NCBI GenBank assembly: GCA_036498165.1
Contig: DASXIE010000243.1
Span: forward strand, 1-59,651
Direction: 5' to 3'
DNA length: 59,651 nucleotides
Source: Caulobacteraceae bacterium
GTDB taxonomy: Bacteria; Pseudomonadota; Alphaproteobacteria; Caulobacterales; Caulobacteraceae
Under the pieces are notes generated by a model, which saw only the letters and a list, made by a program, of their open reading frames with translations, made no database searches and was not told the origin of the DNA. Of this stretch, positions 1 through 59,651 are shown piece after piece (position 1 is the first letter of the stretch; each line of letters starts with the position of its first letter). A program made the translations under genes and the position numbers.

Positions 1-246
1 CTCGGCATCGAAGCCGAGATGCACAAGTACGCCGTGCAGGTCACGGTCGCCGACGTCCGCGATGGGGCCTGTTCGTCCTCGACCCTCAAGGAAGCCTGTT
101 CTTGGGGCAAGGTCGACGTGACCTACGAGCAGATGGTCTTCGCCGAAGCGACCACGGTGGTTCCCCTGATCGTCTCCGACGTCTTCCATCGCGGGGCCTG
201 GAAGTCCCGCCAGAAGCGCCATTTCGCCAGGCTGTTCGCCACGTAG
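1..246 (+). CDS. Deoxyhypusine synthase-like protein, C-terminal part (5' end outside window)
   Basis: Frame is open from base 1. YAVQVTVADVRDGACSSSTLKEACSWGKV and VFAEAT match the DHS-family C-terminus. Confidence 0.85.
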   Translation, partial: LGIEAEMHKYAVQVTVADVRDGACSSSTLKEACSWGKVDVTYEQMVFAEATTVVPLIVSDVFHRGAWKSRQKRHFARLFAT

Positions 247-249
247 GTA

Positions 250-633
250 TCAGGTCTCCGGCGCGCGGCGCGGCGTGGCGATCTGCCAGGTGTTGCCCCA
301 GGAGTCCTCAACCATGGCGCGGCGGTCGCCGTACGGCATCTCGGCCGGCTCCTCGAGCGAGCGGGCCCCCGCCGCCAGAGCGCGTCGCCAGGCGGCGTCG
401 ACATCGGTCACATAAACGTACAGAAATCCGGTCGCCGCCTCGCGCAGCCCCGACCCGTCGCTGACCATGATCACGGACTTGCCGATTCGGATCTCGGCGG
501 GGCGGTCGGCATGGCTCTCGCCCCGGGCGTCGAAGACGACTCTGATGAATTCAACCAGCCCGGCGGGGTCGGCGGTGATGAGGCGCGGGATGACCGCGGG
601 GCGGCTCTCCGACGTTATCGCCGCGCCCGCCAT
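250..633 (-). CDS. VOC (glyoxalase/bleomycin resistance, PhnB-like) family protein
   Basis: AEIRIGKSVIMVSD, LYVYVTDVDAAWRRALAAGA and YGDRRAMVEDSWGNTWQIA motifs. Confidence 0.85.
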   Translation of the reverse strand: MAGAAITSESRPAVIPRLITADPAGLVEFIRVVFDARGESHADRPAEIRIGKSVIMVSDGSGLREAATGFLYVYVTDVDAAWRRALAAGARSLEEPAEMPYGDRRAMVEDSWGNTWQIATPRRAPET

Positions 634-1727
634 TTGGCGAGGACAGCGGCCTCGCGCTCTGGCGAGAGGCCGGCCTTCAGCTTGGCCTGGCGCTCGGCTG
701 GGAGGGTCTTGAACCAGGCAAGTGTGTCGGCGGCGGTGAGACTCACCGGGCGGAAGGTCAGGCCGGCGGCCAGGGCGGCGCGGTTGCTGCGCCTATGGAA
801 GCCGGCGGTATCGCCGCTCCCGGGGACCCAGACCGGCATGTCGCTCCACGCCTCGACCTTCTCGGCATCCAGGAACGGGGCGGGAACCCAGATCAGATGG
901 GGATGAGCCCCGATCCCATGGGCGATGCCGGCGAGCATGTCGGCCATGGTCAGTGGGCGGGACGGACCTATTGCATTGAACACCCAGCCGGCGCGCCGCT
1001 CGGCCAGACGCACCGTCCATTCGGCGAGGTCGCGTGCGTCGATGAACTGGACCGGATCGCTCCCGTCGCCGGGAGCCAGGACATCGCCGCCGCGGGCCAG
1101 GCGCGCGGGCCAGTAGGTGAAGCGGTCGGTGGGATCGCCGGGGCCGACGATAAGACCGGGCCGCACGATGGCGGCGGCCGAACCGAACTGTCGGCGCGCC
1201 TCGGTTTCGGACAGGGCCTTGAGCGGCCCGTAGAGGCCACCGACGTCGGCGCTCAGGCTGACGCTCGTTTCGGCCATGGCATCCTTCCCGGCGTAGGGGG
1301 CGAGCGCGGCGGTCTCGTCCGCCCCCGGCTTGTCGCTGGTGGCGTAGACCGAGATGGTCGAGATAAAGATGTAGGCGCCGGTATGGCCCCTCAGCGCCGC
1401 CCCGGCGTCGCGCACCCAGAAGGGTAGGGTTGTTGGATTGTCGATGACGGCGTCCCAGTCCCGCCCGGCCAGGGCCTTCAGATCGCCGGTGTTGCGGTCG
1501 CCGATCAGTTCCTCGACCTTGCCCGGCCATTCCGGTTTTTGGCGGCCGCGATTGAAAAGCGTCACCTGGTGGCCGCGGGAGAGGGCATAGCGCACCTGGT
1601 GCGGGCCGATGAAGCCGGTGCCGCCGAGGATCAGGAGGCGCAGGCGGCGCGGCGCGGCGCGGGCGGTCAGCGCCGCCGAGGCGGCGAGGGCCGGCAGGGC
1701 GGCGACCTGGCGGCGGGTGGGGCGCAT
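615..1727 (-). CDS. NAD-dependent epimerase/dehydratase (extended/atypical SDR) with twin-arginine-like leader
   Basis: LILGGTGFIG Rossmann motif and YGPLK. ATG at 1727 is preceded by GAGGAG. N-terminus is PTRRQVAALPALAA. Confidence 0.8.
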   Translation of the reverse strand: MRPTRRQVAALPALAASAALTARAAPRRLRLLILGGTGFIGPHQVRYALSRGHQVTLFNRGRQKPEWPGKVEELIGDRNTGDLKALAGRDWDAVIDNPTTLPFWVRDAGAALRGHTGAYIFISTISVYATSDKPGADETAALAPYAGKDAMAETSVSLSADVGGLYGPLKALSETEARRQFGSAAAIVRPGLIVGPGDPTDRFTYWPARLARGGDVLAPGDGSDPVQFIDARDLAEWTVRLAERRAGWVFNAIGPSRPLTMADMLAGIAHGIGAHPHLIWVPAPFLDAEKVEAWSDMPVWVPGSGDTAGFHRRSNRAALAAGLTFRPVSLTAADTLAWFKTLPAERQAKLKAGLSPEREAAVLAKWRARR

Positions 1728-1821
1728 GGCGGGCCTCCTCGAGAGAGCCATAGCTATAGCGCAAAGACCGCGCTCCGCGAGCGGGCTTGCGCGGCGCGCC
1801 GGCCTCGTTTCTACCGGGGCC

Positions 1822-2748
1822 ATGACAGAAGCATTCGACGGCCTCGAGGTCTGGCGCGGCGGCGTCAACACCTGGGAGTGCGACGAGATGGGGCACATGA
1901 ACGTGCGCTTCTACGTGGCGCGCGCCATGCAGGGCCTGGCCGGGGTGGCCGCCGCCCTCGGTCTCGCCGGCGCCTTCCGGCCCGACGCCCAGGCGACCTT
2001 GCTCGTCAAGGACCATCACATCCGGTTCATCCGCGAAGCGCGCGCCGGGGCGCCGCTCGTCATGCGCGCCGGGGTCATTGAGATGGGCGAAGACCAAGCG
2101 CGGATGCTTCAGCTTCTCTTCCACGCGGGGAGCGGCGAGCTGGCCGCGAGCTTTCAGGCCGTCGTGAGCCACGTAACCAGCCGGGAGGGGCGGGTGTTTC
2201 CGTTCTCGCCGGCGGTGCGCGAACGGGCCGTGGCGATCACCATGGCGGTTCCGGAACGGGCCGCGCCGCGCAGCCTCGATCTGGCTCCGACCTCGGGCCG
2301 GGCGAGCCTGGCGGAGGCGGAGCGCCTCGGACTCATCCCCATCGCCGCCGGGGCCTTCGTCGCGCAGGACTGCGATGTCTTCGGGCGCGTGGACGCCGAG
2401 CACATCATCGGTCGAGTGGCCGAAGGTGTTCCGACATTGGGGGCGGCGCTCAGCGGCGCCTCGGCCCGGAGAGAGGGCCTCGGCGGAGCGGTGCTGGAGT
2501 ATCGCCTCGCATACGCCGACTGGCCCCGGGCCGGTGACCGTTATGAGGTCCGCTCTGGCCTCATTGGCTTCGATGACCGCGCCCAGCGCCTAGCCCACTG
2601 GGTCCTCGACCCGGCCACCGGTGTGGCGTGGGCGACCAGCGAAGCGGTGGCCATTTCCCTGGATCTGGCGGCGCGCAGGATCGTCCCCCTGGCCGATGAG
2701 GCCAAGGCGCGGCTCGCCGGACAGGTTACGCCGGGTTTGTCGCTCTAG
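1822..2748 (+). CDS. Double hot-dog acyl-CoA thioesterase family protein
   Basis: WECDEMGHMNVRFY and a second degenerate DCDVFGRV motif. Confidence 0.8.
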   Translation: MTEAFDGLEVWRGGVNTWECDEMGHMNVRFYVARAMQGLAGVAAALGLAGAFRPDAQATLLVKDHHIRFIREARAGAPLVMRAGVIEMGEDQARMLQLLFHAGSGELAASFQAVVSHVTSREGRVFPFSPAVRERAVAITMAVPERAAPRSLDLAPTSGRASLAEAERLGLIPIAAGAFVAQDCDVFGRVDAEHIIGRVAEGVPTLGAALSGASARREGLGGAVLEYRLAYADWPRAGDRYEVRSGLIGFDDRAQRLAHWVLDPATGVAWATSEAVAISLDLAARRIVPLADEAKARLAGQVTPGLSL

Positions 2749-3596
2749 CTCTCGGTCATCGCCCGGCGCAGGCCCTCGGTTGCGAGGGCGGGGCGCTCCA
2801 TTGGGAGGAAGTGGCTGGTTCCAGGAACGATCTCGACGGTGATGGAGCCTACCGCCTCGCTGACGTGGCAAGTGGAGTTGCGTTCGGCCTTGATGATTTC
2901 CACCCGGCACCGCGCGGCGGCCAGGGCGGCCCATGGATCGCTGCCTTGGGCGAGGAAAGTGGAGGCCTCCCAAGCCGGTTCGCAGGCCAGCCGGACGGCG
3001 CCGCCCGGCGTGTCCCGGAAGCCGGCTTCGACATAATCGGCCAGCATGTCGTCCGGCCACGAGGCGAAGGCTCCGCGGCCGCGGTAGGCGGCGAGCGCCG
3101 CCGCCCGGCTGGGGAATTCCGCCCGCCGCCGCCGCGCGCCTTCGATCAGGGTCGAATGCGCCTCTCCTCCTGCGCCGCCGCCGCCGCGCGGGGCGATGAC
3201 CGGATCGAAGAGTAGGACGCGGCGAACACGCTCGCCGCTCGCTGTTGCGGCCAACAGGGCGGCCGTCCCGCCCAGGGAATGGCCGGAAAGGACGACATGC
3301 CGCAAATCGAGCGTCTCGATGAGGGCGATCAGGTCGTCGCGGAAGTCATCCCAGTCGGAGCGGCCGTCGGCCTGGGTAGGGAGACTCGAAGCCCCGTGGC
3401 CGCGCTGGTCGACGGCGAGGATGCGGAAGTCCGCCGCCAGGGGCTCGAGAATGCGGCGGTAGGTAAGGGCGTTGAAGCCGTTGGCATGCAGGAAGACGAG
3501 GTCGATCGGTCGTTCGGGCGGGCCGAAGTCGAGGGCCGCGAGGGCGCCTTCGCCGCGGCCGGCAAGTGCGATGGAACGGTGGCTGAACGCGGCTAC
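2745..3596 (-). CDS. Alpha/beta hydrolase (start codon unclear)
   Basis: FLHANGF, DQRGHG, nucleophile elbow GHSLGG and catalytic His in SHFLPME. No in-frame ATG/GTG/TTG near the domain start, so the boundary is placed at the GTA overlapping the upstream stop. Confidence 0.7.
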   Translation of the reverse strand, partial: VAAFSHRSIALAGRGEGALAALDFGPPERPIDLVFLHANGFNALTYRRILEPLAADFRILAVDQRGHGASSLPTQADGRSDWDDFRDDLIALIETLDLRHVVLSGHSLGGTAALLAATASGERVRRVLLFDPVIAPRGGGGAGGEAHSTLIEGARRRRAEFPSRAAALAAYRGRGAFASWPDDMLADYVEAGFRDTPGGAVRLACEPAWEASTFLAQGSDPWAALAAARCRVEIIKAERNSTCHVSEAVGSITVEIVPGTSHFLPMERPALATEGLRRAMTES

Positions 3597-4255
3597 TTCT
3601 TGTCTGGCGCGCCGGTGGCCAGCTGGATAAGGGCGGCGATGCGATCGGTGGAATCGGCCGCCTGGCCCAACATGTGAAGAGGCGAGGCACCCGGTTTGAC
3701 CGCCGCCACGACCTGGTTGGCGGCGCTCTGGGCCATGACCACGGCGGCGTTCTGGGCCTGGGCGATCTTGACGCCCGTGGGGGCCGCGTTCTGGTAAATG
3801 AAGCCGTATGTCGGATAGGTCGTCGCGCCGAGGTCGCGCGAGGGGTCGTTCCACACCTTGACCTCGGACCAGTCGCCGCCCGGCGAGACATCGATCACGG
3901 TGACGTTTTTCTCGATGTGACCTCGGTCGCCCTCGATTAGCGACCAGTTGGCGTGCGTGATCTGAATGATCCGGTCGGTAAGCACCTGGGTGACCACGGC
4001 GACGTGTCCCAGCCGCATGCGGCCGGTGGCCTTGAAGCACAGCACCGCCCCGGTCTTGGGCAGGTAGCCCGTTGGATAGCGCCCGGCGGCCTGCTGCCAC
4101 CAAGTGTGGGCGTCACCGAAGATCTGGATGCCGGACATCAGGCGGGCGAAGGGAACGCACTGCCAATAGTCCTGAGCCGAGACGCACGCCGGACTGAGGG
4201 CGAGGGAAACCGCTATGACAAGGGAACCCAGGCGGGTTCGCGTACGCTGGCTCAT
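3593..4255 (-). CDS. Secreted CHAP-domain peptidoglycan hydrolase
   Basis: Signal peptide, WQCVPFAR (catalytic Cys), GHVAVV (His) and HANW. Confidence 0.85.
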   Translation of the reverse strand: MSQRTRTRLGSLVIAVSLALSPACVSAQDYWQCVPFARLMSGIQIFGDAHTWWQQAAGRYPTGYLPKTGAVLCFKATGRMRLGHVAVVTQVLTDRIIQITHANWSLIEGDRGHIEKNVTVIDVSPGGDWSEVKVWNDPSRDLGATTYPTYGFIYQNAAPTGVKIAQAQNAAVVMAQSAANQVVAAVKPGASPLHMLGQAADSTDRIAALIQLATGAPDKK

Positions 4256-4734
4256 GTTTCGCCGTTTTCCCCGGTGGGCAGCCAAAGACCTACCTTTGTA
4301 TCGGGAGAATGAAAAGAGTCTTTACGACTGGATCGGTCGCGATCTCGTGATCCGCTCCATGGCGCGCGCGACAACATACGCCGTAAGGTGACGCTTCCTG
4401 TGGATAATTTGCGGGGACATTAACGGGGACAACTCAAATAATACCCAACAATTCGCGCCAGACATGGCCAAGTTGCGGGTGATATACTTGGAAGAGTTGG
4501 TTTTCGTCGACCCGGCTTCACATTGATATTGGTCTTGAAACGCGCCGAAATCAGCCGTGATCGCCCCAAAACGCTTGCTTCGCCCCATTTTCGCCCACCG
4601 CTAGCTTGGCGGCCAAGTGAAACGCCCGTTCCGAGCGCGGTTTTAGGCTCAAGCGGCGCGAATGCAGCGCCGACCTTGGTTGCGAGCGGATGAACTTCGC
4701 GAGGCCGCCGCGGCGCGACGTTCGGTCGCATTCT

Positions 4735-6927
4735 TCAGAGGAAGTTGTAGGGATCGATGTCGATGGTCAGGCGAATCATCCCTGGCGGCCGAACACGCGC
4801 CCGCCAGGTCTGCATGAAGGCCGAAAGGTCGACGCTGCGCTCGGCGCGGACGAGGAATCGCTTGCGCCGGCGGCCGCGGACGAGGCCGAGCGGCGCGTCG
4901 GCCGGTCCGTATACCTCCACTCCGTCCGCATTGGGTGCCTCGGCGGCCATGGCCCGGGCGAAGGCGTCCAGGGTGGCGGGGTCGGGGGCGGAGACGATTA
5001 CCGCCGCCAAGCGGGCGAAAGGTGGCAGGCCGGCCTCCTGGCGCTCAGCCATCTCGGTCTCGATGAAGGCGTCGCGGTCAGCGCTCGCCAGGGCGGCCAT
5101 CACCGGATGCTCAGGCGCCCAGGTTTGGATGAGCGCTCTTCCCCGCCGCTCACGCCTCCCCGCCCGGCCGGAGACTTGGGTGAGAAGCTGAAAGGTGCGC
5201 TCGGCGGCGCGCAGGTCGCCTCCGCGCAGGCCCAGATCCGCGTCCACGACGCCCACAAGGGTCAGGTGCGGGAAGTCGTGGCCTTTGGCGGCGGCCTGTG
5301 TGGCCACCAGTATGTCGATCTCGCCGGCCGCCATCTGGTCGACGAGGTCGCGCGCGGCCTGGGCGTCGGCCACAGTGTCGGAGGAAAACACCGCCAGCCG
5401 CGCCTTGGGGAACCGCCGCCGGGCCTCCTCCTCGACCCGCTCGACGCCAGGGCCCACGGAGACAAGGGAATCCTCCGCCTGGCAGTGGGGACAGCGGCGC
5501 GGCTTGGGCATGGAAAAGCCGGTCAAGTGGCAGACCAGGCGGCCGCTGTAGCGGTGTTCGACTAGCCAGGAATCGGTGTCGGGGGCGCGGAGGCGCTCGC
5601 CGCACGCCCGGCACAGGACGAGCGGCGCGTAACCGCGGCGATTGAGGAACAACAGCGCCTGTTCGTCGCGCGCCAGGGTCGCCTCCATGGCGTCCACCAA
5701 CGGTGGCGAGAGCCAGGCGCCGGGCTCGGGCGACTGCGCGCGCAGGTCGATGAGGGTCACCTCGGGAAGGACCGCCGCGCCATGGCGGTCAGAGAGCTTG
5801 AGCCAGCGATAGCGGCCGGCGCGGGCGTTCCACAGGGTTTCCAGCGAGGGGGTGGCCGAGGCCAGGACGGCCGCGCAATTCTCGATCTTGGCGCGGGCGA
5901 CGGCCAGGTCGCGGGCCTGGTAGATGAAGCCGTCCTCCTGCTTGTAGGCGCCGTCGTGCTCCTCGTCGACGACGATCAGGGCCAGGCGGACGAAGGGCAG
6001 GAAGAGGGCGGAACGGGCCCCCACCACGATGCGCGCCTCGCCGCGCGCGACGCCTTCCCAGACCGCCCGGCGACGGCCGGGAGCCATGCCCGAATGCCAC
6101 TGGGCCGGGGCGGCGCCAAAACGCCTCTCGAACCGGTCGATGACCGCCGCGGTGAGGGCGATCTCTGGCAGCAGGACGAGAACCTGGCCGTCGGTGGAGC
6201 CGGCGAGGGCGGCGGCGACGGCCTCAAGATAGACCTCGGTCTTGCCCGAGCCGGTCACCCCGTCGAGCAGGGCGGCGGCGAAGCCTCCCGCCTCGATCAT
6301 GTCTGTGAGCGAGGCGGCCGCGGCCTCCTGGCCGGGATTGAGCGAAGCGCCGGGGCGCGACGGATCCGGCGGCTCGAAGCGGTCCTCCGCGGTCACCCAG
6401 GTTTCGGTCAGGACCCCCTCGCGGAGGAGGGGGGCGAGGACGCCCACGGAGACGCCGGCCGCGCGGGCCAGTTCGCCAGGGGTCATTGGGCTTGTCGCGG
6501 CCGCGAGCACTCTCGCGCGGGCGGGGGTCGGACGGCCCGGGGCGAGTCCGCTGGCGGCCAGGTGGCGCTGCGGGGCCGGGCGGCGGGCGCCAAGGCCGCG
6601 GATGGCCATGGCCAGGGGCCGGCCGGGGAAATCGACGCCATAGCGCGCGGCCCACTCGACGAACTCCACCGCCCGAAGCGGCATGGGAGGGTCCGCCAGC
6701 CGCGACTCGACGGCCTTGAGCGGCCGGTTGGCGCCCGCGGCGCCCTTTATGGCCACCACCACCCCGCGAACCAGCCGCGGTCCCAGCGGTACGGCGACGT
6801 GATCGCCCACGGCAAGGCCAAGGCCCTCAGGCTCGGCGTAGTCGAAGGCTTCCGGGAGCGGCAGCGGCAGCAGCACCTGGGCGATGCGGCCCGCCGGCAC
6901 TCCTTCGCCCGGTTCATGCTCGGCCAT
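4735..6927 (-). CDS. priA: Primosomal protein N' (replication restart helicase)
   Basis: GVTGSGKT, DEEH, SATPS, NRRGY, CxxC zinc motifs and C-terminal IDIDP. Confidence 0.97.
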   Translation of the reverse strand: MAEHEPGEGVPAGRIAQVLLPLPLPEAFDYAEPEGLGLAVGDHVAVPLGPRLVRGVVVAIKGAAGANRPLKAVESRLADPPMPLRAVEFVEWAARYGVDFPGRPLAMAIRGLGARRPAPQRHLAASGLAPGRPTPARARVLAAATSPMTPGELARAAGVSVGVLAPLLREGVLTETWVTAEDRFEPPDPSRPGASLNPGQEAAAASLTDMIEAGGFAAALLDGVTGSGKTEVYLEAVAAALAGSTDGQVLVLLPEIALTAAVIDRFERRFGAAPAQWHSGMAPGRRRAVWEGVARGEARIVVGARSALFLPFVRLALIVVDEEHDGAYKQEDGFIYQARDLAVARAKIENCAAVLASATPSLETLWNARAGRYRWLKLSDRHGAAVLPEVTLIDLRAQSPEPGAWLSPPLVDAMEATLARDEQALLFLNRRGYAPLVLCRACGERLRAPDTDSWLVEHRYSGRLVCHLTGFSMPKPRRCPHCQAEDSLVSVGPGVERVEEEARRRFPKARLAVFSSDTVADAQAARDLVDQMAAGEIDILVATQAAAKGHDFPHLTLVGVVDADLGLRGGDLRAAERTFQLLTQVSGRAGRRERRGRALIQTWAPEHPVMAALASADRDAFIETEMAERQEAGLPPFARLAAVIVSAPDPATLDAFARAMAAEAPNADGVEVYGPADAPLGLVRGRRRKRFLVRAERSVDLSAFMQTWRARVRPPGMIRLTIDIDPYNFL

Positions 6928-7050
6928 GCGCCGCTCATCGGGGGTTTTCCGGCCCGCTTCAAGCGGCCGTTAACCCTGGCCGGGTTCTGATGAGCCTTCG
7001 AGAGGCGCCAAGAGTGCTGACGCTCACATCGTCTGGGGGACGGGAAGGTC

Positions 7051-7734
7051 ATGGATGCCAGAGCCGCGGCGCAGCCGCTGGACGAGACCGAAATGGTGAA
7101 GGTGGTGCTGCGGACGCATCGAGAGGCGGTGATGCAGGACGCCGCCCTTCTGGCCGAGCTCGGCCTGCGTCTGGATGCGGCCAATATCGTCGATTTCGGG
7201 CCCGTAGCCCTCTCGCGGGTCGCCGCCGCTCACGAGCGCGAATCGAGCCAGAGAAAACGCCTCGAAGCCATCTCGGCGGCCAATTTCGCCGCCCAGACCC
7301 GCACCCATGCCTCGGTGATCGAGCTTCTGGAGGCGCGCGATCACGCCGACCTGGCGCGCCGGGTGGACGATATCGCCCGCACTCAGTTCGATCTGGTGGC
7401 CGGGGTGGTGGCCCTGGAAGGACCAGAAGGCGTGCCCGGCGGCTGGCGGGCCCTGGCTGAGGGCCAGGTCGATCTCATCCTCGGCCGTCGGCGCCAGGCC
7501 AGGATGGGCGTCGCTCCCACCGCCCTTGGCCTCTTCGGCGATTTGGCCCCGGTGGTGGGCAGCGTGGCCATGGTGCGCCTGGCCGTCGCCGGTCGTGGGG
7601 GGGTGATCGCCTTTGCCGGCGGCGAGAGTGGCGCCTTCACCGCCGACATGGGAGCCGAACTGGTGACATTCCTGGCCAGGGTCGTCGAACGGACGGCGCG
7701 CCGCTGGCCGTGGGAGAAGGGCGCGCCCGCTTGA
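7051..7734 (+). CDS. DUF484 family protein
   Basis: N-terminal NIVDF plus coiled segment and C-terminal FTADMGAELVTFLARV. Sits in the typical position upstream of xerC. Confidence 0.75.
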   Translation: MDARAAAQPLDETEMVKVVLRTHREAVMQDAALLAELGLRLDAANIVDFGPVALSRVAAAHERESSQRKRLEAISAANFAAQTRTHASVIELLEARDHADLARRVDDIARTQFDLVAGVVALEGPEGVPGGWRALAEGQVDLILGRRRQARMGVAPTALGLFGDLAPVVGSVAMVRLAVAGRGGVIAFAGGESGAFTADMGAELVTFLARVVERTARRWPWEKGAPA

Positions 7735-8645
7735 CCGGCCCTGAGGCGCTGGCGGCCTTTCTCGACCACCACGCGAACGAGCGGCGGGCGAGCCGGCGGA
7801 CCCTCGAAGCCTACGGCGCCTGCGTAAGGTCCTACCTCAGTTTCCTTGAGCGCCACCTCGGGGGCCCTCCCAGCCTGCCGGGGCTTGGAGGTGTCAGCGC
7901 GGCCGACCTGCGCGCTTTCCTGTCGGCGCGGCGAACCGGCGAGCGGCCGCTCTCCGCCCGCTCCCTTTCCCAGGCCCTGTCGGCGATCCGCGCCTTCCAT
8001 CGCTTCCTCGACGCTCGCCTGGCGACCCCCAACGTCTCGATCAGCCTGGTGCGCGGCCCGAGGATCAAACCCGGGACCCCGCGGCCGGTAAGCGAGGACG
8101 AGGCCGCCGGCCTGCTTGCCGAGGCGGGTTTGGAAGAGGCGCGCGCGGAATGGACCGCCCGCCGCGACGAGGCGGTGCTCACCCTTCTGTGGGGCTGCGG
8201 CCTGCGGATCAGCGAGGCCCTGGCCCTGAAACGCGCCGATGCGCCATTGCCGGCCTCCCTGCGCATCCTCGGCAAGGGCGGCAAGACGCGCCTCGCCCCG
8301 GTGTTGCCGGCCGTGCGGGAGGCGGTGGAGGCCTACATCGAGGCCATGCCCTACGTGCTCGGACCCGAGGAGCCCCTGTTTCGCGCCGCTCGCGGGGGCG
8401 CGCTGACGCCGCGCCATGTCCAGGCCTTGATGCAGCGCTTGCGCGGCCGCCTGGGCCTCTCCGAACGGGCGACGCCGCACGCCCTGCGTCACTCCTTCGC
8501 CACACACTTGCTGGGGGCGGGCGCCGATCTGCGCTCGATCCAGGAACTGCTCGGCCACGCCAGCCTCTCTACGACCCAGCGATACACCGCCGTCGACGCC
8601 GCCGGCCTGATGAGCGCCTACGCCAAGGCGCATCCGCGCGCCTAG
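7731..8645 (+). CDS. xerC: Tyrosine recombinase XerC
   Basis: GLRISE, GKGGK, HALRHSFATHLL and LGHASLSTTQRY catalytic motifs. TTG start overlaps the DUF484 stop, with GGAGAAGG upstream (alternative GTG at 7710). Confidence 0.9.
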   Translation: MTGPEALAAFLDHHANERRASRRTLEAYGACVRSYLSFLERHLGGPPSLPGLGGVSAADLRAFLSARRTGERPLSARSLSQALSAIRAFHRFLDARLATPNVSISLVRGPRIKPGTPRPVSEDEAAGLLAEAGLEEARAEWTARRDEAVLTLLWGCGLRISEALALKRADAPLPASLRILGKGGKTRLAPVLPAVREAVEAYIEAMPYVLGPEEPLFRAARGGALTPRHVQALMQRLRGRLGLSERATPHALRHSFATHLLGAGADLRSIQELLGHASLSTTQRYTAVDAAGLMSAYAKAHPRA

Positions 8646-10039
8646 GCCTGCATGGTCCAGCCTTCGACCCCCATCGCCGCCTGGCGCAGGGCTTCGGAGC
8701 GGGTGGGATGGGGGTGCGAAGTGCGGGCGATATCCTCGGAGGCGGCTGAGAACTCCATGGCCACGCAGGCTTCGGCGATCATCTCGCTGACGTCAGGGCC
8801 GATCATGTGGACGCCGAGCACGAGGTCGCTGGCGGCGTCAGCCAGCACCTTCACGAAGCCCTCGGCCTCGTGGTTGATCTTGGCCCGGGCGTTGGCGGTG
8901 AATGGGAACTTGCCGACCTTGTAGGCGACGTCGCGGGCCTTCAGATCCTCCTCCGTCGCCCCGACGGTGGCCACCTCCGGCCAAGTGTAGATGACGCTGG
9001 GGATGACGTTCTCGTTCACGTGGCCCGCCCGGCCGGCAATGGTCTCGATGCATGCCACCGCCTCGTCCTCGGCTTTATGGGCCAGCATCGGACCGTGGGT
9101 GACATCGCCGATCGCCCACACCCCGGCGGCGCTGGTGGCGAAATGGTTGGCCTCGATGAAGCCCTGGCCGTCGGGGACGACGCCGACTGTTTCCAAGCCA
9201 AGGCCATCCGTGTACGGACGGCGGCCGATCGCCAGCAGCAGATAGTCGGCCTCGAGGGTCTCGGCCGTCCCGCCGGCGACCGGCTCGAAAGTCACGGCCA
9301 CGGACTTGGCGCTTGCCTTGGCGCCCGTCACCTTGCAGCCCAGGCGGAACTCGACACCCTGGCGGGTCAAGGAGCGCTGCAGGGTCTTGGCGACCTCGCC
9401 GTCGACGCCGGGGGTGATCCGTTCGAGGAACTCGACCACCGTCACCTTGGCCCCCAGGCGGCGCCACACCGAGCCGAGTTCCAGGCCAATGATCCCCGCC
9501 CCGATGACGATCAGGCTGGCGGGGACCTCAGGGAGGGCCAGCGCCCCGGTCGAATCGACGATCCTCTTCTGATCGACGCTCACGCCCGTGAGCGGCGCCG
9601 GCTGCGAGCCCGAGGCGATCACGATATTGGCGGTCTCCAGGGTTGTGACTTCGCCGCCCGGGGCAGTGACCGCAACCTTGCCCGGCCCGGCGATAGCGGC
9701 TTTGCCGCGGATCCACTCGACCTTGTTCTTCTTGAAGAGGAACTCCACGCCCTTGGTGAGCTGGCCGACCGAAGCTTCCTTCTGGGCCATCATCGCCGCC
9801 AGGTTGAGCTTGGGGGCAACCTCTATGCCTAGGCCGGCGAAGTCCTTGGCCGCCATCTCAAACAGCTCGGAGGCGTGGAGCAGCGCCTTGGAGGGGATGC
9901 AGCCGACATTGAGGCAAGTGCCGCCCAGGGTCTCGCGGCTCTCGACGCAAGCGACCTTGAGGCCAAGCTGGCCGGCTCGGATGGCCCCGTTGTAGCCGCC
10001 CGGCCCGCCGCCGATGATGATCACGTCATAGCCGGCCAT
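8642..10039 (-). CDS. lpdA: Dihydrolipoamide dehydrogenase (E3)
   Basis: GGGPGG, GGTCLNVGCIPSK and HPHPTRSE. Confidence 0.97.
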   Translation of the reverse strand: MAGYDVIIIGGGPGGYNGAIRAGQLGLKVACVESRETLGGTCLNVGCIPSKALLHASELFEMAAKDFAGLGIEVAPKLNLAAMMAQKEASVGQLTKGVEFLFKKNKVEWIRGKAAIAGPGKVAVTAPGGEVTTLETANIVIASGSQPAPLTGVSVDQKRIVDSTGALALPEVPASLIVIGAGIIGLELGSVWRRLGAKVTVVEFLERITPGVDGEVAKTLQRSLTRQGVEFRLGCKVTGAKASAKSVAVTFEPVAGGTAETLEADYLLLAIGRRPYTDGLGLETVGVVPDGQGFIEANHFATSAAGVWAIGDVTHGPMLAHKAEDEAVACIETIAGRAGHVNENVIPSVIYTWPEVATVGATEEDLKARDVAYKVGKFPFTANARAKINHEAEGFVKVLADAASDLVLGVHMIGPDVSEMIAEACVAMEFSAASEDIARTSHPHPTRSEALRQAAMGVEGWTMQA

Positions 10040-10072
10040 GGCTGCGCTCCGAATGCCTCGATGGCGAGGGGG

Positions 10073-11338
10073 TCAAACTTCCAGCAACAGGCGCTGTGGA
10101 TCCTCGATGTGTTCCTTGACCTTGACCAGGAAGGTCACGGCGCCCTGACCGTCAACCACCCGGTGATCGTAGGAGAGAGCCAGGTACATCATCGGCCGGA
10201 TGACTACCTGGCCGTTCACCGCCATCGGCCGATCCTGGATCTTGTGCATGCCGAGAATCCCCGATTGCGGGGCGTTGAGGATCGGGGTCGACATCAGCGA
10301 GCCGTAGACCCCGCCATTGGAAATCGTGAAGGTGCCACCCTGCAGGTCCTCGAGGGCCAGTTCGCCGTCGCGGGCCTTCTTGCCAAGTTGCCCGACCGCT
10401 GTCTCGATACCGGCGAGGCTGAGGGCGTCGGCATCGCGGACCACCGGGACGACCAGGCCGCGCTCGGTGCCGACCGCCACCCCGATGTCGTAGTGGTTCT
10501 TGTAGATGAGATCAGTCCCGTCGATCTCGGCGTTAACCGCCGGGACTTCCTTCAGGGCGAATACGCAGGCCTTGACGAAGAAGCCCATGAACCCGAGCCG
10601 CACGCCGTGGCGCCTCTCGAAATCCTCCTTGTACTGATTGCGGAGGGACATCACCGCGCTCATGTCGACCTCATTGAAGGTGGTCAGCATGGCGGCGTTG
10701 GCCTGGGCCTCCTTGAGGCGGCGGGCGATGGTCTGGCGCAGGCGGCTCATCCGCACCCGCTCCTCGCGCTCGTGGATCGCGCGGGCGGGGACGACCTGCG
10801 GCTCGGCAGGCGGTCTCTTGGCCAATGCGTCAATGGCGGCCAGTGCGTCGCCCTTGGTGATCCGCCCCTCGCGGCCGGTGCCGGCGATGGCGGCAGGATC
10901 GAGGGTGTTCTCGGCGACGATCCGCTGGACGGCGGGCGAGAGGGGCCTGGTCGGCTCGGGCCGGGTGTCGGGCGCGGCCGGCGCGGGAGCGGGCCCAGGC
11001 TTCTCTTCCCCCTTCGGCTCGGGCTTCTCTTCCGCCTTTGGCTCGGGTTTCGGTTGGGGCTTGGGCTCCGCCTTCGGCTCGGCCGGCGTGGCAGGGGCAG
11101 CAGCCCCGGCCCCGACCTGGCCCAGCCTCTGGCCGGGCCCGACCGTATCTCCCTCGGCGGCGTCGATGGCCGAGAGCACCCCATCCTCCGGGGAGACGAC
11201 CTCGAGGCTGACTTTGTCGGTCTCCAGCTCGACCAGCACCTCGTCGCGCTTCACCGCCTCGCCGGGCTGCTTGGTCCACCGCGCCACGGTCGCCTCGGTG
11301 ACCGACTCGCCAAGCGCCGGGGTCATGATGTCGGTCAT
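10073..11338 (-). CDS. sucB: 2-oxoglutarate dehydrogenase E2, dihydrolipoamide succinyltransferase
   Basis: Lipoyl motif ETDKV, E3-binding [12 protein letters not shown] and DHRVVDG. Start MTDIMTP is preceded by GGAGG. Confidence 0.96.
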
Positions 11339-11355
11339 TTGAGGCCTCCCAAGTC

Positions 11356-14307
11356 TTAGGCGAACGCGGCGGCCAGGAAGGCGTCGAGTTCCTTCTTGTG
11401 CCGGCCCATTACCCCAGCGGCAGTCGAGGCGCTGGCCGGGCGGCCGACGTAGCGGGCCCGCTTGGCGGCGATCTTCATCTTGGCGAGGGTGAGTTCCAGC
11501 CATGGATCGACGAACGTCCAGCCGCCCATGTTCTTGGGCTCCTCCTGGCACCAGACGAGTTCGGCGGCGGTGAAGCGGGCCAGCTCGGTGGTGAGGGACT
11601 TCATCGGCCAGGGATAGAACTGCTCGAGGCGCAACAGGTAGACATCGTCGGCGCCGCGGGCCTCGCGCTCGTCGAGGAGGTCGTAATAGACCTTGCCAGA
11701 GCACAGGATCACGCGACGGACGCGATCGTCGGGGGCGAGCTTCGCGGTGGTGTGGCGACCCCACTGGGCGTCATCCTGCAGGACGCGGTGGAAGGAGGAA
11801 CCCTCGGCCATGTCGGCCAGCGTAGAGACGGCCTTCTTGTGGCGCAGCAGGGACTTGGGCGTCATCAGCACCAGGGGCTTGCGGAACTCGCGCAGCATCT
11901 GGCGACGCAGAATGTGGAAGTAGTTGGCTGGCGTGCTGCAGTTGGCGACCTGCATGTTGTCCTCGGCGCATAGCTGCAGATAGCGCTCGAGGCGGGCTGA
12001 TGAGTGCTCCGGTCCCTGGCCCTCGTAGCCGTGCGGCAGGAGCATGGTGAGGCCGCTCATCCTCAGCCACTTGCGCTCGCCCGAGGAGATGAGCTGGTCG
12101 ATCACAACCTGAGCGCCGTTGGCGAAATCGCCGAACTGGGCCTCCCAGACTGTAAGTGTGCGGGGCTCGTTGAGGGAAAATCCGTATTCGAAACCGAGCA
12201 CCGCCTCTTCCGACAGGGGCGAATCGAGGGCCTCGAAATGGGCTTGGGCCGGGCGCAGGTGGCGAAGCGGCGTGTAGTGCTCTTCGGTGGTCTGGTCGAT
12301 GATGTCGCAGTGGCGCTGGACGAAGGTGCCGCGGACGGTGTCCTGGCCCGACAGGCGGACCGGGAATCCCTGGTCGAGCAAGGTGGCGAAGGCCAGGTGC
12401 TCGGCCGTGGCCCAGTCGATGCTGTCGCCCGCCTCAATGGCGGCGCGTCGATGCTCGATCACCCGCTTCACGGTGCGCTGCACATCGATCCGCTCGGGGA
12501 TGGAGGTAAACCGAAGGCCCAGATCGATGAGCTTCTGCTTGGGGGCGGCGGTGTCGCCGCGGCGCTCATCGCCCTCCGGCAGATTGAGGCCGGCCCATTT
12601 GCCGTCGAGCCAGTCGGCCTTGTCGGGCTGGTAGGTCTTGCCGGCCTCGAATTCGTTCTCGAGGAACTTCTCGAAATCAGCGATCCAGCCGTCGATCTCG
12701 GCCTCGCTGGCGACCCCCTCTCCGATCAGGCGGCGAGCATAGAGCTCGCGTGTGGTCGGGTGTTCCTTGATGGCCTTGTACATCAAGGGCTGGGTCATGG
12801 TCGGATCATCACCCTCGTTGTGACCGAACCGGCGGTAGCAGAACATGTCGATGACCACGTCCTTGCCGAACTGCTGGCGGTATTCGATGGCGATGCGGGC
12901 GACGAAGGTCACCGCCTCGGGATCATCGCCGTTGGCGTGGAAGATGGGAGCCTCGACCATCAGGGCGGTGTCGGACGGATAGGGGCTGGAGCGGCTGTAG
13001 CGCGGGTAAGTGGTAAAACCGATCTGGTTGTTGACGATGAAGTGGACCGCTCCGCCGGTGCGGTAGCCCTTGATGCCCATCAGGTTGAAGCACTCGGCCA
13101 CCACTCCCTGGCCGGCGAAGGCGGCGTCGCCGTGCATGAGCAGAGGCAGAACGTGGCCACGCCCCTGTGTGGGGTCCTCGCGCAGGAGGAAGGCCTGCTT
13201 GGCTCGCGACTTGCCAAGCACTACCGGATTGACGATCTCCAGGTGGCTGGGATTGGCGGTGAGGGAGAGGTGGACGGCGTTGCCGTCGAAGGCGCGGTCC
13301 GACGAGGCGCCCAGGTGGTATTTCACGTCCCCCGAGCCCTCGATGTCCTCGGGCATGGCCGAACCGCCGGAAAACTCGTGGAAGATCACCCGATAGGGCT
13401 TGGCCATGACCGCGGCCAGGACATTCAGCCGGCCCCGGTGGGGCATGCCGATGACGATGTCCTTCACCCCCAGCGCCCCGCCGCGCTTGATGATCTGCTC
13501 CATGGCCGGCACCGCCGATTCGGCTCCGTCGAGACCGAAGCGCTTGGCGCCGGGATAGCGCTTGGCCAGGAAGCGCTCGAAGCTCTCGGCCTCGATAAGC
13601 TTCTTGAGGATGGCGATCTTGCCCTCGGGGGTGAAGCTGATCTCCTTGTCGTGGCCTTCAATCCGCCGCTGTAGCCAGGCCTTCTCGGCCGGATCGGAGA
13701 TGTGCATGTACTGCACTCCGACCGTGCCGCAGTAGGTTCGCCGCAAGATGGCCAGGATCTCGCGCAGGGCGCCGGTTTCCAGGCCGAGAACGAAGTCGAG
13801 AAAGATCGGCCGGTCGTAATCGCGCTCGGCGAAGCCGTAGCTGGCCGGGTCAAGTTCGCTGGCGTCGCCGGCAGTGATCGCAATGCCCAGGGGATCGAGC
13901 TTGGCCTCGAGGTGGCCACGAACCCGGTAAGCGCGGATCATCATGATGGCGCGCAGGGAATCGAGGGTGCGGGCGCGGATCTCCTCGGGGGCGGCGGCCG
14001 GCTCCGCGGCGGCGATCTTGGCGGCGAGCTTGGCTTCTACCGCCGGCCACAGGCCATCGATGGCGCTCAGCCATTCGGGGCGCGGCTCCGGCGAGCGCGG
14101 CCGGGCCCAGGCAGGAGGACCAGCCGAGCGGCGCACGGAATCAGGCGTATCGGCCAGGGTGGCGAAGAAAGCGGCCCACGAGGGTTCCACCGAGCCGGGA
14201 TCCCTGGCCCAGCGTGCCTGCAGATCCTCTACGAAGCCGGCGTTGCCGCCGTAGAGAAAGGAGGTTTCGGCCAGGATCTCGTTCAGCCGGCCAGCATCGT
14301 CCGCCAT
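11356..14307 (-). CDS. sucA: 2-oxoglutarate dehydrogenase E1
   Basis: [32 protein letters not shown] and [11 protein letters not shown]. Confidence 0.98.
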
Positions 14308-14413
14308 CTAAGTCTCACCTTGGGCGCGTCAGACTTAGCCGCGCCACGCGTCAAATATGTATCGCAGGGAAGGATTTTAATGAAACGCCGTCACCTGCCC
14401 CCCGGGTTTCCGC

Positions 14414-15289
14414 TCAAGTCTTGAGCAACTCCAGCAGGGTGTGGCCGAGGGCGGCGGGAGAAGGTGAAATGCGAATCCCGGCCGCCTCCATGGCCGCGAT
14501 CTTGTCGTCGGCTCCTCCCTTGCCACCGGAGATGATCGCGCCGGCGTGGCCCATGCGCCGGCCCGGCGGGGCGGTGCGCCCGGCGATGAAGCCGACCATG
14601 GGCTTCCTGACCTTGTGATCCTTGATGAAGGCGGCGGCGTCCTCCTCGCCGGAGCCGCCGATCTCGCCGATCATGATGATCGACTGCGTCGCCGGATCGG
14701 CCAGGAACATTTCCAGAATATCGATGAACTCGGTTCCCTTCACCGGATCGCCGCCGATGCCGACCGCCGAGGTCTGGCCAAGGCCGACCTGGCTGGTCTG
14801 GAACACCGCTTCGTAGGTGAGCGTGCCCGAGCGCGACACCACCCCCACCGAGCCCGGCCGGAAAATGTTGCCGGGCATGATCCCGATCTTGCACTGGTCG
14901 GGGGTGAGGACACCGGGGCAGTTGGGTCCGATCAGGCGGGACTTCGAGCCGCACAGCGCCCGCTTGACGGTGATCATGTCGCCCACCGGGATGCCCTCGG
15001 TGATCGTCACGATTAGGCCGATCTCGGCGTCGATGGCTTCCAGGATGGCGTCGGCCGCGAAGACCGGCGGCACATAGATAACGCTGGCGTCGGGTTTCAC
15101 GGCCTCGGCCGCCGCGGCGACCGTGTCGAACACCGGCAGGCCCAGGTGGGTCGATCCGCCCTTGCCAGGCGAGACCCCACCGACCATGGCCGTGCCATAG
15201 GCGATGGCTTGCTCGGTGTGAAAGGTGCCCTGGGCGCCGGTCACGCCCTGGCAGATCACCCGGGTGGATTGGTCGATCAGAATGGACAT
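14414..15289 (-). CDS. sucD: Succinyl-CoA synthetase alpha subunit
   Basis: [20 protein letters not shown] and RMGHAGA (phospho-His). Confidence 0.97.
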
Positions 15290-15309
15290 GGAAGTCGGCG
15301 GCGCTTCGC

Positions 15310-15852
15310 TTACGACTTGATCTTCAGGAGGTCGAGGATCGTGTCGGCGCCGTCGGCCGAGAGTGTGAAAAACTCCAGGCCGGCGGCGGCGGCGGCGGCG
15401 TTGTACTCGCCCGGCTGCAGGGCCTTGCGCGCCCCGCCGGCCGGGGTAAAGCGCCATACGTCCTGGGTGGGCGTGTTGGTCTGCGGGCTGAAGCCGGCCC
15501 AGTCCTGGGCTTCCTTGACGATGCCGCCGACTGTCATCGGGCTGACGCGCACGGTGCAGGCGCTGATCTTGACCGGGCCCTTGGTCCCGTGCCAGGCGAA
15601 GACAGTGAGCTTGACTGGGCCGGCGGCTTCTTCGCGCGCCACGCTCTCGACCACGGTGACGCCCTGCATGGTCGCCGCCTTGACTTCGGCGGGGCGCCAG
15701 CCGCCGGTGGTCAGGGCGGCCTTGACCGCGTCGAAATCGGAGTGGTTGTCGGCGCACACTTGGCGGAAGGCGTCAAAGGCGGGCGAGGCCGCGGCCGGGC
15801 TCGCCGCCGCCGCCAGTAGCGCCGCGGCCAGCACCGCTTGTGATCGGTTCAT
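15310..15852 (-). CDS. Hypothetical secreted protein between sucC and sucD
   Basis: 180 aa with a Sec signal ([17 protein letters not shown]), two Cys and host-like codon usage. Start abuts the sucC stop. Confidence 0.7.
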
Positions 15853-17022
15853 CTATCTTGCTCCCTTGACGGCCCGGACGATCTTCTCCGCCCCGTCGGC
15901 CAGGTCGTTGGCGGCGATCACGTCGAGGCCGCTGTTGCTGAGGATGTTCTTGCCGAGCTCGACGTTGGTGCCTTCGAGTCGGACCACGAGCGGCACCTTC
16001 AGGCCCACCTCGCGGACCGCCGCCACCACCCCCTCGGCGATGATGTCGCAACGCATGATCCCGCCGAAGATGTTGACCAGGATCCCTTTGACGTTGGGAT
16101 CGGCGGTGATGATCTTGAACGCGGCCGTGACCTTCTCCTTGGACGCCCCCCCGCCGACATCGAGGAAGTTGGCCGGCTCGGCGCCATAGAGCTTGATGAT
16201 GTCCATGGTCGCCATGGCCAGGCCCGCGCCGTTGACCATGCAGCCGATCTCGCCGTCCAGGGCGATGTAGGAAAGTTCGTGGCGCGCCGCTTCGATCTCC
16301 TTGGCGTCCTCCTCGCTTTCGTCGCGCAGGGCCACGACGTCGGGATGGCGATAGAGGGCGTTGTCGTCGAAGGAGACCTTGGCGTCGAGCACCACCAGCT
16401 TGCCCTCGCCTGTGACGATGAGCGGATTGACTTCCAGCAGGCTCATGTCCTTGGCGGTGAAGGCCTTGTAGAGGCCGCTCAGGAGGACGCGGATCTGCTT
16501 GGCCTGGTCACCGGCGATGCCAAGCGCCTTGGCCAGCAGCGCGGCGTGGTGCGGCCATGGTCCGGTGGCCGGATCGAGGGTCAGGGTGACGATCTTTTCG
16601 GGGCTGCTCTTGGCCACCTCTTCGATGTCCATGCCGCCCTCGGTGGAGGCGACCACCGCGACCCAGCTGGTCTCGCGGTCCACGAGCAGGGAGAGGTAGA
16701 GCTCGCGCTCGATGGCCGCTCCTTCCTCGATGTAGAGTCGGCGCACGATGCGGCCCTTGGGGCCGGTCTGGTGGGTGATCAGCGTCATGCCCAACATGCG
16801 CTCGGCCTCGGCGCGCAGATCGGCGAGGGATCTCACCACCTTGACGCCGCCGCCTTTGCCCCGGCCGCCGGCGTGGATCTGGGCCTTGACCACCCACACA
16901 GGTCCGCCGAGCTTCTCGCCGGCCGCCACCGCTTCCTCGACACTGAACACCGCGGTCCCGCGCGGAACGGGAACGCCGAATTCGGCGAGGACGGCCTTGG
17001 CCTGATGCTCGTGGATGTTCAT
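15853..17022 (-). CDS. sucC: Succinyl-CoA synthetase beta subunit
   Basis: [34 protein letters not shown] and [10 protein letters not shown]. Confidence 0.98.
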
Positions 17023-17108
17023 TAGGGAATCTGAAGCGGCGGGAAAGCTCGGCGCTTATAGGGGGGGCGCCTGGGGCGCGCAACGGCGCCCTTTAGGTCA
17101 AGCTAGCA

Positions 17109-20100
17109 TCACCCCGTCCGCCCGACCACCGCCGTCGCCCGCCGCTCGAGCTTGCCCCAGCCGACCCGGTAGCCGCGAATGGCCGAGGCCACGGACTTGA
17201 CCACCACGTAGTACATCAGCTGGCGATAGCCGAAGCGCTGCACCGGCAGCCAGACGAGGTCGCCCCACGGCGCGCGACGCTCCAGCGCCATGCCGAGCGC
17301 CCCGGCCGACAGGTCCAGGAAGATGAACGCCGCCCAGTAGAAGAGCGAGCGCAAGGTATCGTCCGGCGACCACTCCACCGGATGGAAATAGCGGCCGTAG
17401 AGGGCCCAGACGAGCGACGAGACGATCGCCAGATCGACGAGCGGCGAAGCCACCGTGAGGACGATCTGGAAGAGCCAGATCTGCGGCAGGGCGACGAAGC
17501 CGAGGACCGGCCGGCGGGAACTGAAGAGGCCGCTGCGATGCTTCCACAGGCACTGCAAGGTGCCGAACGACCAGCGGAATCTCTGGTTCAGCAGGCCGGC
17601 GACGGTGTCGGGCGCCTCGGTGAAGGCGCGGGCGGTGGAATCGAACTCGACCCGCCAGCCGGCGCTCTGGCAGGCGAGCGTGAGGTCCTGGTCCTCCGCA
17701 AGGGTGTCGGCGGGATAGCCCCCCAGCTCGGTGAGGGCGGCGCGCCGCCAGGCCCCGACGGCCCCCGGCACTACCGTTACCGCCCCAAGGGCCGCCAGGG
17801 CCCGTCGCTCGAGGTTCTGGGCGGTGACGTATTCGAGACCCTGCCAACGGGTGATGAGATTGAGCCGGTTACCCACCAGGGCGTTGCCGGCCACCGCGCC
17901 CACCCTGGGATCGGCGAACCAGCGCGCCAACCGGGGCAGGGTCTCAGGGGGAAAGAGGGTGTCGGCGTCGAGCGCCACAACTACTTCGCCGTGGCAGAGC
18001 GCCAGGCCGCGGTTGAGAGCCCTGGCCTTGCCGCCGTTCTCGAAGCTGAGGAGGGTGACGCGCGGCTCATCGCTGAACGCGCCGCGCACGGCCGCGGCGG
18101 TGCCATCGGCCGAGCCATCGTCGATGACCAGGACCTCGAGATTGTCCCACTCGCTATGGAGGATCCGCTCCACCGAGGAGACGATGACCTTCTCCTCGTT
18201 GAAGCACGGGATGAGGACGCTGATCAGCGGCCCCGTCGCGCGGTCCAGCATGGCCGGCTCGCGGAGCGGCTCTCGGAGGCGGTGGAAGAGCGACAGGGAG
18301 GCCAGGAACGCCAGGCGCGCGACGCCCAACACGATTGCGATGGTGAAGAGGGCCTGCATGCCGGCGTTCAGATAGCGGAAGAATCCGAATCCCAACCGGT
18401 CTAGGAACAGCTCCCAGGAGCTGCGCGAGGTCGGCGGCAGGGCGTCGGCGCGGCTCATCCCAGCCAGCTGGTCGACGGTGACCAGTCGCAGGCCGCGGGC
18501 GCGGATGGCGTCGATGAGGCCGGGCAGCGCCTCGATGGTGTGCCTTCGGTCGCCTCCTGCGTCGTGCAGAAGCACCACCTGGCCGGCGGTCGGCCCTGTG
18601 TCCGCAAGGCGGGCCATGGTCTTGTCGATGATCTGCTGAGGCGTCGGCTTCTTCCAGTCGTCCGGGTCGATCCTGAGGCCGACAATGAGATAACCCAGCT
18701 TCTGGGCCAGGATCAGGGGCTCGACTTCGCCGGGCGTCGACGGCTCGGCGTCGCCGAAATAGGGCGGCCGGAAGAAGCGCATCGACTTGCCGGTCAGGAC
18801 CGCGAACAGCCGCTGGGTGGTGTTGATCTCCAGGTCGGTCTGGGCCAGAGGCGTCGCGGCGATGTTGGGATGGGTCCAGGTGTGATTGCCGACCATCATT
18901 CCCTCGGCCATCTCGCGCTGCACGATCTCGGGTTTGGCCTGCATGTTCTGGCCGATCACGAAGAAGGTCGCCGTGGCGTGCTTGGCTTTCAGGATGTCGA
19001 GGATCTTCGGCGTCCAACGCCCGTCGGGCCCATCGTCGAAAGTGAGCGCCACCCAGCCCGGATGGGCCCCGTAGCGGTCGATGACGTAGGACGTCGGCAT
19101 GACCTTGTAGTCCTCGCCGGAGATGAGGCCGGTATCCGGATCGATCTCGATCGAGCGCGCGCCGCTGGTCGGCGAGGCGTCGACGTGCAGGACCTCGCCG
19201 GTGCCGTCGAAATCCACCCCGACGCTGGGCTCGATGCGCTCGAGCCCGACGGGCTGGGCCGAGCCATAGGGCTGGTGGAGATAGCGCCACACCGCCGGAT
19301 CCTCCGCTCCCATCCGCCACAGGGCGTAGCCGAGCGGCCGATAGGGATCGGCGACTTTGATCTCGTTGAACAGGGTGGCGGCGTCGAGGAACCATACCGA
19401 GTGCTTGCGCTTGTCGTCGCCCTGGTAGGCGAAGGTCGGGTTGAGGGCGTCGTCGTCGAAGCTGACCGACGCGTCGGCGTCGTGGGCGATCTGGGTGGCG
19501 TCGTAGAAGGTGACCGACTCGGCCCTGCCCGGCCCTGATTTGTCCTTCAGCGTCCAGTTGTAGCCATAGGCCCCGAAGGCGATGACCGTGCGCGCGGCGG
19601 TGAGGCGGCGCATGTCGTGGTCGAGGGTCTGTTCGAACCAGTTCTGGCTGGCCGGTGGGCCGGCGTCGCCCGTGCCCCAGTGCTCGTCGTAGGCCATCAG
19701 GACCACGGTGTCGGCGACACTGCCCAGCCGCACGAGAGGCCAGGCCTCATCGCCAAACGGGGTGGCGACCCACACTTCGCGGCCGATAGGCTTCAGGGCC
19801 GCGCGAGCCTTGGCGATGAGGCCGGGCAGGCGGGCGATGGCGGCCGGCGAGATGTTCTCGAAATCGAAGACATAGCCGGCATAGCCATGCTGCTGGGCGA
19901 GCGCTACGAGGTTGCTGATCAGGGCTTTCTCAGCGGCCGGATTGAGCAGCAGCTTGTCCGCGAGCGGCCCGTCGTTGAAACCATTGTGGCCATTGTGGAC
20001 CATGGGCAGCACCGAAGGCGGGGTCTTGGCGGTGGCGATGATGGCGTCGGCCTGGGGGTCGGAGGTCACCGCCAGGCGCCCCAGCGAGCCGTCGAGCAGC

Positions 20101-20465
20101 AGCCACTGCGGCGAAACCACATCGAGCTGGCCGATATGGCGCTTGAGCGAGACGCGGGAGTCCTCGTCCCAGCTGACGTAGAAGCCCACCGACAGGGGGC
20201 GCGCCCGCCCGCCGACCGCGATCTTGTTCGGCCTGGGGACCCGGCGCCATTCGGCCGGCCGCTTGAGCCGGTGTGCCGTCTCGACATGCAGGGCCTGCAG
20301 GACCTGCGGATCCTTCAACGTCAGGCTGGGCAGGCGCGGGGCGAACGCGAGGGTGGCGAAGAATCCGGCCACGATCAGCGCCGCCGCGGCGATGACGAGG
20401 CCGACGCCAAGGTTGGCGCGCCGGGCCCGCCGCCCGGTGGGATCGTGAAAGACGAATTCGTCCAT
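17109..20465 (-). CDS. Trifunctional GH18-like / CE4 polysaccharide deacetylase / GT2 processive glycosyltransferase
   Basis: GH18-like GYVFDFE and LMAYDEH. NodB motifs TFDDGP, HTWTHP, RPPY and LHD. GT2 motifs DDGS, DADT, AED and QRFRW, plus TM helices. Confidence 0.88.
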   Translation of the reverse strand: MDEFVFHDPTGRRARRANLGVGLVIAAAALIVAGFFATLAFAPRLPSLTLKDPQVLQALHVETAHRLKRPAEWRRVPRPNKIAVGGRARPLSVGFYVSWDEDSRVSLKRHIGQLDVVSPQWLLLDGSLGRLAVTSDPQADAIIATAKTPPSVLPMVHNGHNGFNDGPLADKLLLNPAAEKALISNLVALAQQHGYAGYVFDFENISPAAIARLPGLIAKARAALKPIGREVWVATPFGDEAWPLVRLGSVADTVVLMAYDEHWGTGDAGPPASQNWFEQTLDHDMRRLTAARTVIAFGAYGYNWTLKDKSGPGRAESVTFYDATQIAHDADASVSFDDDALNPTFAYQGDDKRKHSVWFLDAATLFNEIKVADPYRPLGYALWRMGAEDPAVWRYLHQPYGSAQPVGLERIEPSVGVDFDGTGEVLHVDASPTSGARSIEIDPDTGLISGEDYKVMPTSYVIDRYGAHPGWVALTFDDGPDGRWTPKILDILKAKHATATFFVIGQNMQAKPEIVQREMAEGMMVGNHTWTHPNIAATPLAQTDLEINTTQRLFAVLTGKSMRFFRPPYFGDAEPSTPGEVEPLILAQKLGYLIVGLRIDPDDWKKPTPQQIIDKTMARLADTGPTAGQVVLLHDAGGDRRHTIEALPGLIDAIRARGLRLVTVDQLAGMSRADALPPTSRSSWELFLDRLGFGFFRYLNAGMQALFTIAIVLGVARLAFLASLSLFHRLREPLREPAMLDRATGPLISVLIPCFNEEKVIVSSVERILHSEWDNLEVLVIDDGSADGTAAAVRGAFSDEPRVTLLSFENGGKARALNRGLALCHGEVVVALDADTLFPPETLPRLARWFADPRVGAVAGNALVGNRLNLITRWQGLEYVTAQNLERRALAALGAVTVVPGAVGAWRRAALTELGGYPADTLAEDQDLTLACQSAGWRVEFDSTARAFTEAPDTVAGLLNQRFRWSFGTLQCLWKHRSGLFSSRRPVLGFVALPQIWLFQIVLTVASPLVDLAIVSSLVWALYGRYFHPVEWSPDDTLRSLFYWAAFIFLDLSAGALGMALERRAPWGDLVWLPVQRFGYRQLMYYVVVKSVASAIRGYRVGWGKLERRATAVVGRTG

Positions 20466-20651
20466 CGCGGGGTTGAGGGGGCTTCCTGGCCTTCGCCGGG
20501 TTCGGCGATTCGAGCGCGAACATGACGCAAGGCCGGCGCGATGCAAGGCCGGCGCGCCACCTCGGCCGTCAGGAGAAAATTGCCGAGTAAGGGCGGACGC
20601 GATAGAGCCCGGCCGGTCGGCCGCGGCCGTTCAGGAGTCTCGATCAGGGCC

Positions 20652-21434
20652 GTGGGCGAAGCCAGACCTCATCCCCACCCCGATCCCCACCCCCGGGACA
20701 TCGCGGCGACGTGGCTGAGGATCATCGCCGCCGCCCTGATCGTGGGGGTGATCATGGCCCTGTCGGGAGGGTTCGGCGTCGGCGGGCCGACGATCGTCTC
20801 GCGCCTGGCGTACTGGTTGCTGCTGGTGGCCATGGGCTCGACGATGGGGGTCCTGATCGGGGTCTACCTGATGCCCAGGGCCTGGTTCACGCGCCGTCCG
20901 TGGGGGGTGTGGTTGGCCATCGTCATCGTCCTCTGGCCGCCGGTGATCCTGATGGTCATGACGGCCAACACCCTGGTCGAGCACGCCCCGTTCAACCTGG
21001 CGATGGTCGCCAGGGTCGCGCCCTCGAGTCTGGCGACGACGGCGGCGATGACCGCCTTGGCCTTTCTGGTGCGCCGCCGCGAGCCGATCGAGACCCATGC
21101 CGCGCCGCGCAACGCCGCGCCGGCGAAGTTCCTCGCCCGCCTACCGGGCAAGCTTGCCGGGGCGGATCTGTGGGCCGTTGAGGCCGAGGACCACTACCTG
21201 CGCCTCCACACCTCGCTCGGCCAGGATCTCATTCTCATGCGCCTTGGCGACGCCATAGCCGAGCTGGAGGGGATCGAAGGGGCCCGCACCCACCGTTCCT
21301 GGTGGGTGGCGCGGGCGGCGGTGAAGCGGGTCGAGCGCGAGGACGGCCGGGCGCAGCTGATGCTAATCGACGGCGCGAAGGCGCCGGTGAGCCGGGCTTA
21401 CGTCAAGACGCTGCGCGCCGCCGGCTGGTTCTGA
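20652..21434 (+). CDS. Membrane-anchored LytTR DNA-binding domain protein (start uncertain)
   Basis: About four TM segments followed by AEDHYLRLHT, THRSWWVA and PVSR. Confidence 0.8.
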   Translation: MGEARPHPHPDPHPRDIAATWLRIIAAALIVGVIMALSGGFGVGGPTIVSRLAYWLLLVAMGSTMGVLIGVYLMPRAWFTRRPWGVWLAIVIVLWPPVILMVMTANTLVEHAPFNLAMVARVAPSSLATTAAMTALAFLVRRREPIETHAAPRNAAPAKFLARLPGKLAGADLWAVEAEDHYLRLHTSLGQDLILMRLGDAIAELEGIEGARTHRSWWVARAAVKRVEREDGRAQLMLIDGAKAPVSRAYVKTLRAAGWF

Positions 21435-21957
21435 ACGCCCGCCACTTGTCGGCGCTCTGGGCCCAGACCTCGATCTCCTCGTCCATCGGGGCCGGCATCT
21501 TCGCCGTGCCGGCGCGCTCCGAGCCGAGATGCATGGCGACGCCTTGCGAAGCGATGTTGCCAGCGTCGATGCAGTGGATGACCCGCGTCCAGCCAAGCTC
21601 GTCGACGGCGAAATCCATCGAGGCCGCCGCCGCCTCCCCGGCATAGCCCTGGCCCCAGGCCGGGCGGGCGATCATCCAGCCGACCTCTTCGCCCGGCCAG
21701 CCCTCGGGGCGGTGGGGGCCGACGCGGCCCACCCATCGGCCGCTGGACCGCTCGATCACCGAAAACATTCCAAAGCCGAGGATCGTCCACGAGCCGGCCG
21801 CGCCCACGAAGCCGCGCCAGGCCACGGAACGGGCCTGAGGCCCCCCCAGGAACTTCATGGCCTCCTCGTCCGCCATGGCCTCGGCCCAGGGGTCGAAATC
21901 ATCGACAACCATCGGCCGCAGGATGAGGCGCGCGGTAGTGAGGACCGGGCCGGCCAT
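21403..21957 (-). CDS. GNAT family N-acetyltransferase (RimJ/RimL-like)
   Basis: LTTARLILRP, EVGW, WGQGYAGEAA and NIASQGVA. Confidence 0.88.
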   Translation of the reverse strand: MAGPVLTTARLILRPMVVDDFDPWAEAMADEEAMKFLGGPQARSVAWRGFVGAAGSWTILGFGMFSVIERSSGRWVGRVGPHRPEGWPGEEVGWMIARPAWGQGYAGEAAAASMDFAVDELGWTRVIHCIDAGNIASQGVAMHLGSERAGTAKMPAPMDEEIEVWAQSADKWRAFRTSRRRAAS

Positions 21958-21958
21958 A

Positions 21959-22960
<1,002 letters not shown>

Positions 22961-22996
22961 CTAGACCGGCCCGCGCGGGGCTGCAAGGCTGGGGCC

Positions 22997-23416
22997 ATGT
23001 TCGTCCCCGACCCGGCACTCGAGCACGCCTCGGCGAGGCTCGCCGGCCTCGTTCTGTGCGAGGCGCGGCTGCAACTCGACGCTCGTTTCCCATGGATCGT
23101 GCTCATCCCGCGCCTGGCGAACGCCTTGGGCCTGGAACACGTCTCCGCCGCCGATCACGCCCGCCTGATGGGCGAGATCCTGCTGGCCGGGCAGGCCGTG
23201 CGCGCTGTCGGCGAGGCAAGCGGAGCTCCGGTGGCGCGGCTCAACATCGGCATCCTCGGCAACATCACGCCCCAACTCCACGTCCACGTCGTCGGCCGCC
23301 GCCCCGGCGATGCGGCATGGCCCGGGCCGGTCTGGGGCCATGGGCAGGCGACGGCCTACGTTCCAGAGGCCCTCGCCGCCGCCGTCGCCGCGGCGAATGG
23401 GGTGCTGGCCGGCTAG
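22997..23416 (+). CDS. HIT family protein
   Basis: LGNITPQLHVHVVGR and DAAWPGPVWG. Confidence 0.85.
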   Translation: MFVPDPALEHASARLAGLVLCEARLQLDARFPWIVLIPRLANALGLEHVSAADHARLMGEILLAGQAVRAVGEASGAPVARLNIGILGNITPQLHVHVVGRRPGDAAWPGPVWGHGQATAYVPEALAAAVAAANGVLAG

Positions 23417-23799
23417 CTGCGCCGCAGAGCCACAGCGAGGCGCGCGTGTTTGCCGCTAAGCTCGCCGGTCCAGATGCCGTGCCGCCGTCGCAGAAGGACG
23501 CGGACGATGGCGGCATGATCGTTGAATTCCATTCGCAGCGCGCCGTCGCTGCGGCGAATCTGGTCGATGAAGCCGGCGCGCGGGCTTTTCCCTTCACGCC
23601 AGGCCGCCTGGAGAACGCCGCCGCCGACCGGGTCGACGATCTGGAAGACGTAGAGCGTCCGTCCCTTGACGTCTTCGAGCCGCCAGGTCCCGTCCAGGGA
23701 GCCTTGCAGGGCCTGGGCGGCGGCGGATGAGGCGGAGATGCGGGCGTCGGGCGACACCGGCGCGGCGAGGAGCACGAGGGCGGCTACAAGCGGCGCCAT
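23413..23799 (-). CDS. Hypothetical exported protein
   Basis: Hydrophobic N-terminus and AQALQGSLDGTW beta-rich body. Starts immediately after the upstream lyase stop. Confidence 0.6.
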   Translation of the reverse strand: MAPLVAALVLLAAPVSPDARISASSAAAQALQGSLDGTWRLEDVKGRTLYVFQIVDPVGGGVLQAAWREGKSPRAGFIDQIRRSDGALRMEFNDHAAIVRVLLRRRHGIWTGELSGKHARLAVALRRS

Positions 23800-23800
23800 C

Positions 23801-24673
23801 TCATCCCCGCGCCGCGATGGAATCGGCGACGGCGACCAGACGCGCGGCCTGATCGCGGTGCAGGCGTTCGGCGAGGCGCCCCTCGACCCTCAGCGCCCCC
23901 CTGCCGGCGTTTTCGGGGGCGTCGAAGGCGGCGATCACCTTCCTGGCCCAAGCGATCTCGGCGCCGGCGGGGGAAAACATCTTGTTGCAGATCGCCAGGT
24001 GGCTTGGGTGGATGAGGCTCTTGCCGTCGAAGCCCATTTCCGCGCCCTGGCGGCACGCCGCCTCCAGCGCGGCGAGATCCTCGATCTCGTTGTGGACCCC
24101 GTCGAGGATCGCGAGATCCTCGGCGCGGGCGGCGATCACCGAGAGCGACAGGGCGGCGTGGAACGGGGCCCGGTCCGGTGTCATCCGCGCCCCCATCTCC
24201 TTGGCGAGGTCGTTGATCCCCATCACGAAGGCGGAAAGGCGCGTGGTCCGGGCGCTCGCCGCGATCTTAGCGAGCGCGAGGATCGCTGGGCAGGTTTCGA
24301 TCATCGCCCACAGGCGCGTCCGGTGGGGCGCGTCGGCGAGGGCGCGGTCATGGGCAAGGACATCCTCGGGGCCGGCGACCTTGGGGACGAGGACGGCGTC
24401 GGGTCCGCTCTCGGCGGCGGCGGCGAGATCCTCCGCGCCCCACGGGGTCGAAAGGGCGTTGACGCGGATCACGACTTCGCGCGCGCCGAACCCGCCGGCC
24501 CGCACTGCCGCCATCGCCGCCTCGCGGGCGGCCGGCTTGGCCTCGGGCAGAACGGCGTCCTCGAGGTCGAGGATCACCACGTCGCAGTCGAGGCTTCGCG
24601 CCTTTTCCACCGCCCGCGGGTTGGAGGCCGGCATGTAGAGGGCGCTGCGGCGCGGCCTGGGCGGCGAGGACAT
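23801..24673 (-). CDS. HpcH/HpaI-CitE family CoA ester lyase (citryl/malyl-CoA lyase-like)
   Basis: RRSALYMPASN, LDLEDAV, MIET, GINDL and GFDGKSLIHP. Confidence 0.88.
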   Translation of the reverse strand: MSSPPRPRRSALYMPASNPRAVEKARSLDCDVVILDLEDAVLPEAKPAAREAAMAAVRAGGFGAREVVIRVNALSTPWGAEDLAAAAESGPDAVLVPKVAGPEDVLAHDRALADAPHRTRLWAMIETCPAILALAKIAASARTTRLSAFVMGINDLAKEMGARMTPDRAPFHAALSLSVIAARAEDLAILDGVHNEIEDLAALEAACRQGAEMGFDGKSLIHPSHLAICNKMFSPAGAEIAWARKVIAAFDAPENAGRGALRVEGRLAERLHRDQAARLVAVADSIAARG

Positions 24674-24728
24674 GTCGGGGACCTCAAAGGTGACGTCGGC
24701 GGGCTGATGGGGCATAAGCGATCAAGCC

Positions 24729-25121
24729 ATGACCATCCGCTACGACGAGAACGCGCGCAACGTGTTGGGCGGTGAACTGAGCCCCTGCTCGCTCTCGCCC
24801 CTCACCGGCTTCTACCGAAACGGCTGTTGCGAGACCGGGCCTGAGGACACCGGCATGCACACCGTCTGCGCGGTGATGACGGCCGATTTCCTGCGCTATT
24901 CGATGAATGTAGGCAACGACCTCTCGACGCCGCGCCCGGAATTCGATTTCCCCGGCCTTCGTCCCGGCGACCGCTGGTGCCTGTGCGCGCCCCGATGGAT
25001 GGAAGCCCTGGAGGCCGGGGCCGCCCCCGATGTCGTGCTGGAGGCGACCCACGAGGAGGTGCTGGCCATCGCCCCGCTTGGCCTGCTGAAAGACCACGCC
25101 GCCGCTCAGGCCAGAGAATAG
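24729..25121 (+). CDS. DUF2237 family protein
   Basis: TGFYRNGCC, GNDLSTP and GDRWCLCA. Confidence 0.88.
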   Translation: MTIRYDENARNVLGGELSPCSLSPLTGFYRNGCCETGPEDTGMHTVCAVMTADFLRYSMNVGNDLSTPRPEFDFPGLRPGDRWCLCAPRWMEALEAGAAPDVVLEATHEEVLAIAPLGLLKDHAAAQARE

Positions 25122-25642
25122 CTCCGCTCCAGGCGGTAGGTCTGGCCGTCATCGGTCCGCCAGCTCGAATAGAGACCGAAGGCGCGCGCGGGGAAAGGGG
25201 GCGATTTCAACAAGTTATGGCTCTGCACCCAGGCCGCGACCTGCGACGGCTCGACGCCTGAGAGATAGGCCAAAGTCACGTGCGGGCGAAAGGCGCGGCG
25301 GTCGGGCGCGAGGCCGGCGCGGCGTGCGGCGGTTTCGCATCGTCCCGCCAGCCGGGTGAGTGGCGCACTTTCGGCGAGACCGGCCCAGACGGCGCGAGCC
25401 TCGGAGCCGTCGGCGAAGAACCCCACCCCGGCGAGAGTCAGGTCGAAGGCCGACGCCCTTATCCTCCCCAGCTCGGCGTCCAGATCGTCGGCGCGATCCT
25501 CGCTGACAGGGCCGAAGAAACGCAGGGTGACGTGGAGGTTCTCCAGCGGCCGCCAGCGGGCGCCCAGGAGACCTTTCTGGCGGCGGGCGAGGCCCTCGGC
25601 GATGTCTCCGGGGATGGCGATGGCGGCGAACAGGCGGATCAT
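25106..25642 (-). CDS. thpR: RNA 2',3'-cyclic phosphodiesterase (2H family)
   Basis: MIRLFAAI and two HxT motifs (HVTLRF, PHVTLA). Confidence 0.9.
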   Translation of the reverse strand: MIRLFAAIAIPGDIAEGLARRQKGLLGARWRPLENLHVTLRFFGPVSEDRADDLDAELGRIRASAFDLTLAGVGFFADGSEARAVWAGLAESAPLTRLAGRCETAARRAGLAPDRRAFRPHVTLAYLSGVEPSQVAAWVQSHNLLKSPPFPARAFGLYSSWRTDDGQTYRLERSYSLA

Positions 25643-25770
25643 CGATGGCTCGTCCCACCTGGGAGGTGACGAGGGCTTAATGAAGGCTGTCCTTGCGTGG
25701 AAGCCCGGCGAAGACGATATTTGCCTGTGCGCGTCCGACCGGGACGCATGGAATTAAAGGGTTCGTCTCT

Positions 25771-26520
25771 ATGAGCGACTTTGATCGCGGCTTGACCCGT
25801 CCGACCGGCGTCGCCGCGCCGGATATGGCGCTGGACGAAGGCCTGCGGGCCTTCATGCTCGGCGTCTATAATAAGGTGGCGTTGGGTCTGGTGCTTTCGG
25901 CGGCCCTGGCCTGGGTGACCGGCATGTATCCGCCGGCAAGGGCGCTGTTGTTCCGCGTCGATGGGGCCGGCCACATCGGTTACACGATCCTCGGCCTCAT
26001 CGTCGCCTTCGCGCCGCTGGCCATTCTCCTGTTCCAGGGCTTCGCGCGGCGGCAATCGCCGCAGAGCGCCAGCTTCACCTACTGGGCAGTCGTAGCCCTG
26101 ATCGGCGCGTCGTTGGGGATGATCTTCATCCTCTACAGCGGCGTCGGGGTGTTCCAGACTTTCTTGGTCACAGCGGCGTCTTTCGGCGGCCTTTCCCTGG
26201 TCGGCTACACCACCAAGCGCGACCTCGCGCCCATGGGCAGCTTCCTGATCATGGGCCTGTGGGGCCTGATCATCGCCATGCTGGTCAGCTTTTTCTTCCA
26301 CTCGCCGATGATGGCCTTCGTCATCAACATCCTGGGCGTCTTAATCTTCGCCGGCCTGATCGCGGCCGACACCCAGAGACTGAAGCTCATGTACTACCAG
26401 GTCGGCGGCGACGCGGCGGCGATGAGCACGGCCACGAGCTGGGGCGCGCTCAACCTCTACCTCGATTTCGTCAACCTATTCCGCTTCCTGCTCTATTTCA
26501 TGGGTGGTAGCCGGCGCTAA
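25771..26520 (+). CDS. Bax inhibitor-1/YccA family membrane protein
   Basis: DEGLRAFMLGVY, about seven TM segments, ADTQRLK and ALNLYLDFVNLF. Confidence 0.9.
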   Translation: MSDFDRGLTRPTGVAAPDMALDEGLRAFMLGVYNKVALGLVLSAALAWVTGMYPPARALLFRVDGAGHIGYTILGLIVAFAPLAILLFQGFARRQSPQSASFTYWAVVALIGASLGMIFILYSGVGVFQTFLVTAASFGGLSLVGYTTKRDLAPMGSFLIMGLWGLIIAMLVSFFFHSPMMAFVINILGVLIFAGLIAADTQRLKLMYYQVGGDAAAMSTATSWGALNLYLDFVNLFRFLLYFMGGSRR

Positions 26521-26539
26521 GCGCAACGGAGTTCTCTGG

Positions 26540-26573
26540 AAGGCCCCGGCCGCGAACGCCACCGGGGCCTTTC
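26540..26573. terminator. Probable bidirectional intrinsic terminator between convergent yccA-like and DUF2794 genes
   Basis: Inverted repeat AAGGCCCCGG (26540-26549) / CCGGGGCCTT (26562-26571) followed by a T-rich tail. Confidence 0.7.
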
Positions 26574-26915
26574 TCATTTTACGACGGCGAAACGGGCTCG
26601 GTCGAAGACCTTGAGGACCTCCGCGAGGTCGCGGCCCCGGCGCATGACGAGCCCGCCGTGGGCCAAGACGCTCCACGCGCCTTGGCGCTGGCCGTGCGCC
26701 GCGCGCTTTTCGATGCGGTAGATGGGGATTTCGCTGGCGCGGCGGAACACGGAGAAGACCGCCGCGTCCTTCAGTGTGTCGATGGCGTAGTCTCGCCACA
26801 ACCCGGCCCCGACCATCCGTCCATAGAGCGAGAGCAGCATATCGAGCTCGCGGCGATCGAAATAGACCAGGCTCTGGGCGGGGGCGGCGGCGATGGGCGC
26901 GGAATCAAAAGCCAT
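26574..26915 (-). CDS. DUF2794 family protein
   Basis: FDRREL, YGRMVGAGLWRDYAID and AVFSVFRRASE. Confidence 0.85.
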   Translation of the reverse strand: MAFDSAPIAAAPAQSLVYFDRRELDMLLSLYGRMVGAGLWRDYAIDTLKDAAVFSVFRRASEIPIYRIEKRAAHGQRQGAWSVLAHGGLVMRRGRDLAEVLKVFDRARFAVVK

Positions 26916-27017
26916 GCGCCAAATACTCTAGACAACCCTCGCCGGTTTGGCGAGCGGCGCGAAATCTCTTTGCCGACAAGCGCTTGCCAGACCCTTGGCG
27001 CCGCCGCGAAATGACCT

Positions 27018-27056
27018 TGATTCGGCCAAGTCGTGGCCCGCTTGGATTCCGAGTCT
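27018..27056. promoter_or_regulatory. Cluster of three GANTC (CcrM) sites, two in YGAKTCK context
   Basis: TGATTCG at 27018-27024, GATTC at 27045-27049 and CGAGTCT at 27050-27056, in the region between DUF2794 and the RNA hairpin. Confidence 0.45.
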
Positions 27057-27061
27057 GTACC

Positions 27062-27145
27062 TCGCCGGCTGATCATTCACGCCCGTGGTCTCAAGACCCT
27101 GAACAGCCCCCCAGCCCCTGGGATCACGGGCAGATCAGTCGGCGA
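27062..27145 (+). ncRNA. Putative sRNA, copy 1: long hairpin with C-rich apical loop
   Basis: TCGCCGGCTGATC (27062-27074) pairs with GATCAGTCGGCGA (27133-27145), and GCCCGTGGTCTCA (27081-27093) pairs with TGGGATCACGGGC (27119-27131). All imperfect pairs are G-U on the + strand. Loop is AGACCCTGAACAGCCCCCCAGCCCC. Confidence 0.7.
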
Positions 27146-27159
27146 CTCGCCCTCTAGGT

Positions 27160-28398
27160 TCAGGCGACGGCGCTGGCCGAGCGGGGGGCGGCGTCCTCGC
27201 ATTCGGACGAGTTGGCCGCCCCGAGGCGGGCCTGGGCGGCGCTGTTCCAGGCTGAAACGCACGGAATCCGCCGCACGTCGCAGCGGACGGCGTAGCGTTC
27301 GGCGATCGTGCGCACCTCGGCGATCAGGCCCTCAGCCAGAGTGACGGGATTTAGGCCTAGGCCCAGGAACTTGTCGTTGGCGACCAGGAGGTTGTTCTCG
27401 TCGTCCTCATTCCGCGGGTTGGGCAGGAAATCGACCTTCGCCCCCGAGATGTCGGAGATCATCTTGGCCAGGTCGCGCACCCGGTGGGTTTCGGTCATCT
27501 GGTTGAGAATGTTGACACGCTCGCCGCGCCGGGGCGCGTTCTCGAGGGCGAGCTGGATGCACTTGACGGTATCCTGGATGTGGATGAAGGCCCGTGTCTG
27601 GCCGCCGGTGCCGTGGACCGTCAGGGGATAGCCCATGGCCGCCTGCATGACGAAGCGGTTGAGCACGGTGCCGTAATCGCCGTCGTAGTCGAAGCGGTTG
27701 ATCAGGCGGTCGTCGAGTTCGGTCTCGGCGGTCTGGGTTCCCCAAACGATGCCCTGGTGCAGGTCCGTGACCCGCAACTTGTCGTTCTTGTTGTAGAACA
27801 GGAAGAACAGCTGATCCTGGGTCTTGGTCATGTGGTAGATGCTGCCCGGATCCGGCGGATAGAGAATTTCCTTCTGCTTATCGCCTTCCGAGGTCTTCAG
27901 GGTGACGTTGAGATAGCCCTCAGGGATCTGCATCCCGGCGGTGCCGTAGCCATACACCCCCATGGTTCCCAGGTGCACGAGGTGCACATCCAGGCCACTC
28001 TCGACGATGGCTGCGCAAACGTCGTTGGTGGCGTTGAGGTTATTGTTGACCGTGTAGCGCTTGTGGCCGGACGACTTCATTGAATAAGGCGCGGCGCGTT
28101 GCTCCGCGAAATGAATGATCGCGTCCGGTCGGAACTCCTGGATCAGTCCAAGCAGGCGATGGTAATGTACGCCGACGGTAAAGCTGTGGACGATGATCCG
28201 GCGACCGGTGACTTCCTCCCAGGCCTCGACGCGCTCGCCGAGCGGGCGGATGGGGGTCAGGGAATCGGCCTCGAGCTCAATGTCGATGTGCCGGCGAGAC
28301 ATGTTGTCGACGATGACGATCTCATGGCCAAGCTTGGAAAGATGCAGGGCGGTCGGCCAGCCGCAGAAGCCGTCCCCGCCAAGTACGATGATCTTCAT
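27160..28398 (-). CDS. sqdB: UDP-sulfoquinovose synthase
   Basis: VLGGDGFCGWPTALHLS, HFAEQRAAPYSM, HLGTMGVYG, GSIYHMTK, DLHQGIVWG and RFDYDGDYGTVLNRF. Confidence 0.92.
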   Translation of the reverse strand: MKIIVLGGDGFCGWPTALHLSKLGHEIVIVDNMSRRHIDIELEADSLTPIRPLGERVEAWEEVTGRRIIVHSFTVGVHYHRLLGLIQEFRPDAIIHFAEQRAAPYSMKSSGHKRYTVNNNLNATNDVCAAIVESGLDVHLVHLGTMGVYGYGTAGMQIPEGYLNVTLKTSEGDKQKEILYPPDPGSIYHMTKTQDQLFFLFYNKNDKLRVTDLHQGIVWGTQTAETELDDRLINRFDYDGDYGTVLNRFVMQAAMGYPLTVHGTGGQTRAFIHIQDTVKCIQLALENAPRRGERVNILNQMTETHRVRDLAKMISDISGAKVDFLPNPRNEDDENNLLVANDKFLGLGLNPVTLAEGLIAEVRTIAERYAVRCDVRRIPCVSAWNSAAQARLGAANSSECEDAAPRSASAVA

Positions 28399-28649
28399 GA
28401 GGGGCCCTCGAGTTTGCGCCGGGTTACACGCCAAAAGCTCAATGCGCAACCGATGCGTAGAGACGCTGGTCAAGCGATTGTGATGCTGGCGGGGGCGCCT
28501 GAAGGCCGCGCGACGGCACGTGAAGTCGCCTTTGGGCGCGGCGTCGCCGGGGCGGGCGGGCGCGGAAACGCCGGCTTGGGGTTGCCAAGGTATTCATAAT
28601 CCTGTTGGAGTTTGCCAAGGTCGCGGGGCCACTTCGGGGAACAACAGCA

Positions 28650-29372
28650 ATGGAGCTGGCGAGAAGTGCGATCGGGCATGACGGCGCCGTGTTGGAAGGG
28701 CTCGACGCCGCGACTTTGATCGAACGCGTCATTGTCGATCGCTCATTTGGCCGGGTCGGCGTAGTGTCGTCTTTCGGGGCCGAGTCAGCTGTGCTTTTGC
28801 ATCTGGTGGCCCAGGTCGATACTCAGACGCCGGTATTGTTCATCGACACGGGCAAGCTGTTCGGCGAAACCTTGCGCTATGCTGAACGGCTTCAGGGACA
28901 ACTGGGCCTGACCGATCTTCGGATGCTCGAGCCCGACGCCGAGGACGTGGCGGTCGCCGACCAGCATGGTGATCTGTGGCGGGAGGACGCCGACGCCTGC
29001 TGTGCGGTCCGCAAGGTCGCGCCCCTCAGCCGGGCCTTGAACGAATTCGACACCTGGATCACCGGCCGCAAGCGCTACCAGGGCGCCACCCGGGCCGGCC
29101 TTGATAAGACCGAAGTCGTCGACGGCCGACTCAAGGTCAACCCGCTGGCGGCCTGGACGCGCGCCGACCTCGACGATTATTTCGCCGCCCACGACCTGCC
29201 GCGCCATCCCCTCGAGGCGGACGGGTTCCTCTCGATCGGCTGTTATACCTGCACCGAGCGGGTGCGCCTGGGCGAGGACCCGCGCGCCGGCCGCTGGCGG
29301 GGCCTTAACAAGACCGAATGTGGCATCCATCTGCCGGCCGGAAGCGTCGCCGCGAGGATGCCGCCGCGGTGA
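28650..29372 (+). CDS. cysH: APS/PAPS reductase (Fe-S-binding APS-reductase type)
   Basis: SSFGAES, DTG, CCAVRKVAPL, SIGCYTCT, RAGRW and KTECGIH. The CC...CxxC pattern is the [4Fe-4S] signature. Confidence 0.9.
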   Translation: MELARSAIGHDGAVLEGLDAATLIERVIVDRSFGRVGVVSSFGAESAVLLHLVAQVDTQTPVLFIDTGKLFGETLRYAERLQGQLGLTDLRMLEPDAEDVAVADQHGDLWREDADACCAVRKVAPLSRALNEFDTWITGRKRYQGATRAGLDKTEVVDGRLKVNPLAAWTRADLDDYFAAHDLPRHPLEADGFLSIGCYTCTERVRLGEDPRAGRWRGLNKTECGIHLPAGSVAARMPPR

Positions 29373-30451
29373 AGCCACGCGCCCTGGCGGGCGAGGCTAC
29401 CACAGGAAGACCAAGCGGGGCGATCCGGCGCGTGGCCATCGTGACGGCCGGCGAGAACCCTTCGTTCGACTATTACCTCGCCCCGCGGCTGGCCCTGAAT
29501 GCGGCGCCGCCGGTCGACAGGTTCGACCTTTCCGCGTCGCGGCGCGCCCGCGAGAGCGCCGATTGGCAAGGCGTCTTCCTGCTCTTCTGCCGTTATCTCA
29601 GCGACGGCTGGCTGCGCACCGCCCAGGCCCACGCCGGCGAACTGGCGGGCACCGGCCTCTTCATCGACGACGACTTCGAGGCCTTGGCCGCAGACAAGCG
29701 CAACCGCTGGCGCTACCGCTGGAAGCTGCGCAGACACGGCCTCCATCTGTGGCCGAAGCTCACGCCGCGTCTCCAGGGGCTATGGGTCTCCACGGCGCCC
29801 CTCGCCGAACTTTGGGCGCGAAGGCCCGGGGCGCCGGTCCCTCGCCTGACCCCGCCGCTGGCCGACGAAGAGGACCTTGCCAGCACGCCGTCCCGCCCAC
29901 AGCGACCCCTCATCGGCCTGCACGCCACCTCCTCCCACGGCGCCGACCAGCGCTGGTTGGGGCCCGTCGTGCGCGAGGTGCTCGCTGCCGACCCCAGAGT
30001 CGATTTCGAGGTAGTGGCCGACCCAGGCCGTGACCGGCTGTGGCGCGGCGAACCCAGGATCCGGGTGATCCCCTACCGTTCCTGGCCGGCCTACCGCGCC
30101 GACACCGCCGCCCACGGCCGCGACTTGCTGCTCGCCCCGCTGCAACCCGGCCCCGCCAACGCCGCACGCGCCTATGTGAAGCGCATCGACGCCGCCCGCT
30201 GCGGGGCGGCCCTCATGGTCTCCGATTCGGCGATCTTCCAGGTCAGCCCCGGTGAGGTGACTTTGGGCATGGTCGCGCCCCTGGAGGCTTCGGCCTGGGT
30301 CAAGGGTGTGCTTGGCCTCATCGGCGACGAGGCGCGCCGACAGAGCCTGATCGATCTCAACCGCGAGAAGCTCACCGTCGCGCGGCGGGCGGCCTCGGCC
30401 TTGTTCGAGCCCGAAGCCGCGGGCATGGATGGGACGTGGCGAGCGATCTGA
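29369..30451 (+). CDS. Putative GT-B fold glycosyltransferase
   Basis: GTGA overlap with cysH. FIDDD, IGLHATSSH and LAPL...N.AR..VKRIDAARCGA are typical of capsule-locus GT-B proteins. Confidence 0.6.
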   Translation: MKPRALAGEATTGRPSGAIRRVAIVTAGENPSFDYYLAPRLALNAAPPVDRFDLSASRRARESADWQGVFLLFCRYLSDGWLRTAQAHAGELAGTGLFIDDDFEALAADKRNRWRYRWKLRRHGLHLWPKLTPRLQGLWVSTAPLAELWARRPGAPVPRLTPPLADEEDLASTPSRPQRPLIGLHATSSHGADQRWLGPVVREVLAADPRVDFEVVADPGRDRLWRGEPRIRVIPYRSWPAYRADTAAHGRDLLLAPLQPGPANAARAYVKRIDAARCGAALMVSDSAIFQVSPGEVTLGMVAPLEASAWVKGVLGLIGDEARRQSLIDLNREKLTVARRAASALFEPEAAGMDGTWRAI

Positions 30452-31854
30452 CCATGCTGGGCGGGGCGCCGCCGTCGGCGACCTGGCGGCGCGCCCGCGA
30501 CCGGCTGACGCGGCGGTCGGCGCATCTGGTCGTATTCGGACCCGTCAATGCCCCGCGCCGGGTCTTGCGCGCCCTGGTCGGCGGACGGCTGTCGGCGATG
30601 GCGGAGGGATTCGATCCATCCTTCTATCTGGCCCAGGTACCGCCCGGACTGCCGCGCCGGCGGGCGCGGCGCGATCCCCTGCTGCACTACTGGCTGATCG
30701 GCGCCCGCCAGGGCCGCTGGCCGTCGCCCGGCTTCAAGGCTGGCTCTCCCGCTCCGCCATCGGCAGCTGGTGACGGGGTCGCCTTGCTGATCGACCACGG
30801 CCGGGGCGGGGGCAGCAGCCGCCTCCTGGCCCAATACGCTGGGAAGCTCGCCCAGCAGGGCTGGACCGTACTCGCCCCGCGCCGCGTCGGCCGCGAGACG
30901 CCACTGTTCGTCTTTCCCGAGGGGGACGACTGGCGGGTCTTCGATCTTATCGCCGACGGGACGGCCCTGGCCGATTTCGCCCGCGCCCGCCGGGTGAGCC
31001 TCCTCGTCGTCAACCATTTGATCGATCTGCCGCAGGACGCCGCCAGTTTGCTGATCCGCTTCGCCGATGAGATCGGCGCCACGCTCGAGGTGCTCCTGCA
31101 CGATTATTATCTCGCCTGTCCGCGTATCGACCTCATCGCCAGCGACGGGCTCTATTGTGGCCTGGCGCCGATGGAGACCTGCCGCTCGTGTCTGGCCGCT
31201 TCCGGCCCGGGGCTGAGCGGCGTGGATATTTCCGTCTGGCGCTCGAGTTCGGCGTCGCTGCTCGCCAAGGCGGCGCGCATCGTGGCCCCCAGCCAGGATC
31301 TTGCTGATCGCCTCGTCGCCGCCTTCCCCAACGTGCGCATAGATGTCGACGAACCGGAAGATGACAGCGCTCTTCCGGCCATATCCGCCCCGCCCCCGCT
31401 CGCCCTCGACGAAGCCATGCGGGTGCTGGTGCTGGGGGCCCTCAACCGCCCCAAAGGATTGGACGTGGTCATCGCGCTCGCCCGCGTGCTCTCGGTTCGC
31501 CGCGCGCCGGTAAGGATCACCGTCCTGGGTCCCGCTGCCGACGCCCGCGCCCTGCGCGGGGCCGGTGTGACGGTGCTGGGTCGCTATCCTCCCGAGGCGG
31601 TCCACGATCGATTGGCCACCGAGGCGCCCCACGTGATCTTTTTTCCCGCTGTCTGGCCCGAAACCTGGTCCTTTACACTCAGCGAGGCCCTGCGCTCCGA
31701 CGCCGAGATCCTCGCCTTTGATATCGGTGCGATCGCCAAGCGGCTGAAGCGTCTGGGGCGCGGACGGGTTATTCCCTATGCCGCGAGCAGCGATCCGCAC
31801 GCTCTGGCCGCGGTCTTTCTCGACCTGCGGGAGGAGATCGCCGCGAAGGGGTGA
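30436..31854 (+). CDS. GT4-like glycosyltransferase with N-terminal FD.xxYL...DPLxHY repeat
   Basis: LIDHGRGGG, LHDYYLACP, APS, KG and PETWSFTLSEAL...AFDIGA. Alternative ATG at 30454. Confidence 0.78.
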   Translation: MASDLTMLGGAPPSATWRRARDRLTRRSAHLVVFGPVNAPRRVLRALVGGRLSAMAEGFDPSFYLAQVPPGLPRRRARRDPLLHYWLIGARQGRWPSPGFKAGSPAPPSAAGDGVALLIDHGRGGGSSRLLAQYAGKLAQQGWTVLAPRRVGRETPLFVFPEGDDWRVFDLIADGTALADFARARRVSLLVVNHLIDLPQDAASLLIRFADEIGATLEVLLHDYYLACPRIDLIASDGLYCGLAPMETCRSCLAASGPGLSGVDISVWRSSSASLLAKAARIVAPSQDLADRLVAAFPNVRIDVDEPEDDSALPAISAPPPLALDEAMRVLVLGALNRPKGLDVVIALARVLSVRRAPVRITVLGPAADARALRGAGVTVLGRYPPEAVHDRLATEAPHVIFFPAVWPETWSFTLSEALRSDAEILAFDIGAIAKRLKRLGRGRVIPYAASSDPHALAAVFLDLREEIAAKG

Positions 31855-31963
31855 CCGTCGCAACGCCCCATATCACCGCCGGTTGCAATGCTCGGCTTCG
31901 GCCGTCTAATAGAACCGCTAGGGAGGCATCGCCGCACCGACGGCCGCCAAGGAGAGGTCACGA

Positions 31964-32995
31964 ATGGCGTTGAACGAGGCGGTCCTGCCGGCGGCTGTTC
32001 CTGGGCCAGTCGCGGAAAGGCTCGCGCTGCAGAAGCCGGCCGCCATGCGGATGGTCCAGCTCTATCCGCCCTTCGACCGCTACATGGGCGAAGCGCCGCC
32101 CGAGGTGCTCGCCACGCCCTCGATGATGAGCGAGAACGAGCGCGTCTTTCTATACAACCTTGTAAGGCGCTATTACACCGGGGCCGGGCGGGTGTTGGAC
32201 GCGGGGATATTCCTCGGCGGCTCGACCAACTGCTTCGCCGACGCGATCCGCGAGAATCCACGCTTCGATCGGATCACGGCCAAGTGGCCCAAGCCGGTGC
32301 TGTCGCTGGAGCGGGCGATGGTCAGCGCCACCATGCCCGCGTTCTTCAACCGTCACGGTATCGGCCTCAAATACAAATCCGGCGATTCCTTCGCCGACCT
32401 TCTGGAGAAGTATGTCGCGCCCTGCAAGGATCTCGTCGAACTGCGGATAGGCGATATTCTCGAGTGCGGGGAGATCAACGATCGCATAGAGATTTGCTTT
32501 CTTGATGTACTGAAGAATCCGAATATCGCGGCCTATGCGATCAAACAATACTTTCCGAGACTCATTCCAGGCAGGTCGATCGTCATCCAGCAGGATTATT
32601 TTTTTGAAGGACTACCCTTCATCAAGACCTATCAGGAATTTTTCGCCGACCAGTTCGAGTACGTGGGAGAAGTCGGTTCCAGCGCGATCTTCCGCTGCAT
32701 TGCCAAGGTCGATAAGGCGGCGATCGACCGCGTCGTCGGTGGATTGGCGCCCGAGGAACAGGTGCGCCTGGCCTCAATCGCCCTGCAGCGTTCCATAGAT
32801 CCGACCCGGCGATTCATGATGGCGATGTCCAAGACCCTGCTGATCCGCGAGCTGCATGGCGATGACGCGGCCCGCGCCTATCTCGAATTCGCCGAGGCGG
32901 AATATGCCGGCGAGATCGAGCCCGCCGCGCCGCAACGCCTGGCCGGGCCGCTCAAGGCCCTCCGCAAGCTGTGCGGTATGGAGGAGGCCGCCTAG
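31964..32995 (+). CDS. Class I SAM-dependent methyltransferase-like protein
   Basis: VLDAGIFLGGST motif I, GDI, IEICFLDVLK and LIPGRSIVIQQDY. GGAGAGG RBS. Confidence 0.7.
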   Translation: MALNEAVLPAAVPGPVAERLALQKPAAMRMVQLYPPFDRYMGEAPPEVLATPSMMSENERVFLYNLVRRYYTGAGRVLDAGIFLGGSTNCFADAIRENPRFDRITAKWPKPVLSLERAMVSATMPAFFNRHGIGLKYKSGDSFADLLEKYVAPCKDLVELRIGDILECGEINDRIEICFLDVLKNPNIAAYAIKQYFPRLIPGRSIVIQQDYFFEGLPFIKTYQEFFADQFEYVGEVGSSAIFRCIAKVDKAAIDRVVGGLAPEEQVRLASIALQRSIDPTRRFMMAMSKTLLIRELHGDDAARAYLEFAEAEYAGEIEPAAPQRLAGPLKALRKLCGMEEAA

Positions 32996-33003
32996 GAGTC
33001 CCC

Positions 33004-33834
33004 ATGTCGCTTTTCGATCTCTTCGGCCGGTCCGGAGCGCGGGCTTATCGCCCAAAGCCTGGAACGGCGGGGGCCGCCGCCATGGGGCTCATCCGGTGGA
33101 TGGACTCGGTGATCTTCATGGTCATCCACGATTTCGGTGACCGTTATCGGCAAAGCAAGCTCAGCGCCTTTTTCACGGTCTTCGAGCCCGTGGGCCTGAT
33201 CACTGTGCTGTCCCTGGCCCAGGTGGTCATCGGCGGCGGATCGCTGTGGCAGGACGCTCTCTTTCACACTACAGGCATCCTGCCCTACTACCTGTTCTTC
33301 CATGTCACCTTGCGGATCCGGGCCTCGGACGTGTCTCGCCTGCCGCCGCGAGTGACGCGGTTCGATCAATTCCTTTCCCACATTCTCAGCGAATTGATCG
33401 CCAAGAGCGCCATCGCGGCCCTGATGTTCTCGTTTTTCGCGATCATGAAGACAGCCAACGCCATTCCCTTCAATATAAGCGCCATCGTGCCGCCCCTGCT
33501 GCTGCTGTGCGTGATGGGTGTTGGGGTGGGAATGATCAACATTTTCATCGGCCACTTCTTTTCTGGCTGGACCTACATCTATGCCATCGTCGCCCGGGGG
33601 ATGATGGCCCTTTCAGGCGTGCTGATCCGGCCGGACATGATGCCGGTTCAGCTGAAGCACTTTGTTGTCTGGGACCCGCTCTTCCAGGCAATCACCTGGT
33701 TCCGCAGTGGCTGCTATCCGGGCTACCCGACAGACCTGCTGCACCCGGATTTCCTGATCTATTCGGTGTTCGGGATTCTCGGCGTGGGCGTACTACTCGA
33801 CGCCAGCGTGCGCGAGGTTCGATACACTCGCTAA
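33004..33834 (+). CDS. kpsM: Capsular polysaccharide ABC transporter permease (KpsM/ABC-2)
   Basis: About six TM segments, FEP, TGILPY, LSGV and WDPL...WFR. AGGAG RBS. Confidence 0.75.
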   Translation: MSLFDLFGRSGARAYRPKPGTAGAAAMGLIRWMDSVIFMVIHDFGDRYRQSKLSAFFTVFEPVGLITVLSLAQVVIGGGSLWQDALFHTTGILPYYLFFHVTLRIRASDVSRLPPRVTRFDQFLSHILSELIAKSAIAALMFSFFAIMKTANAIPFNISAIVPPLLLLCVMGVGVGMINIFIGHFFSGWTYIYAIVARGMMALSGVLIRPDMMPVQLKHFVVWDPLFQAITWFRSGCYPGYPTDLLHPDFLIYSVFGILGVGVLLDASVREVRYTR

Positions 33835-33976
33835 CCACGGCCTACGCCGCCCGCGGTTGCGGCGGCCAGATTGCGGAGATAACGTTTGCAAGACCTCAAA
33901 ATCATGATCAGCGCCTCTATGATGGCCAGTGGGGAGGAGGCGCCGGAAATGTTGTTCGCTTCACTGAGGACGCCGC

Positions 33977-35266
33977 ATGAGCGTGAGGACAATGCCTACC
34001 CGCTGGAGGCCAGCGCCATCTGAAGAGAAGGGGCGCGAGGCGGGTGGGAGGCGGCTCGCCGGATTGGCCGGTCTGGCCCTCCTCGCGGCGTGCTCGGCCC
34101 CGGCTCAGCCGGACCAGTTAGCCCAACCGCGGGGCGCCTGCTTCACCCGGGACGACAATCGCACGCCGCCGTTCGAGATCTTTCAGGTCAGTCCCCCGCC
34201 GCCGTACTCGCCGGCGACCCGCGACTATCCGGCGGCTAGCGCCGTCTATCCGGCGACGGACTACGTCACCGGCGCGATTCATTCCATCACCGCGCCCACT
34301 TTGCCCAGCACCAGCGGCTTCACCTTCCGCAAATATTTCCTGTTGTGGGTCAATCGCTGCATTCAGTTGCCCGGCGTGACTCCGGGCATCGACTCCTGCC
34401 GCAATCCGCGCACCAAGGGAAACGGCTACCGCCGCATGATCGATGACGGCGCCGGCGACAAGGTGCGGCCGGCGTTTTCCACTTACGCCAAAGCGGACGC
34501 CTGCACGCTCATCCAGGCGCGGCGCGTACTGGGCGAAACCGGCGGCCTCGAAACCAGCGCCAGGGCCGCCGGACTTACCTTATGGGACGGCGACGATCGC
34601 GTCCGCCTCGCGCCTTTGGCGCGACGCTTCGCAATGCCAAACGGACAGATGATGTCCTATTTCGTCGACACGTGCATTCTCGAGGCGGCGCCCGAGGCCC
34701 CCGACGCCAGCGGGATCGTGCTGGACTATGAGGTGTGGGACAATCGCACTCCAGCCCAGACCGTCGATATCGTACGCAATCTTGCTCGTCTGACGCACCA
34801 ACGCGGCAAGAAGCTGATTCTGATCACTGATCCCGTTCCCAAGCCTCCGAGCGGGCTGACGGCCGAAAGCGTCCCGGCGGTGATCGATGCGGTCGACGGT
34901 TTCGGCTCGGCCATCGCCACCGGCTCTTCCCCGGGCAATCCCTCCACTCATTACCCGGCGCGCGGGCGGATGCGGTCGCCATGGGAGGCCTATCAGACCC
35001 AACTCAGTGTAGTGACCGCCGGTGGTCGCAATCCACTGACGCCGCAAATGCGGCGCAAGCTGATCTGGAACATCGATCTCAACGATATCGCCCCACCTGA
35101 GGCACGACAGCTGCATGATGAAATCGTCCGTCAAGGCTACCGCGGCATGCTCTTGGCGCGCAATTTCCAGCGCGAGGGCGGGGCTTGCGACCGGCCGGTC
35201 AACCAGACCATCGCCTGTTTGGCGCTGGGCCGGTGCGACGGGCGGTTCGGCCTGGACAGGCACTGA
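33977..35266 (+). CDS. Hypothetical lipoprotein with possible TIM-barrel glycoside-hydrolase-like motif
   Basis: Lipobox LAAC after a hydrophobic stretch, DASGIVLDYE motif and several Cys pairs. Confidence 0.5.
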   Translation: MSVRTMPTRWRPAPSEEKGREAGGRRLAGLAGLALLAACSAPAQPDQLAQPRGACFTRDDNRTPPFEIFQVSPPPPYSPATRDYPAASAVYPATDYVTGAIHSITAPTLPSTSGFTFRKYFLLWVNRCIQLPGVTPGIDSCRNPRTKGNGYRRMIDDGAGDKVRPAFSTYAKADACTLIQARRVLGETGGLETSARAAGLTLWDGDDRVRLAPLARRFAMPNGQMMSYFVDTCILEAAPEAPDASGIVLDYEVWDNRTPAQTVDIVRNLARLTHQRGKKLILITDPVPKPPSGLTAESVPAVIDAVDGFGSAIATGSSPGNPSTHYPARGRMRSPWEAYQTQLSVVTAGGRNPLTPQMRRKLIWNIDLNDIAPPEARQLHDEIVRQGYRGMLLARNFQREGGACDRPVNQTIACLALGRCDGRFGLDRH

Positions 35267-35425
35267 CCGTCTTGTACGCAATGGCATGCGGCGGTTGGCG
35301 ACTTCCGGAAGTAAGCGACTTGGCTTTGCAGAACGAGCATGGCGCCTGTGTCATCTGGGATCCTATCACGCGACGAAGTTGTAAATGACGTTCTGGAAAA
35401 TGCTTTTGGCCATTGGCCCTAAGGC

Positions 35426-36844
35426 GTGAGACAATCGCAGCTCACGAAGATCGTTCGCGGCGCCGCCTCGAGACCGACATGGAACATGACGCTCCATTGG
35501 GGGCAGTCGCTCGCCTGCGGCGTACATGGGCAGCCGGCGCGGTCGGCCACCACTCACGGCCATAAAACATTCGGGTCCGGCGTCAAATCCATGAAGCCGG
35601 AAAACGTCTTCGGTCTGAACCACACGACTCGGCCTGGAACCACCACCGTCGCCCACCTGGCCGAAGACGATAACTACGCTTGGAGCGATCGGATTCCAGC
35701 CGGCGAGACTTCGATCACCCAGAGCCTCGACAGGATGTCGGTTCTGGCCGCAGCCTCGGGCGTGCCCGACGACGACAACATCTGGTTCGGCAGCGCGCCG
35801 GCGCGCGGGGCAATGCGGATGAGCCTGCTCACCCCGGACGCCAAGAACTGGCGGAATGTCGTCGATCATGTCTCAGCGTTCGCCGCTCTGGCCCGAGAGG
35901 CCGGGGCGACGCCGATTGTCCGCGATTTCGTCTTCACCCAGGGACAGGTGGATGTCCTGCTGCATACGGAATTTTCACAGTACCGTGCGCAGCTTCTGCA
36001 AATTGTCGATGAGGCGGACCGTTTGGCGCGAAACGTTACCGGCCAGGCGGAGCCGGTCATGACCTTCATCAATCAGGTCTCTCACGGGATCGCGCGCAAG
36101 GGCGGCGACATCGCCCAGGCACAGCTCGAAGCCACCTTTGCGGATTCCAGGGCCAAGCTGCTGATCCCCGACTATGTGTTGCCGCATTCCAGAGACGGCT
36201 TGCATCTGTCCAGCGAGGGATATGCGTTGCGCGGCGTCTATGAAGCGCGGGCGAAATTCTGGACCTTCTTCTGCGATGGACAGGGCGCCGTGACCGGCAT
36301 CCGGCCCTTGAGCGCCTGCTGGGCCGAGGGTCGATTCTACGTCAGATTCGAGGCGCCAACACCGCCGCTGCGCATCGGCCTCGAGGACATCGTCGTCGGC
36401 GCGCCGGACTGGAAGGCCACGCGCCAACATGGCTTTCGCGCCTTCGACCCGGATGGCGACATAGCCCTTGGCGATTTCCAAATCGGGCGCGACGGAGTCA
36501 CCTTAAGCTGCGCCGGCGAGCGCGCGCCGGGTTGTGGTTGCGTCTTCCGTGGCGGGATGGATTACCAATCTCAATCCAATCGAGGGGTTACCCAAGGTGG
36601 CGCTTGCACAGATCTGAAAGACAGCACCAACGAGGTTGTCAGTTTTGGTGACGGCGCGACACTGTTTCGGACTTGGTATCCGTGTCCGCATTTCTCCTTG
36701 GCCGTTCAGTCGACCTCAGAAGATCAATCCAGTTCAGGCCGCGCCTCATTCGCTTCCGTCGCTGGGGGCCCCGGGGCTGCGAAGGATCACGCCGCCCTTT
36801 TTCCGGCGGAATTTTCCATGCTAGGGAAGTCGCTGGCCTTTTGA
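35426..36844 (+). CDS. SGNH/sialate O-acetylesterase (SASA)-like protein
   Basis: WGQSLA (block I Ser), FTQGQVD (QGE-like) and DGLHL (DxxH). Confidence 0.6.
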   Translation: MRQSQLTKIVRGAASRPTWNMTLHWGQSLACGVHGQPARSATTHGHKTFGSGVKSMKPENVFGLNHTTRPGTTTVAHLAEDDNYAWSDRIPAGETSITQSLDRMSVLAAASGVPDDDNIWFGSAPARGAMRMSLLTPDAKNWRNVVDHVSAFAALAREAGATPIVRDFVFTQGQVDVLLHTEFSQYRAQLLQIVDEADRLARNVTGQAEPVMTFINQVSHGIARKGGDIAQAQLEATFADSRAKLLIPDYVLPHSRDGLHLSSEGYALRGVYEARAKFWTFFCDGQGAVTGIRPLSACWAEGRFYVRFEAPTPPLRIGLEDIVVGAPDWKATRQHGFRAFDPDGDIALGDFQIGRDGVTLSCAGERAPGCGCVFRGGMDYQSQSNRGVTQGGACTDLKDSTNEVVSFGDGATLFRTWYPCPHFSLAVQSTSEDQSSSGRASFASVAGGPGAAKDHAALFPAEFSMLGKSLAF

Positions 36845-36908
36845 GTTGAAACCGAGCCGGCCAGGACTCTAAGGAACGTCGAGCGAGGTCATAGTCTTAG
36901 AGGAAATC

Positions 36909-38552
36909 ATGGCGACGCTAATAATTTCAAGCGAAAGAGCACAGCAGAATCTGGCGGAGAACGCCTTCGCAACTTGGCCTTCCCGGCTGCAATCATCCAA
37001 TCGAATCGAGCCCATTTGCCGTCCGGGGTTCACGCCGACTTTCAAGCTGCAGCCCGGCGGGAAGATATATACGTCCGGCTCTTGTTTCGCCCGCAATGTC
37101 GAGGACGCCCTATCGGCCCGAGGTTTCGACGTGGTCAACAGGGACGTAATGGATCTGGGGCCGGAATTCACCCAGATGCGCCGGGGGATTCTCAACAACT
37201 ACGCCATTCCTTCGATGTTCAACGAGCTGAGTTGGGCCCTGAACCAAAGGACCCCGTTCGACGAGGCCCGCCACTTCGTCGAGGTTTCCAACGGCAAGTT
37301 CATCGACATCCACCTGCCGCCGCGCATCCGACCCGCTTCCCTCGAGGCCGTTCGCGCCCGTCGAGCGGCAATCATCAATGTCGCCAAGCGTGTAGTCGAG
37401 TGCTCGACTATCGTCATGACCCTTGGCCTGGTGGAGGCTTGGTACGATCGGGAGACCAAGAGCTACATAAATTACGCCCCACCGCGGATGGTGACGACGA
37501 GATATCCCGGCCGCTTCGAACTTCATGTCCTCGACTACAAGACCTCGCTTGACTATCTCCGGCGGATTGTCCGCATGTTGAAGGCCAAGGCCGCCGCGGA
37601 CCACCACATCCTCCTGACGGTTTCGCCGGTCCCGCTGCTGGCGACATTCACCGCGCGGGACGTCCTGGTCGCCAACGCCTATTCGAAATCCCTGTTGCGG
37701 GTCGTCGCAGAGGTCGTCGCCGGAGAGAATGACCATATCGACTACTATCCAAGCTACGAGAGTGTCACCCTTAGCGATCGCAAGGTCACCTGGAAGGACG
37801 ACCAGCATCACGTGCGTGACGACGTGGTGGCGATCAATGTCGGACGGATGATCCACGCTTACAGCGAGATCGAGGGGCGGGGCGACTTCAGCGTGCCTGA
37901 GGCGATCAGCGAGGCGCGTAATCATTGGCGCGCGAAGGACCCCGGCGCGGCCTTGAGTTGCCTGATGCCGGTCGCCGACCAGCTCGAGTCCCTGGAGGAC
38001 ATGGTCTTCTACGGCGAAGTCTGCCGGGCGGCCGGCATGAAGGAGGAGGCCCTGCGGGTCGCCCTCAGCCTGCCCGACGAGGGTAATATCGGGGCCCAGA
38101 TCTCCAAGGCGGATTTGCTGTTGAAAGTCGGCGAACCGGCCCGCGCCCTGGCGACCGTACAGGCTGCCCTCGACGGCACGCCCAGTCCGCCTGGCCGGAT
38201 TCTCGCCGTGCGCATGCAGGTGCGGATCCTGATCGCCTTGAAGGCCTACGACGAGGCCGCCGTGGCCGCCAAGCTTTGGTCGCAGCTCTCCCCCGCGCGC
38301 ACGGAGCCGCTCATGACTCTAGCGGAGATCTACCGCGACGGCGGCAAGGTCGAGCTTGCCCGGCATGCCTACAACATGGCCCTTGAGCGCGATCCCAGCG
38401 CCGAGAAGATCCGCCTGGATTTCGCCGAATTCCTCATCACTCATAAACAGCTCGACGACGCGCGCAGCGTCTTGTCGAACATGGAGGCCCGCACGCCCGA
38501 TGCCGTTTCACGCCTCCATGAACTCAACCTGCATACGGCGGCGCCCGTCTAG
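36909..38552 (+). CDS. GSCFA-domain protein with C-terminal TPR-like repeats
   Basis: SGSCFA, MTLGLVEAW, LTVSPVPL, NAYSKSLLR, YYPSYE and DQHHV, followed by a helical repeat C-terminus. Confidence 0.85.
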   Translation: MATLIISSERAQQNLAENAFATWPSRLQSSNRIEPICRPGFTPTFKLQPGGKIYTSGSCFARNVEDALSARGFDVVNRDVMDLGPEFTQMRRGILNNYAIPSMFNELSWALNQRTPFDEARHFVEVSNGKFIDIHLPPRIRPASLEAVRARRAAIINVAKRVVECSTIVMTLGLVEAWYDRETKSYINYAPPRMVTTRYPGRFELHVLDYKTSLDYLRRIVRMLKAKAAADHHILLTVSPVPLLATFTARDVLVANAYSKSLLRVVAEVVAGENDHIDYYPSYESVTLSDRKVTWKDDQHHVRDDVVAINVGRMIHAYSEIEGRGDFSVPEAISEARNHWRAKDPGAALSCLMPVADQLESLEDMVFYGEVCRAAGMKEEALRVALSLPDEGNIGAQISKADLLLKVGEPARALATVQAALDGTPSPPGRILAVRMQVRILIALKAYDEAAVAAKLWSQLSPARTEPLMTLAEIYRDGGKVELARHAYNMALERDPSAEKIRLDFAEFLITHKQLDDARSVLSNMEARTPDAVSRLHELNLHTAAPV

Positions 38553-38748
38553 AGCGTGATGGCTTTGCATGGAACAGATGCGAAGTCCGAATCTGGCTCT
38601 GCCCTTCGAGTCGAGAACGAGATTCATCCTTCCGACGATTCCGTCCAAGACCATCCTGCTCCAGGGGGCGCCGGTCGCAACCTTGTAGCAACCTGTCGTG
38701 GCCGATAAGGTCGGCAATGTTCCCAAGCGTTTCTAAGAGGGTATCGGC

Positions 38749-40050
38749 GTGATTTCTCGTTTCGGCGCTTGGGCGGAAGTGGCGCCCGATCCCTCCGCGC
38801 GGCCCGGTCGAAGGCTTTTGGCCGCCGGTCTGTGCGCGGCCGCCATGCTGGGGCTCGCGGCCTGTTCCAGCCTTCCCGAGGGCGGACCGCCGACCCGCGA
38901 TATAGTTCGGGGCGCTCAGGGCGCGCCGGAAGCCAAGCATGAGTCCGTCGGCTACTATGTGGTCGAGGTAAACCCGGCCGTGGTGGCGAGCCTGCGCGGC
39001 GAGGAGCCGGCGCGCCTTTCGCCGGCCTTCGCCGACGGCCATCAGGCCCCCAGCCCGATCATCGGGGTCGGCGACATACTCTCGATCACCATCTACGAAG
39101 CCGGCAGCCCGCTGTTCGGCCTCTCGCAATCGGCCCCAAGTGGCGGCGGCGGGGGTGGCGGCGGCGGTGCGCCTCCGGCTTCCGGGGGCGGCATGAATGG
39201 CGGTGGTGGCGGCGGCTCCGGCGGTATCGGCGGCGGCAACATGGAGACCTTGCCGAACCAGCAGGTCGATATCGCCGGCCAAGTGACGGTGCCCTACGCC
39301 GGGCGGATCGTCGCCGCCGGCCTCACCCCCTTCCAGCTCCAGTCAGCCATCGAGCACGCCTTGGTCGGCAAGGTCATCGGACCGCAAGTGCTGGTCAGCG
39401 TCGTGCAGAGCCAGAGCTCCCAGGTGACGGTCACCGGGGATGTCAACCATCCCGGCCGCGTCGGGCTGGCCCTGACGGGCACTCGGATCCTGGACGCCAT
39501 CGCGCTCAGCGGCGGCACCATCGCCCCGGCGTCGGACATGGCGGTGAGCCTCACCCGCCGGGGCGTCAACCGTCGCGTCCGGCTGGCTTCCCTTATCGAG
39601 AATCCGCAAGACAACATATTTCTTGAGCCGGACGACCTGGTCTTTCTCGTGAAGCAGCCGCAGTCGGTGGTTATCCTGGGCGCGACCCTGAGAGACTCCC
39701 AGATCGCGTTCAATCAGCCCACTCTGAGCCTGGCCGAGGCGGTGGCCAACGGCAACGGCCTGGCCGATCCCCTCGCCGACCCCGGGGGCATCTTCGTCTT
39801 CCGCTACGAGCCGGCCGCGGAGGTCAGGTCCTTGGTTCCGGGCGCCGCCCCTGTCGGCGATCTGGCGCCGGTGGTCTATCGGGTGAACCTCAAGCAAGGC
39901 TCGGGCTTTTTCCTGGCCCAGAACTTCCCTCTGCATGACAAGGACGTGGTCTTCGTTGCCAGCTCGCCCTACGTGCAGATCGGCAAGATGATCATCCTGC
40001 TGCGCGATTTGTCCTTCATCTTCCAGAAGAACACGGTGCTCACAAACTAG
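38749..40050 (+). CDS. Outer-membrane polysaccharide export lipoprotein (Wza/BexD/CtrA-type OPX)
   Basis: Lipobox LAACSSLP..GP, GVGDILSITIYE, GQVTVPYAG, ADPGGIFVFR and DKDVVFV. Start uncertain. Confidence 0.88.
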   Translation: MISRFGAWAEVAPDPSARPGRRLLAAGLCAAAMLGLAACSSLPEGGPPTRDIVRGAQGAPEAKHESVGYYVVEVNPAVVASLRGEEPARLSPAFADGHQAPSPIIGVGDILSITIYEAGSPLFGLSQSAPSGGGGGGGGGAPPASGGGMNGGGGGGSGGIGGGNMETLPNQQVDIAGQVTVPYAGRIVAAGLTPFQLQSAIEHALVGKVIGPQVLVSVVQSQSSQVTVTGDVNHPGRVGLALTGTRILDAIALSGGTIAPASDMAVSLTRRGVNRRVRLASLIENPQDNIFLEPDDLVFLVKQPQSVVILGATLRDSQIAFNQPTLSLAEAVANGNGLADPLADPGGIFVFRYEPAAEVRSLVPGAAPVGDLAPVVYRVNLKQGSGFFLAQNFPLHDKDVVFVASSPYVQIGKMIILLRDLSFIFQKNTVLTN

Positions 40051-40053
40051 GTG

Positions 40054-41688
40054 ATGCGGATCCTATCGCCGCTCAGGGCCGCAGCGAACCACGCTCGAAA
40101 GGCCGCCTCGGCGCCGAGGTCCGATGTGAACCGGCGGGCAATCTACGTGCGCTCGGCGACCAAGATCCTTGGTCGCGGTCAACACCGTTATTATGTCCTC
40201 GACGACGTCAGCATGGTCTTCGACGCCAGCCATCACTACGTCGTCATCGGCATCCAAGGCTCGGGCAAGAGCACCCTGCTGCGCCTGCTCACCGGGATGC
40301 AGAAGCTCGGCCGAGGGTCCATCGAGCGGCAATGCAAGGTCATGCCGCCTTTGGGCTCGGCTTACGTCTACGGCGATGGCGCCTCGGGGCGGGAGCTATG
40401 CAAGATCTTCGCCCAACTCTATGACGCCGATCCCCGCGAGATCACCAACTACACCTACGCCTTCTCCGGTATCGGTGACTATTTCGACCGCTCGACCCTG
40501 GACATGCCGGCGACCGTCCGTAGCCGCCTGTCGATCGCCCTCGGTTACGCCGTCCCAGCCGACATCTACATCTTCGACGGGGCAGTGGGCGCCGGTTCGG
40601 CAGAGTTCCGCGAGAAGTGTCGCCACGCGTTCGACCAGAGGCGGGCTAGCGCAGGGACCATCTTCGCGACCCGCAACCTTCAGGCCGCGGCCTCCTTCGG
40701 GGATCGCGGCGTCATCATCCACGGCGCCAAACTTCATGAGTTCAGCACGGTCGAGGAGGCGCTCTACGCCTTTAGCTACATCGAGATCCAACCCCAGTTC
40801 GGCACCTTGAGGTACGCCGAGGAATTGCTTGCCGCCGGCCGGCCGGAGGAGGCGAGGGACTACCTTGAGGATTCCGGCCTGGTCGGTCCGGAAGACCCCG
40901 CTGCTTGCGAACTCTACGCCAGGATCGCCTCGGAGATGGGCGACGATCCGTCGGCCAAAGCCGCCGCCTTGAGCGCGCTTGGCGCTGACTCAAACCTCAT
41001 TGCGCCGCGCCTTCTGCTGGCCCAGATCGCCTCCCGCTCCGAGGACCACGGTGCCGCAATCACTCACGCCGAAGCCTTCTTAACTCACAAGCCCGACGAC
41101 GCTGAGATGCTGCGATTGCTTGCCCGGGCCTGTGAGGCCGACGGCTCCTATCGCCGCGCGGCACAGGCGTGGCGGCGGCTCGCCGAAACGACCGGCAACT
41201 CCCTAGCCTCCCGCATGGCGCTTCGCTGCGACCTCAGGGTGGCGCGAGGCGAGCTGGATGCCGGGCGCTGGCAGGCTGCGATCGATCATCTCGAAACCGT
41301 GGCCGACGCCCGCGAGGACATGGCCGTCATGGATCTCGAGGTCATCGCCCTGCGCGGTCTGCGCCGCTGGGGCGAGTTGGGGCGAGTTGTCCAACGGATC
41401 AAGGCGAACGATCGCGATCGCGCCGTGACCGTCATCTGCCAGGCCCTGCTCACCGACGACACCGAAAACGCCATCGGCCTGCTCCACCTCCTCAGCGATG
41501 AGGATCTGTCCTCCAGCGCCGGCCTCAAGTCCTGGCGCCACGTTGTCGCTCATCTGGAAAAGTCAGCCCGGCTGGCCCGGCGGGAAGGAAACGAGCCCGC
41601 CGCCCAGACGTTCGCCGCCGCGGCCGACCGGGTCAGCGCGGCCCGCGCCCGGGCGCTAGGCCCCGCCCCCGGCGAGGCGGAGCCTTAG
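40054..41688 (+). CDS. KpsT-like ABC ATP-binding domain (degenerate motifs) fused to TPR-like region
   Basis: Walker A GIQGSGKST is intact, but the signature, Walker B Glu, D-loop and H-loop have diverged. About 300 aa helical C-terminus. Confidence 0.7.
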   Translation: MRILSPLRAAANHARKAASAPRSDVNRRAIYVRSATKILGRGQHRYYVLDDVSMVFDASHHYVVIGIQGSGKSTLLRLLTGMQKLGRGSIERQCKVMPPLGSAYVYGDGASGRELCKIFAQLYDADPREITNYTYAFSGIGDYFDRSTLDMPATVRSRLSIALGYAVPADIYIFDGAVGAGSAEFREKCRHAFDQRRASAGTIFATRNLQAAASFGDRGVIIHGAKLHEFSTVEEALYAFSYIEIQPQFGTLRYAEELLAAGRPEEARDYLEDSGLVGPEDPAACELYARIASEMGDDPSAKAAALSALGADSNLIAPRLLLAQIASRSEDHGAAITHAEAFLTHKPDDAEMLRLLARACEADGSYRRAAQAWRRLAETTGNSLASRMALRCDLRVARGELDAGRWQAAIDHLETVADAREDMAVMDLEVIALRGLRRWGELGRVVQRIKANDRDRAVTVICQALLTDDTENAIGLLHLLSDEDLSSSAGLKSWRHVVAHLEKSARLARREGNEPAAQTFAAAADRVSAARARALGPAPGEAEP

Positions 41689-41786
41689 GAGAGCGGCGCG
41701 CGGATGTGGTCTATGCCCCTGGGAAGTGGTAACAAGGCCGGCCTCTCCAAGATCGTTCCCACTCACCTTCTTAAGCGAAGCGCATC

Positions 41787-43094
41787 ATGTCGGAAGTGAA
41801 GTTTGATCGAGACGCCGGGGGTCCCCAGCAAGGTCGCTTGCCGCGAGGGCCGCGCTCGGAAGAAGCCTTCTACCCGAACGTCCGGTCGGCTAAGGCCGGG
41901 TTCGACGAGTCCCTGGAAGTGCCGCCGCTGCCGGCCGCGGCGGCCGAACAGCCGCGCACTCTTTTGATTTCCTTCCTTATCTGCGTGGCGCTCCCGACCC
42001 TTCTCGTGGCGATCTATTACTTCTTCATCGCCAGCGCCCAGTATGAGACCCAATTCCGCTTTACAGTGCTTCAAGGCTCGCCGGCGGTGCCGGGAAACGC
42101 CGCGCCGGGCACGCCTCAAGCCAGCGGCGGCTCCAGCTCTACCAGCTCCATGGTCCAGGCCCTCGCCGGCATGACCGGTCAGGGAACCTCCATCGCCAGC
42201 GCCCAGAACTATGTGGTCGTGGATTACCTGCAGAGCAGCCAGGCCATCGCCGACCTCGAGAAGCGGCTCAATCTTCGCGCCATCTATTCGCGGCCGGGAA
42301 TCGACTTCCTCTCGCGCTTCAATCCGCGCAAGTCGGACGAGTATTTGGTCGATTATTGGAAGAATATGGTCTCGGCGAGCTACGATCCGATGACGGGCTT
42401 GGCCATTGTGACGGTGCGCGCTTTCAAGCCGCAGGACGCCAAGATGGTCGCCGATGGCCTGGTCAGCGGCTCGGAGAGCTTGGTCAACAACATCATCAAC
42501 AGGCCCAATCTCGACGCCGTGCATGCCGCCGAACAGCAGGTGGCGACTTCGCAGCAGCGGGTCAGGGACGTGCGCCAGCGGCTGGCGGCTTTCCGCAACT
42601 CCGCAGGGGTCATCGACCCGACCCAGAGCGCGGTGCCGGTCAACACCCAGCTCATCGAATCCCTACGGCCCAACGTCATCGAGCTTCAATCCCAACTGTC
42701 GGCTATGAAGGCTCAGGGCCTGGGCTCGTCGCCGGCCGCCGGCGTCATTGCTGCCCGCCTCGCCGCCGCGCGCCAGCAGTTGGCCGGGGTCAAGGGCGAG
42801 GTTGGCGGGGGCCGGCAGCCACTGACAAGTGTGGTCGGGCGCTATGAGAAGGTGAATTTCGACCTGCAGTTCGAGCAGAACCTGCTCGACAGCGCCCTGC
42901 AGACCCTGGCCCAGACCAGGGCCTATGCGCTCCAGCAGAAGATGTACATCCTACCGTATGAGCAGCCGGGGCTGCCCCAGGCCTCGCTCTATCCGCACCG
43001 CCTGCAATCCACGGTCCTGGCGGCCTTCCTGCTGTTCGGCCTGTGGTTGATCGGCTCGCTGGTCGTGAAGGCCATCCAACAGCACGTCGACTAG
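41787..43094 (+). CDS. kpsE: Capsule export inner-membrane adaptor (KpsE/PCP-3)
   Basis: PTLLVAIYYFFIASAQY, DYLQS, VRAFKPQDA, FRN...IDP, coiled coil and YPHR plus C-terminal TM. Confidence 0.85.
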   Translation: MSEVKFDRDAGGPQQGRLPRGPRSEEAFYPNVRSAKAGFDESLEVPPLPAAAAEQPRTLLISFLICVALPTLLVAIYYFFIASAQYETQFRFTVLQGSPAVPGNAAPGTPQASGGSSSTSSMVQALAGMTGQGTSIASAQNYVVVDYLQSSQAIADLEKRLNLRAIYSRPGIDFLSRFNPRKSDEYLVDYWKNMVSASYDPMTGLAIVTVRAFKPQDAKMVADGLVSGSESLVNNIINRPNLDAVHAAEQQVATSQQRVRDVRQRLAAFRNSAGVIDPTQSAVPVNTQLIESLRPNVIELQSQLSAMKAQGLGSSPAAGVIAARLAAARQQLAGVKGEVGGGRQPLTSVVGRYEKVNFDLQFEQNLLDSALQTLAQTRAYALQQKMYILPYEQPGLPQASLYPHRLQSTVLAAFLLFGLWLIGSLVVKAIQQHVD

Positions 43095-43125
43095 TCGCTG
43101 CAAAGACTCGAGCGCAGGGGAGTTC

Positions 43126-45177
43126 ATGACGCCGACGGCATGGCCGCAGGACGATACCGAGCTTAGCGAGTCTGAGCAGCCGGCCGCCAACGACCGCCAC
43201 GAATCCTCGTGGCGAATCCCCGTCCGCGGCTGGCGGCCGATGGCGGAGAACATCTTCGGCTACAACATGCCCGAGCGCTTCTCGGCCGAGGACATAATCC
43301 GGGACGTGCCGATGGACATTCTCCCGGTCCCGGGCGCCTTCATCTCCAGGCGGGAGATCGAGCGGCCTGAGAACGGCCAATGGGTGCAGCGCGGCGGAGT
43401 CTATGACGCCAAGGGCGTCCTGCTCCCCGAGTTCGATATGATCGCCGGTCTCTATCCTGATCGGATCGTCAATCCGCCGATCATTGAGGCCGAAAGGATT
43501 GCGGCGGCCGAGCGGATCCGGCGGCCGTGCATCTATCTCGGCACTCTCAACGGCCACTTCGGCCATTTCCTGGTCGAGTCCCTGGCCAGATCCTGGGCCT
43601 TGTCCCACATAGACCGCGGGGTGGGCGCGGTCTTCCACTTTGCAAATTTTGCCGGCGCGCCGGACATAGCCCAACTTCTGGGAACCTTTCCCGGCTATAT
43701 CACCACCACGCTCGATCTCCTGGGCCTCACCCCTTCGCGGATCGAGTTGGCCAATCGCGACCTGCGCTTCGACAACCTCTATGTGCCGACCGCGCAATTC
43801 TGGATCAATCACTTCGGCGGCCCGGGCCTCAGTGAGGTCTACGACGACATCCGCGAGGAGATCGTCCGCCGGACCGGTCTTCCGGTGGGTCCCTCACGCA
43901 AGCTCTACCTTACGCGCCGAAAACTAACCGATCCACAGCCGCACAAGATTCGCAAGAACATCGCCAACGAGGATGAAATCGAGGAACTGTTCCTTGCCCA
44001 GGGATTCGAGAGCGTCGCCCTCGAGCAGATGAGTTTCCCCGAACAGATCATGGTGATGGCGACGGCCTCCCATATCGCTGGGACCACAGGCTCTGCTCTT
44101 CACATGGCGATGTTCACCGCCCAGCCAGAGGCCGAGCTTATCGGGATCGACTGGCGAAATTCGCGGACCCAGTACATTCTCGATGCGGCGCGGGGCCTCA
44201 GGGCGCACCATATCTATTGCTTCAGGGGGCGCGATGATCGCGGCGCTCCGCTGGTCGACGCCGATACCGTCGCCGCCGCCTTGGCCGATGTCATGTCCCC
44301 ATCGGGCGCGCCGGGCGGCCCCAGGCAGGTCTACGCCACCGCTTTAGAGGCCCAGCTCGCCCGCCGAAGCCAATCGCTCGCCGACCGCAAGGCTCTGGCG
44401 GCGGATGTGAGCCTGATCGTCCCGGCGGCCCCGCCGCCGCCGAGCCTGTCGTCGGACGACGGCCTGGAGAAGTTGAAGCGCTATAGCGAAGTGCGCCCCG
44501 ACGGCAGCCGAATGGCGCGACAGACCCCGGCCATCTGGTTACTTCTCGACGCCATTCAGACTTCCCTGGGGATCGAGGGTGATATCCTCGATGTCGGGGC
44601 AGGCCTTGGGGCGACGGCTGTGCTGGGCGCCATGCTGCTCAAACCCGGCGAGTGCGCCGTGGCCATCGATCGCGCACAACACCCAAGCTTCAGTCGATCC
44701 CTCGAGGCGCTGCCGCCGGACGTCAAGGACCGGATCCGCTTCGATGCAGTCGGCCCGGACGATCTTGCCGCCGCCGCACTGCCGCCCAGCGGGTTTCGCC
44801 TAGCTCACATCGACGCCCATCTTCGGACGGATCGTCTCATGGCTCAGATCGAGGCGGCGGCGCCGGCGCTGCGGCCGGACGGCCTCCTGGTGTTCAACGA
44901 CTTCTTCGAGCCCAGCTCGCCGGACGTCACCACGGCCGTCTATGATCTCTTGAGAGGGGACGAGTGGCGGGTGGTGGCGATCGCCTTCAATAAGGCCTAT
45001 CTGGCCCGCGCCCAGAGCAAGCTGGTCTACGCCCAGGCGCTCGAGCGCGAAGCCAAAGTCTACTTGGCCGCCTTTGGCGCATTCGCGGTCAACCACGAAG
45101 TGATTCTGGCCGGCGATAAGGTGTGCGCCTTGAAGGGCAATCTTCGGGCCGCGCTTCTGGCCCATGAGGCCCGTTGA
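43126..45177 (+). CDS. GT61 (DUF563) glycosyltransferase fused to SAM methyltransferase domain
   Basis: HFGHFLVESL, LYLTRR, NEDEIE, EQMSFPEQI and GSALH, then GDILDVGAGLG, AHIDA and LRPDGLLVFNDFF. Confidence 0.8.
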   Translation: MTPTAWPQDDTELSESEQPAANDRHESSWRIPVRGWRPMAENIFGYNMPERFSAEDIIRDVPMDILPVPGAFISRREIERPENGQWVQRGGVYDAKGVLLPEFDMIAGLYPDRIVNPPIIEAERIAAAERIRRPCIYLGTLNGHFGHFLVESLARSWALSHIDRGVGAVFHFANFAGAPDIAQLLGTFPGYITTTLDLLGLTPSRIELANRDLRFDNLYVPTAQFWINHFGGPGLSEVYDDIREEIVRRTGLPVGPSRKLYLTRRKLTDPQPHKIRKNIANEDEIEELFLAQGFESVALEQMSFPEQIMVMATASHIAGTTGSALHMAMFTAQPEAELIGIDWRNSRTQYILDAARGLRAHHIYCFRGRDDRGAPLVDADTVAAALADVMSPSGAPGGPRQVYATALEAQLARRSQSLADRKALAADVSLIVPAAPPPPSLSSDDGLEKLKRYSEVRPDGSRMARQTPAIWLLLDAIQTSLGIEGDILDVGAGLGATAVLGAMLLKPGECAVAIDRAQHPSFSRSLEALPPDVKDRIRFDAVGPDDLAAAALPPSGFRLAHIDAHLRTDRLMAQIEAAAPALRPDGLLVFNDFFEPSSPDVTTAVYDLLRGDEWRVVAIAFNKAYLARAQSKLVYAQALEREAKVYLAAFGAFAVNHEVILAGDKVCALKGNLRAALLAHEAR

Positions 45178-45189
45178 AGCGCCCTGCGC

Positions 45190-45546
45190 TCAGGCTTCGC
45201 GCTGGAACTTCCTCATCCGTCGCACGGCTTCGACCACCGCTCCGAGAATGAAGGCCTTTTCTGTCTCGGTGGCCTCGGTCTCGAGGTGCTCCATGGCTTC
45301 GCGGAGAATGACCGGCAGGGCCAGGGCGTTCGAGCGTTTGCGCTGAATCTCCGCTTCCTTATAGCCGGCCACGACCCGCTCGACCTCGGCGCGCTCGTCG
45401 CCTTGGAGCTGTTCTTCCAGCGGCGCCTCGATTTCGAGGGTCATCTTCGACACCCGGCCCAAGGGGATGCGAGTGATCTTGCCTTCGTCGTCAGTCTCAA
45501 CTCTGAAAAAGCGAATAAACTTCGCGATATCAGAAAAGATCAGCAT
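45190..45546 (-). CDS. Small hypothetical cytoplasmic protein (118 aa)
   Basis: ATG at 45546 preceded by AGGGAG. Natural-looking charged helical sequence. Confidence 0.6.
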   Translation of the reverse strand: MLIFSDIAKFIRFFRVETDDEGKITRIPLGRVSKMTLEIEAPLEEQLQGDERAEVERVVAGYKEAEIQRKRSNALALPVILREAMEHLETEATETEKAFILGAVVEAVRRMRKFQREA

Positions 45547-45650
45547 ATTTGCTCCCTGGTGACTGTACGTCGAGGCCGCGAAACCCGCTCTTGGCGCACG
45601 ATCGCCCTCGCCGTTCTCATTGACGCGAGGCGTAGAGCTGTCGCTTTGTT

Positions 45651-47513
45651 TCATTCTACGAACGGGAGACTTAGACATTGGCCGAGCGCCGCAATGATTT
45701 TGGAGGTTTGCCCAATTTCATAAGCCCGTAGCACGTGGCGGCGGGGTCCCTCAAGGTCGCGCTTTCGCCATTTCGCGTCGCGGCCGAACAAATCCCGCCG
45801 GTAGGCAATCGCCGGCTTTTGTAGCACGGCGATCGTCAGGCCGCGGGCCTGGGCCTTGGCGAAGAACACCCAGTCAAAGGCTGCCACGTCGTCGTCGGCG
45901 AAACAGCCGATTTCGGCGAACCGGTCGCGGCGGATGGCGAAGTTGGCGTCGCCGAAGCCGTTGTAAAGCAGCCCGGCCCATCCGGCCTCACCCATGAAAA
46001 CCAGATCGGCCGCCGGAAGGCCCTGGCCTGGCGCGCCGTCGAACAGCGAGAGGGTGGAGACCACGATATCGATGCGGGGGTCCTCGAAGGCCGCGACCAG
46101 CCGGGCCAGGCCATCGTCGATGAAGAGGTTGTCGTCGTCGAGGAAGATGAGGATGTCGCCCCCGGCGTGCTCGGCGGCCAAGTTGCGGGCCCAGGGCTGG
46201 CGCGCCCCTGGACTGCCTTGGATGATGCGCACATCATCGCTTTCCAGGGCTCCCAGCGCATCCAGGGTCGCCGTTTCGCTGCCGGTGTCCACAACAATCG
46301 TGGTCAGGCCTGCGGTCCCGCCCCGACTGGCGAGCGCCGCGGCCAGCGCGTCCGGCCGGTCGCGATGGGTGATGCAAAGACTGGCCGAGCGGGTTTGGCG
46401 GGTCCGCACCACCGGGCTCGACCGACGCGCGGCGATCGCGGATTCAAAGACCTCCGGCCAGTCGGGAGTCTCGAAGGCCGGCGGCCTTTGGGCGACGACG
46501 CTGTCGAAATGATCGGCGAGATCGGCGAGGTCCGGATCGATGATGCTGGCGGCGCCGCTGACCCAGCTGGCCATGGGGTGGTGCGACGCCACCACGCTCG
46601 CCACGCCGGCGCTCAGGCAATCGGCGAGGATCACCTCGTCGTCGGCCGCGGCGCCTGGGAAGACCGCCAGGACGCCGGGACGGCGAAGATGGTCCAGCAC
46701 CTTGCCGGGGCGGGATTCGTCGACCTGGGTGAATGCGAATCGCCAGTCGCGGGCGCGCCGGCCGAGCATGGCCTTGCCGAGGCCCGCCGTCCCCTCGCGC
46801 CACGGGCCAAGGAAGGTCACCGTTCGGCCCGTCAGAACGCCCTCGTGGCCCAGCCGCTCGATCACGGTCAGGAAGGCGTCGGCGCCGTGGCGTCCGGAGG
46901 CTGGACCCACGCAGACGATTTCCTGGGTCCGGCCGCCTCTCGAGGCGGTGCGAGGCGATGGACGGAACGGGAAGGCGAGGCGGATCTCGCCGGGCCGATC
47001 CGCGCTCGCGTCGGGCCGCGCCGTGGCATCGGCGAGGCGCCGGGCGGCGCTCTCCATGGCTTCGGCGATCACCGCCTCGACCCCAACCGGCTCGATGTCG
47101 CCCAGTTCCATGCGCCGTGCGGCGCCCGCCTCGCCCCACAGGACCATGGCGGTATCGCCAAGACTCTCGCCCAGATCGCGGCTCATCAGGGCCGGCTGGA
47201 GGATACCGCCTCCTAGCGGGGCCAGGACGATGTCGGGCGGATTGGCTGCCAGCCGACGCCAGAGTTGGTGGCCGGCGCGCAGAGAGAGGCTGAGATGAGC
47301 CGCCGCCGGGCCGGCGAGGATTGGCGGGTCACTCCAGGCGAGGGTGGTAACACGAGCCGGGAGTTCGGTGGCCGCGCCGGGTAGGGCGAAGACTTCGACC
47401 TCAAATCCGCCCCCGGCCAGATCCTCGGCCACGCGGGCGAAACCGGCCGCGAGGTTGGCGGCTCGCCATTCGTCGGCGCCGACCGGCAGAACGAGCGCGG
47501 CCTTGGAGGTCAC
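45651..47513 (-). CDS. Glycosyltransferase: degenerate GT-B N-terminus plus GT2 C-terminus
   Basis: SLCITHRDR, VVDTGS, ARN, IFLDDDN and GDANF. GTGA overlap with the upstream gene. Confidence 0.75.
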   Translation of the reverse strand: MTSKAALVLPVGADEWRAANLAAGFARVAEDLAGGGFEVEVFALPGAATELPARVTTLAWSDPPILAGPAAAHLSLSLRAGHQLWRRLAANPPDIVLAPLGGGILQPALMSRDLGESLGDTAMVLWGEAGAARRMELGDIEPVGVEAVIAEAMESAARRLADATARPDASADRPGEIRLAFPFRPSPRTASRGGRTQEIVCVGPASGRHGADAFLTVIERLGHEGVLTGRTVTFLGPWREGTAGLGKAMLGRRARDWRFAFTQVDESRPGKVLDHLRRPGVLAVFPGAAADDEVILADCLSAGVASVVASHHPMASWVSGAASIIDPDLADLADHFDSVVAQRPPAFETPDWPEVFESAIAARRSSPVVRTRQTRSASLCITHRDRPDALAAALASRGGTAGLTTIVVDTGSETATLDALGALESDDVRIIQGSPGARQPWARNLAAEHAGGDILIFLDDDNLFIDDGLARLVAAFEDPRIDIVVSTLSLFDGAPGQGLPAADLVFMGEAGWAGLLYNGFGDANFAIRRDRFAEIGCFADDDVAAFDWVFFAKAQARGLTIAVLQKPAIAYRRDLFGRDAKWRKRDLEGPRRHVLRAYEIGQTSKIIAALGQCLSLPFVE

Positions 47514-48166
47514 AGGCTCCGAGCGCCGAGCCAGGCCAGGCGCCGGCCGCTGTCGGCGTCGACGATCTCCACTCCCCCTTCCAGCATCCGCAGCGGGGCC
47601 GGCAAGGCGAGGATGAATCCATGGAAGCCGTCGCCCGCCTCCCCGCGCCGCCGCCCTCGGTGCAAAGAGGCGGTGGTTGACGAGACGAAATCGTCGCCCC
47701 GGCGGGCGCGCAGCCTCAGGCGCCGCAGCGGTTCGTGGCGATCATGGACGTAGCCGGTGAGGCGGGGATCCCCCGGATTTGGCGGATCGAGCGACAGCAT
47801 CACCGACCCGGCGCGGAACGCGCGGCCTGAGCCCCGCGGCGCCGACCAGGGACTGCCGCTGAGGGCTCGCCCGCTGTCGCTCCACAGGCATTCGACGCCT
47901 CCCTCGGCGTCCGGCAGGACGGCGAGCGGAATCGAGAAGCCATGCCAGCCGTCGCAGGCGCCAGCGGCCTGAAGGTCGGCCCGGAACCGGTCGGCGAGAA
48001 TCGAACGCCGCGCTCCTGAGGCCGTGGCGAGGGTGACCTCGAGGGGGCGTCCGGGCCTCGCCGGATCGTAGGTCCAGCCGCAGATTCGATCATCGCGGAC
48101 GCCCTCGAACCAGCCAAGCCGGCCGTCGATGGGACGCTCGAGGTCGGACGCGCCGGAGGCGTACAT
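47510..48166 (-). CDS. Hypothetical protein made of two beta-rich repeats (GW..D ... A...R.D...GDG.HGF)
   Basis: Two internal copies of a motif that also occurs at the C-terminus of the 49115-52309 protein. Confidence 0.7.
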   Translation of the reverse strand: MYASGASDLERPIDGRLGWFEGVRDDRICGWTYDPARPGRPLEVTLATASGARRSILADRFRADLQAAGACDGWHGFSIPLAVLPDAEGGVECLWSDSGRALSGSPWSAPRGSGRAFRAGSVMLSLDPPNPGDPRLTGYVHDRHEPLRRLRLRARRGDDFVSSTTASLHRGRRRGEAGDGFHGFILALPAPLRMLEGGVEIVDADSGRRLAWLGARSL

Positions 48167-48176
48167 GCGGCCCTGG

Positions 48177-49106
48177 TCAGCCGCCGTTCGCCCGCTGCGC
48201 GAGGAACCAGGCCCAGGTCTCGGCGAGGCCGTCCTCGAGGGGGGTCGACGGGTCGAAACCGAGGTCCGTCCGGGCCCGGTCGATCTGACACCAGGTGTCG
48301 CGAACCTCGCCGGCGCGATGGGGCCGGTACTCCACTTCGATCTTGACGGGGGCGACCACTCTCTTCATCGCCACGATGAGGGCGTTGATCGTCAGGGGAC
48401 GGCCAGAGCCGAGCTGGATAGCGCCGGTCGCGTCGCCCTTGAGGCCGGCGGCAATTCCTTGGCACAGGTCCCCCACGAAAACGAAGTCGCGGGTCTGTTC
48501 GCCATCGCCATAGACGATGAGCGGGTTGCCCTTGAGGATTTCCTTGAAGAAGGCCGCGACCACGCTCCCCTTGTGGAAGGATTTTGGTCCGTACACGTTG
48601 GAAAATCTCAGCGACAGGGCCTTCCAGCCATAGCTTCCAGCGTAAGCTGAACAATAGCCTTCCATCATCAGCTTGGCGGCGCCGTAAGGCGACATCGGCC
48701 GGGCCACCATGTCCTCATGCACCGGCGGTGTCGCCTCGCCGATAATTGCCCCGCCCGTCGAGGCGTTGACCAGCCTTTCCACCCCTTCGGCGCGCATGGC
48801 CTCGAGGAGATTGAAACCGCCCAGGACATTGACCTGGAAATTGTATTGCGGGTCGGCGATCGAATCCATCACCCGGGTATCGGCGGCCAGATGCACGACC
48901 GCATCGACGCCCGCCACCGCGGCGGCCACGGCGGCCGCGTCGCGCATGTCGCCGTGGATGAACTCACCGTCGAAACCGTTCAGGTGAGCCCGCTTGCCCA
49001 GCGTCTCGTTGTCGAACACTCGAATTTCGATATCGGGATTGTCGGCGAGGCGGGAGACCAGGTTGGTGCCGATAAAGCCGCAACCGCCAGTGATCAGGAT
49101 CTTCAC
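48177..49106 (-). CDS. NDP-sugar epimerase/dehydratase (GalE-like extended SDR)
   Basis: GTG start, ITGGCGFIG, YGAAK, RFSNVYGP and GDGEQTRDF. Confidence 0.88.
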   Translation of the reverse strand: MKILITGGCGFIGTNLVSRLADNPDIEIRVFDNETLGKRAHLNGFDGEFIHGDMRDAAAVAAAVAGVDAVVHLAADTRVMDSIADPQYNFQVNVLGGFNLLEAMRAEGVERLVNASTGGAIIGEATPPVHEDMVARPMSPYGAAKLMMEGYCSAYAGSYGWKALSLRFSNVYGPKSFHKGSVVAAFFKEILKGNPLIVYGDGEQTRDFVFVGDLCQGIAAGLKGDATGAIQLGSGRPLTINALIVAMKRVVAPVKIEVEYRPHRAGEVRDTWCQIDRARTDLGFDPSTPLEDGLAETWAWFLAQRANGG

Positions 49107-49114
49107 CTTGCCGC

Positions 49115-52100
49115 CTATCTGGTGTTCTGCGGCCGATGGGTGAGACGCCGGCCTTCCGCCCATAGCGGCGAGCGGGCCAGCGGCAGGCCAATGTCGGCCA
49201 CCACCACGTCTACCCGGCGCCTGGTCCCATCGCGATAGGTCGGCGGCAGGGTGACGCCGAAACCGTATTCGCCGTCGCCATGGCCATGCTGGTGAACGTC
49301 CTCCCGGTAATGGTCGGCGCGCACCCTGGTCAGGAACCGCTGGTCGACAAAGATCGCCAGATCGAGACGATCCTCCATCGCCGGCTCGCGCCGGGCCCAG
49401 CCCTTGACGACCCCGTCGTCGCTGGCGTCGCAGAATCCCTGAATGCCCACCGAGGAGAGGTCGGCGCCGACCCCGGGCAGGGCGATGTCGCGGGTCAGAA
49501 CCAGACCCTCGGCGGTGCGCACGGTCAACTTCGCGGGCGACTTCGACCCCAGGACCGGCGACCACAACTTGCGGCCGGGAAGGCGATCCAGCCAAGCTGG
49601 CCGCACGGGAATGCGGAAGCCATGTCCCTCGACGCCGTCGGGGGTCTCCAAAGCCAGGGGCAGGTCAATGTTGGCCACGCTGGCGATCTCTTCTCCCAGA
49701 CCATCTCCAGACATGACCAGGCGGACATGCTTGGCCGGATCCTCAAGATCCAGCGCCCAGCCGTAGATCGAGCCGCCGTAGACGGCCAAAATCTGACCGA
49801 TTTGCGTGCCTTCCTGGACCACGTTGACGCCCAGGCGGCTGGCCGGAGGTCGCCGGACCCTCGGTGGCGAAGGCGCCCGCGGCGTGTTCTCGAAGGCATC
49901 TATAAGGGTCATCATCCCGGCCCCGCGATGGCCGTTTGGTTTGGGGCGCTGGCCGTTCACCGCCGTCCCCTTGGCTTTGGGCTGGGCCGGCGGCCGCGGG
50001 CCTTGGCTGAAGTTGTGCATCATCCGGCTCAGCGCCTGATCGACAGCGGCGTCGGCGTTCTCCTTGGGCTTGCCGACCCGGCCCATGCCGCCGGGCCTGA
50101 TCTGCAGCCCCTTGCTCAGGAGGAGCATGTCGCGGAGGCCGAGCGGCACGGCGGCGAGTTGCGGGCGGATCGCTCGAAAATGGCTCACCGGGATGTCGTA
50201 TCCCTTGGCGGACAGCCATTTTTCGTCCCACGCCGGAACATCACCGAGCTCCAGAAGGATGGTCTCGCAGCGACGCCCGGCCAGTTGCACCTTGGCGGCG
50301 AATTCATAGTCGCCACACAGCACCCGGTAGTCGGAGCTGAAGCCGCCCAGTTCGATGAAGGTCTGCCGGCGGACGAACAGCGGAAGGGCGGTGATGTCCT
50401 TTCGAAAGAAGGCGTCCGTGGAACTGCCCATCACCAGGGCCTTGAGGTAGGATGGTTTCTCCGATCCCGGCTCGACGACGCGGTAAAAGTAGTTGAGCAA
50501 CTCGGCGCCGCTGGATTGGGCGACGGTCTCCAGGGCTCGCAGGGCCGCCGGGCGCAAGGTCGCGCCCTCCCACAGCAGCAACAGGAAGTCGCCACTGGCT
50601 TGGCGGGCCATGGCGTTGAACGAGGCCCCGGCGTCGAGATCGAAGGTTTCAACAACACTCACCGGCATTTTGAGCTCGGCGGCCAGATCGCGCGCGTCCT
50701 GGGCCGAGGCGCCGTCATCGGTGTCGACGGCGACGAAGATCTCCTGGGGCGCGGCTTCCTGGGCGGCGATGCTCTCCAGGCTGGCCCGCAACGCCTCCTT
50801 GCGGCCGGCGTGATAGATGCAGACGCTCGCCGAGACGGCTTCCGCCGGCTTGGGCGCGACGCGCAGCTGGCTCAGCAATTCCTCGCGCAGGCCGCGGGCC
50901 AGGGACTGGTGAAACCCCCGCCAGGTCTCGAGATTCTCGTCGTTGTCGAAGCTCGGCCGCGGCACATAGCCGCCGCGCTCGATCGCCTCGCGGAGCTTGT
51001 CGCCCAGAGAGAGCGGATGGGGGTCGCACAGCACCTGGGTCCTGTCCATGGGCGCGACCAGCTCGGCATTGCCGCCCACCGCGGTGGCGACGCTGGGGAT
51101 GCCGCATATCGCCGCCTCGTATATCGCCATCGACGAGTTTTCGATCACTGAGGGCATCACCGCCAGGCGGGCTCCGCCGAGTAGGTATTGGATGGCGTCG
51201 TGCTGCTGGAATTCGGTAAGGATCTGAACCTCGGTGGGCCAGTCGCGAGTCTCGTCCTCGATGTATTCGATCACTGTCTGGGTCGGCCGGGCGGTGAGCT
51301 TGGCGCCAGGCTTGCCCATGAAACTGATACGCGGCGGTAGGGGCACGCCCTGGCGGATCAGACGCTTGATCGCCTGGCAGAAGATGAACAGCCCCTTGCG
51401 CGCCTCGAGACGGCCAAAAAACACCAACTCGTCGATGGGAATCCGCGTCCCGGGCGTGAGGCTGCGCTGGCTCATCAGATCCTGCAGCGCCTCGAACGTC
51501 GCCACGTTCGGCTGTACGAACGTGCGGGCGCGCGGAATGCGATAGCCCTGGCTGCTCATCCAGCGCAGCAGGTGCAGGCTGCCGCCGATCACCACATCGG
51601 CCAGTTCGACGCTCAGCCGTTCGGCGTGGACCTTGGCGAGGTCCTCCAGGCGTTCGAGCGGCTGGGAGCCGTAAAGTCGGTTCCACATCCACGGGGAGGA
51701 GGTCTTGATCACGAACAGAGTGTCGTTGAACGCCAGGCCCTGGCTCTTAGCCAACAGGCTAAGATAGGCCGAGCCGCGCCACTCCGACGCATGCACCACG
51801 TCCATCGGATGGTCGATCAGATAGCGCAGCATGTTGTAGGGAGCGCGAAGCCAACGATCGGCGTTGGTCCGGATATCATCGCGCACCGCGTAGTTGGGCA
51901 CGGGTGTGAAGGTGACGCCGCGATCGGCGTAGTAGCGGACCCACTGATCGATATCGCCGGTCTCGACGTCCTGGCCACGCAGATAGAGGATCGTGACCTC
52001 GTGGCCAATCTTAGCGAGCAGCTCGGAAAGCGCCGCGTAAGTCGTGCCAATGCCACCGTTGCGAACCGGTCCGACGATATCCTCGGTGGCGATGCAGATG

Positions 52101-52309
52101 CGCAGCGGCTTGAACTCGCCTTTGCCGGGCGGCAGGGCGCGCAAATCGGGAAATACCACCGACCAGGCGTCGTCTATCCGGGGAGCGAGCTGCTCGATGA
52201 ACCCTAGAGCTGAAGGATTGCACAGCAACCGCTCCAGTTCACTCGGGCCAAATTCGAACTCTTCTAAGCCATCTCTCATTACTTGAATGTATCCGCTCGC
52301 CTCATCCAA
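49115..52309 (-). CDS. Large multidomain glycosyltransferase (GT4 plus GT2-like plus two beta repeats)
   Basis: GPVRNGGIGT, FFGRLEARKG and PSVIEN...EA (GT4), followed by a second GT-A-like domain and C-terminal repeats. Alternative ATG at 52279. Confidence 0.82.
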   Translation of the reverse strand: MDEASGYIQVMRDGLEEFEFGPSELERLLCNPSALGFIEQLAPRIDDAWSVVFPDLRALPPGKGEFKPLRICIATEDIVGPVRNGGIGTTYAALSELLAKIGHEVTILYLRGQDVETGDIDQWVRYYADRGVTFTPVPNYAVRDDIRTNADRWLRAPYNMLRYLIDHPMDVVHASEWRGSAYLSLLAKSQGLAFNDTLFVIKTSSPWMWNRLYGSQPLERLEDLAKVHAERLSVELADVVIGGSLHLLRWMSSQGYRIPRARTFVQPNVATFEALQDLMSQRSLTPGTRIPIDELVFFGRLEARKGLFIFCQAIKRLIRQGVPLPPRISFMGKPGAKLTARPTQTVIEYIEDETRDWPTEVQILTEFQQHDAIQYLLGGARLAVMPSVIENSSMAIYEAAICGIPSVATAVGGNAELVAPMDRTQVLCDPHPLSLGDKLREAIERGGYVPRPSFDNDENLETWRGFHQSLARGLREELLSQLRVAPKPAEAVSASVCIYHAGRKEALRASLESIAAQEAAPQEIFVAVDTDDGASAQDARDLAAELKMPVSVVETFDLDAGASFNAMARQASGDFLLLLWEGATLRPAALRALETVAQSSGAELLNYFYRVVEPGSEKPSYLKALVMGSSTDAFFRKDITALPLFVRRQTFIELGGFSSDYRVLCGDYEFAAKVQLAGRRCETILLELGDVPAWDEKWLSAKGYDIPVSHFRAIRPQLAAVPLGLRDMLLLSKGLQIRPGGMGRVGKPKENADAAVDQALSRMMHNFSQGPRPPAQPKAKGTAVNGQRPKPNGHRGAGMMTLIDAFENTPRAPSPPRVRRPPASRLGVNVVQEGTQIGQILAVYGGSIYGWALDLEDPAKHVRLVMSGDGLGEEIASVANIDLPLALETPDGVEGHGFRIPVRPAWLDRLPGRKLWSPVLGSKSPAKLTVRTAEGLVLTRDIALPGVGADLSSVGIQGFCDASDDGVVKGWARREPAMEDRLDLAIFVDQRFLTRVRADHYREDVHQHGHGDGEYGFGVTLPPTYRDGTRRRVDVVVADIGLPLARSPLWAEGRRLTHRPQNTR

Positions 52310-52455
52310 ATAAAAATTTGCGCCGTCAATTCTAAACGGTCTAGAACAGGTTTAGTGAATGCCTGCGGGCGGCGCCGCCCATCGATCTCGCTGAAGCGCC
52401 CCGTGTTTCAACTTTGTAGCTTACCGCTATCATTTCCTGACGACGGTTCCAACCT

Positions 52456-54054
52456 TCAACCGTGGCGAATTCGCAAAGAGCCAGCGCTCGCCAAGCTCAT
52501 TAGCGCGCGAACCGCCCGTCGGCCAAGCATCGCCGGCTCGAAGATCACGATCTCGTCAACCCCCATCTGCCTCAACAATCCCGCCGTTGTCCCCGGCGCC
52601 GCGTCAAGCCGCAATGCCGGAAGGTTCGGAGTGTTCCCGGCCCGCGGCGAAACGATGTCGAAAAGGTCCGCGGCGCCGGCGAATTTCCTTAAGCTGAGAT
52701 CATCCGCCTCCGGCGCCCCGTGCACCAGGCGCCCCGAGTGCCCGGCTCGGGCGATGCGCGCCAGGTCGAGGTTGGCGCGGACCGATGACAGAGAGTCGGC
52801 GCGGTTGAAGGCCCCGATCCGTTCCCGATAGCCGGGGTGTTTGGCCTCCATGGCCGCCATACCTTTGGCCAGAAGTCCGTGGCGTTCCTCGCCGAAGCTG
52901 CGTGATCCGATATGGCTGACGAAGGTGTCGGCCGCCGCCAGGCTGCGCCAGCCGCGCCTCGCGGCTCGCAGGCAGAAGTCGTTTTCCTCTCCATAGCCGC
53001 GGGGAAAGGCGGCTTCGTCGAAGGGGCCGACTGAGTCGAGGCAGTCGCGCCGCACAAAGAGACAGAAGCCGACGCCAGTGGGGATTTCGACGGGACCGAG
53101 GGCCAGGCGAGCGGCCAGGGCGGCCAACTCAGCGTGGCTCAGCTCCAGGGGCGCGGGATTGTCCCGCAGGCGGATAGGGTAGCTGAGGATTGTCGCGGCG
53201 TTGGACAGCGGGGTGACCGTTCCGATATTGCCTGCCCCGTGAGCGTGGGCGCGCAGCCGGTCCAGCCAACCGTCATGGACCTGGCAGTCGGCGTTGAGCA
53301 GAACGACATCGCGGCCTGGCCCAGCCGCGAGGCCGAGGTTGGCCGTGGCCGTGAACCCGAGGTTGGCCTCGTTGGCCTGACGGGCGATGAGGCCGAGCGC
53401 CTCCAGTCTCGCGAGATCGGCGGTCAAATCCGGCTCGGGGGAGGCGTCGTCGATGATCAGTAGCCTGAAGTCGCGCGCGACCCTGGCGCTCAGCACGCTG
53501 TGAATGGCGCCAAGGGTTTCGGCGCGGCCGCGATAGACGGGCATCACCACGTCGATATCGCCGGCAAGTTCGGCCCGGCCGACAAGACCGGTAAAGTCGG
53601 GGGCGATCCTCGCCGGCGCGGGCGGGGGCGTCAGGCGGCCCTCGCGCCAGCCCCGCTCGACGAAATGGCGGACCGGATCCCAGCCGGCCAGGCGGACATC
53701 TGGATTATCCGCCAGGTAGGCCTCGGCGTCGAAGCCCTCGGCCAGGCCATCGGCTCGCCGGTTAAGGATGAAGTGGACGAACGGATCGGCGTCGGGCGCG
53801 AGGCCGGCCAGGGCGCGATAGCGCTCGCCGTCGAAACGGGGCTGCGGCGAGGGCGAGCCCGGATTGGCCAGGTAGTGGCTGATGAGCGCCCGCTCGCCGA
53901 GGCCGGACAACTTGGCCGCGGCGGCGTAGGCGTAGGCGTCGAAGAGACCGGAGCCGCGGATGTGATCGGCCAGCAGGGCGCGGTTCGGCCAGGCGGCGAT
54001 GAGACGCCGCTCAAGGCGGCGAACCCGGCGCGCGATGGCTCGTTTCAACCTCAT
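52456..54054 (-). CDS. GT2 glycosyltransferase with N-terminal FD.xxY repeats
   Basis: FDAYAY, FDGERY and FDAEAYLADNPDV repeats. VVMPVY, DDAS, NLGF, LLNAD and GYGEENDFCLR. Confidence 0.82.
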   Translation of the reverse strand: MRLKRAIARRVRRLERRLIAAWPNRALLADHIRGSGLFDAYAYAAAAKLSGLGERALISHYLANPGSPSPQPRFDGERYRALAGLAPDADPFVHFILNRRADGLAEGFDAEAYLADNPDVRLAGWDPVRHFVERGWREGRLTPPPAPARIAPDFTGLVGRAELAGDIDVVMPVYRGRAETLGAIHSVLSARVARDFRLLIIDDASPEPDLTADLARLEALGLIARQANEANLGFTATANLGLAAGPGRDVVLLNADCQVHDGWLDRLRAHAHGAGNIGTVTPLSNAATILSYPIRLRDNPAPLELSHAELAALAARLALGPVEIPTGVGFCLFVRRDCLDSVGPFDEAAFPRGYGEENDFCLRAARRGWRSLAAADTFVSHIGSRSFGEERHGLLAKGMAAMEAKHPGYRERIGAFNRADSLSSVRANLDLARIARAGHSGRLVHGAPEADDLSLRKFAGAADLFDIVSPRAGNTPNLPALRLDAAPGTTAGLLRQMGVDEIVIFEPAMLGRRAVRALMSLASAGSLRIRHG

Positions 54055-54390
54055 CCGCGATCGGGTCGAGCGAAAAAATCGGCCGTCAGGCGCTTGCGCT
54101 CTGGCCCGGTGTTGGCCCCTTCGAGGCGCCGGATGGCGCTTTCGGTAGGGGCGATGGCGGCGAAGCCGGCCCGCTCGATCAGTCGGCGCAGGGATGACGT
54201 CAAGGCAACGGCTCCGCTCCACGCCCGTCCGCATGTTCGGCTTTGTAGCCGAGGATTGCGGTCGCCGGCGACCGTCCGGCCAGGGGCGTGACTTCCCCGA
54301 CACGGACCGAAATTCATTAAGAAGTGGCAACGATCGGCCGTGAAAAGACCTTATTTCGGTCGTCCGGCCGCCGGGTTACGGGTCGATGTT

Positions 54391-54547
54391 CGGGTCGTCG
54401 GCTGCTCGGGGCGCTTCTGATCCCGGACCCTGAACAGCCCCCCCAGCCCCCCTGGATTGGCGGGTCCCGGACAGCCGACGCACCGCCTTTGCAGAGACGG
54501 CCCCATGAGATGCGAAGCCCCGCGGTCAGGCGTGACCGCGGGGTTTT
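54391..54547 (+). ncRNA. Putative sRNA, copy 2: hairpin with the same C-rich loop, ending in a terminator
   Basis: CGTCGGCTG (54396-54404) pairs with CAGCCGACG (54472-54480). Inner TCGGGGC/GTCCCGG and CTGATCC/GGATTGG stems use G-U pairs. Loop is GACCCTGAACAGCCCCCCCAGCCCCCC. Confidence 0.72.
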
Positions 54548-54548
54548 C
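54514..54548 (+). terminator. Intrinsic terminator (likely also serves the convergent DUF1223 gene)
   Basis: CCCCGCGGTCA-GGCG-TGACCGCGGGG 11-bp stem followed by TTTT. Confidence 0.8.
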
Positions 54549-54562
54549 GTTGGCGGTGAGCC

Positions 54563-55270
54563 TCAGGGCTTCGAAATCTGGCGCAGCGCTCCGACGATCT
54601 TGCCGCCATCGGGGGCCTGGAGCACGATCAGGGTCTCCAGACCCTCCTCCTTGGCGGCGGGGAGGTGGAAGACCCTTCGCCTGCCGGTCCATTTCCCCAA
54701 CTCGACCAACTGGCGCACCACGTTGCGGTGAGCCATCGTCTGGCCCTTGGTCTCGCCATCCTTGACCGCCACGCTCTGGGTGCGCGGGTCGTAGCGGATC
54801 AGCCAGATTTCATCTCCGCCCCTGGGGGCGCGGGCGGCGGCGATGGCGATCGTCCCGTCAGCCCTCGGGGTCATTTCGGGGCCGGCCTCGCGGGTCCGCC
54901 GCGCCGCGTGGATCAGGCTGTCGATCTCCCCCGGATTATCGCCGGAGGCCTGGGCGGCTCCGTCGACGATCACCTGGGGCGTGTAGACATCGCGCAGGCC
55001 GAAGCGCTTGTCATAGGCCCTCTGGCGATCGGCGAATTCCGGCTGGGCGAAGGTGTCCTTCCAGCCCAGATAGTCCCAGTAGTCGACGTTGAAGGTCAGG
55101 ACCGTGACCCCCGGATGGTCGGCCAGGCCGGCGACGAAGCTGTTGGCCTTGCCGCACGAGCCGCAGCCCTGGGCGGTGTAGAGCTCGACCACCACCAGCG
55201 GGCGGGCGGGCGCCGCCCCGGCCGCGAGGACGGCGGCGAAAAGCCACGGCGCGAGGAGGGCCCTCTTCAT
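54563..55270 (-). CDS. DUF1223 secreted thioredoxin-like protein
   Basis: Signal peptide, VVELYTAQGCGSC, VDYWDYLGWKDTF and YTPQ. Confidence 0.88.
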   Translation of the reverse strand: MKRALLAPWLFAAVLAAGAAPARPLVVVELYTAQGCGSCGKANSFVAGLADHPGVTVLTFNVDYWDYLGWKDTFAQPEFADRQRAYDKRFGLRDVYTPQVIVDGAAQASGDNPGEIDSLIHAARRTREAGPEMTPRADGTIAIAAARAPRGGDEIWLIRYDPRTQSVAVKDGETKGQTMAHRNVVRQLVELGKWTGRRRVFHLPAAKEEGLETLIVLQAPDGGKIVGALRQISKP

Positions 55271-55338
55271 CGCCGCGCACTTAAGCCAACTTTGCCGACG
55301 GCGACAGGTCACGAAAACGTGAGGATCGCCCGCGTCTC

Positions 55339-58032
<2,694 letters not shown>

Positions 58033-58181
58033 GATGGGGGGATCCTTTTCCTGTTCCAGACCCACCGAAAATCGGTTCGGAGGATCGCGCGCTTGGCGGA
58101 CCGGACTCACAGCGTCCGGCCCCGGCGGCGGGTCTCGTCCTGGGCCGGCCGTCTCTTAGCTGCCCGCCGCGCCATAGTCAT

Positions 58182-58306
58182 CTTTCTTCCCCCCACACCG
58201 GGCGGAAGAGGCGCGAAGCGCCGGTGGGGGCACGGACGCGCCGGCGTCCCCGATCCCCCATCCCGGCCTTCGGCCGTACTTCCCCCTTGTGAACGGGGAA
58301 GAGAAG
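58182..58306. repeat. Palindromic intergenic repeat (CIR/RIME-like alphaproteobacterial element)
   Basis: Two inverted arms, each with CTTCCCCC..GG(G)GAAG hairpins, GGCGCGAAGCGCC / CGGCCTTCGGCCG hairpins and complementary GGTGGGGG / CCCCCATCC blocks. Confidence 0.65.
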
Positions 58307-58313
58307 TCTCGCC

Positions 58314-58919
58314 ATGATCTCCGCAGTGCGCCTGGAAAATCTCGCCATCGAGCGTGGCGGGCGGGTGCTGTTCGAGCGGCTGTCGGCGCGGGTGGGGGCC
58401 GGCGAGGCCTTGGCGGTCACCGGAGCCAACGGGGCCGGCAAGACCAGCCTGCTGCGCGCCGTCGCCGGCCTGCTGGCGCCCCAGTCAGGCCAGGTCGTGT
58501 TCGAGGGCGCCGCCGACTCCGGCGAGGCCCGCCGCGCGGCCTGCCATCTCGTCGGCCACCAGGATGGCCTCAAGGGCGCCCGCACGGCCCGCGAGGAACT
58601 CCTCTTTCAGGCCAGGTGGTGTGGGGCGGCGGAGGCCGTGGCCCTGGCGGCGGCGGACCGTCTGGGGCTCACCCGTCAGCTTCGCCTGGAAACGCGCCGC
58701 CTTTCCGCCGGCCAGAGACGCCGCCTGGCCCTGGCCCGCCTGATCGCCGCGCCCCGCCCCCTGTGGCTGCTCGACGAGCCGCTCGCCCCCCTCGACGCCG
58801 CCGGCCGCGCCCTGATGGGCGAGGCGATGGGAGAGCACCTGGCCGCCGGCGGTTTCATCCTCGCCGCCGTTCATGATCCTCTGCCGCTGGCCGTCCGCAC
58901 GCTGGACCTCGGCCAATGA
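58314..58919 (+). CDS. ccmA: Heme ABC exporter ATP-binding protein
   Basis: [16 protein letters not shown] and WLLDEP. Confidence 0.93.
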
Positions 58920-59581
58920 GGCCTCTGACCACCTTGCTGCGCCGGGAAGTCTCCCTGGCCTGGGGTCGCGGCGGCGGCCCGTTGCTGGCGGTGGGATTCC
59001 TCGTCGCCGCCGCGACGCTCTTCCCCCTCGCGCTTGGCCCCGCCCCGGGACCCCTGGCGGCGGTGGCGAGCGGCGCGGCTTGGGTGATCCTGGCGCTCGC
59101 CTCCCTCTTGACCCTCGAGCGCCTGTTCGAGCGCGACTACGAGGACGGCGCCCTCGACCTCCTGGCGCTCGGCCCCCTGCCGCTGGAGAGCGTGTGCGCG
59201 GTCAAGTGCCTGGCGAGCTGGCTGGTCGTCGGCCTGCCCCTGGCCGTCGCCGCGCCCCTCGCCGCTATCGCACTGGGCGAAGCGCCACGAGCTGCGCCGC
59301 TGATCGCCCTGGCCGCCGCCCTGGGGGGCCTCGCCTTCGCCTTCGTCGGCGGGACCGGCGCCGCCCTGGCCCTGGCCACCCGCCGCGGCGGGGTGCTGAT
59401 GGCGGTGATCGTCCTTCCCCTCCTGATCCCGCCGGTGATCTTCGGCGGCGGGGCCATGGCTGCCTGGAGCGGAGGCCTCGAATGGCGCACGGGCCTCGCC
59501 CTCCTCGCCGCCTACGCGCTGGCCGCCGCCGCGCTGGCTCCGTTCGCCATGGCCGCGGCGTGCCGAAATGCGCTCGGCTAG
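58916..59581 (+). CDS. ccmB: Heme exporter permease
   Basis: ATGA overlap with ccm[16 protein letters not shown] and [11 protein letters not shown]. Confidence 0.92.
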
Positions 59582-59651
59582 ACCCTACTCGTCCATTCGC
59601 TCGCCGGTTTTGCCGCGGTATTTCGGCAGCTCATGAATTCCCTCGAGCCAG

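What the first reader, a model, noticed from the sequence alone, without database searches (positions are those of the whole stretch)
27062..54547. Two paralogous C-rich-loop RNA hairpins bracket the 27 kb polysaccharide island
Seen: GACCCTGAACAG-C6-AG-C4-TGGGAT (27095-27124) and GACCCTGAACAG-C7-AG-C6-TGGAT (54426-54457) occur in direct orientation just outside the first and last island genes. Each forms the apical loop of an ~85-95 nt hairpin. The stems are homologous but diverged in a structure-preserving way: CGCCGGCTG/CAGTCGGCG versus CGTCGGCTG/CAGCCGACG, giving a C-G to U-A compensatory pair and a G-U to G-C change. The G-U pairs work only on the + strand. Inference: these are two copies of a trans-acting sRNA whose unpaired C-rich loop targets G-rich mRNA leaders. 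The island either inserted into or between sRNA copies, or arrived with its own paralog. That would make the sRNA gene an integration or exchange anchor for capsule loci, in the way tRNAs usually are. C-rich-loop sRNAs are known in alphaproteobacteria; BjrC1505/StsR-like families are candidates from memory and are unverified.
Basis: partly seen in the sequence, partly recalled or inferred. Interest (0 to 1): 0.85.

Follow-up and report, generated by a model that had tools for sequence, protein, structure and literature searches.

The report
Capsule locus splits twin stress sRNAs
The two hairpins are copies of a known Caulobacter small RNA that often sits as a tandem pair, and the capsule genes likely landed in the gap between them rather than using them as integration sites; the RNA likely belongs to one envelope-stress family that was named separately in Caulobacter, Bradyrhizobium and Agrobacterium.

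Summary
Both hairpins match Rfam CC3664 (RF01530) end to end, though below its gathering score, and the stem covaries across homologs. In C. crescentus the same slot holds an annotated, island-free tandem pair, CCNA_R0088/R0092, both strongly ChvI-dependent.

The anchor model is not supported:
- 17 of 78 genomes of the genus carry the pair in tandem with nothing between.
- Each copy has its own promoter and a self-complementary stem.
- The island has no integrase, and 18 of 19 loci with a related capsule glycosyltransferase lack the RNA.
- A sister species has the island at the same site with its centre swapped and copy a decayed.

The capsule cluster most likely entered the gap of an older pair.

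The more interesting result is that the same gene slot, strand, C-rich loop core and 11-bp-periodic promoter recur across Caulobacterales and many other Alphaproteobacteria. They also occur at Bradyrhizobium BjrC174 and Agrobacterium PmaR, which was published as genus-restricted. These are likely one family. Targets in this genome were not found.

The parts
26574..26915 (-). DUF2794 gene; left core flank, divergent from the sRNA in nearly all relatives
   Evidence: Pfam PF10984; synteny
27003..27038 (+). Promoter element of copy a: four 3-bp boxes at 11-bp period (GCC, ACC, GCC, GCC); likely ChvI site
   Evidence: Second-best genome-wide hit (36.5 bits, next 11.6) of a matrix built without the window rows; box conservation
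27064..27146 (+). sRNA copy a (DUF2794-side paralog): long hairpin with C-rich apical loop at 27095-27124; no terminator
   Evidence: RF01530 27064-27199, 46.1 bits; model R1 51.8 bits; z -5.0; no terminator
27160..28398 (-). SqdB-like (UDP-sulfoquinovose synthase-like) gene, first island gene; its stop codon abuts copy a
   Evidence: NF041015 E 5.7e-96, below the curated cut-off; 97% identical in G074
27122..31848 (.). Left arm of the island (sqdB-like, PAPS reductase, two unknown genes), shared with sister species G074
   Evidence: 80.6% nucleotide identity over 4.75 kb
31849..45720 (.). Exchanged centre of the island: KpsM-, KpsD/Wza-, KpsT- and KpsE-like export genes, GSCFA, GT61 and others; replaced in G074 by a different, oppositely oriented set
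   Evidence: G074 counterparts only 26-44% amino-acid identity
45721..54063 (-). Right arm of the island (glycosyltransferases, epimerase), shared with G074
   Evidence: 67-78% nucleotide and 60-85% amino-acid identity
54337..54372 (+). Promoter element of copy b: four boxes at 11-bp period (GCC, ACC, GTC, GCC); likely ChvI site
   Evidence: Best genome-wide hit, 51.8 bits
54397..54551 (+). sRNA copy b (DUF1223-side paralog): hairpin 54397-54479 with loop 54426-54457, linker, and GC-rich terminator-like hairpin 54515-54546 with a short U tail
   Evidence: RF01530 54397-54546, 57.5 bits; R1 88.4 bits; terminator found by a loose script but not by the consensus scan; hairpin identical in G074
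54563..55312 (-). DUF1223 gene; right core flank, followed by acnA (55339-58110)
   Evidence: Pfam PF06764 and aconitase families

Best explanation
The two hairpins are paralogous copies of the CC3664 (CCNA_R0088/R0092) small RNA, each with its own conserved promoter, likely switched on by ChvI under envelope stress and likely pairing with G-rich mRNA stretches through the C-rich loop; the capsule cluster likely entered the gap of an older tandem pair without using either copy as an attachment site.

Shown here: family match, covariation, the promoters, tandem pairs in island-free relatives, the same island site in sister species G074 with a swapped centre and a decayed copy a, and no integrase in the island.

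Shown in papers for orthologs only: ChvI dependence and ChvI binding for R0088/R0092, and loop-dependent target control for PmaR.

Inferred: expression and ChvI control in this organism, base-pairing as the mode of action, and the order of events. That order is: the pair is older; the island arrived once in the ancestor of this genome and G074, by recombination that was not site-specific; the centre was later exchanged by homologous recombination within the island's own conserved arms.
For: Family; NA1000 table row CCNA_03779<- R0088-> R0092-> CCNA_03780<-.

Covariation on a MAFFT-only alignment of 78 distinct rows: 93.1% of cells paired, 13 of 23 pairs with double changes, score 0.335 vs 0.225 shuffled (0/500) and at most 0.152 when slid. 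On a wider set of 40 rows, 9 of 9 pairs show double changes.

Tandem pairs with nothing between: 17 of 78 genus genomes (16 without unpublished G002), gaps 99-445 nt.

Ancestry of copy b: it groups with the DUF1223-side copies of its own species clade (96/85 support; species tree). G076, G083 and G095 in that clade keep both paralogs without this island. Copy a has the a-type letter at two of three diagnostic promoter positions and copy b the b-type letter at all three.

No crossover in the loop: native stems fold at -46.1/-43.6 versus -29.7/-36.9 kcal/mol when halves are exchanged at the loop.

G074. Capsule relatives without the RNA: 18 of 19 loci; in G101 the cluster lies between ftsA and ftsZ.

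ChvI: R0088 and R0092 rank 3 and 5 among genes down in the chvI mutant (log2 6.1 and 5.2), and the R0088 promoter is a highlighted ChIP peak. A ChvG-type sensor domain is present in this genome.
Against: Neither copy reaches Rfam's gathering score.

Copy a sits on a long branch and its position is unresolved. A tree holding the two window copies together is not rejected (AU p 0.21), and its grouping with other a copies had only 50% bootstrap in one run and was not recovered in another.

The Caulobacter ChvI motif proposed in PMC9731502 (TTGC-N3-GCAA) is not what these promoters show; the fit is to the S. meliloti GCC-N8-GCC consensus quoted there.

Target scanning did no better than shuffled loops. 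RIL-seq partners of R0088/R0092 are scattered and mostly from a single library. Hfq enrichment is weak (log2 1.4 and 1.2).

The whole species clade has the pair split at this gap, so one ancestral break followed by later events cannot be told from repeated breaks. Only two species carry the island at this site.
Confidence: 0.75

Rival explanations
1. Anchor model: the sRNA gene serves as an attachment or exchange site, like a tRNA, and the duplicate arose or arrived with the island.
For: The copies share 24 of 25 nt at the loop, the size of an att core. The left island edge lies about 12 nt from hairpin a. A tree joining the two window copies is not rejected. The locus breaks often: cargo upstream in G086, a MATE gene in G094, other neighbours in G007, G032, G068, G093, G099 and G101.
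Against: Tandem pairs without an island in 17 of 78 genomes and in C. crescentus. The shared 25 nt is the family-invariant loop, present in 390 of 401 family genomes. No integrase among the island ORFs, which fill the island. The copies are only 54% identical over promoter plus hairpin and are not hybrids. G074 keeps the island although copy a lost its loop, and its exchange points lie inside the arms. Related clusters lack the RNA.
Confidence: 0.07
2. The gap is a recurrent, tolerated landing and breakage site because it lies between two self-contained transcription units. The capsule locus is kept there for a regulatory reason, for example ChvI-driven read-through from terminator-less copy a running antisense into the sqdB-like gene.
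For: Copy a has an intact promoter, no terminator, and converges on the sqdB-like gene. Every split pair in the clade breaks at this gap.
Against: The terminator of copy a is also missing in island-free relatives (G076, G083, G095, G015, G075, G096, G005, G027, G010 by the script's rule). G074 lost copy a and damaged its promoter yet kept the island.
Confidence: 0.12
3. The RNA works by binding a protein through its invariant loop rather than by pairing with mRNAs.
For: The loop core is far more conserved than the stems across orders, no reproducible RIL-seq partner is seen, and no target signal was found.
Against: In PmaR, a four-base change in the same loop core abolished regulation of several mRNAs, and direct binding was tested in vitro (PMC6234868 passages). 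R0088/R0092 were not assayed under inducing conditions in that RIL-seq.
Confidence: 0.12
4. The link to PmaR and BjrC174 is convergence: unrelated C-rich sRNAs arose in the same intergenic slot.
For: My wider model R2 does not detect PmaR. The Atu_C10 and BjrC174 models do not find the window copies in a genome-wide search. PmaR's outer stem folds differently. GspR was reported not to rise under acid stress.
Against: Same slot, same strand, identical 10-nt loop core and the same 11-bp-periodic promoter. There is a chain of intermediates: R2 finds the BjrC174 locus at 31 bits (E 1.8e-4) and the BjrC174 model weakly hits PmaR (24 bits). The exact core lies in the slot in 10 of 28 DUF2794 loci of that order, against 0 in both controls.
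Confidence: 0.2

Closest known systems
CC3664 (Rfam RF01530) = CCNA_R0088, with its tandem paralog CCNA_R0092, Caulobacter crescentus
   Same: Full-length model match; same DUF2794/DUF1223/acnA slot, strand, loop and hairpin-linker-terminator layout; two paralogs in direct orientation.
   Different: Here 27 kb of capsule genes separate the copies, copy a lacks a terminator, both score below gathering, and the second C-rich loop of the terminator is absent.
BjrC174 (Rfam RF02355), Bradyrhizobiaceae
   Same: Lies in the same DUF2794-DUF1223 interval on the same strand, with the same loop core and periodic promoter boxes. Reported as abundant, with no mapped sigma-type promoter.
   Different: Different stems; its model scores window copy b at only 13 bits.
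PmaR = Atu_C10 (Rfam RF02497), Agrobacterium
   Same: Same four-gene neighbourhood and strand in 14 of 17 primer hits; identical loop core; three-box promoter in 9 of 13; higher in acid minimal medium; loop needed for target control.
   Different: Published as restricted to Agrobacterium; outer stem arranged differently; not detected by my models; its targets are not shown for Caulobacterales.
GspR = SmelC775, Sinorhizobium meliloti
   Same: Lies between SMc03844 and SMc03845, next to the gene numbers I recall for acnA; Hfq-independent, and its last stem-loop represses cspA5.
   Different: Sequence and flank identity were not tested here; not acid-induced; the paper states that Agrobacterium lacks a homolog.
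tRNA/tmRNA-anchored genomic islands; flank-anchored capsule loci of the kps/cps type
   Same: A foreign, lower-GC capsule cluster between conserved genes. The conserved arms with an exchanged centre work like serotype-switching capsule loci (established knowledge, not from a call).
   Different: No integrase, no partial target duplication, no tRNA; both RNA copies are whole, diverged genes.
GsrN and CrfA/SisA-D of C. crescentus
   Same: C-rich-loop or sibling sRNAs of the same family of organisms.
   Different: Different loci and control: GsrN is sigma-T-dependent; CrfA has a G/A-rich loop; SisA-D are alpha-r8 RNAs.

Membership tests
CC3664 / RF01530 (R0088/R0092) | Score at or above the Rfam gathering threshold (60 bits) | tested here: not met
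   46.1 and 57.5 bits. Only 13 of the 33 matching genomes pass it, so the threshold is narrow for this genus.
CC3664 / RF01530 (R0088/R0092) | Full-length sequence and structure match with significant E-value | tested here: met
   Model positions 1-136/136, E 1.6e-6 and 7.4e-9; genome-wide E 2.8e-6 and 1.3e-8
CC3664 / RF01530 (R0088/R0092) | Position between DUF2794 and DUF1223/acnA, divergent from DUF2794 | tested here: met
CC3664 / RF01530 (R0088/R0092) | Covarying long stem with invariant C-rich loop | tested here: met
CC3664 / RF01530 (R0088/R0092) | 3' intrinsic terminator | tested here: inconclusive
   Present in copy b by a loose rule, not called by the consensus scan; absent in copy a
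CC3664 / RF01530 (R0088/R0092) | Expressed as a + strand small RNA | not testable with these tools
   No RNA holder listed; shown for the C. crescentus orthologs only
ChvI regulon | GCC-type direct repeats at 11-bp spacing upstream | tested here: met
   In 62 promoters: box 1 GCC in 50, box 3 GYC in 58, box 4 GCC in 62 (box 2 was the anchor). Strict four-box pattern only 9 times in the genome.
ChvI regulon | ChvI binding and ChvI-dependent expression in this organism | not testable with these tools
   Shown for R0088/R0092 in C. crescentus
BjrC174 / PmaR (RF02355, RF02497) | Significant match of their covariance models to the window copies | tested here: not met
   13 bits for BjrC174; nothing at these loci
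BjrC174 / PmaR (RF02355, RF02497) | Shared slot, strand, loop core and promoter boxes | tested here: met
Integrase-mobilised island anchored at an RNA gene | Integrase gene in or beside the island | tested here: not met
   Pfam and NCBIfam scans of the island ORFs
Integrase-mobilised island anchored at an RNA gene | Single copy in island-free kin and a near-identical partial duplicate at one end | tested here: not met
   Tandem pairs in 17 of 78 genomes; two whole genes at 54% identity
Integrase-mobilised island anchored at an RNA gene | Excised circle or empty site | tested here: inconclusive
   Only contigs were available. One contig bridges the left junction at the same depth as the island, probably from the source sample.
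BjrC1505 / StsR | Rfam match | tested here: not met
   No such hit at E up to 10

The most novel reading that the evidence does not exclude
CC3664/R0088-R0092, BjrC174, PmaR and probably GspR are one ancient alphaproteobacterial sRNA family, fixed beside DUF2794. It keeps a single C-rich loop core and a ChvI-type promoter, and serves as the conserved RNA arm of the ChvG-ChvI envelope-stress response. Four RNAs published as lineage-specific would then be orthologs, and the two most ChvI-dependent sRNAs of Caulobacter would gain a testable function from PmaR (cell wall and motility genes).
Probability: 0.6. Interest if true: 0.65.

Novelty: new member of a known kind. Interest (0 to 1): 0.42.

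Why it matters
As an island-anchor claim it does not matter: the layout follows from an ordinary tandem sRNA pair interrupted by a capsule locus.

The wider family does matter. ChvG-ChvI is the main envelope-stress system of Alphaproteobacteria, and its two top sRNA outputs in C. crescentus have no known function (R0092 'not known'). If they are orthologs of PmaR and BjrC174, a conserved post-transcriptional arm has been hidden under separate names. PmaR's tested loop then gives exact mutations and candidate pathways to test in a harmless model organism.

The pair of sister species also gives a clean case of capsule-type exchange within conserved arms in uncultured soil Caulobacteraceae.

Tried and rejected
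Rfam at gathering thresholds over the window found nothing; the family shows only in E-value mode.

High-copy repeat: rejected, there are two copies per genome. tRNA anchor: none in the window. The repeat finder did not list the pair among its top 20 families.

GsrN, CrfA and SisA-D were considered and rejected.

Sigma-70 and terminator consensus scans found nothing at either copy.

Target prediction with the loop against 2,686 crudely called start regions: best, 10th and 40th energies -37.1, -30.2, -27.6, versus -31 to -35, -29 to -30 and -26 to -27 for four shuffles. Uninformative.

The promoter matrix found no other strong site in the genome, so it does not test the ChvI regulon.

AU tests could not place copy a. 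G015 falls outside the clade in the marker tree on 330 columns, although its gene neighbours match the clade. Eight genomes were dropped from that tree for low coverage.

Expression: no RNA holder listed. Small-share runs were not interpreted.

Landt 2008, Landt 2010 and Ratib 2018 are not held. The GspR supplements did not contain the loop core, so GspR stays a lead. Model R2 missed PmaR. No Rfam scan was made of the 27 loci.
Full report
Observation. The exact 12-mer occurs only at these two places in the 3.07 Mb, 315-contig genome. Both + strand hairpins fold better than shuffles (z -5.0 and -2.7), but the minus strand of copy b does as well (z -2.76), so folding does not fix the strand. The interval is a Kps-type capsule cluster with a SqdB-like gene at its left end and glycosyltransferases at its right; no integrase was found among its ORFs and no tRNA in the window.

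What the RNA is. Rfam gives nothing at gathering scores. In E-value mode both copies match RF01530, Caulobacter sRNA CC3664, over all 136 positions at 46.1 and 57.5 bits against a cut-off of 60. A supplementary table of PMC11724286 shows the C. crescentus locus as CCNA_03779, R0088, R0092, CCNA_03780: two annotated sRNAs about 100 nt apart, both with this loop. On a MAFFT-only alignment of 78 distinct genus sequences, 93.1% of cells pair and 13 of 23 pairs show double changes; 0 of 500 shuffles reach the covariation score. The innermost three-pair helix does not covary. The exact 14-mer loop occurs in 71 of 78 genus genomes and in 390 of 401 family genomes, with the reversed control in 17 by hand count.

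Promoter and control. Each copy is preceded by four 3-bp boxes at 11-bp period. Among 62 promoters, box 1 is GCC in 50, box 3 GYC in 58 and box 4 GCC in 62; box 2 was the anchor. A matrix built from 56 promoters, without the window rows, ranks the two window sites first and second in the genome (51.8 and 36.5 bits; next 11.6), so both copies are whole genes. The spacing fits the S. meliloti ChvI consensus GCC-N8-GCC quoted in PMC9731502, but not that paper's own Caulobacter motif. In that paper the R0088 promoter is a highlighted ChIP peak, and R0088 and R0092 rank 3 and 5 among genes down in the chvI mutant. R0088 also rises 7.7-fold in a fur mutant. A ChvG-type sensor domain is present in this genome. 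ChvI control here is inferred.

Test of the anchor model. I fetched the DNA around the pattern and Rfam matches in the genus. By hand count, 36 of 78 genomes have one copy between DUF2794 and DUF1223, and 17 have a tandem pair with nothing between; one of the 17, G002, is unpublished and the claim stands on the other 16. Gaps are 99-445 nt. The rest are split, cut by contig ends or unmatched.

The window genome and G074 are sisters (support 0.997) inside a clade with G076, G083, G095, G034, G029 and G081. Copy b groups with the DUF1223-side copies of that clade (96/85), and G076, G083 and G095 keep both paralogs without this island. Against this, copy a is on a long branch, and a tree holding the two window copies together is not rejected (p 0.21). 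The copies are 54% identical over promoter plus hairpin. Exchanging halves at the loop weakens both folds, so they are not recombination hybrids.

The island's history. G074 has a cluster of about 32 kb at the same site. The arms are shared (27122-31848 at 80.6%; 45721-54063 at 67-78%), while the centre is replaced by export genes of 26-44% identity in the opposite orientation, plus different sugar genes. Its copy a has lost the 5' stem and loop. Of 19 loci with relatives of the largest island glycosyltransferase, 18 have no copy of the RNA within the DNA held; the one that does repeats a locus already counted. In G101 the related cluster lies between ftsA and ftsZ. The simplest history is one insertion into the gap of an older pair, then exchange of the centre through the island's own arms. 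One contig of the probable source sample bridges the left junction at the island's depth; this checks the assembly, not excision.

A wider family. My model R1 finds the RNA in 100 of 151 genomes of the order. In 15 of 18 fetched loci from other families DUF2794 lies within about 250 nt upstream. At class level R1 finds 7 of 151. Of 30 class-level DUF2794 loci (the best-scoring of 167), 14 carry the loop core within one mismatch on the divergent strand, one of them probably by chance, against 0 on the other strand. In the order that holds BjrC174, 10 of 28 loci carry the exact core, in a hairpin loop, against 0 in two controls; several loci show nothing.

Rfam BjrC174 sits in this slot at 175 bits. 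PmaR (C10) lies between atu2683 and atu2684. Its probe primer found 17 metagenome stretches, 14 of them in the Bax1/DUF2794/DUF1223/acnA neighbourhood on the same strand with the same loop core; the four scanned match Atu_C10 at 113-121 bits. A three-box promoter precedes 7 of 18 order loci, 16 of 19 class loci and 9 of 13 PmaR loci, and 0 of the downstream controls. Against orthology: R2 misses PmaR, and the two Rfam models miss the window copies in genome-wide searches. An earlier AI note (e1-9735582) pointed to GspR and had already tied BjrC174 to GspR in another genome. I confirmed only GspR's published position between SMc03844 and SMc03845; that these are the same flanks is my recall.

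Mechanism. Likely: envelope stress activates ChvI, which binds the periodic boxes; the RNA folds into a long stable stem that presents the C-rich loop for pairing with G-rich mRNA segments. The support is by orthology: in PmaR a four-base loop change abolished control of murB, murI, cheD, ampC and others. No target was found for this genome. RIL-seq partners in C. crescentus are scattered and mostly from one library; I saw 18 of 27 rows for R0088 and all 12 for R0092.

Literature seen.
- Passages only: PMC5869019, PMC11005374, PMC8224329, PMC6120978, PMC12864828, PMC3384568, PMC4842269, PMC10659215, PMC3927594.
- Passages plus one section: PMC5988900.
- Parts 1-3 of 11 plus supplement rows: PMC12559287.
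- Supplement rows and a main-text search with no hit: PMC11724286.
- Passages plus part 1 of Table S2: PMC9731502 (one scanned file was not searchable).
- Part 1 of 6, passages and the oligo table: PMC6234868.
- Passages and a supplement search: PMC5928217.
- Not held: Landt 2008, Landt 2010, Ratib 2018. Figures were not visible.
Searches showed no paper joining these RNAs. One search listed only 40 of 1,735 papers, one listed review naming both PmaR and Caulobacter was not read, and subscription journals are missing. The PmaR paper calls it restricted to Agrobacterium, and the GspR paper says Agrobacterium lacks a homolog. One search listed no paper whose title or abstract start points to a capsule locus anchored at an sRNA.

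Verdict. A real feature and a new member of a known kind. The anchor idea is unlikely (0.07). The unification of separately named sRNAs into one ChvI-linked family is the part worth following (probability 0.6). Overall interest 0.42.

Noticed in passing
window 27160-54054; L125-L142: The capsule cluster couples a SqdB-like enzyme to Kps-type export and a large GT4/GT2 protein. The same set recurs in Novosphingobium, Reyranella, Tardiphaga and Caulobacter sp. S45 records, which suggests a sulfoquinovose-containing capsule. One paper search found only an archaeal genome paper.
   Followed up: partly
G101:C15, about 89,000-120,000 (L148-L150): A related capsule cluster sits inside the cell-division cluster between ftsZ and ftsA, with no sRNA copy nearby.
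   Followed up: partly
G074, L104 about 12730-12920: Copy a is a pseudogene: about 50 nt covering the 5' stem and loop are gone and the promoter boxes are damaged, while the hairpin of copy b is identical to the window's.
   Followed up: yes
L028, L035, L037-L042 and others: A third, dispersed paralog class without DUF2794/DUF1223 neighbours, with variant promoter boxes and no evident terminator, occurs in many genomes of the genus.
   Followed up: no
3' parts of most homologs, e.g. L003, L004, L186-L188: The linker and terminator loop often carry a second C-rich, anti-Shine-Dalgarno-like motif; the window's copy b and most b copies of its clade lack it.
   Followed up: no
G076, G083, G095, G015, G034, G029: The sister clade splits the pair at the same gap by a rearrangement: an alkyl sulfatase gene lies upstream of copy b, and a fatty-acid desaturase lies at or near the 3' side of copy a in G076, G083 and G015.
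   Followed up: partly
G604:C2:147655-148059 (L190, L195): A tandem pair of the RNA in another alphaproteobacterial family, about 140 kb from its DUF2794 gene; tandem duplication recurs.
   Followed up: no
window 17109-20546 (-): A 1,145-aa GH18 / polysaccharide deacetylase / GT2 fusion and a LytTR gene sit between sucC and mdh in the TCA gene cluster.
   Followed up: no
L226, L228, L235, L236: The Rfam ybhL leader lies upstream of the Bax1-family gene at PmaR loci; it was not called at gathering score in the window.
   Followed up: no
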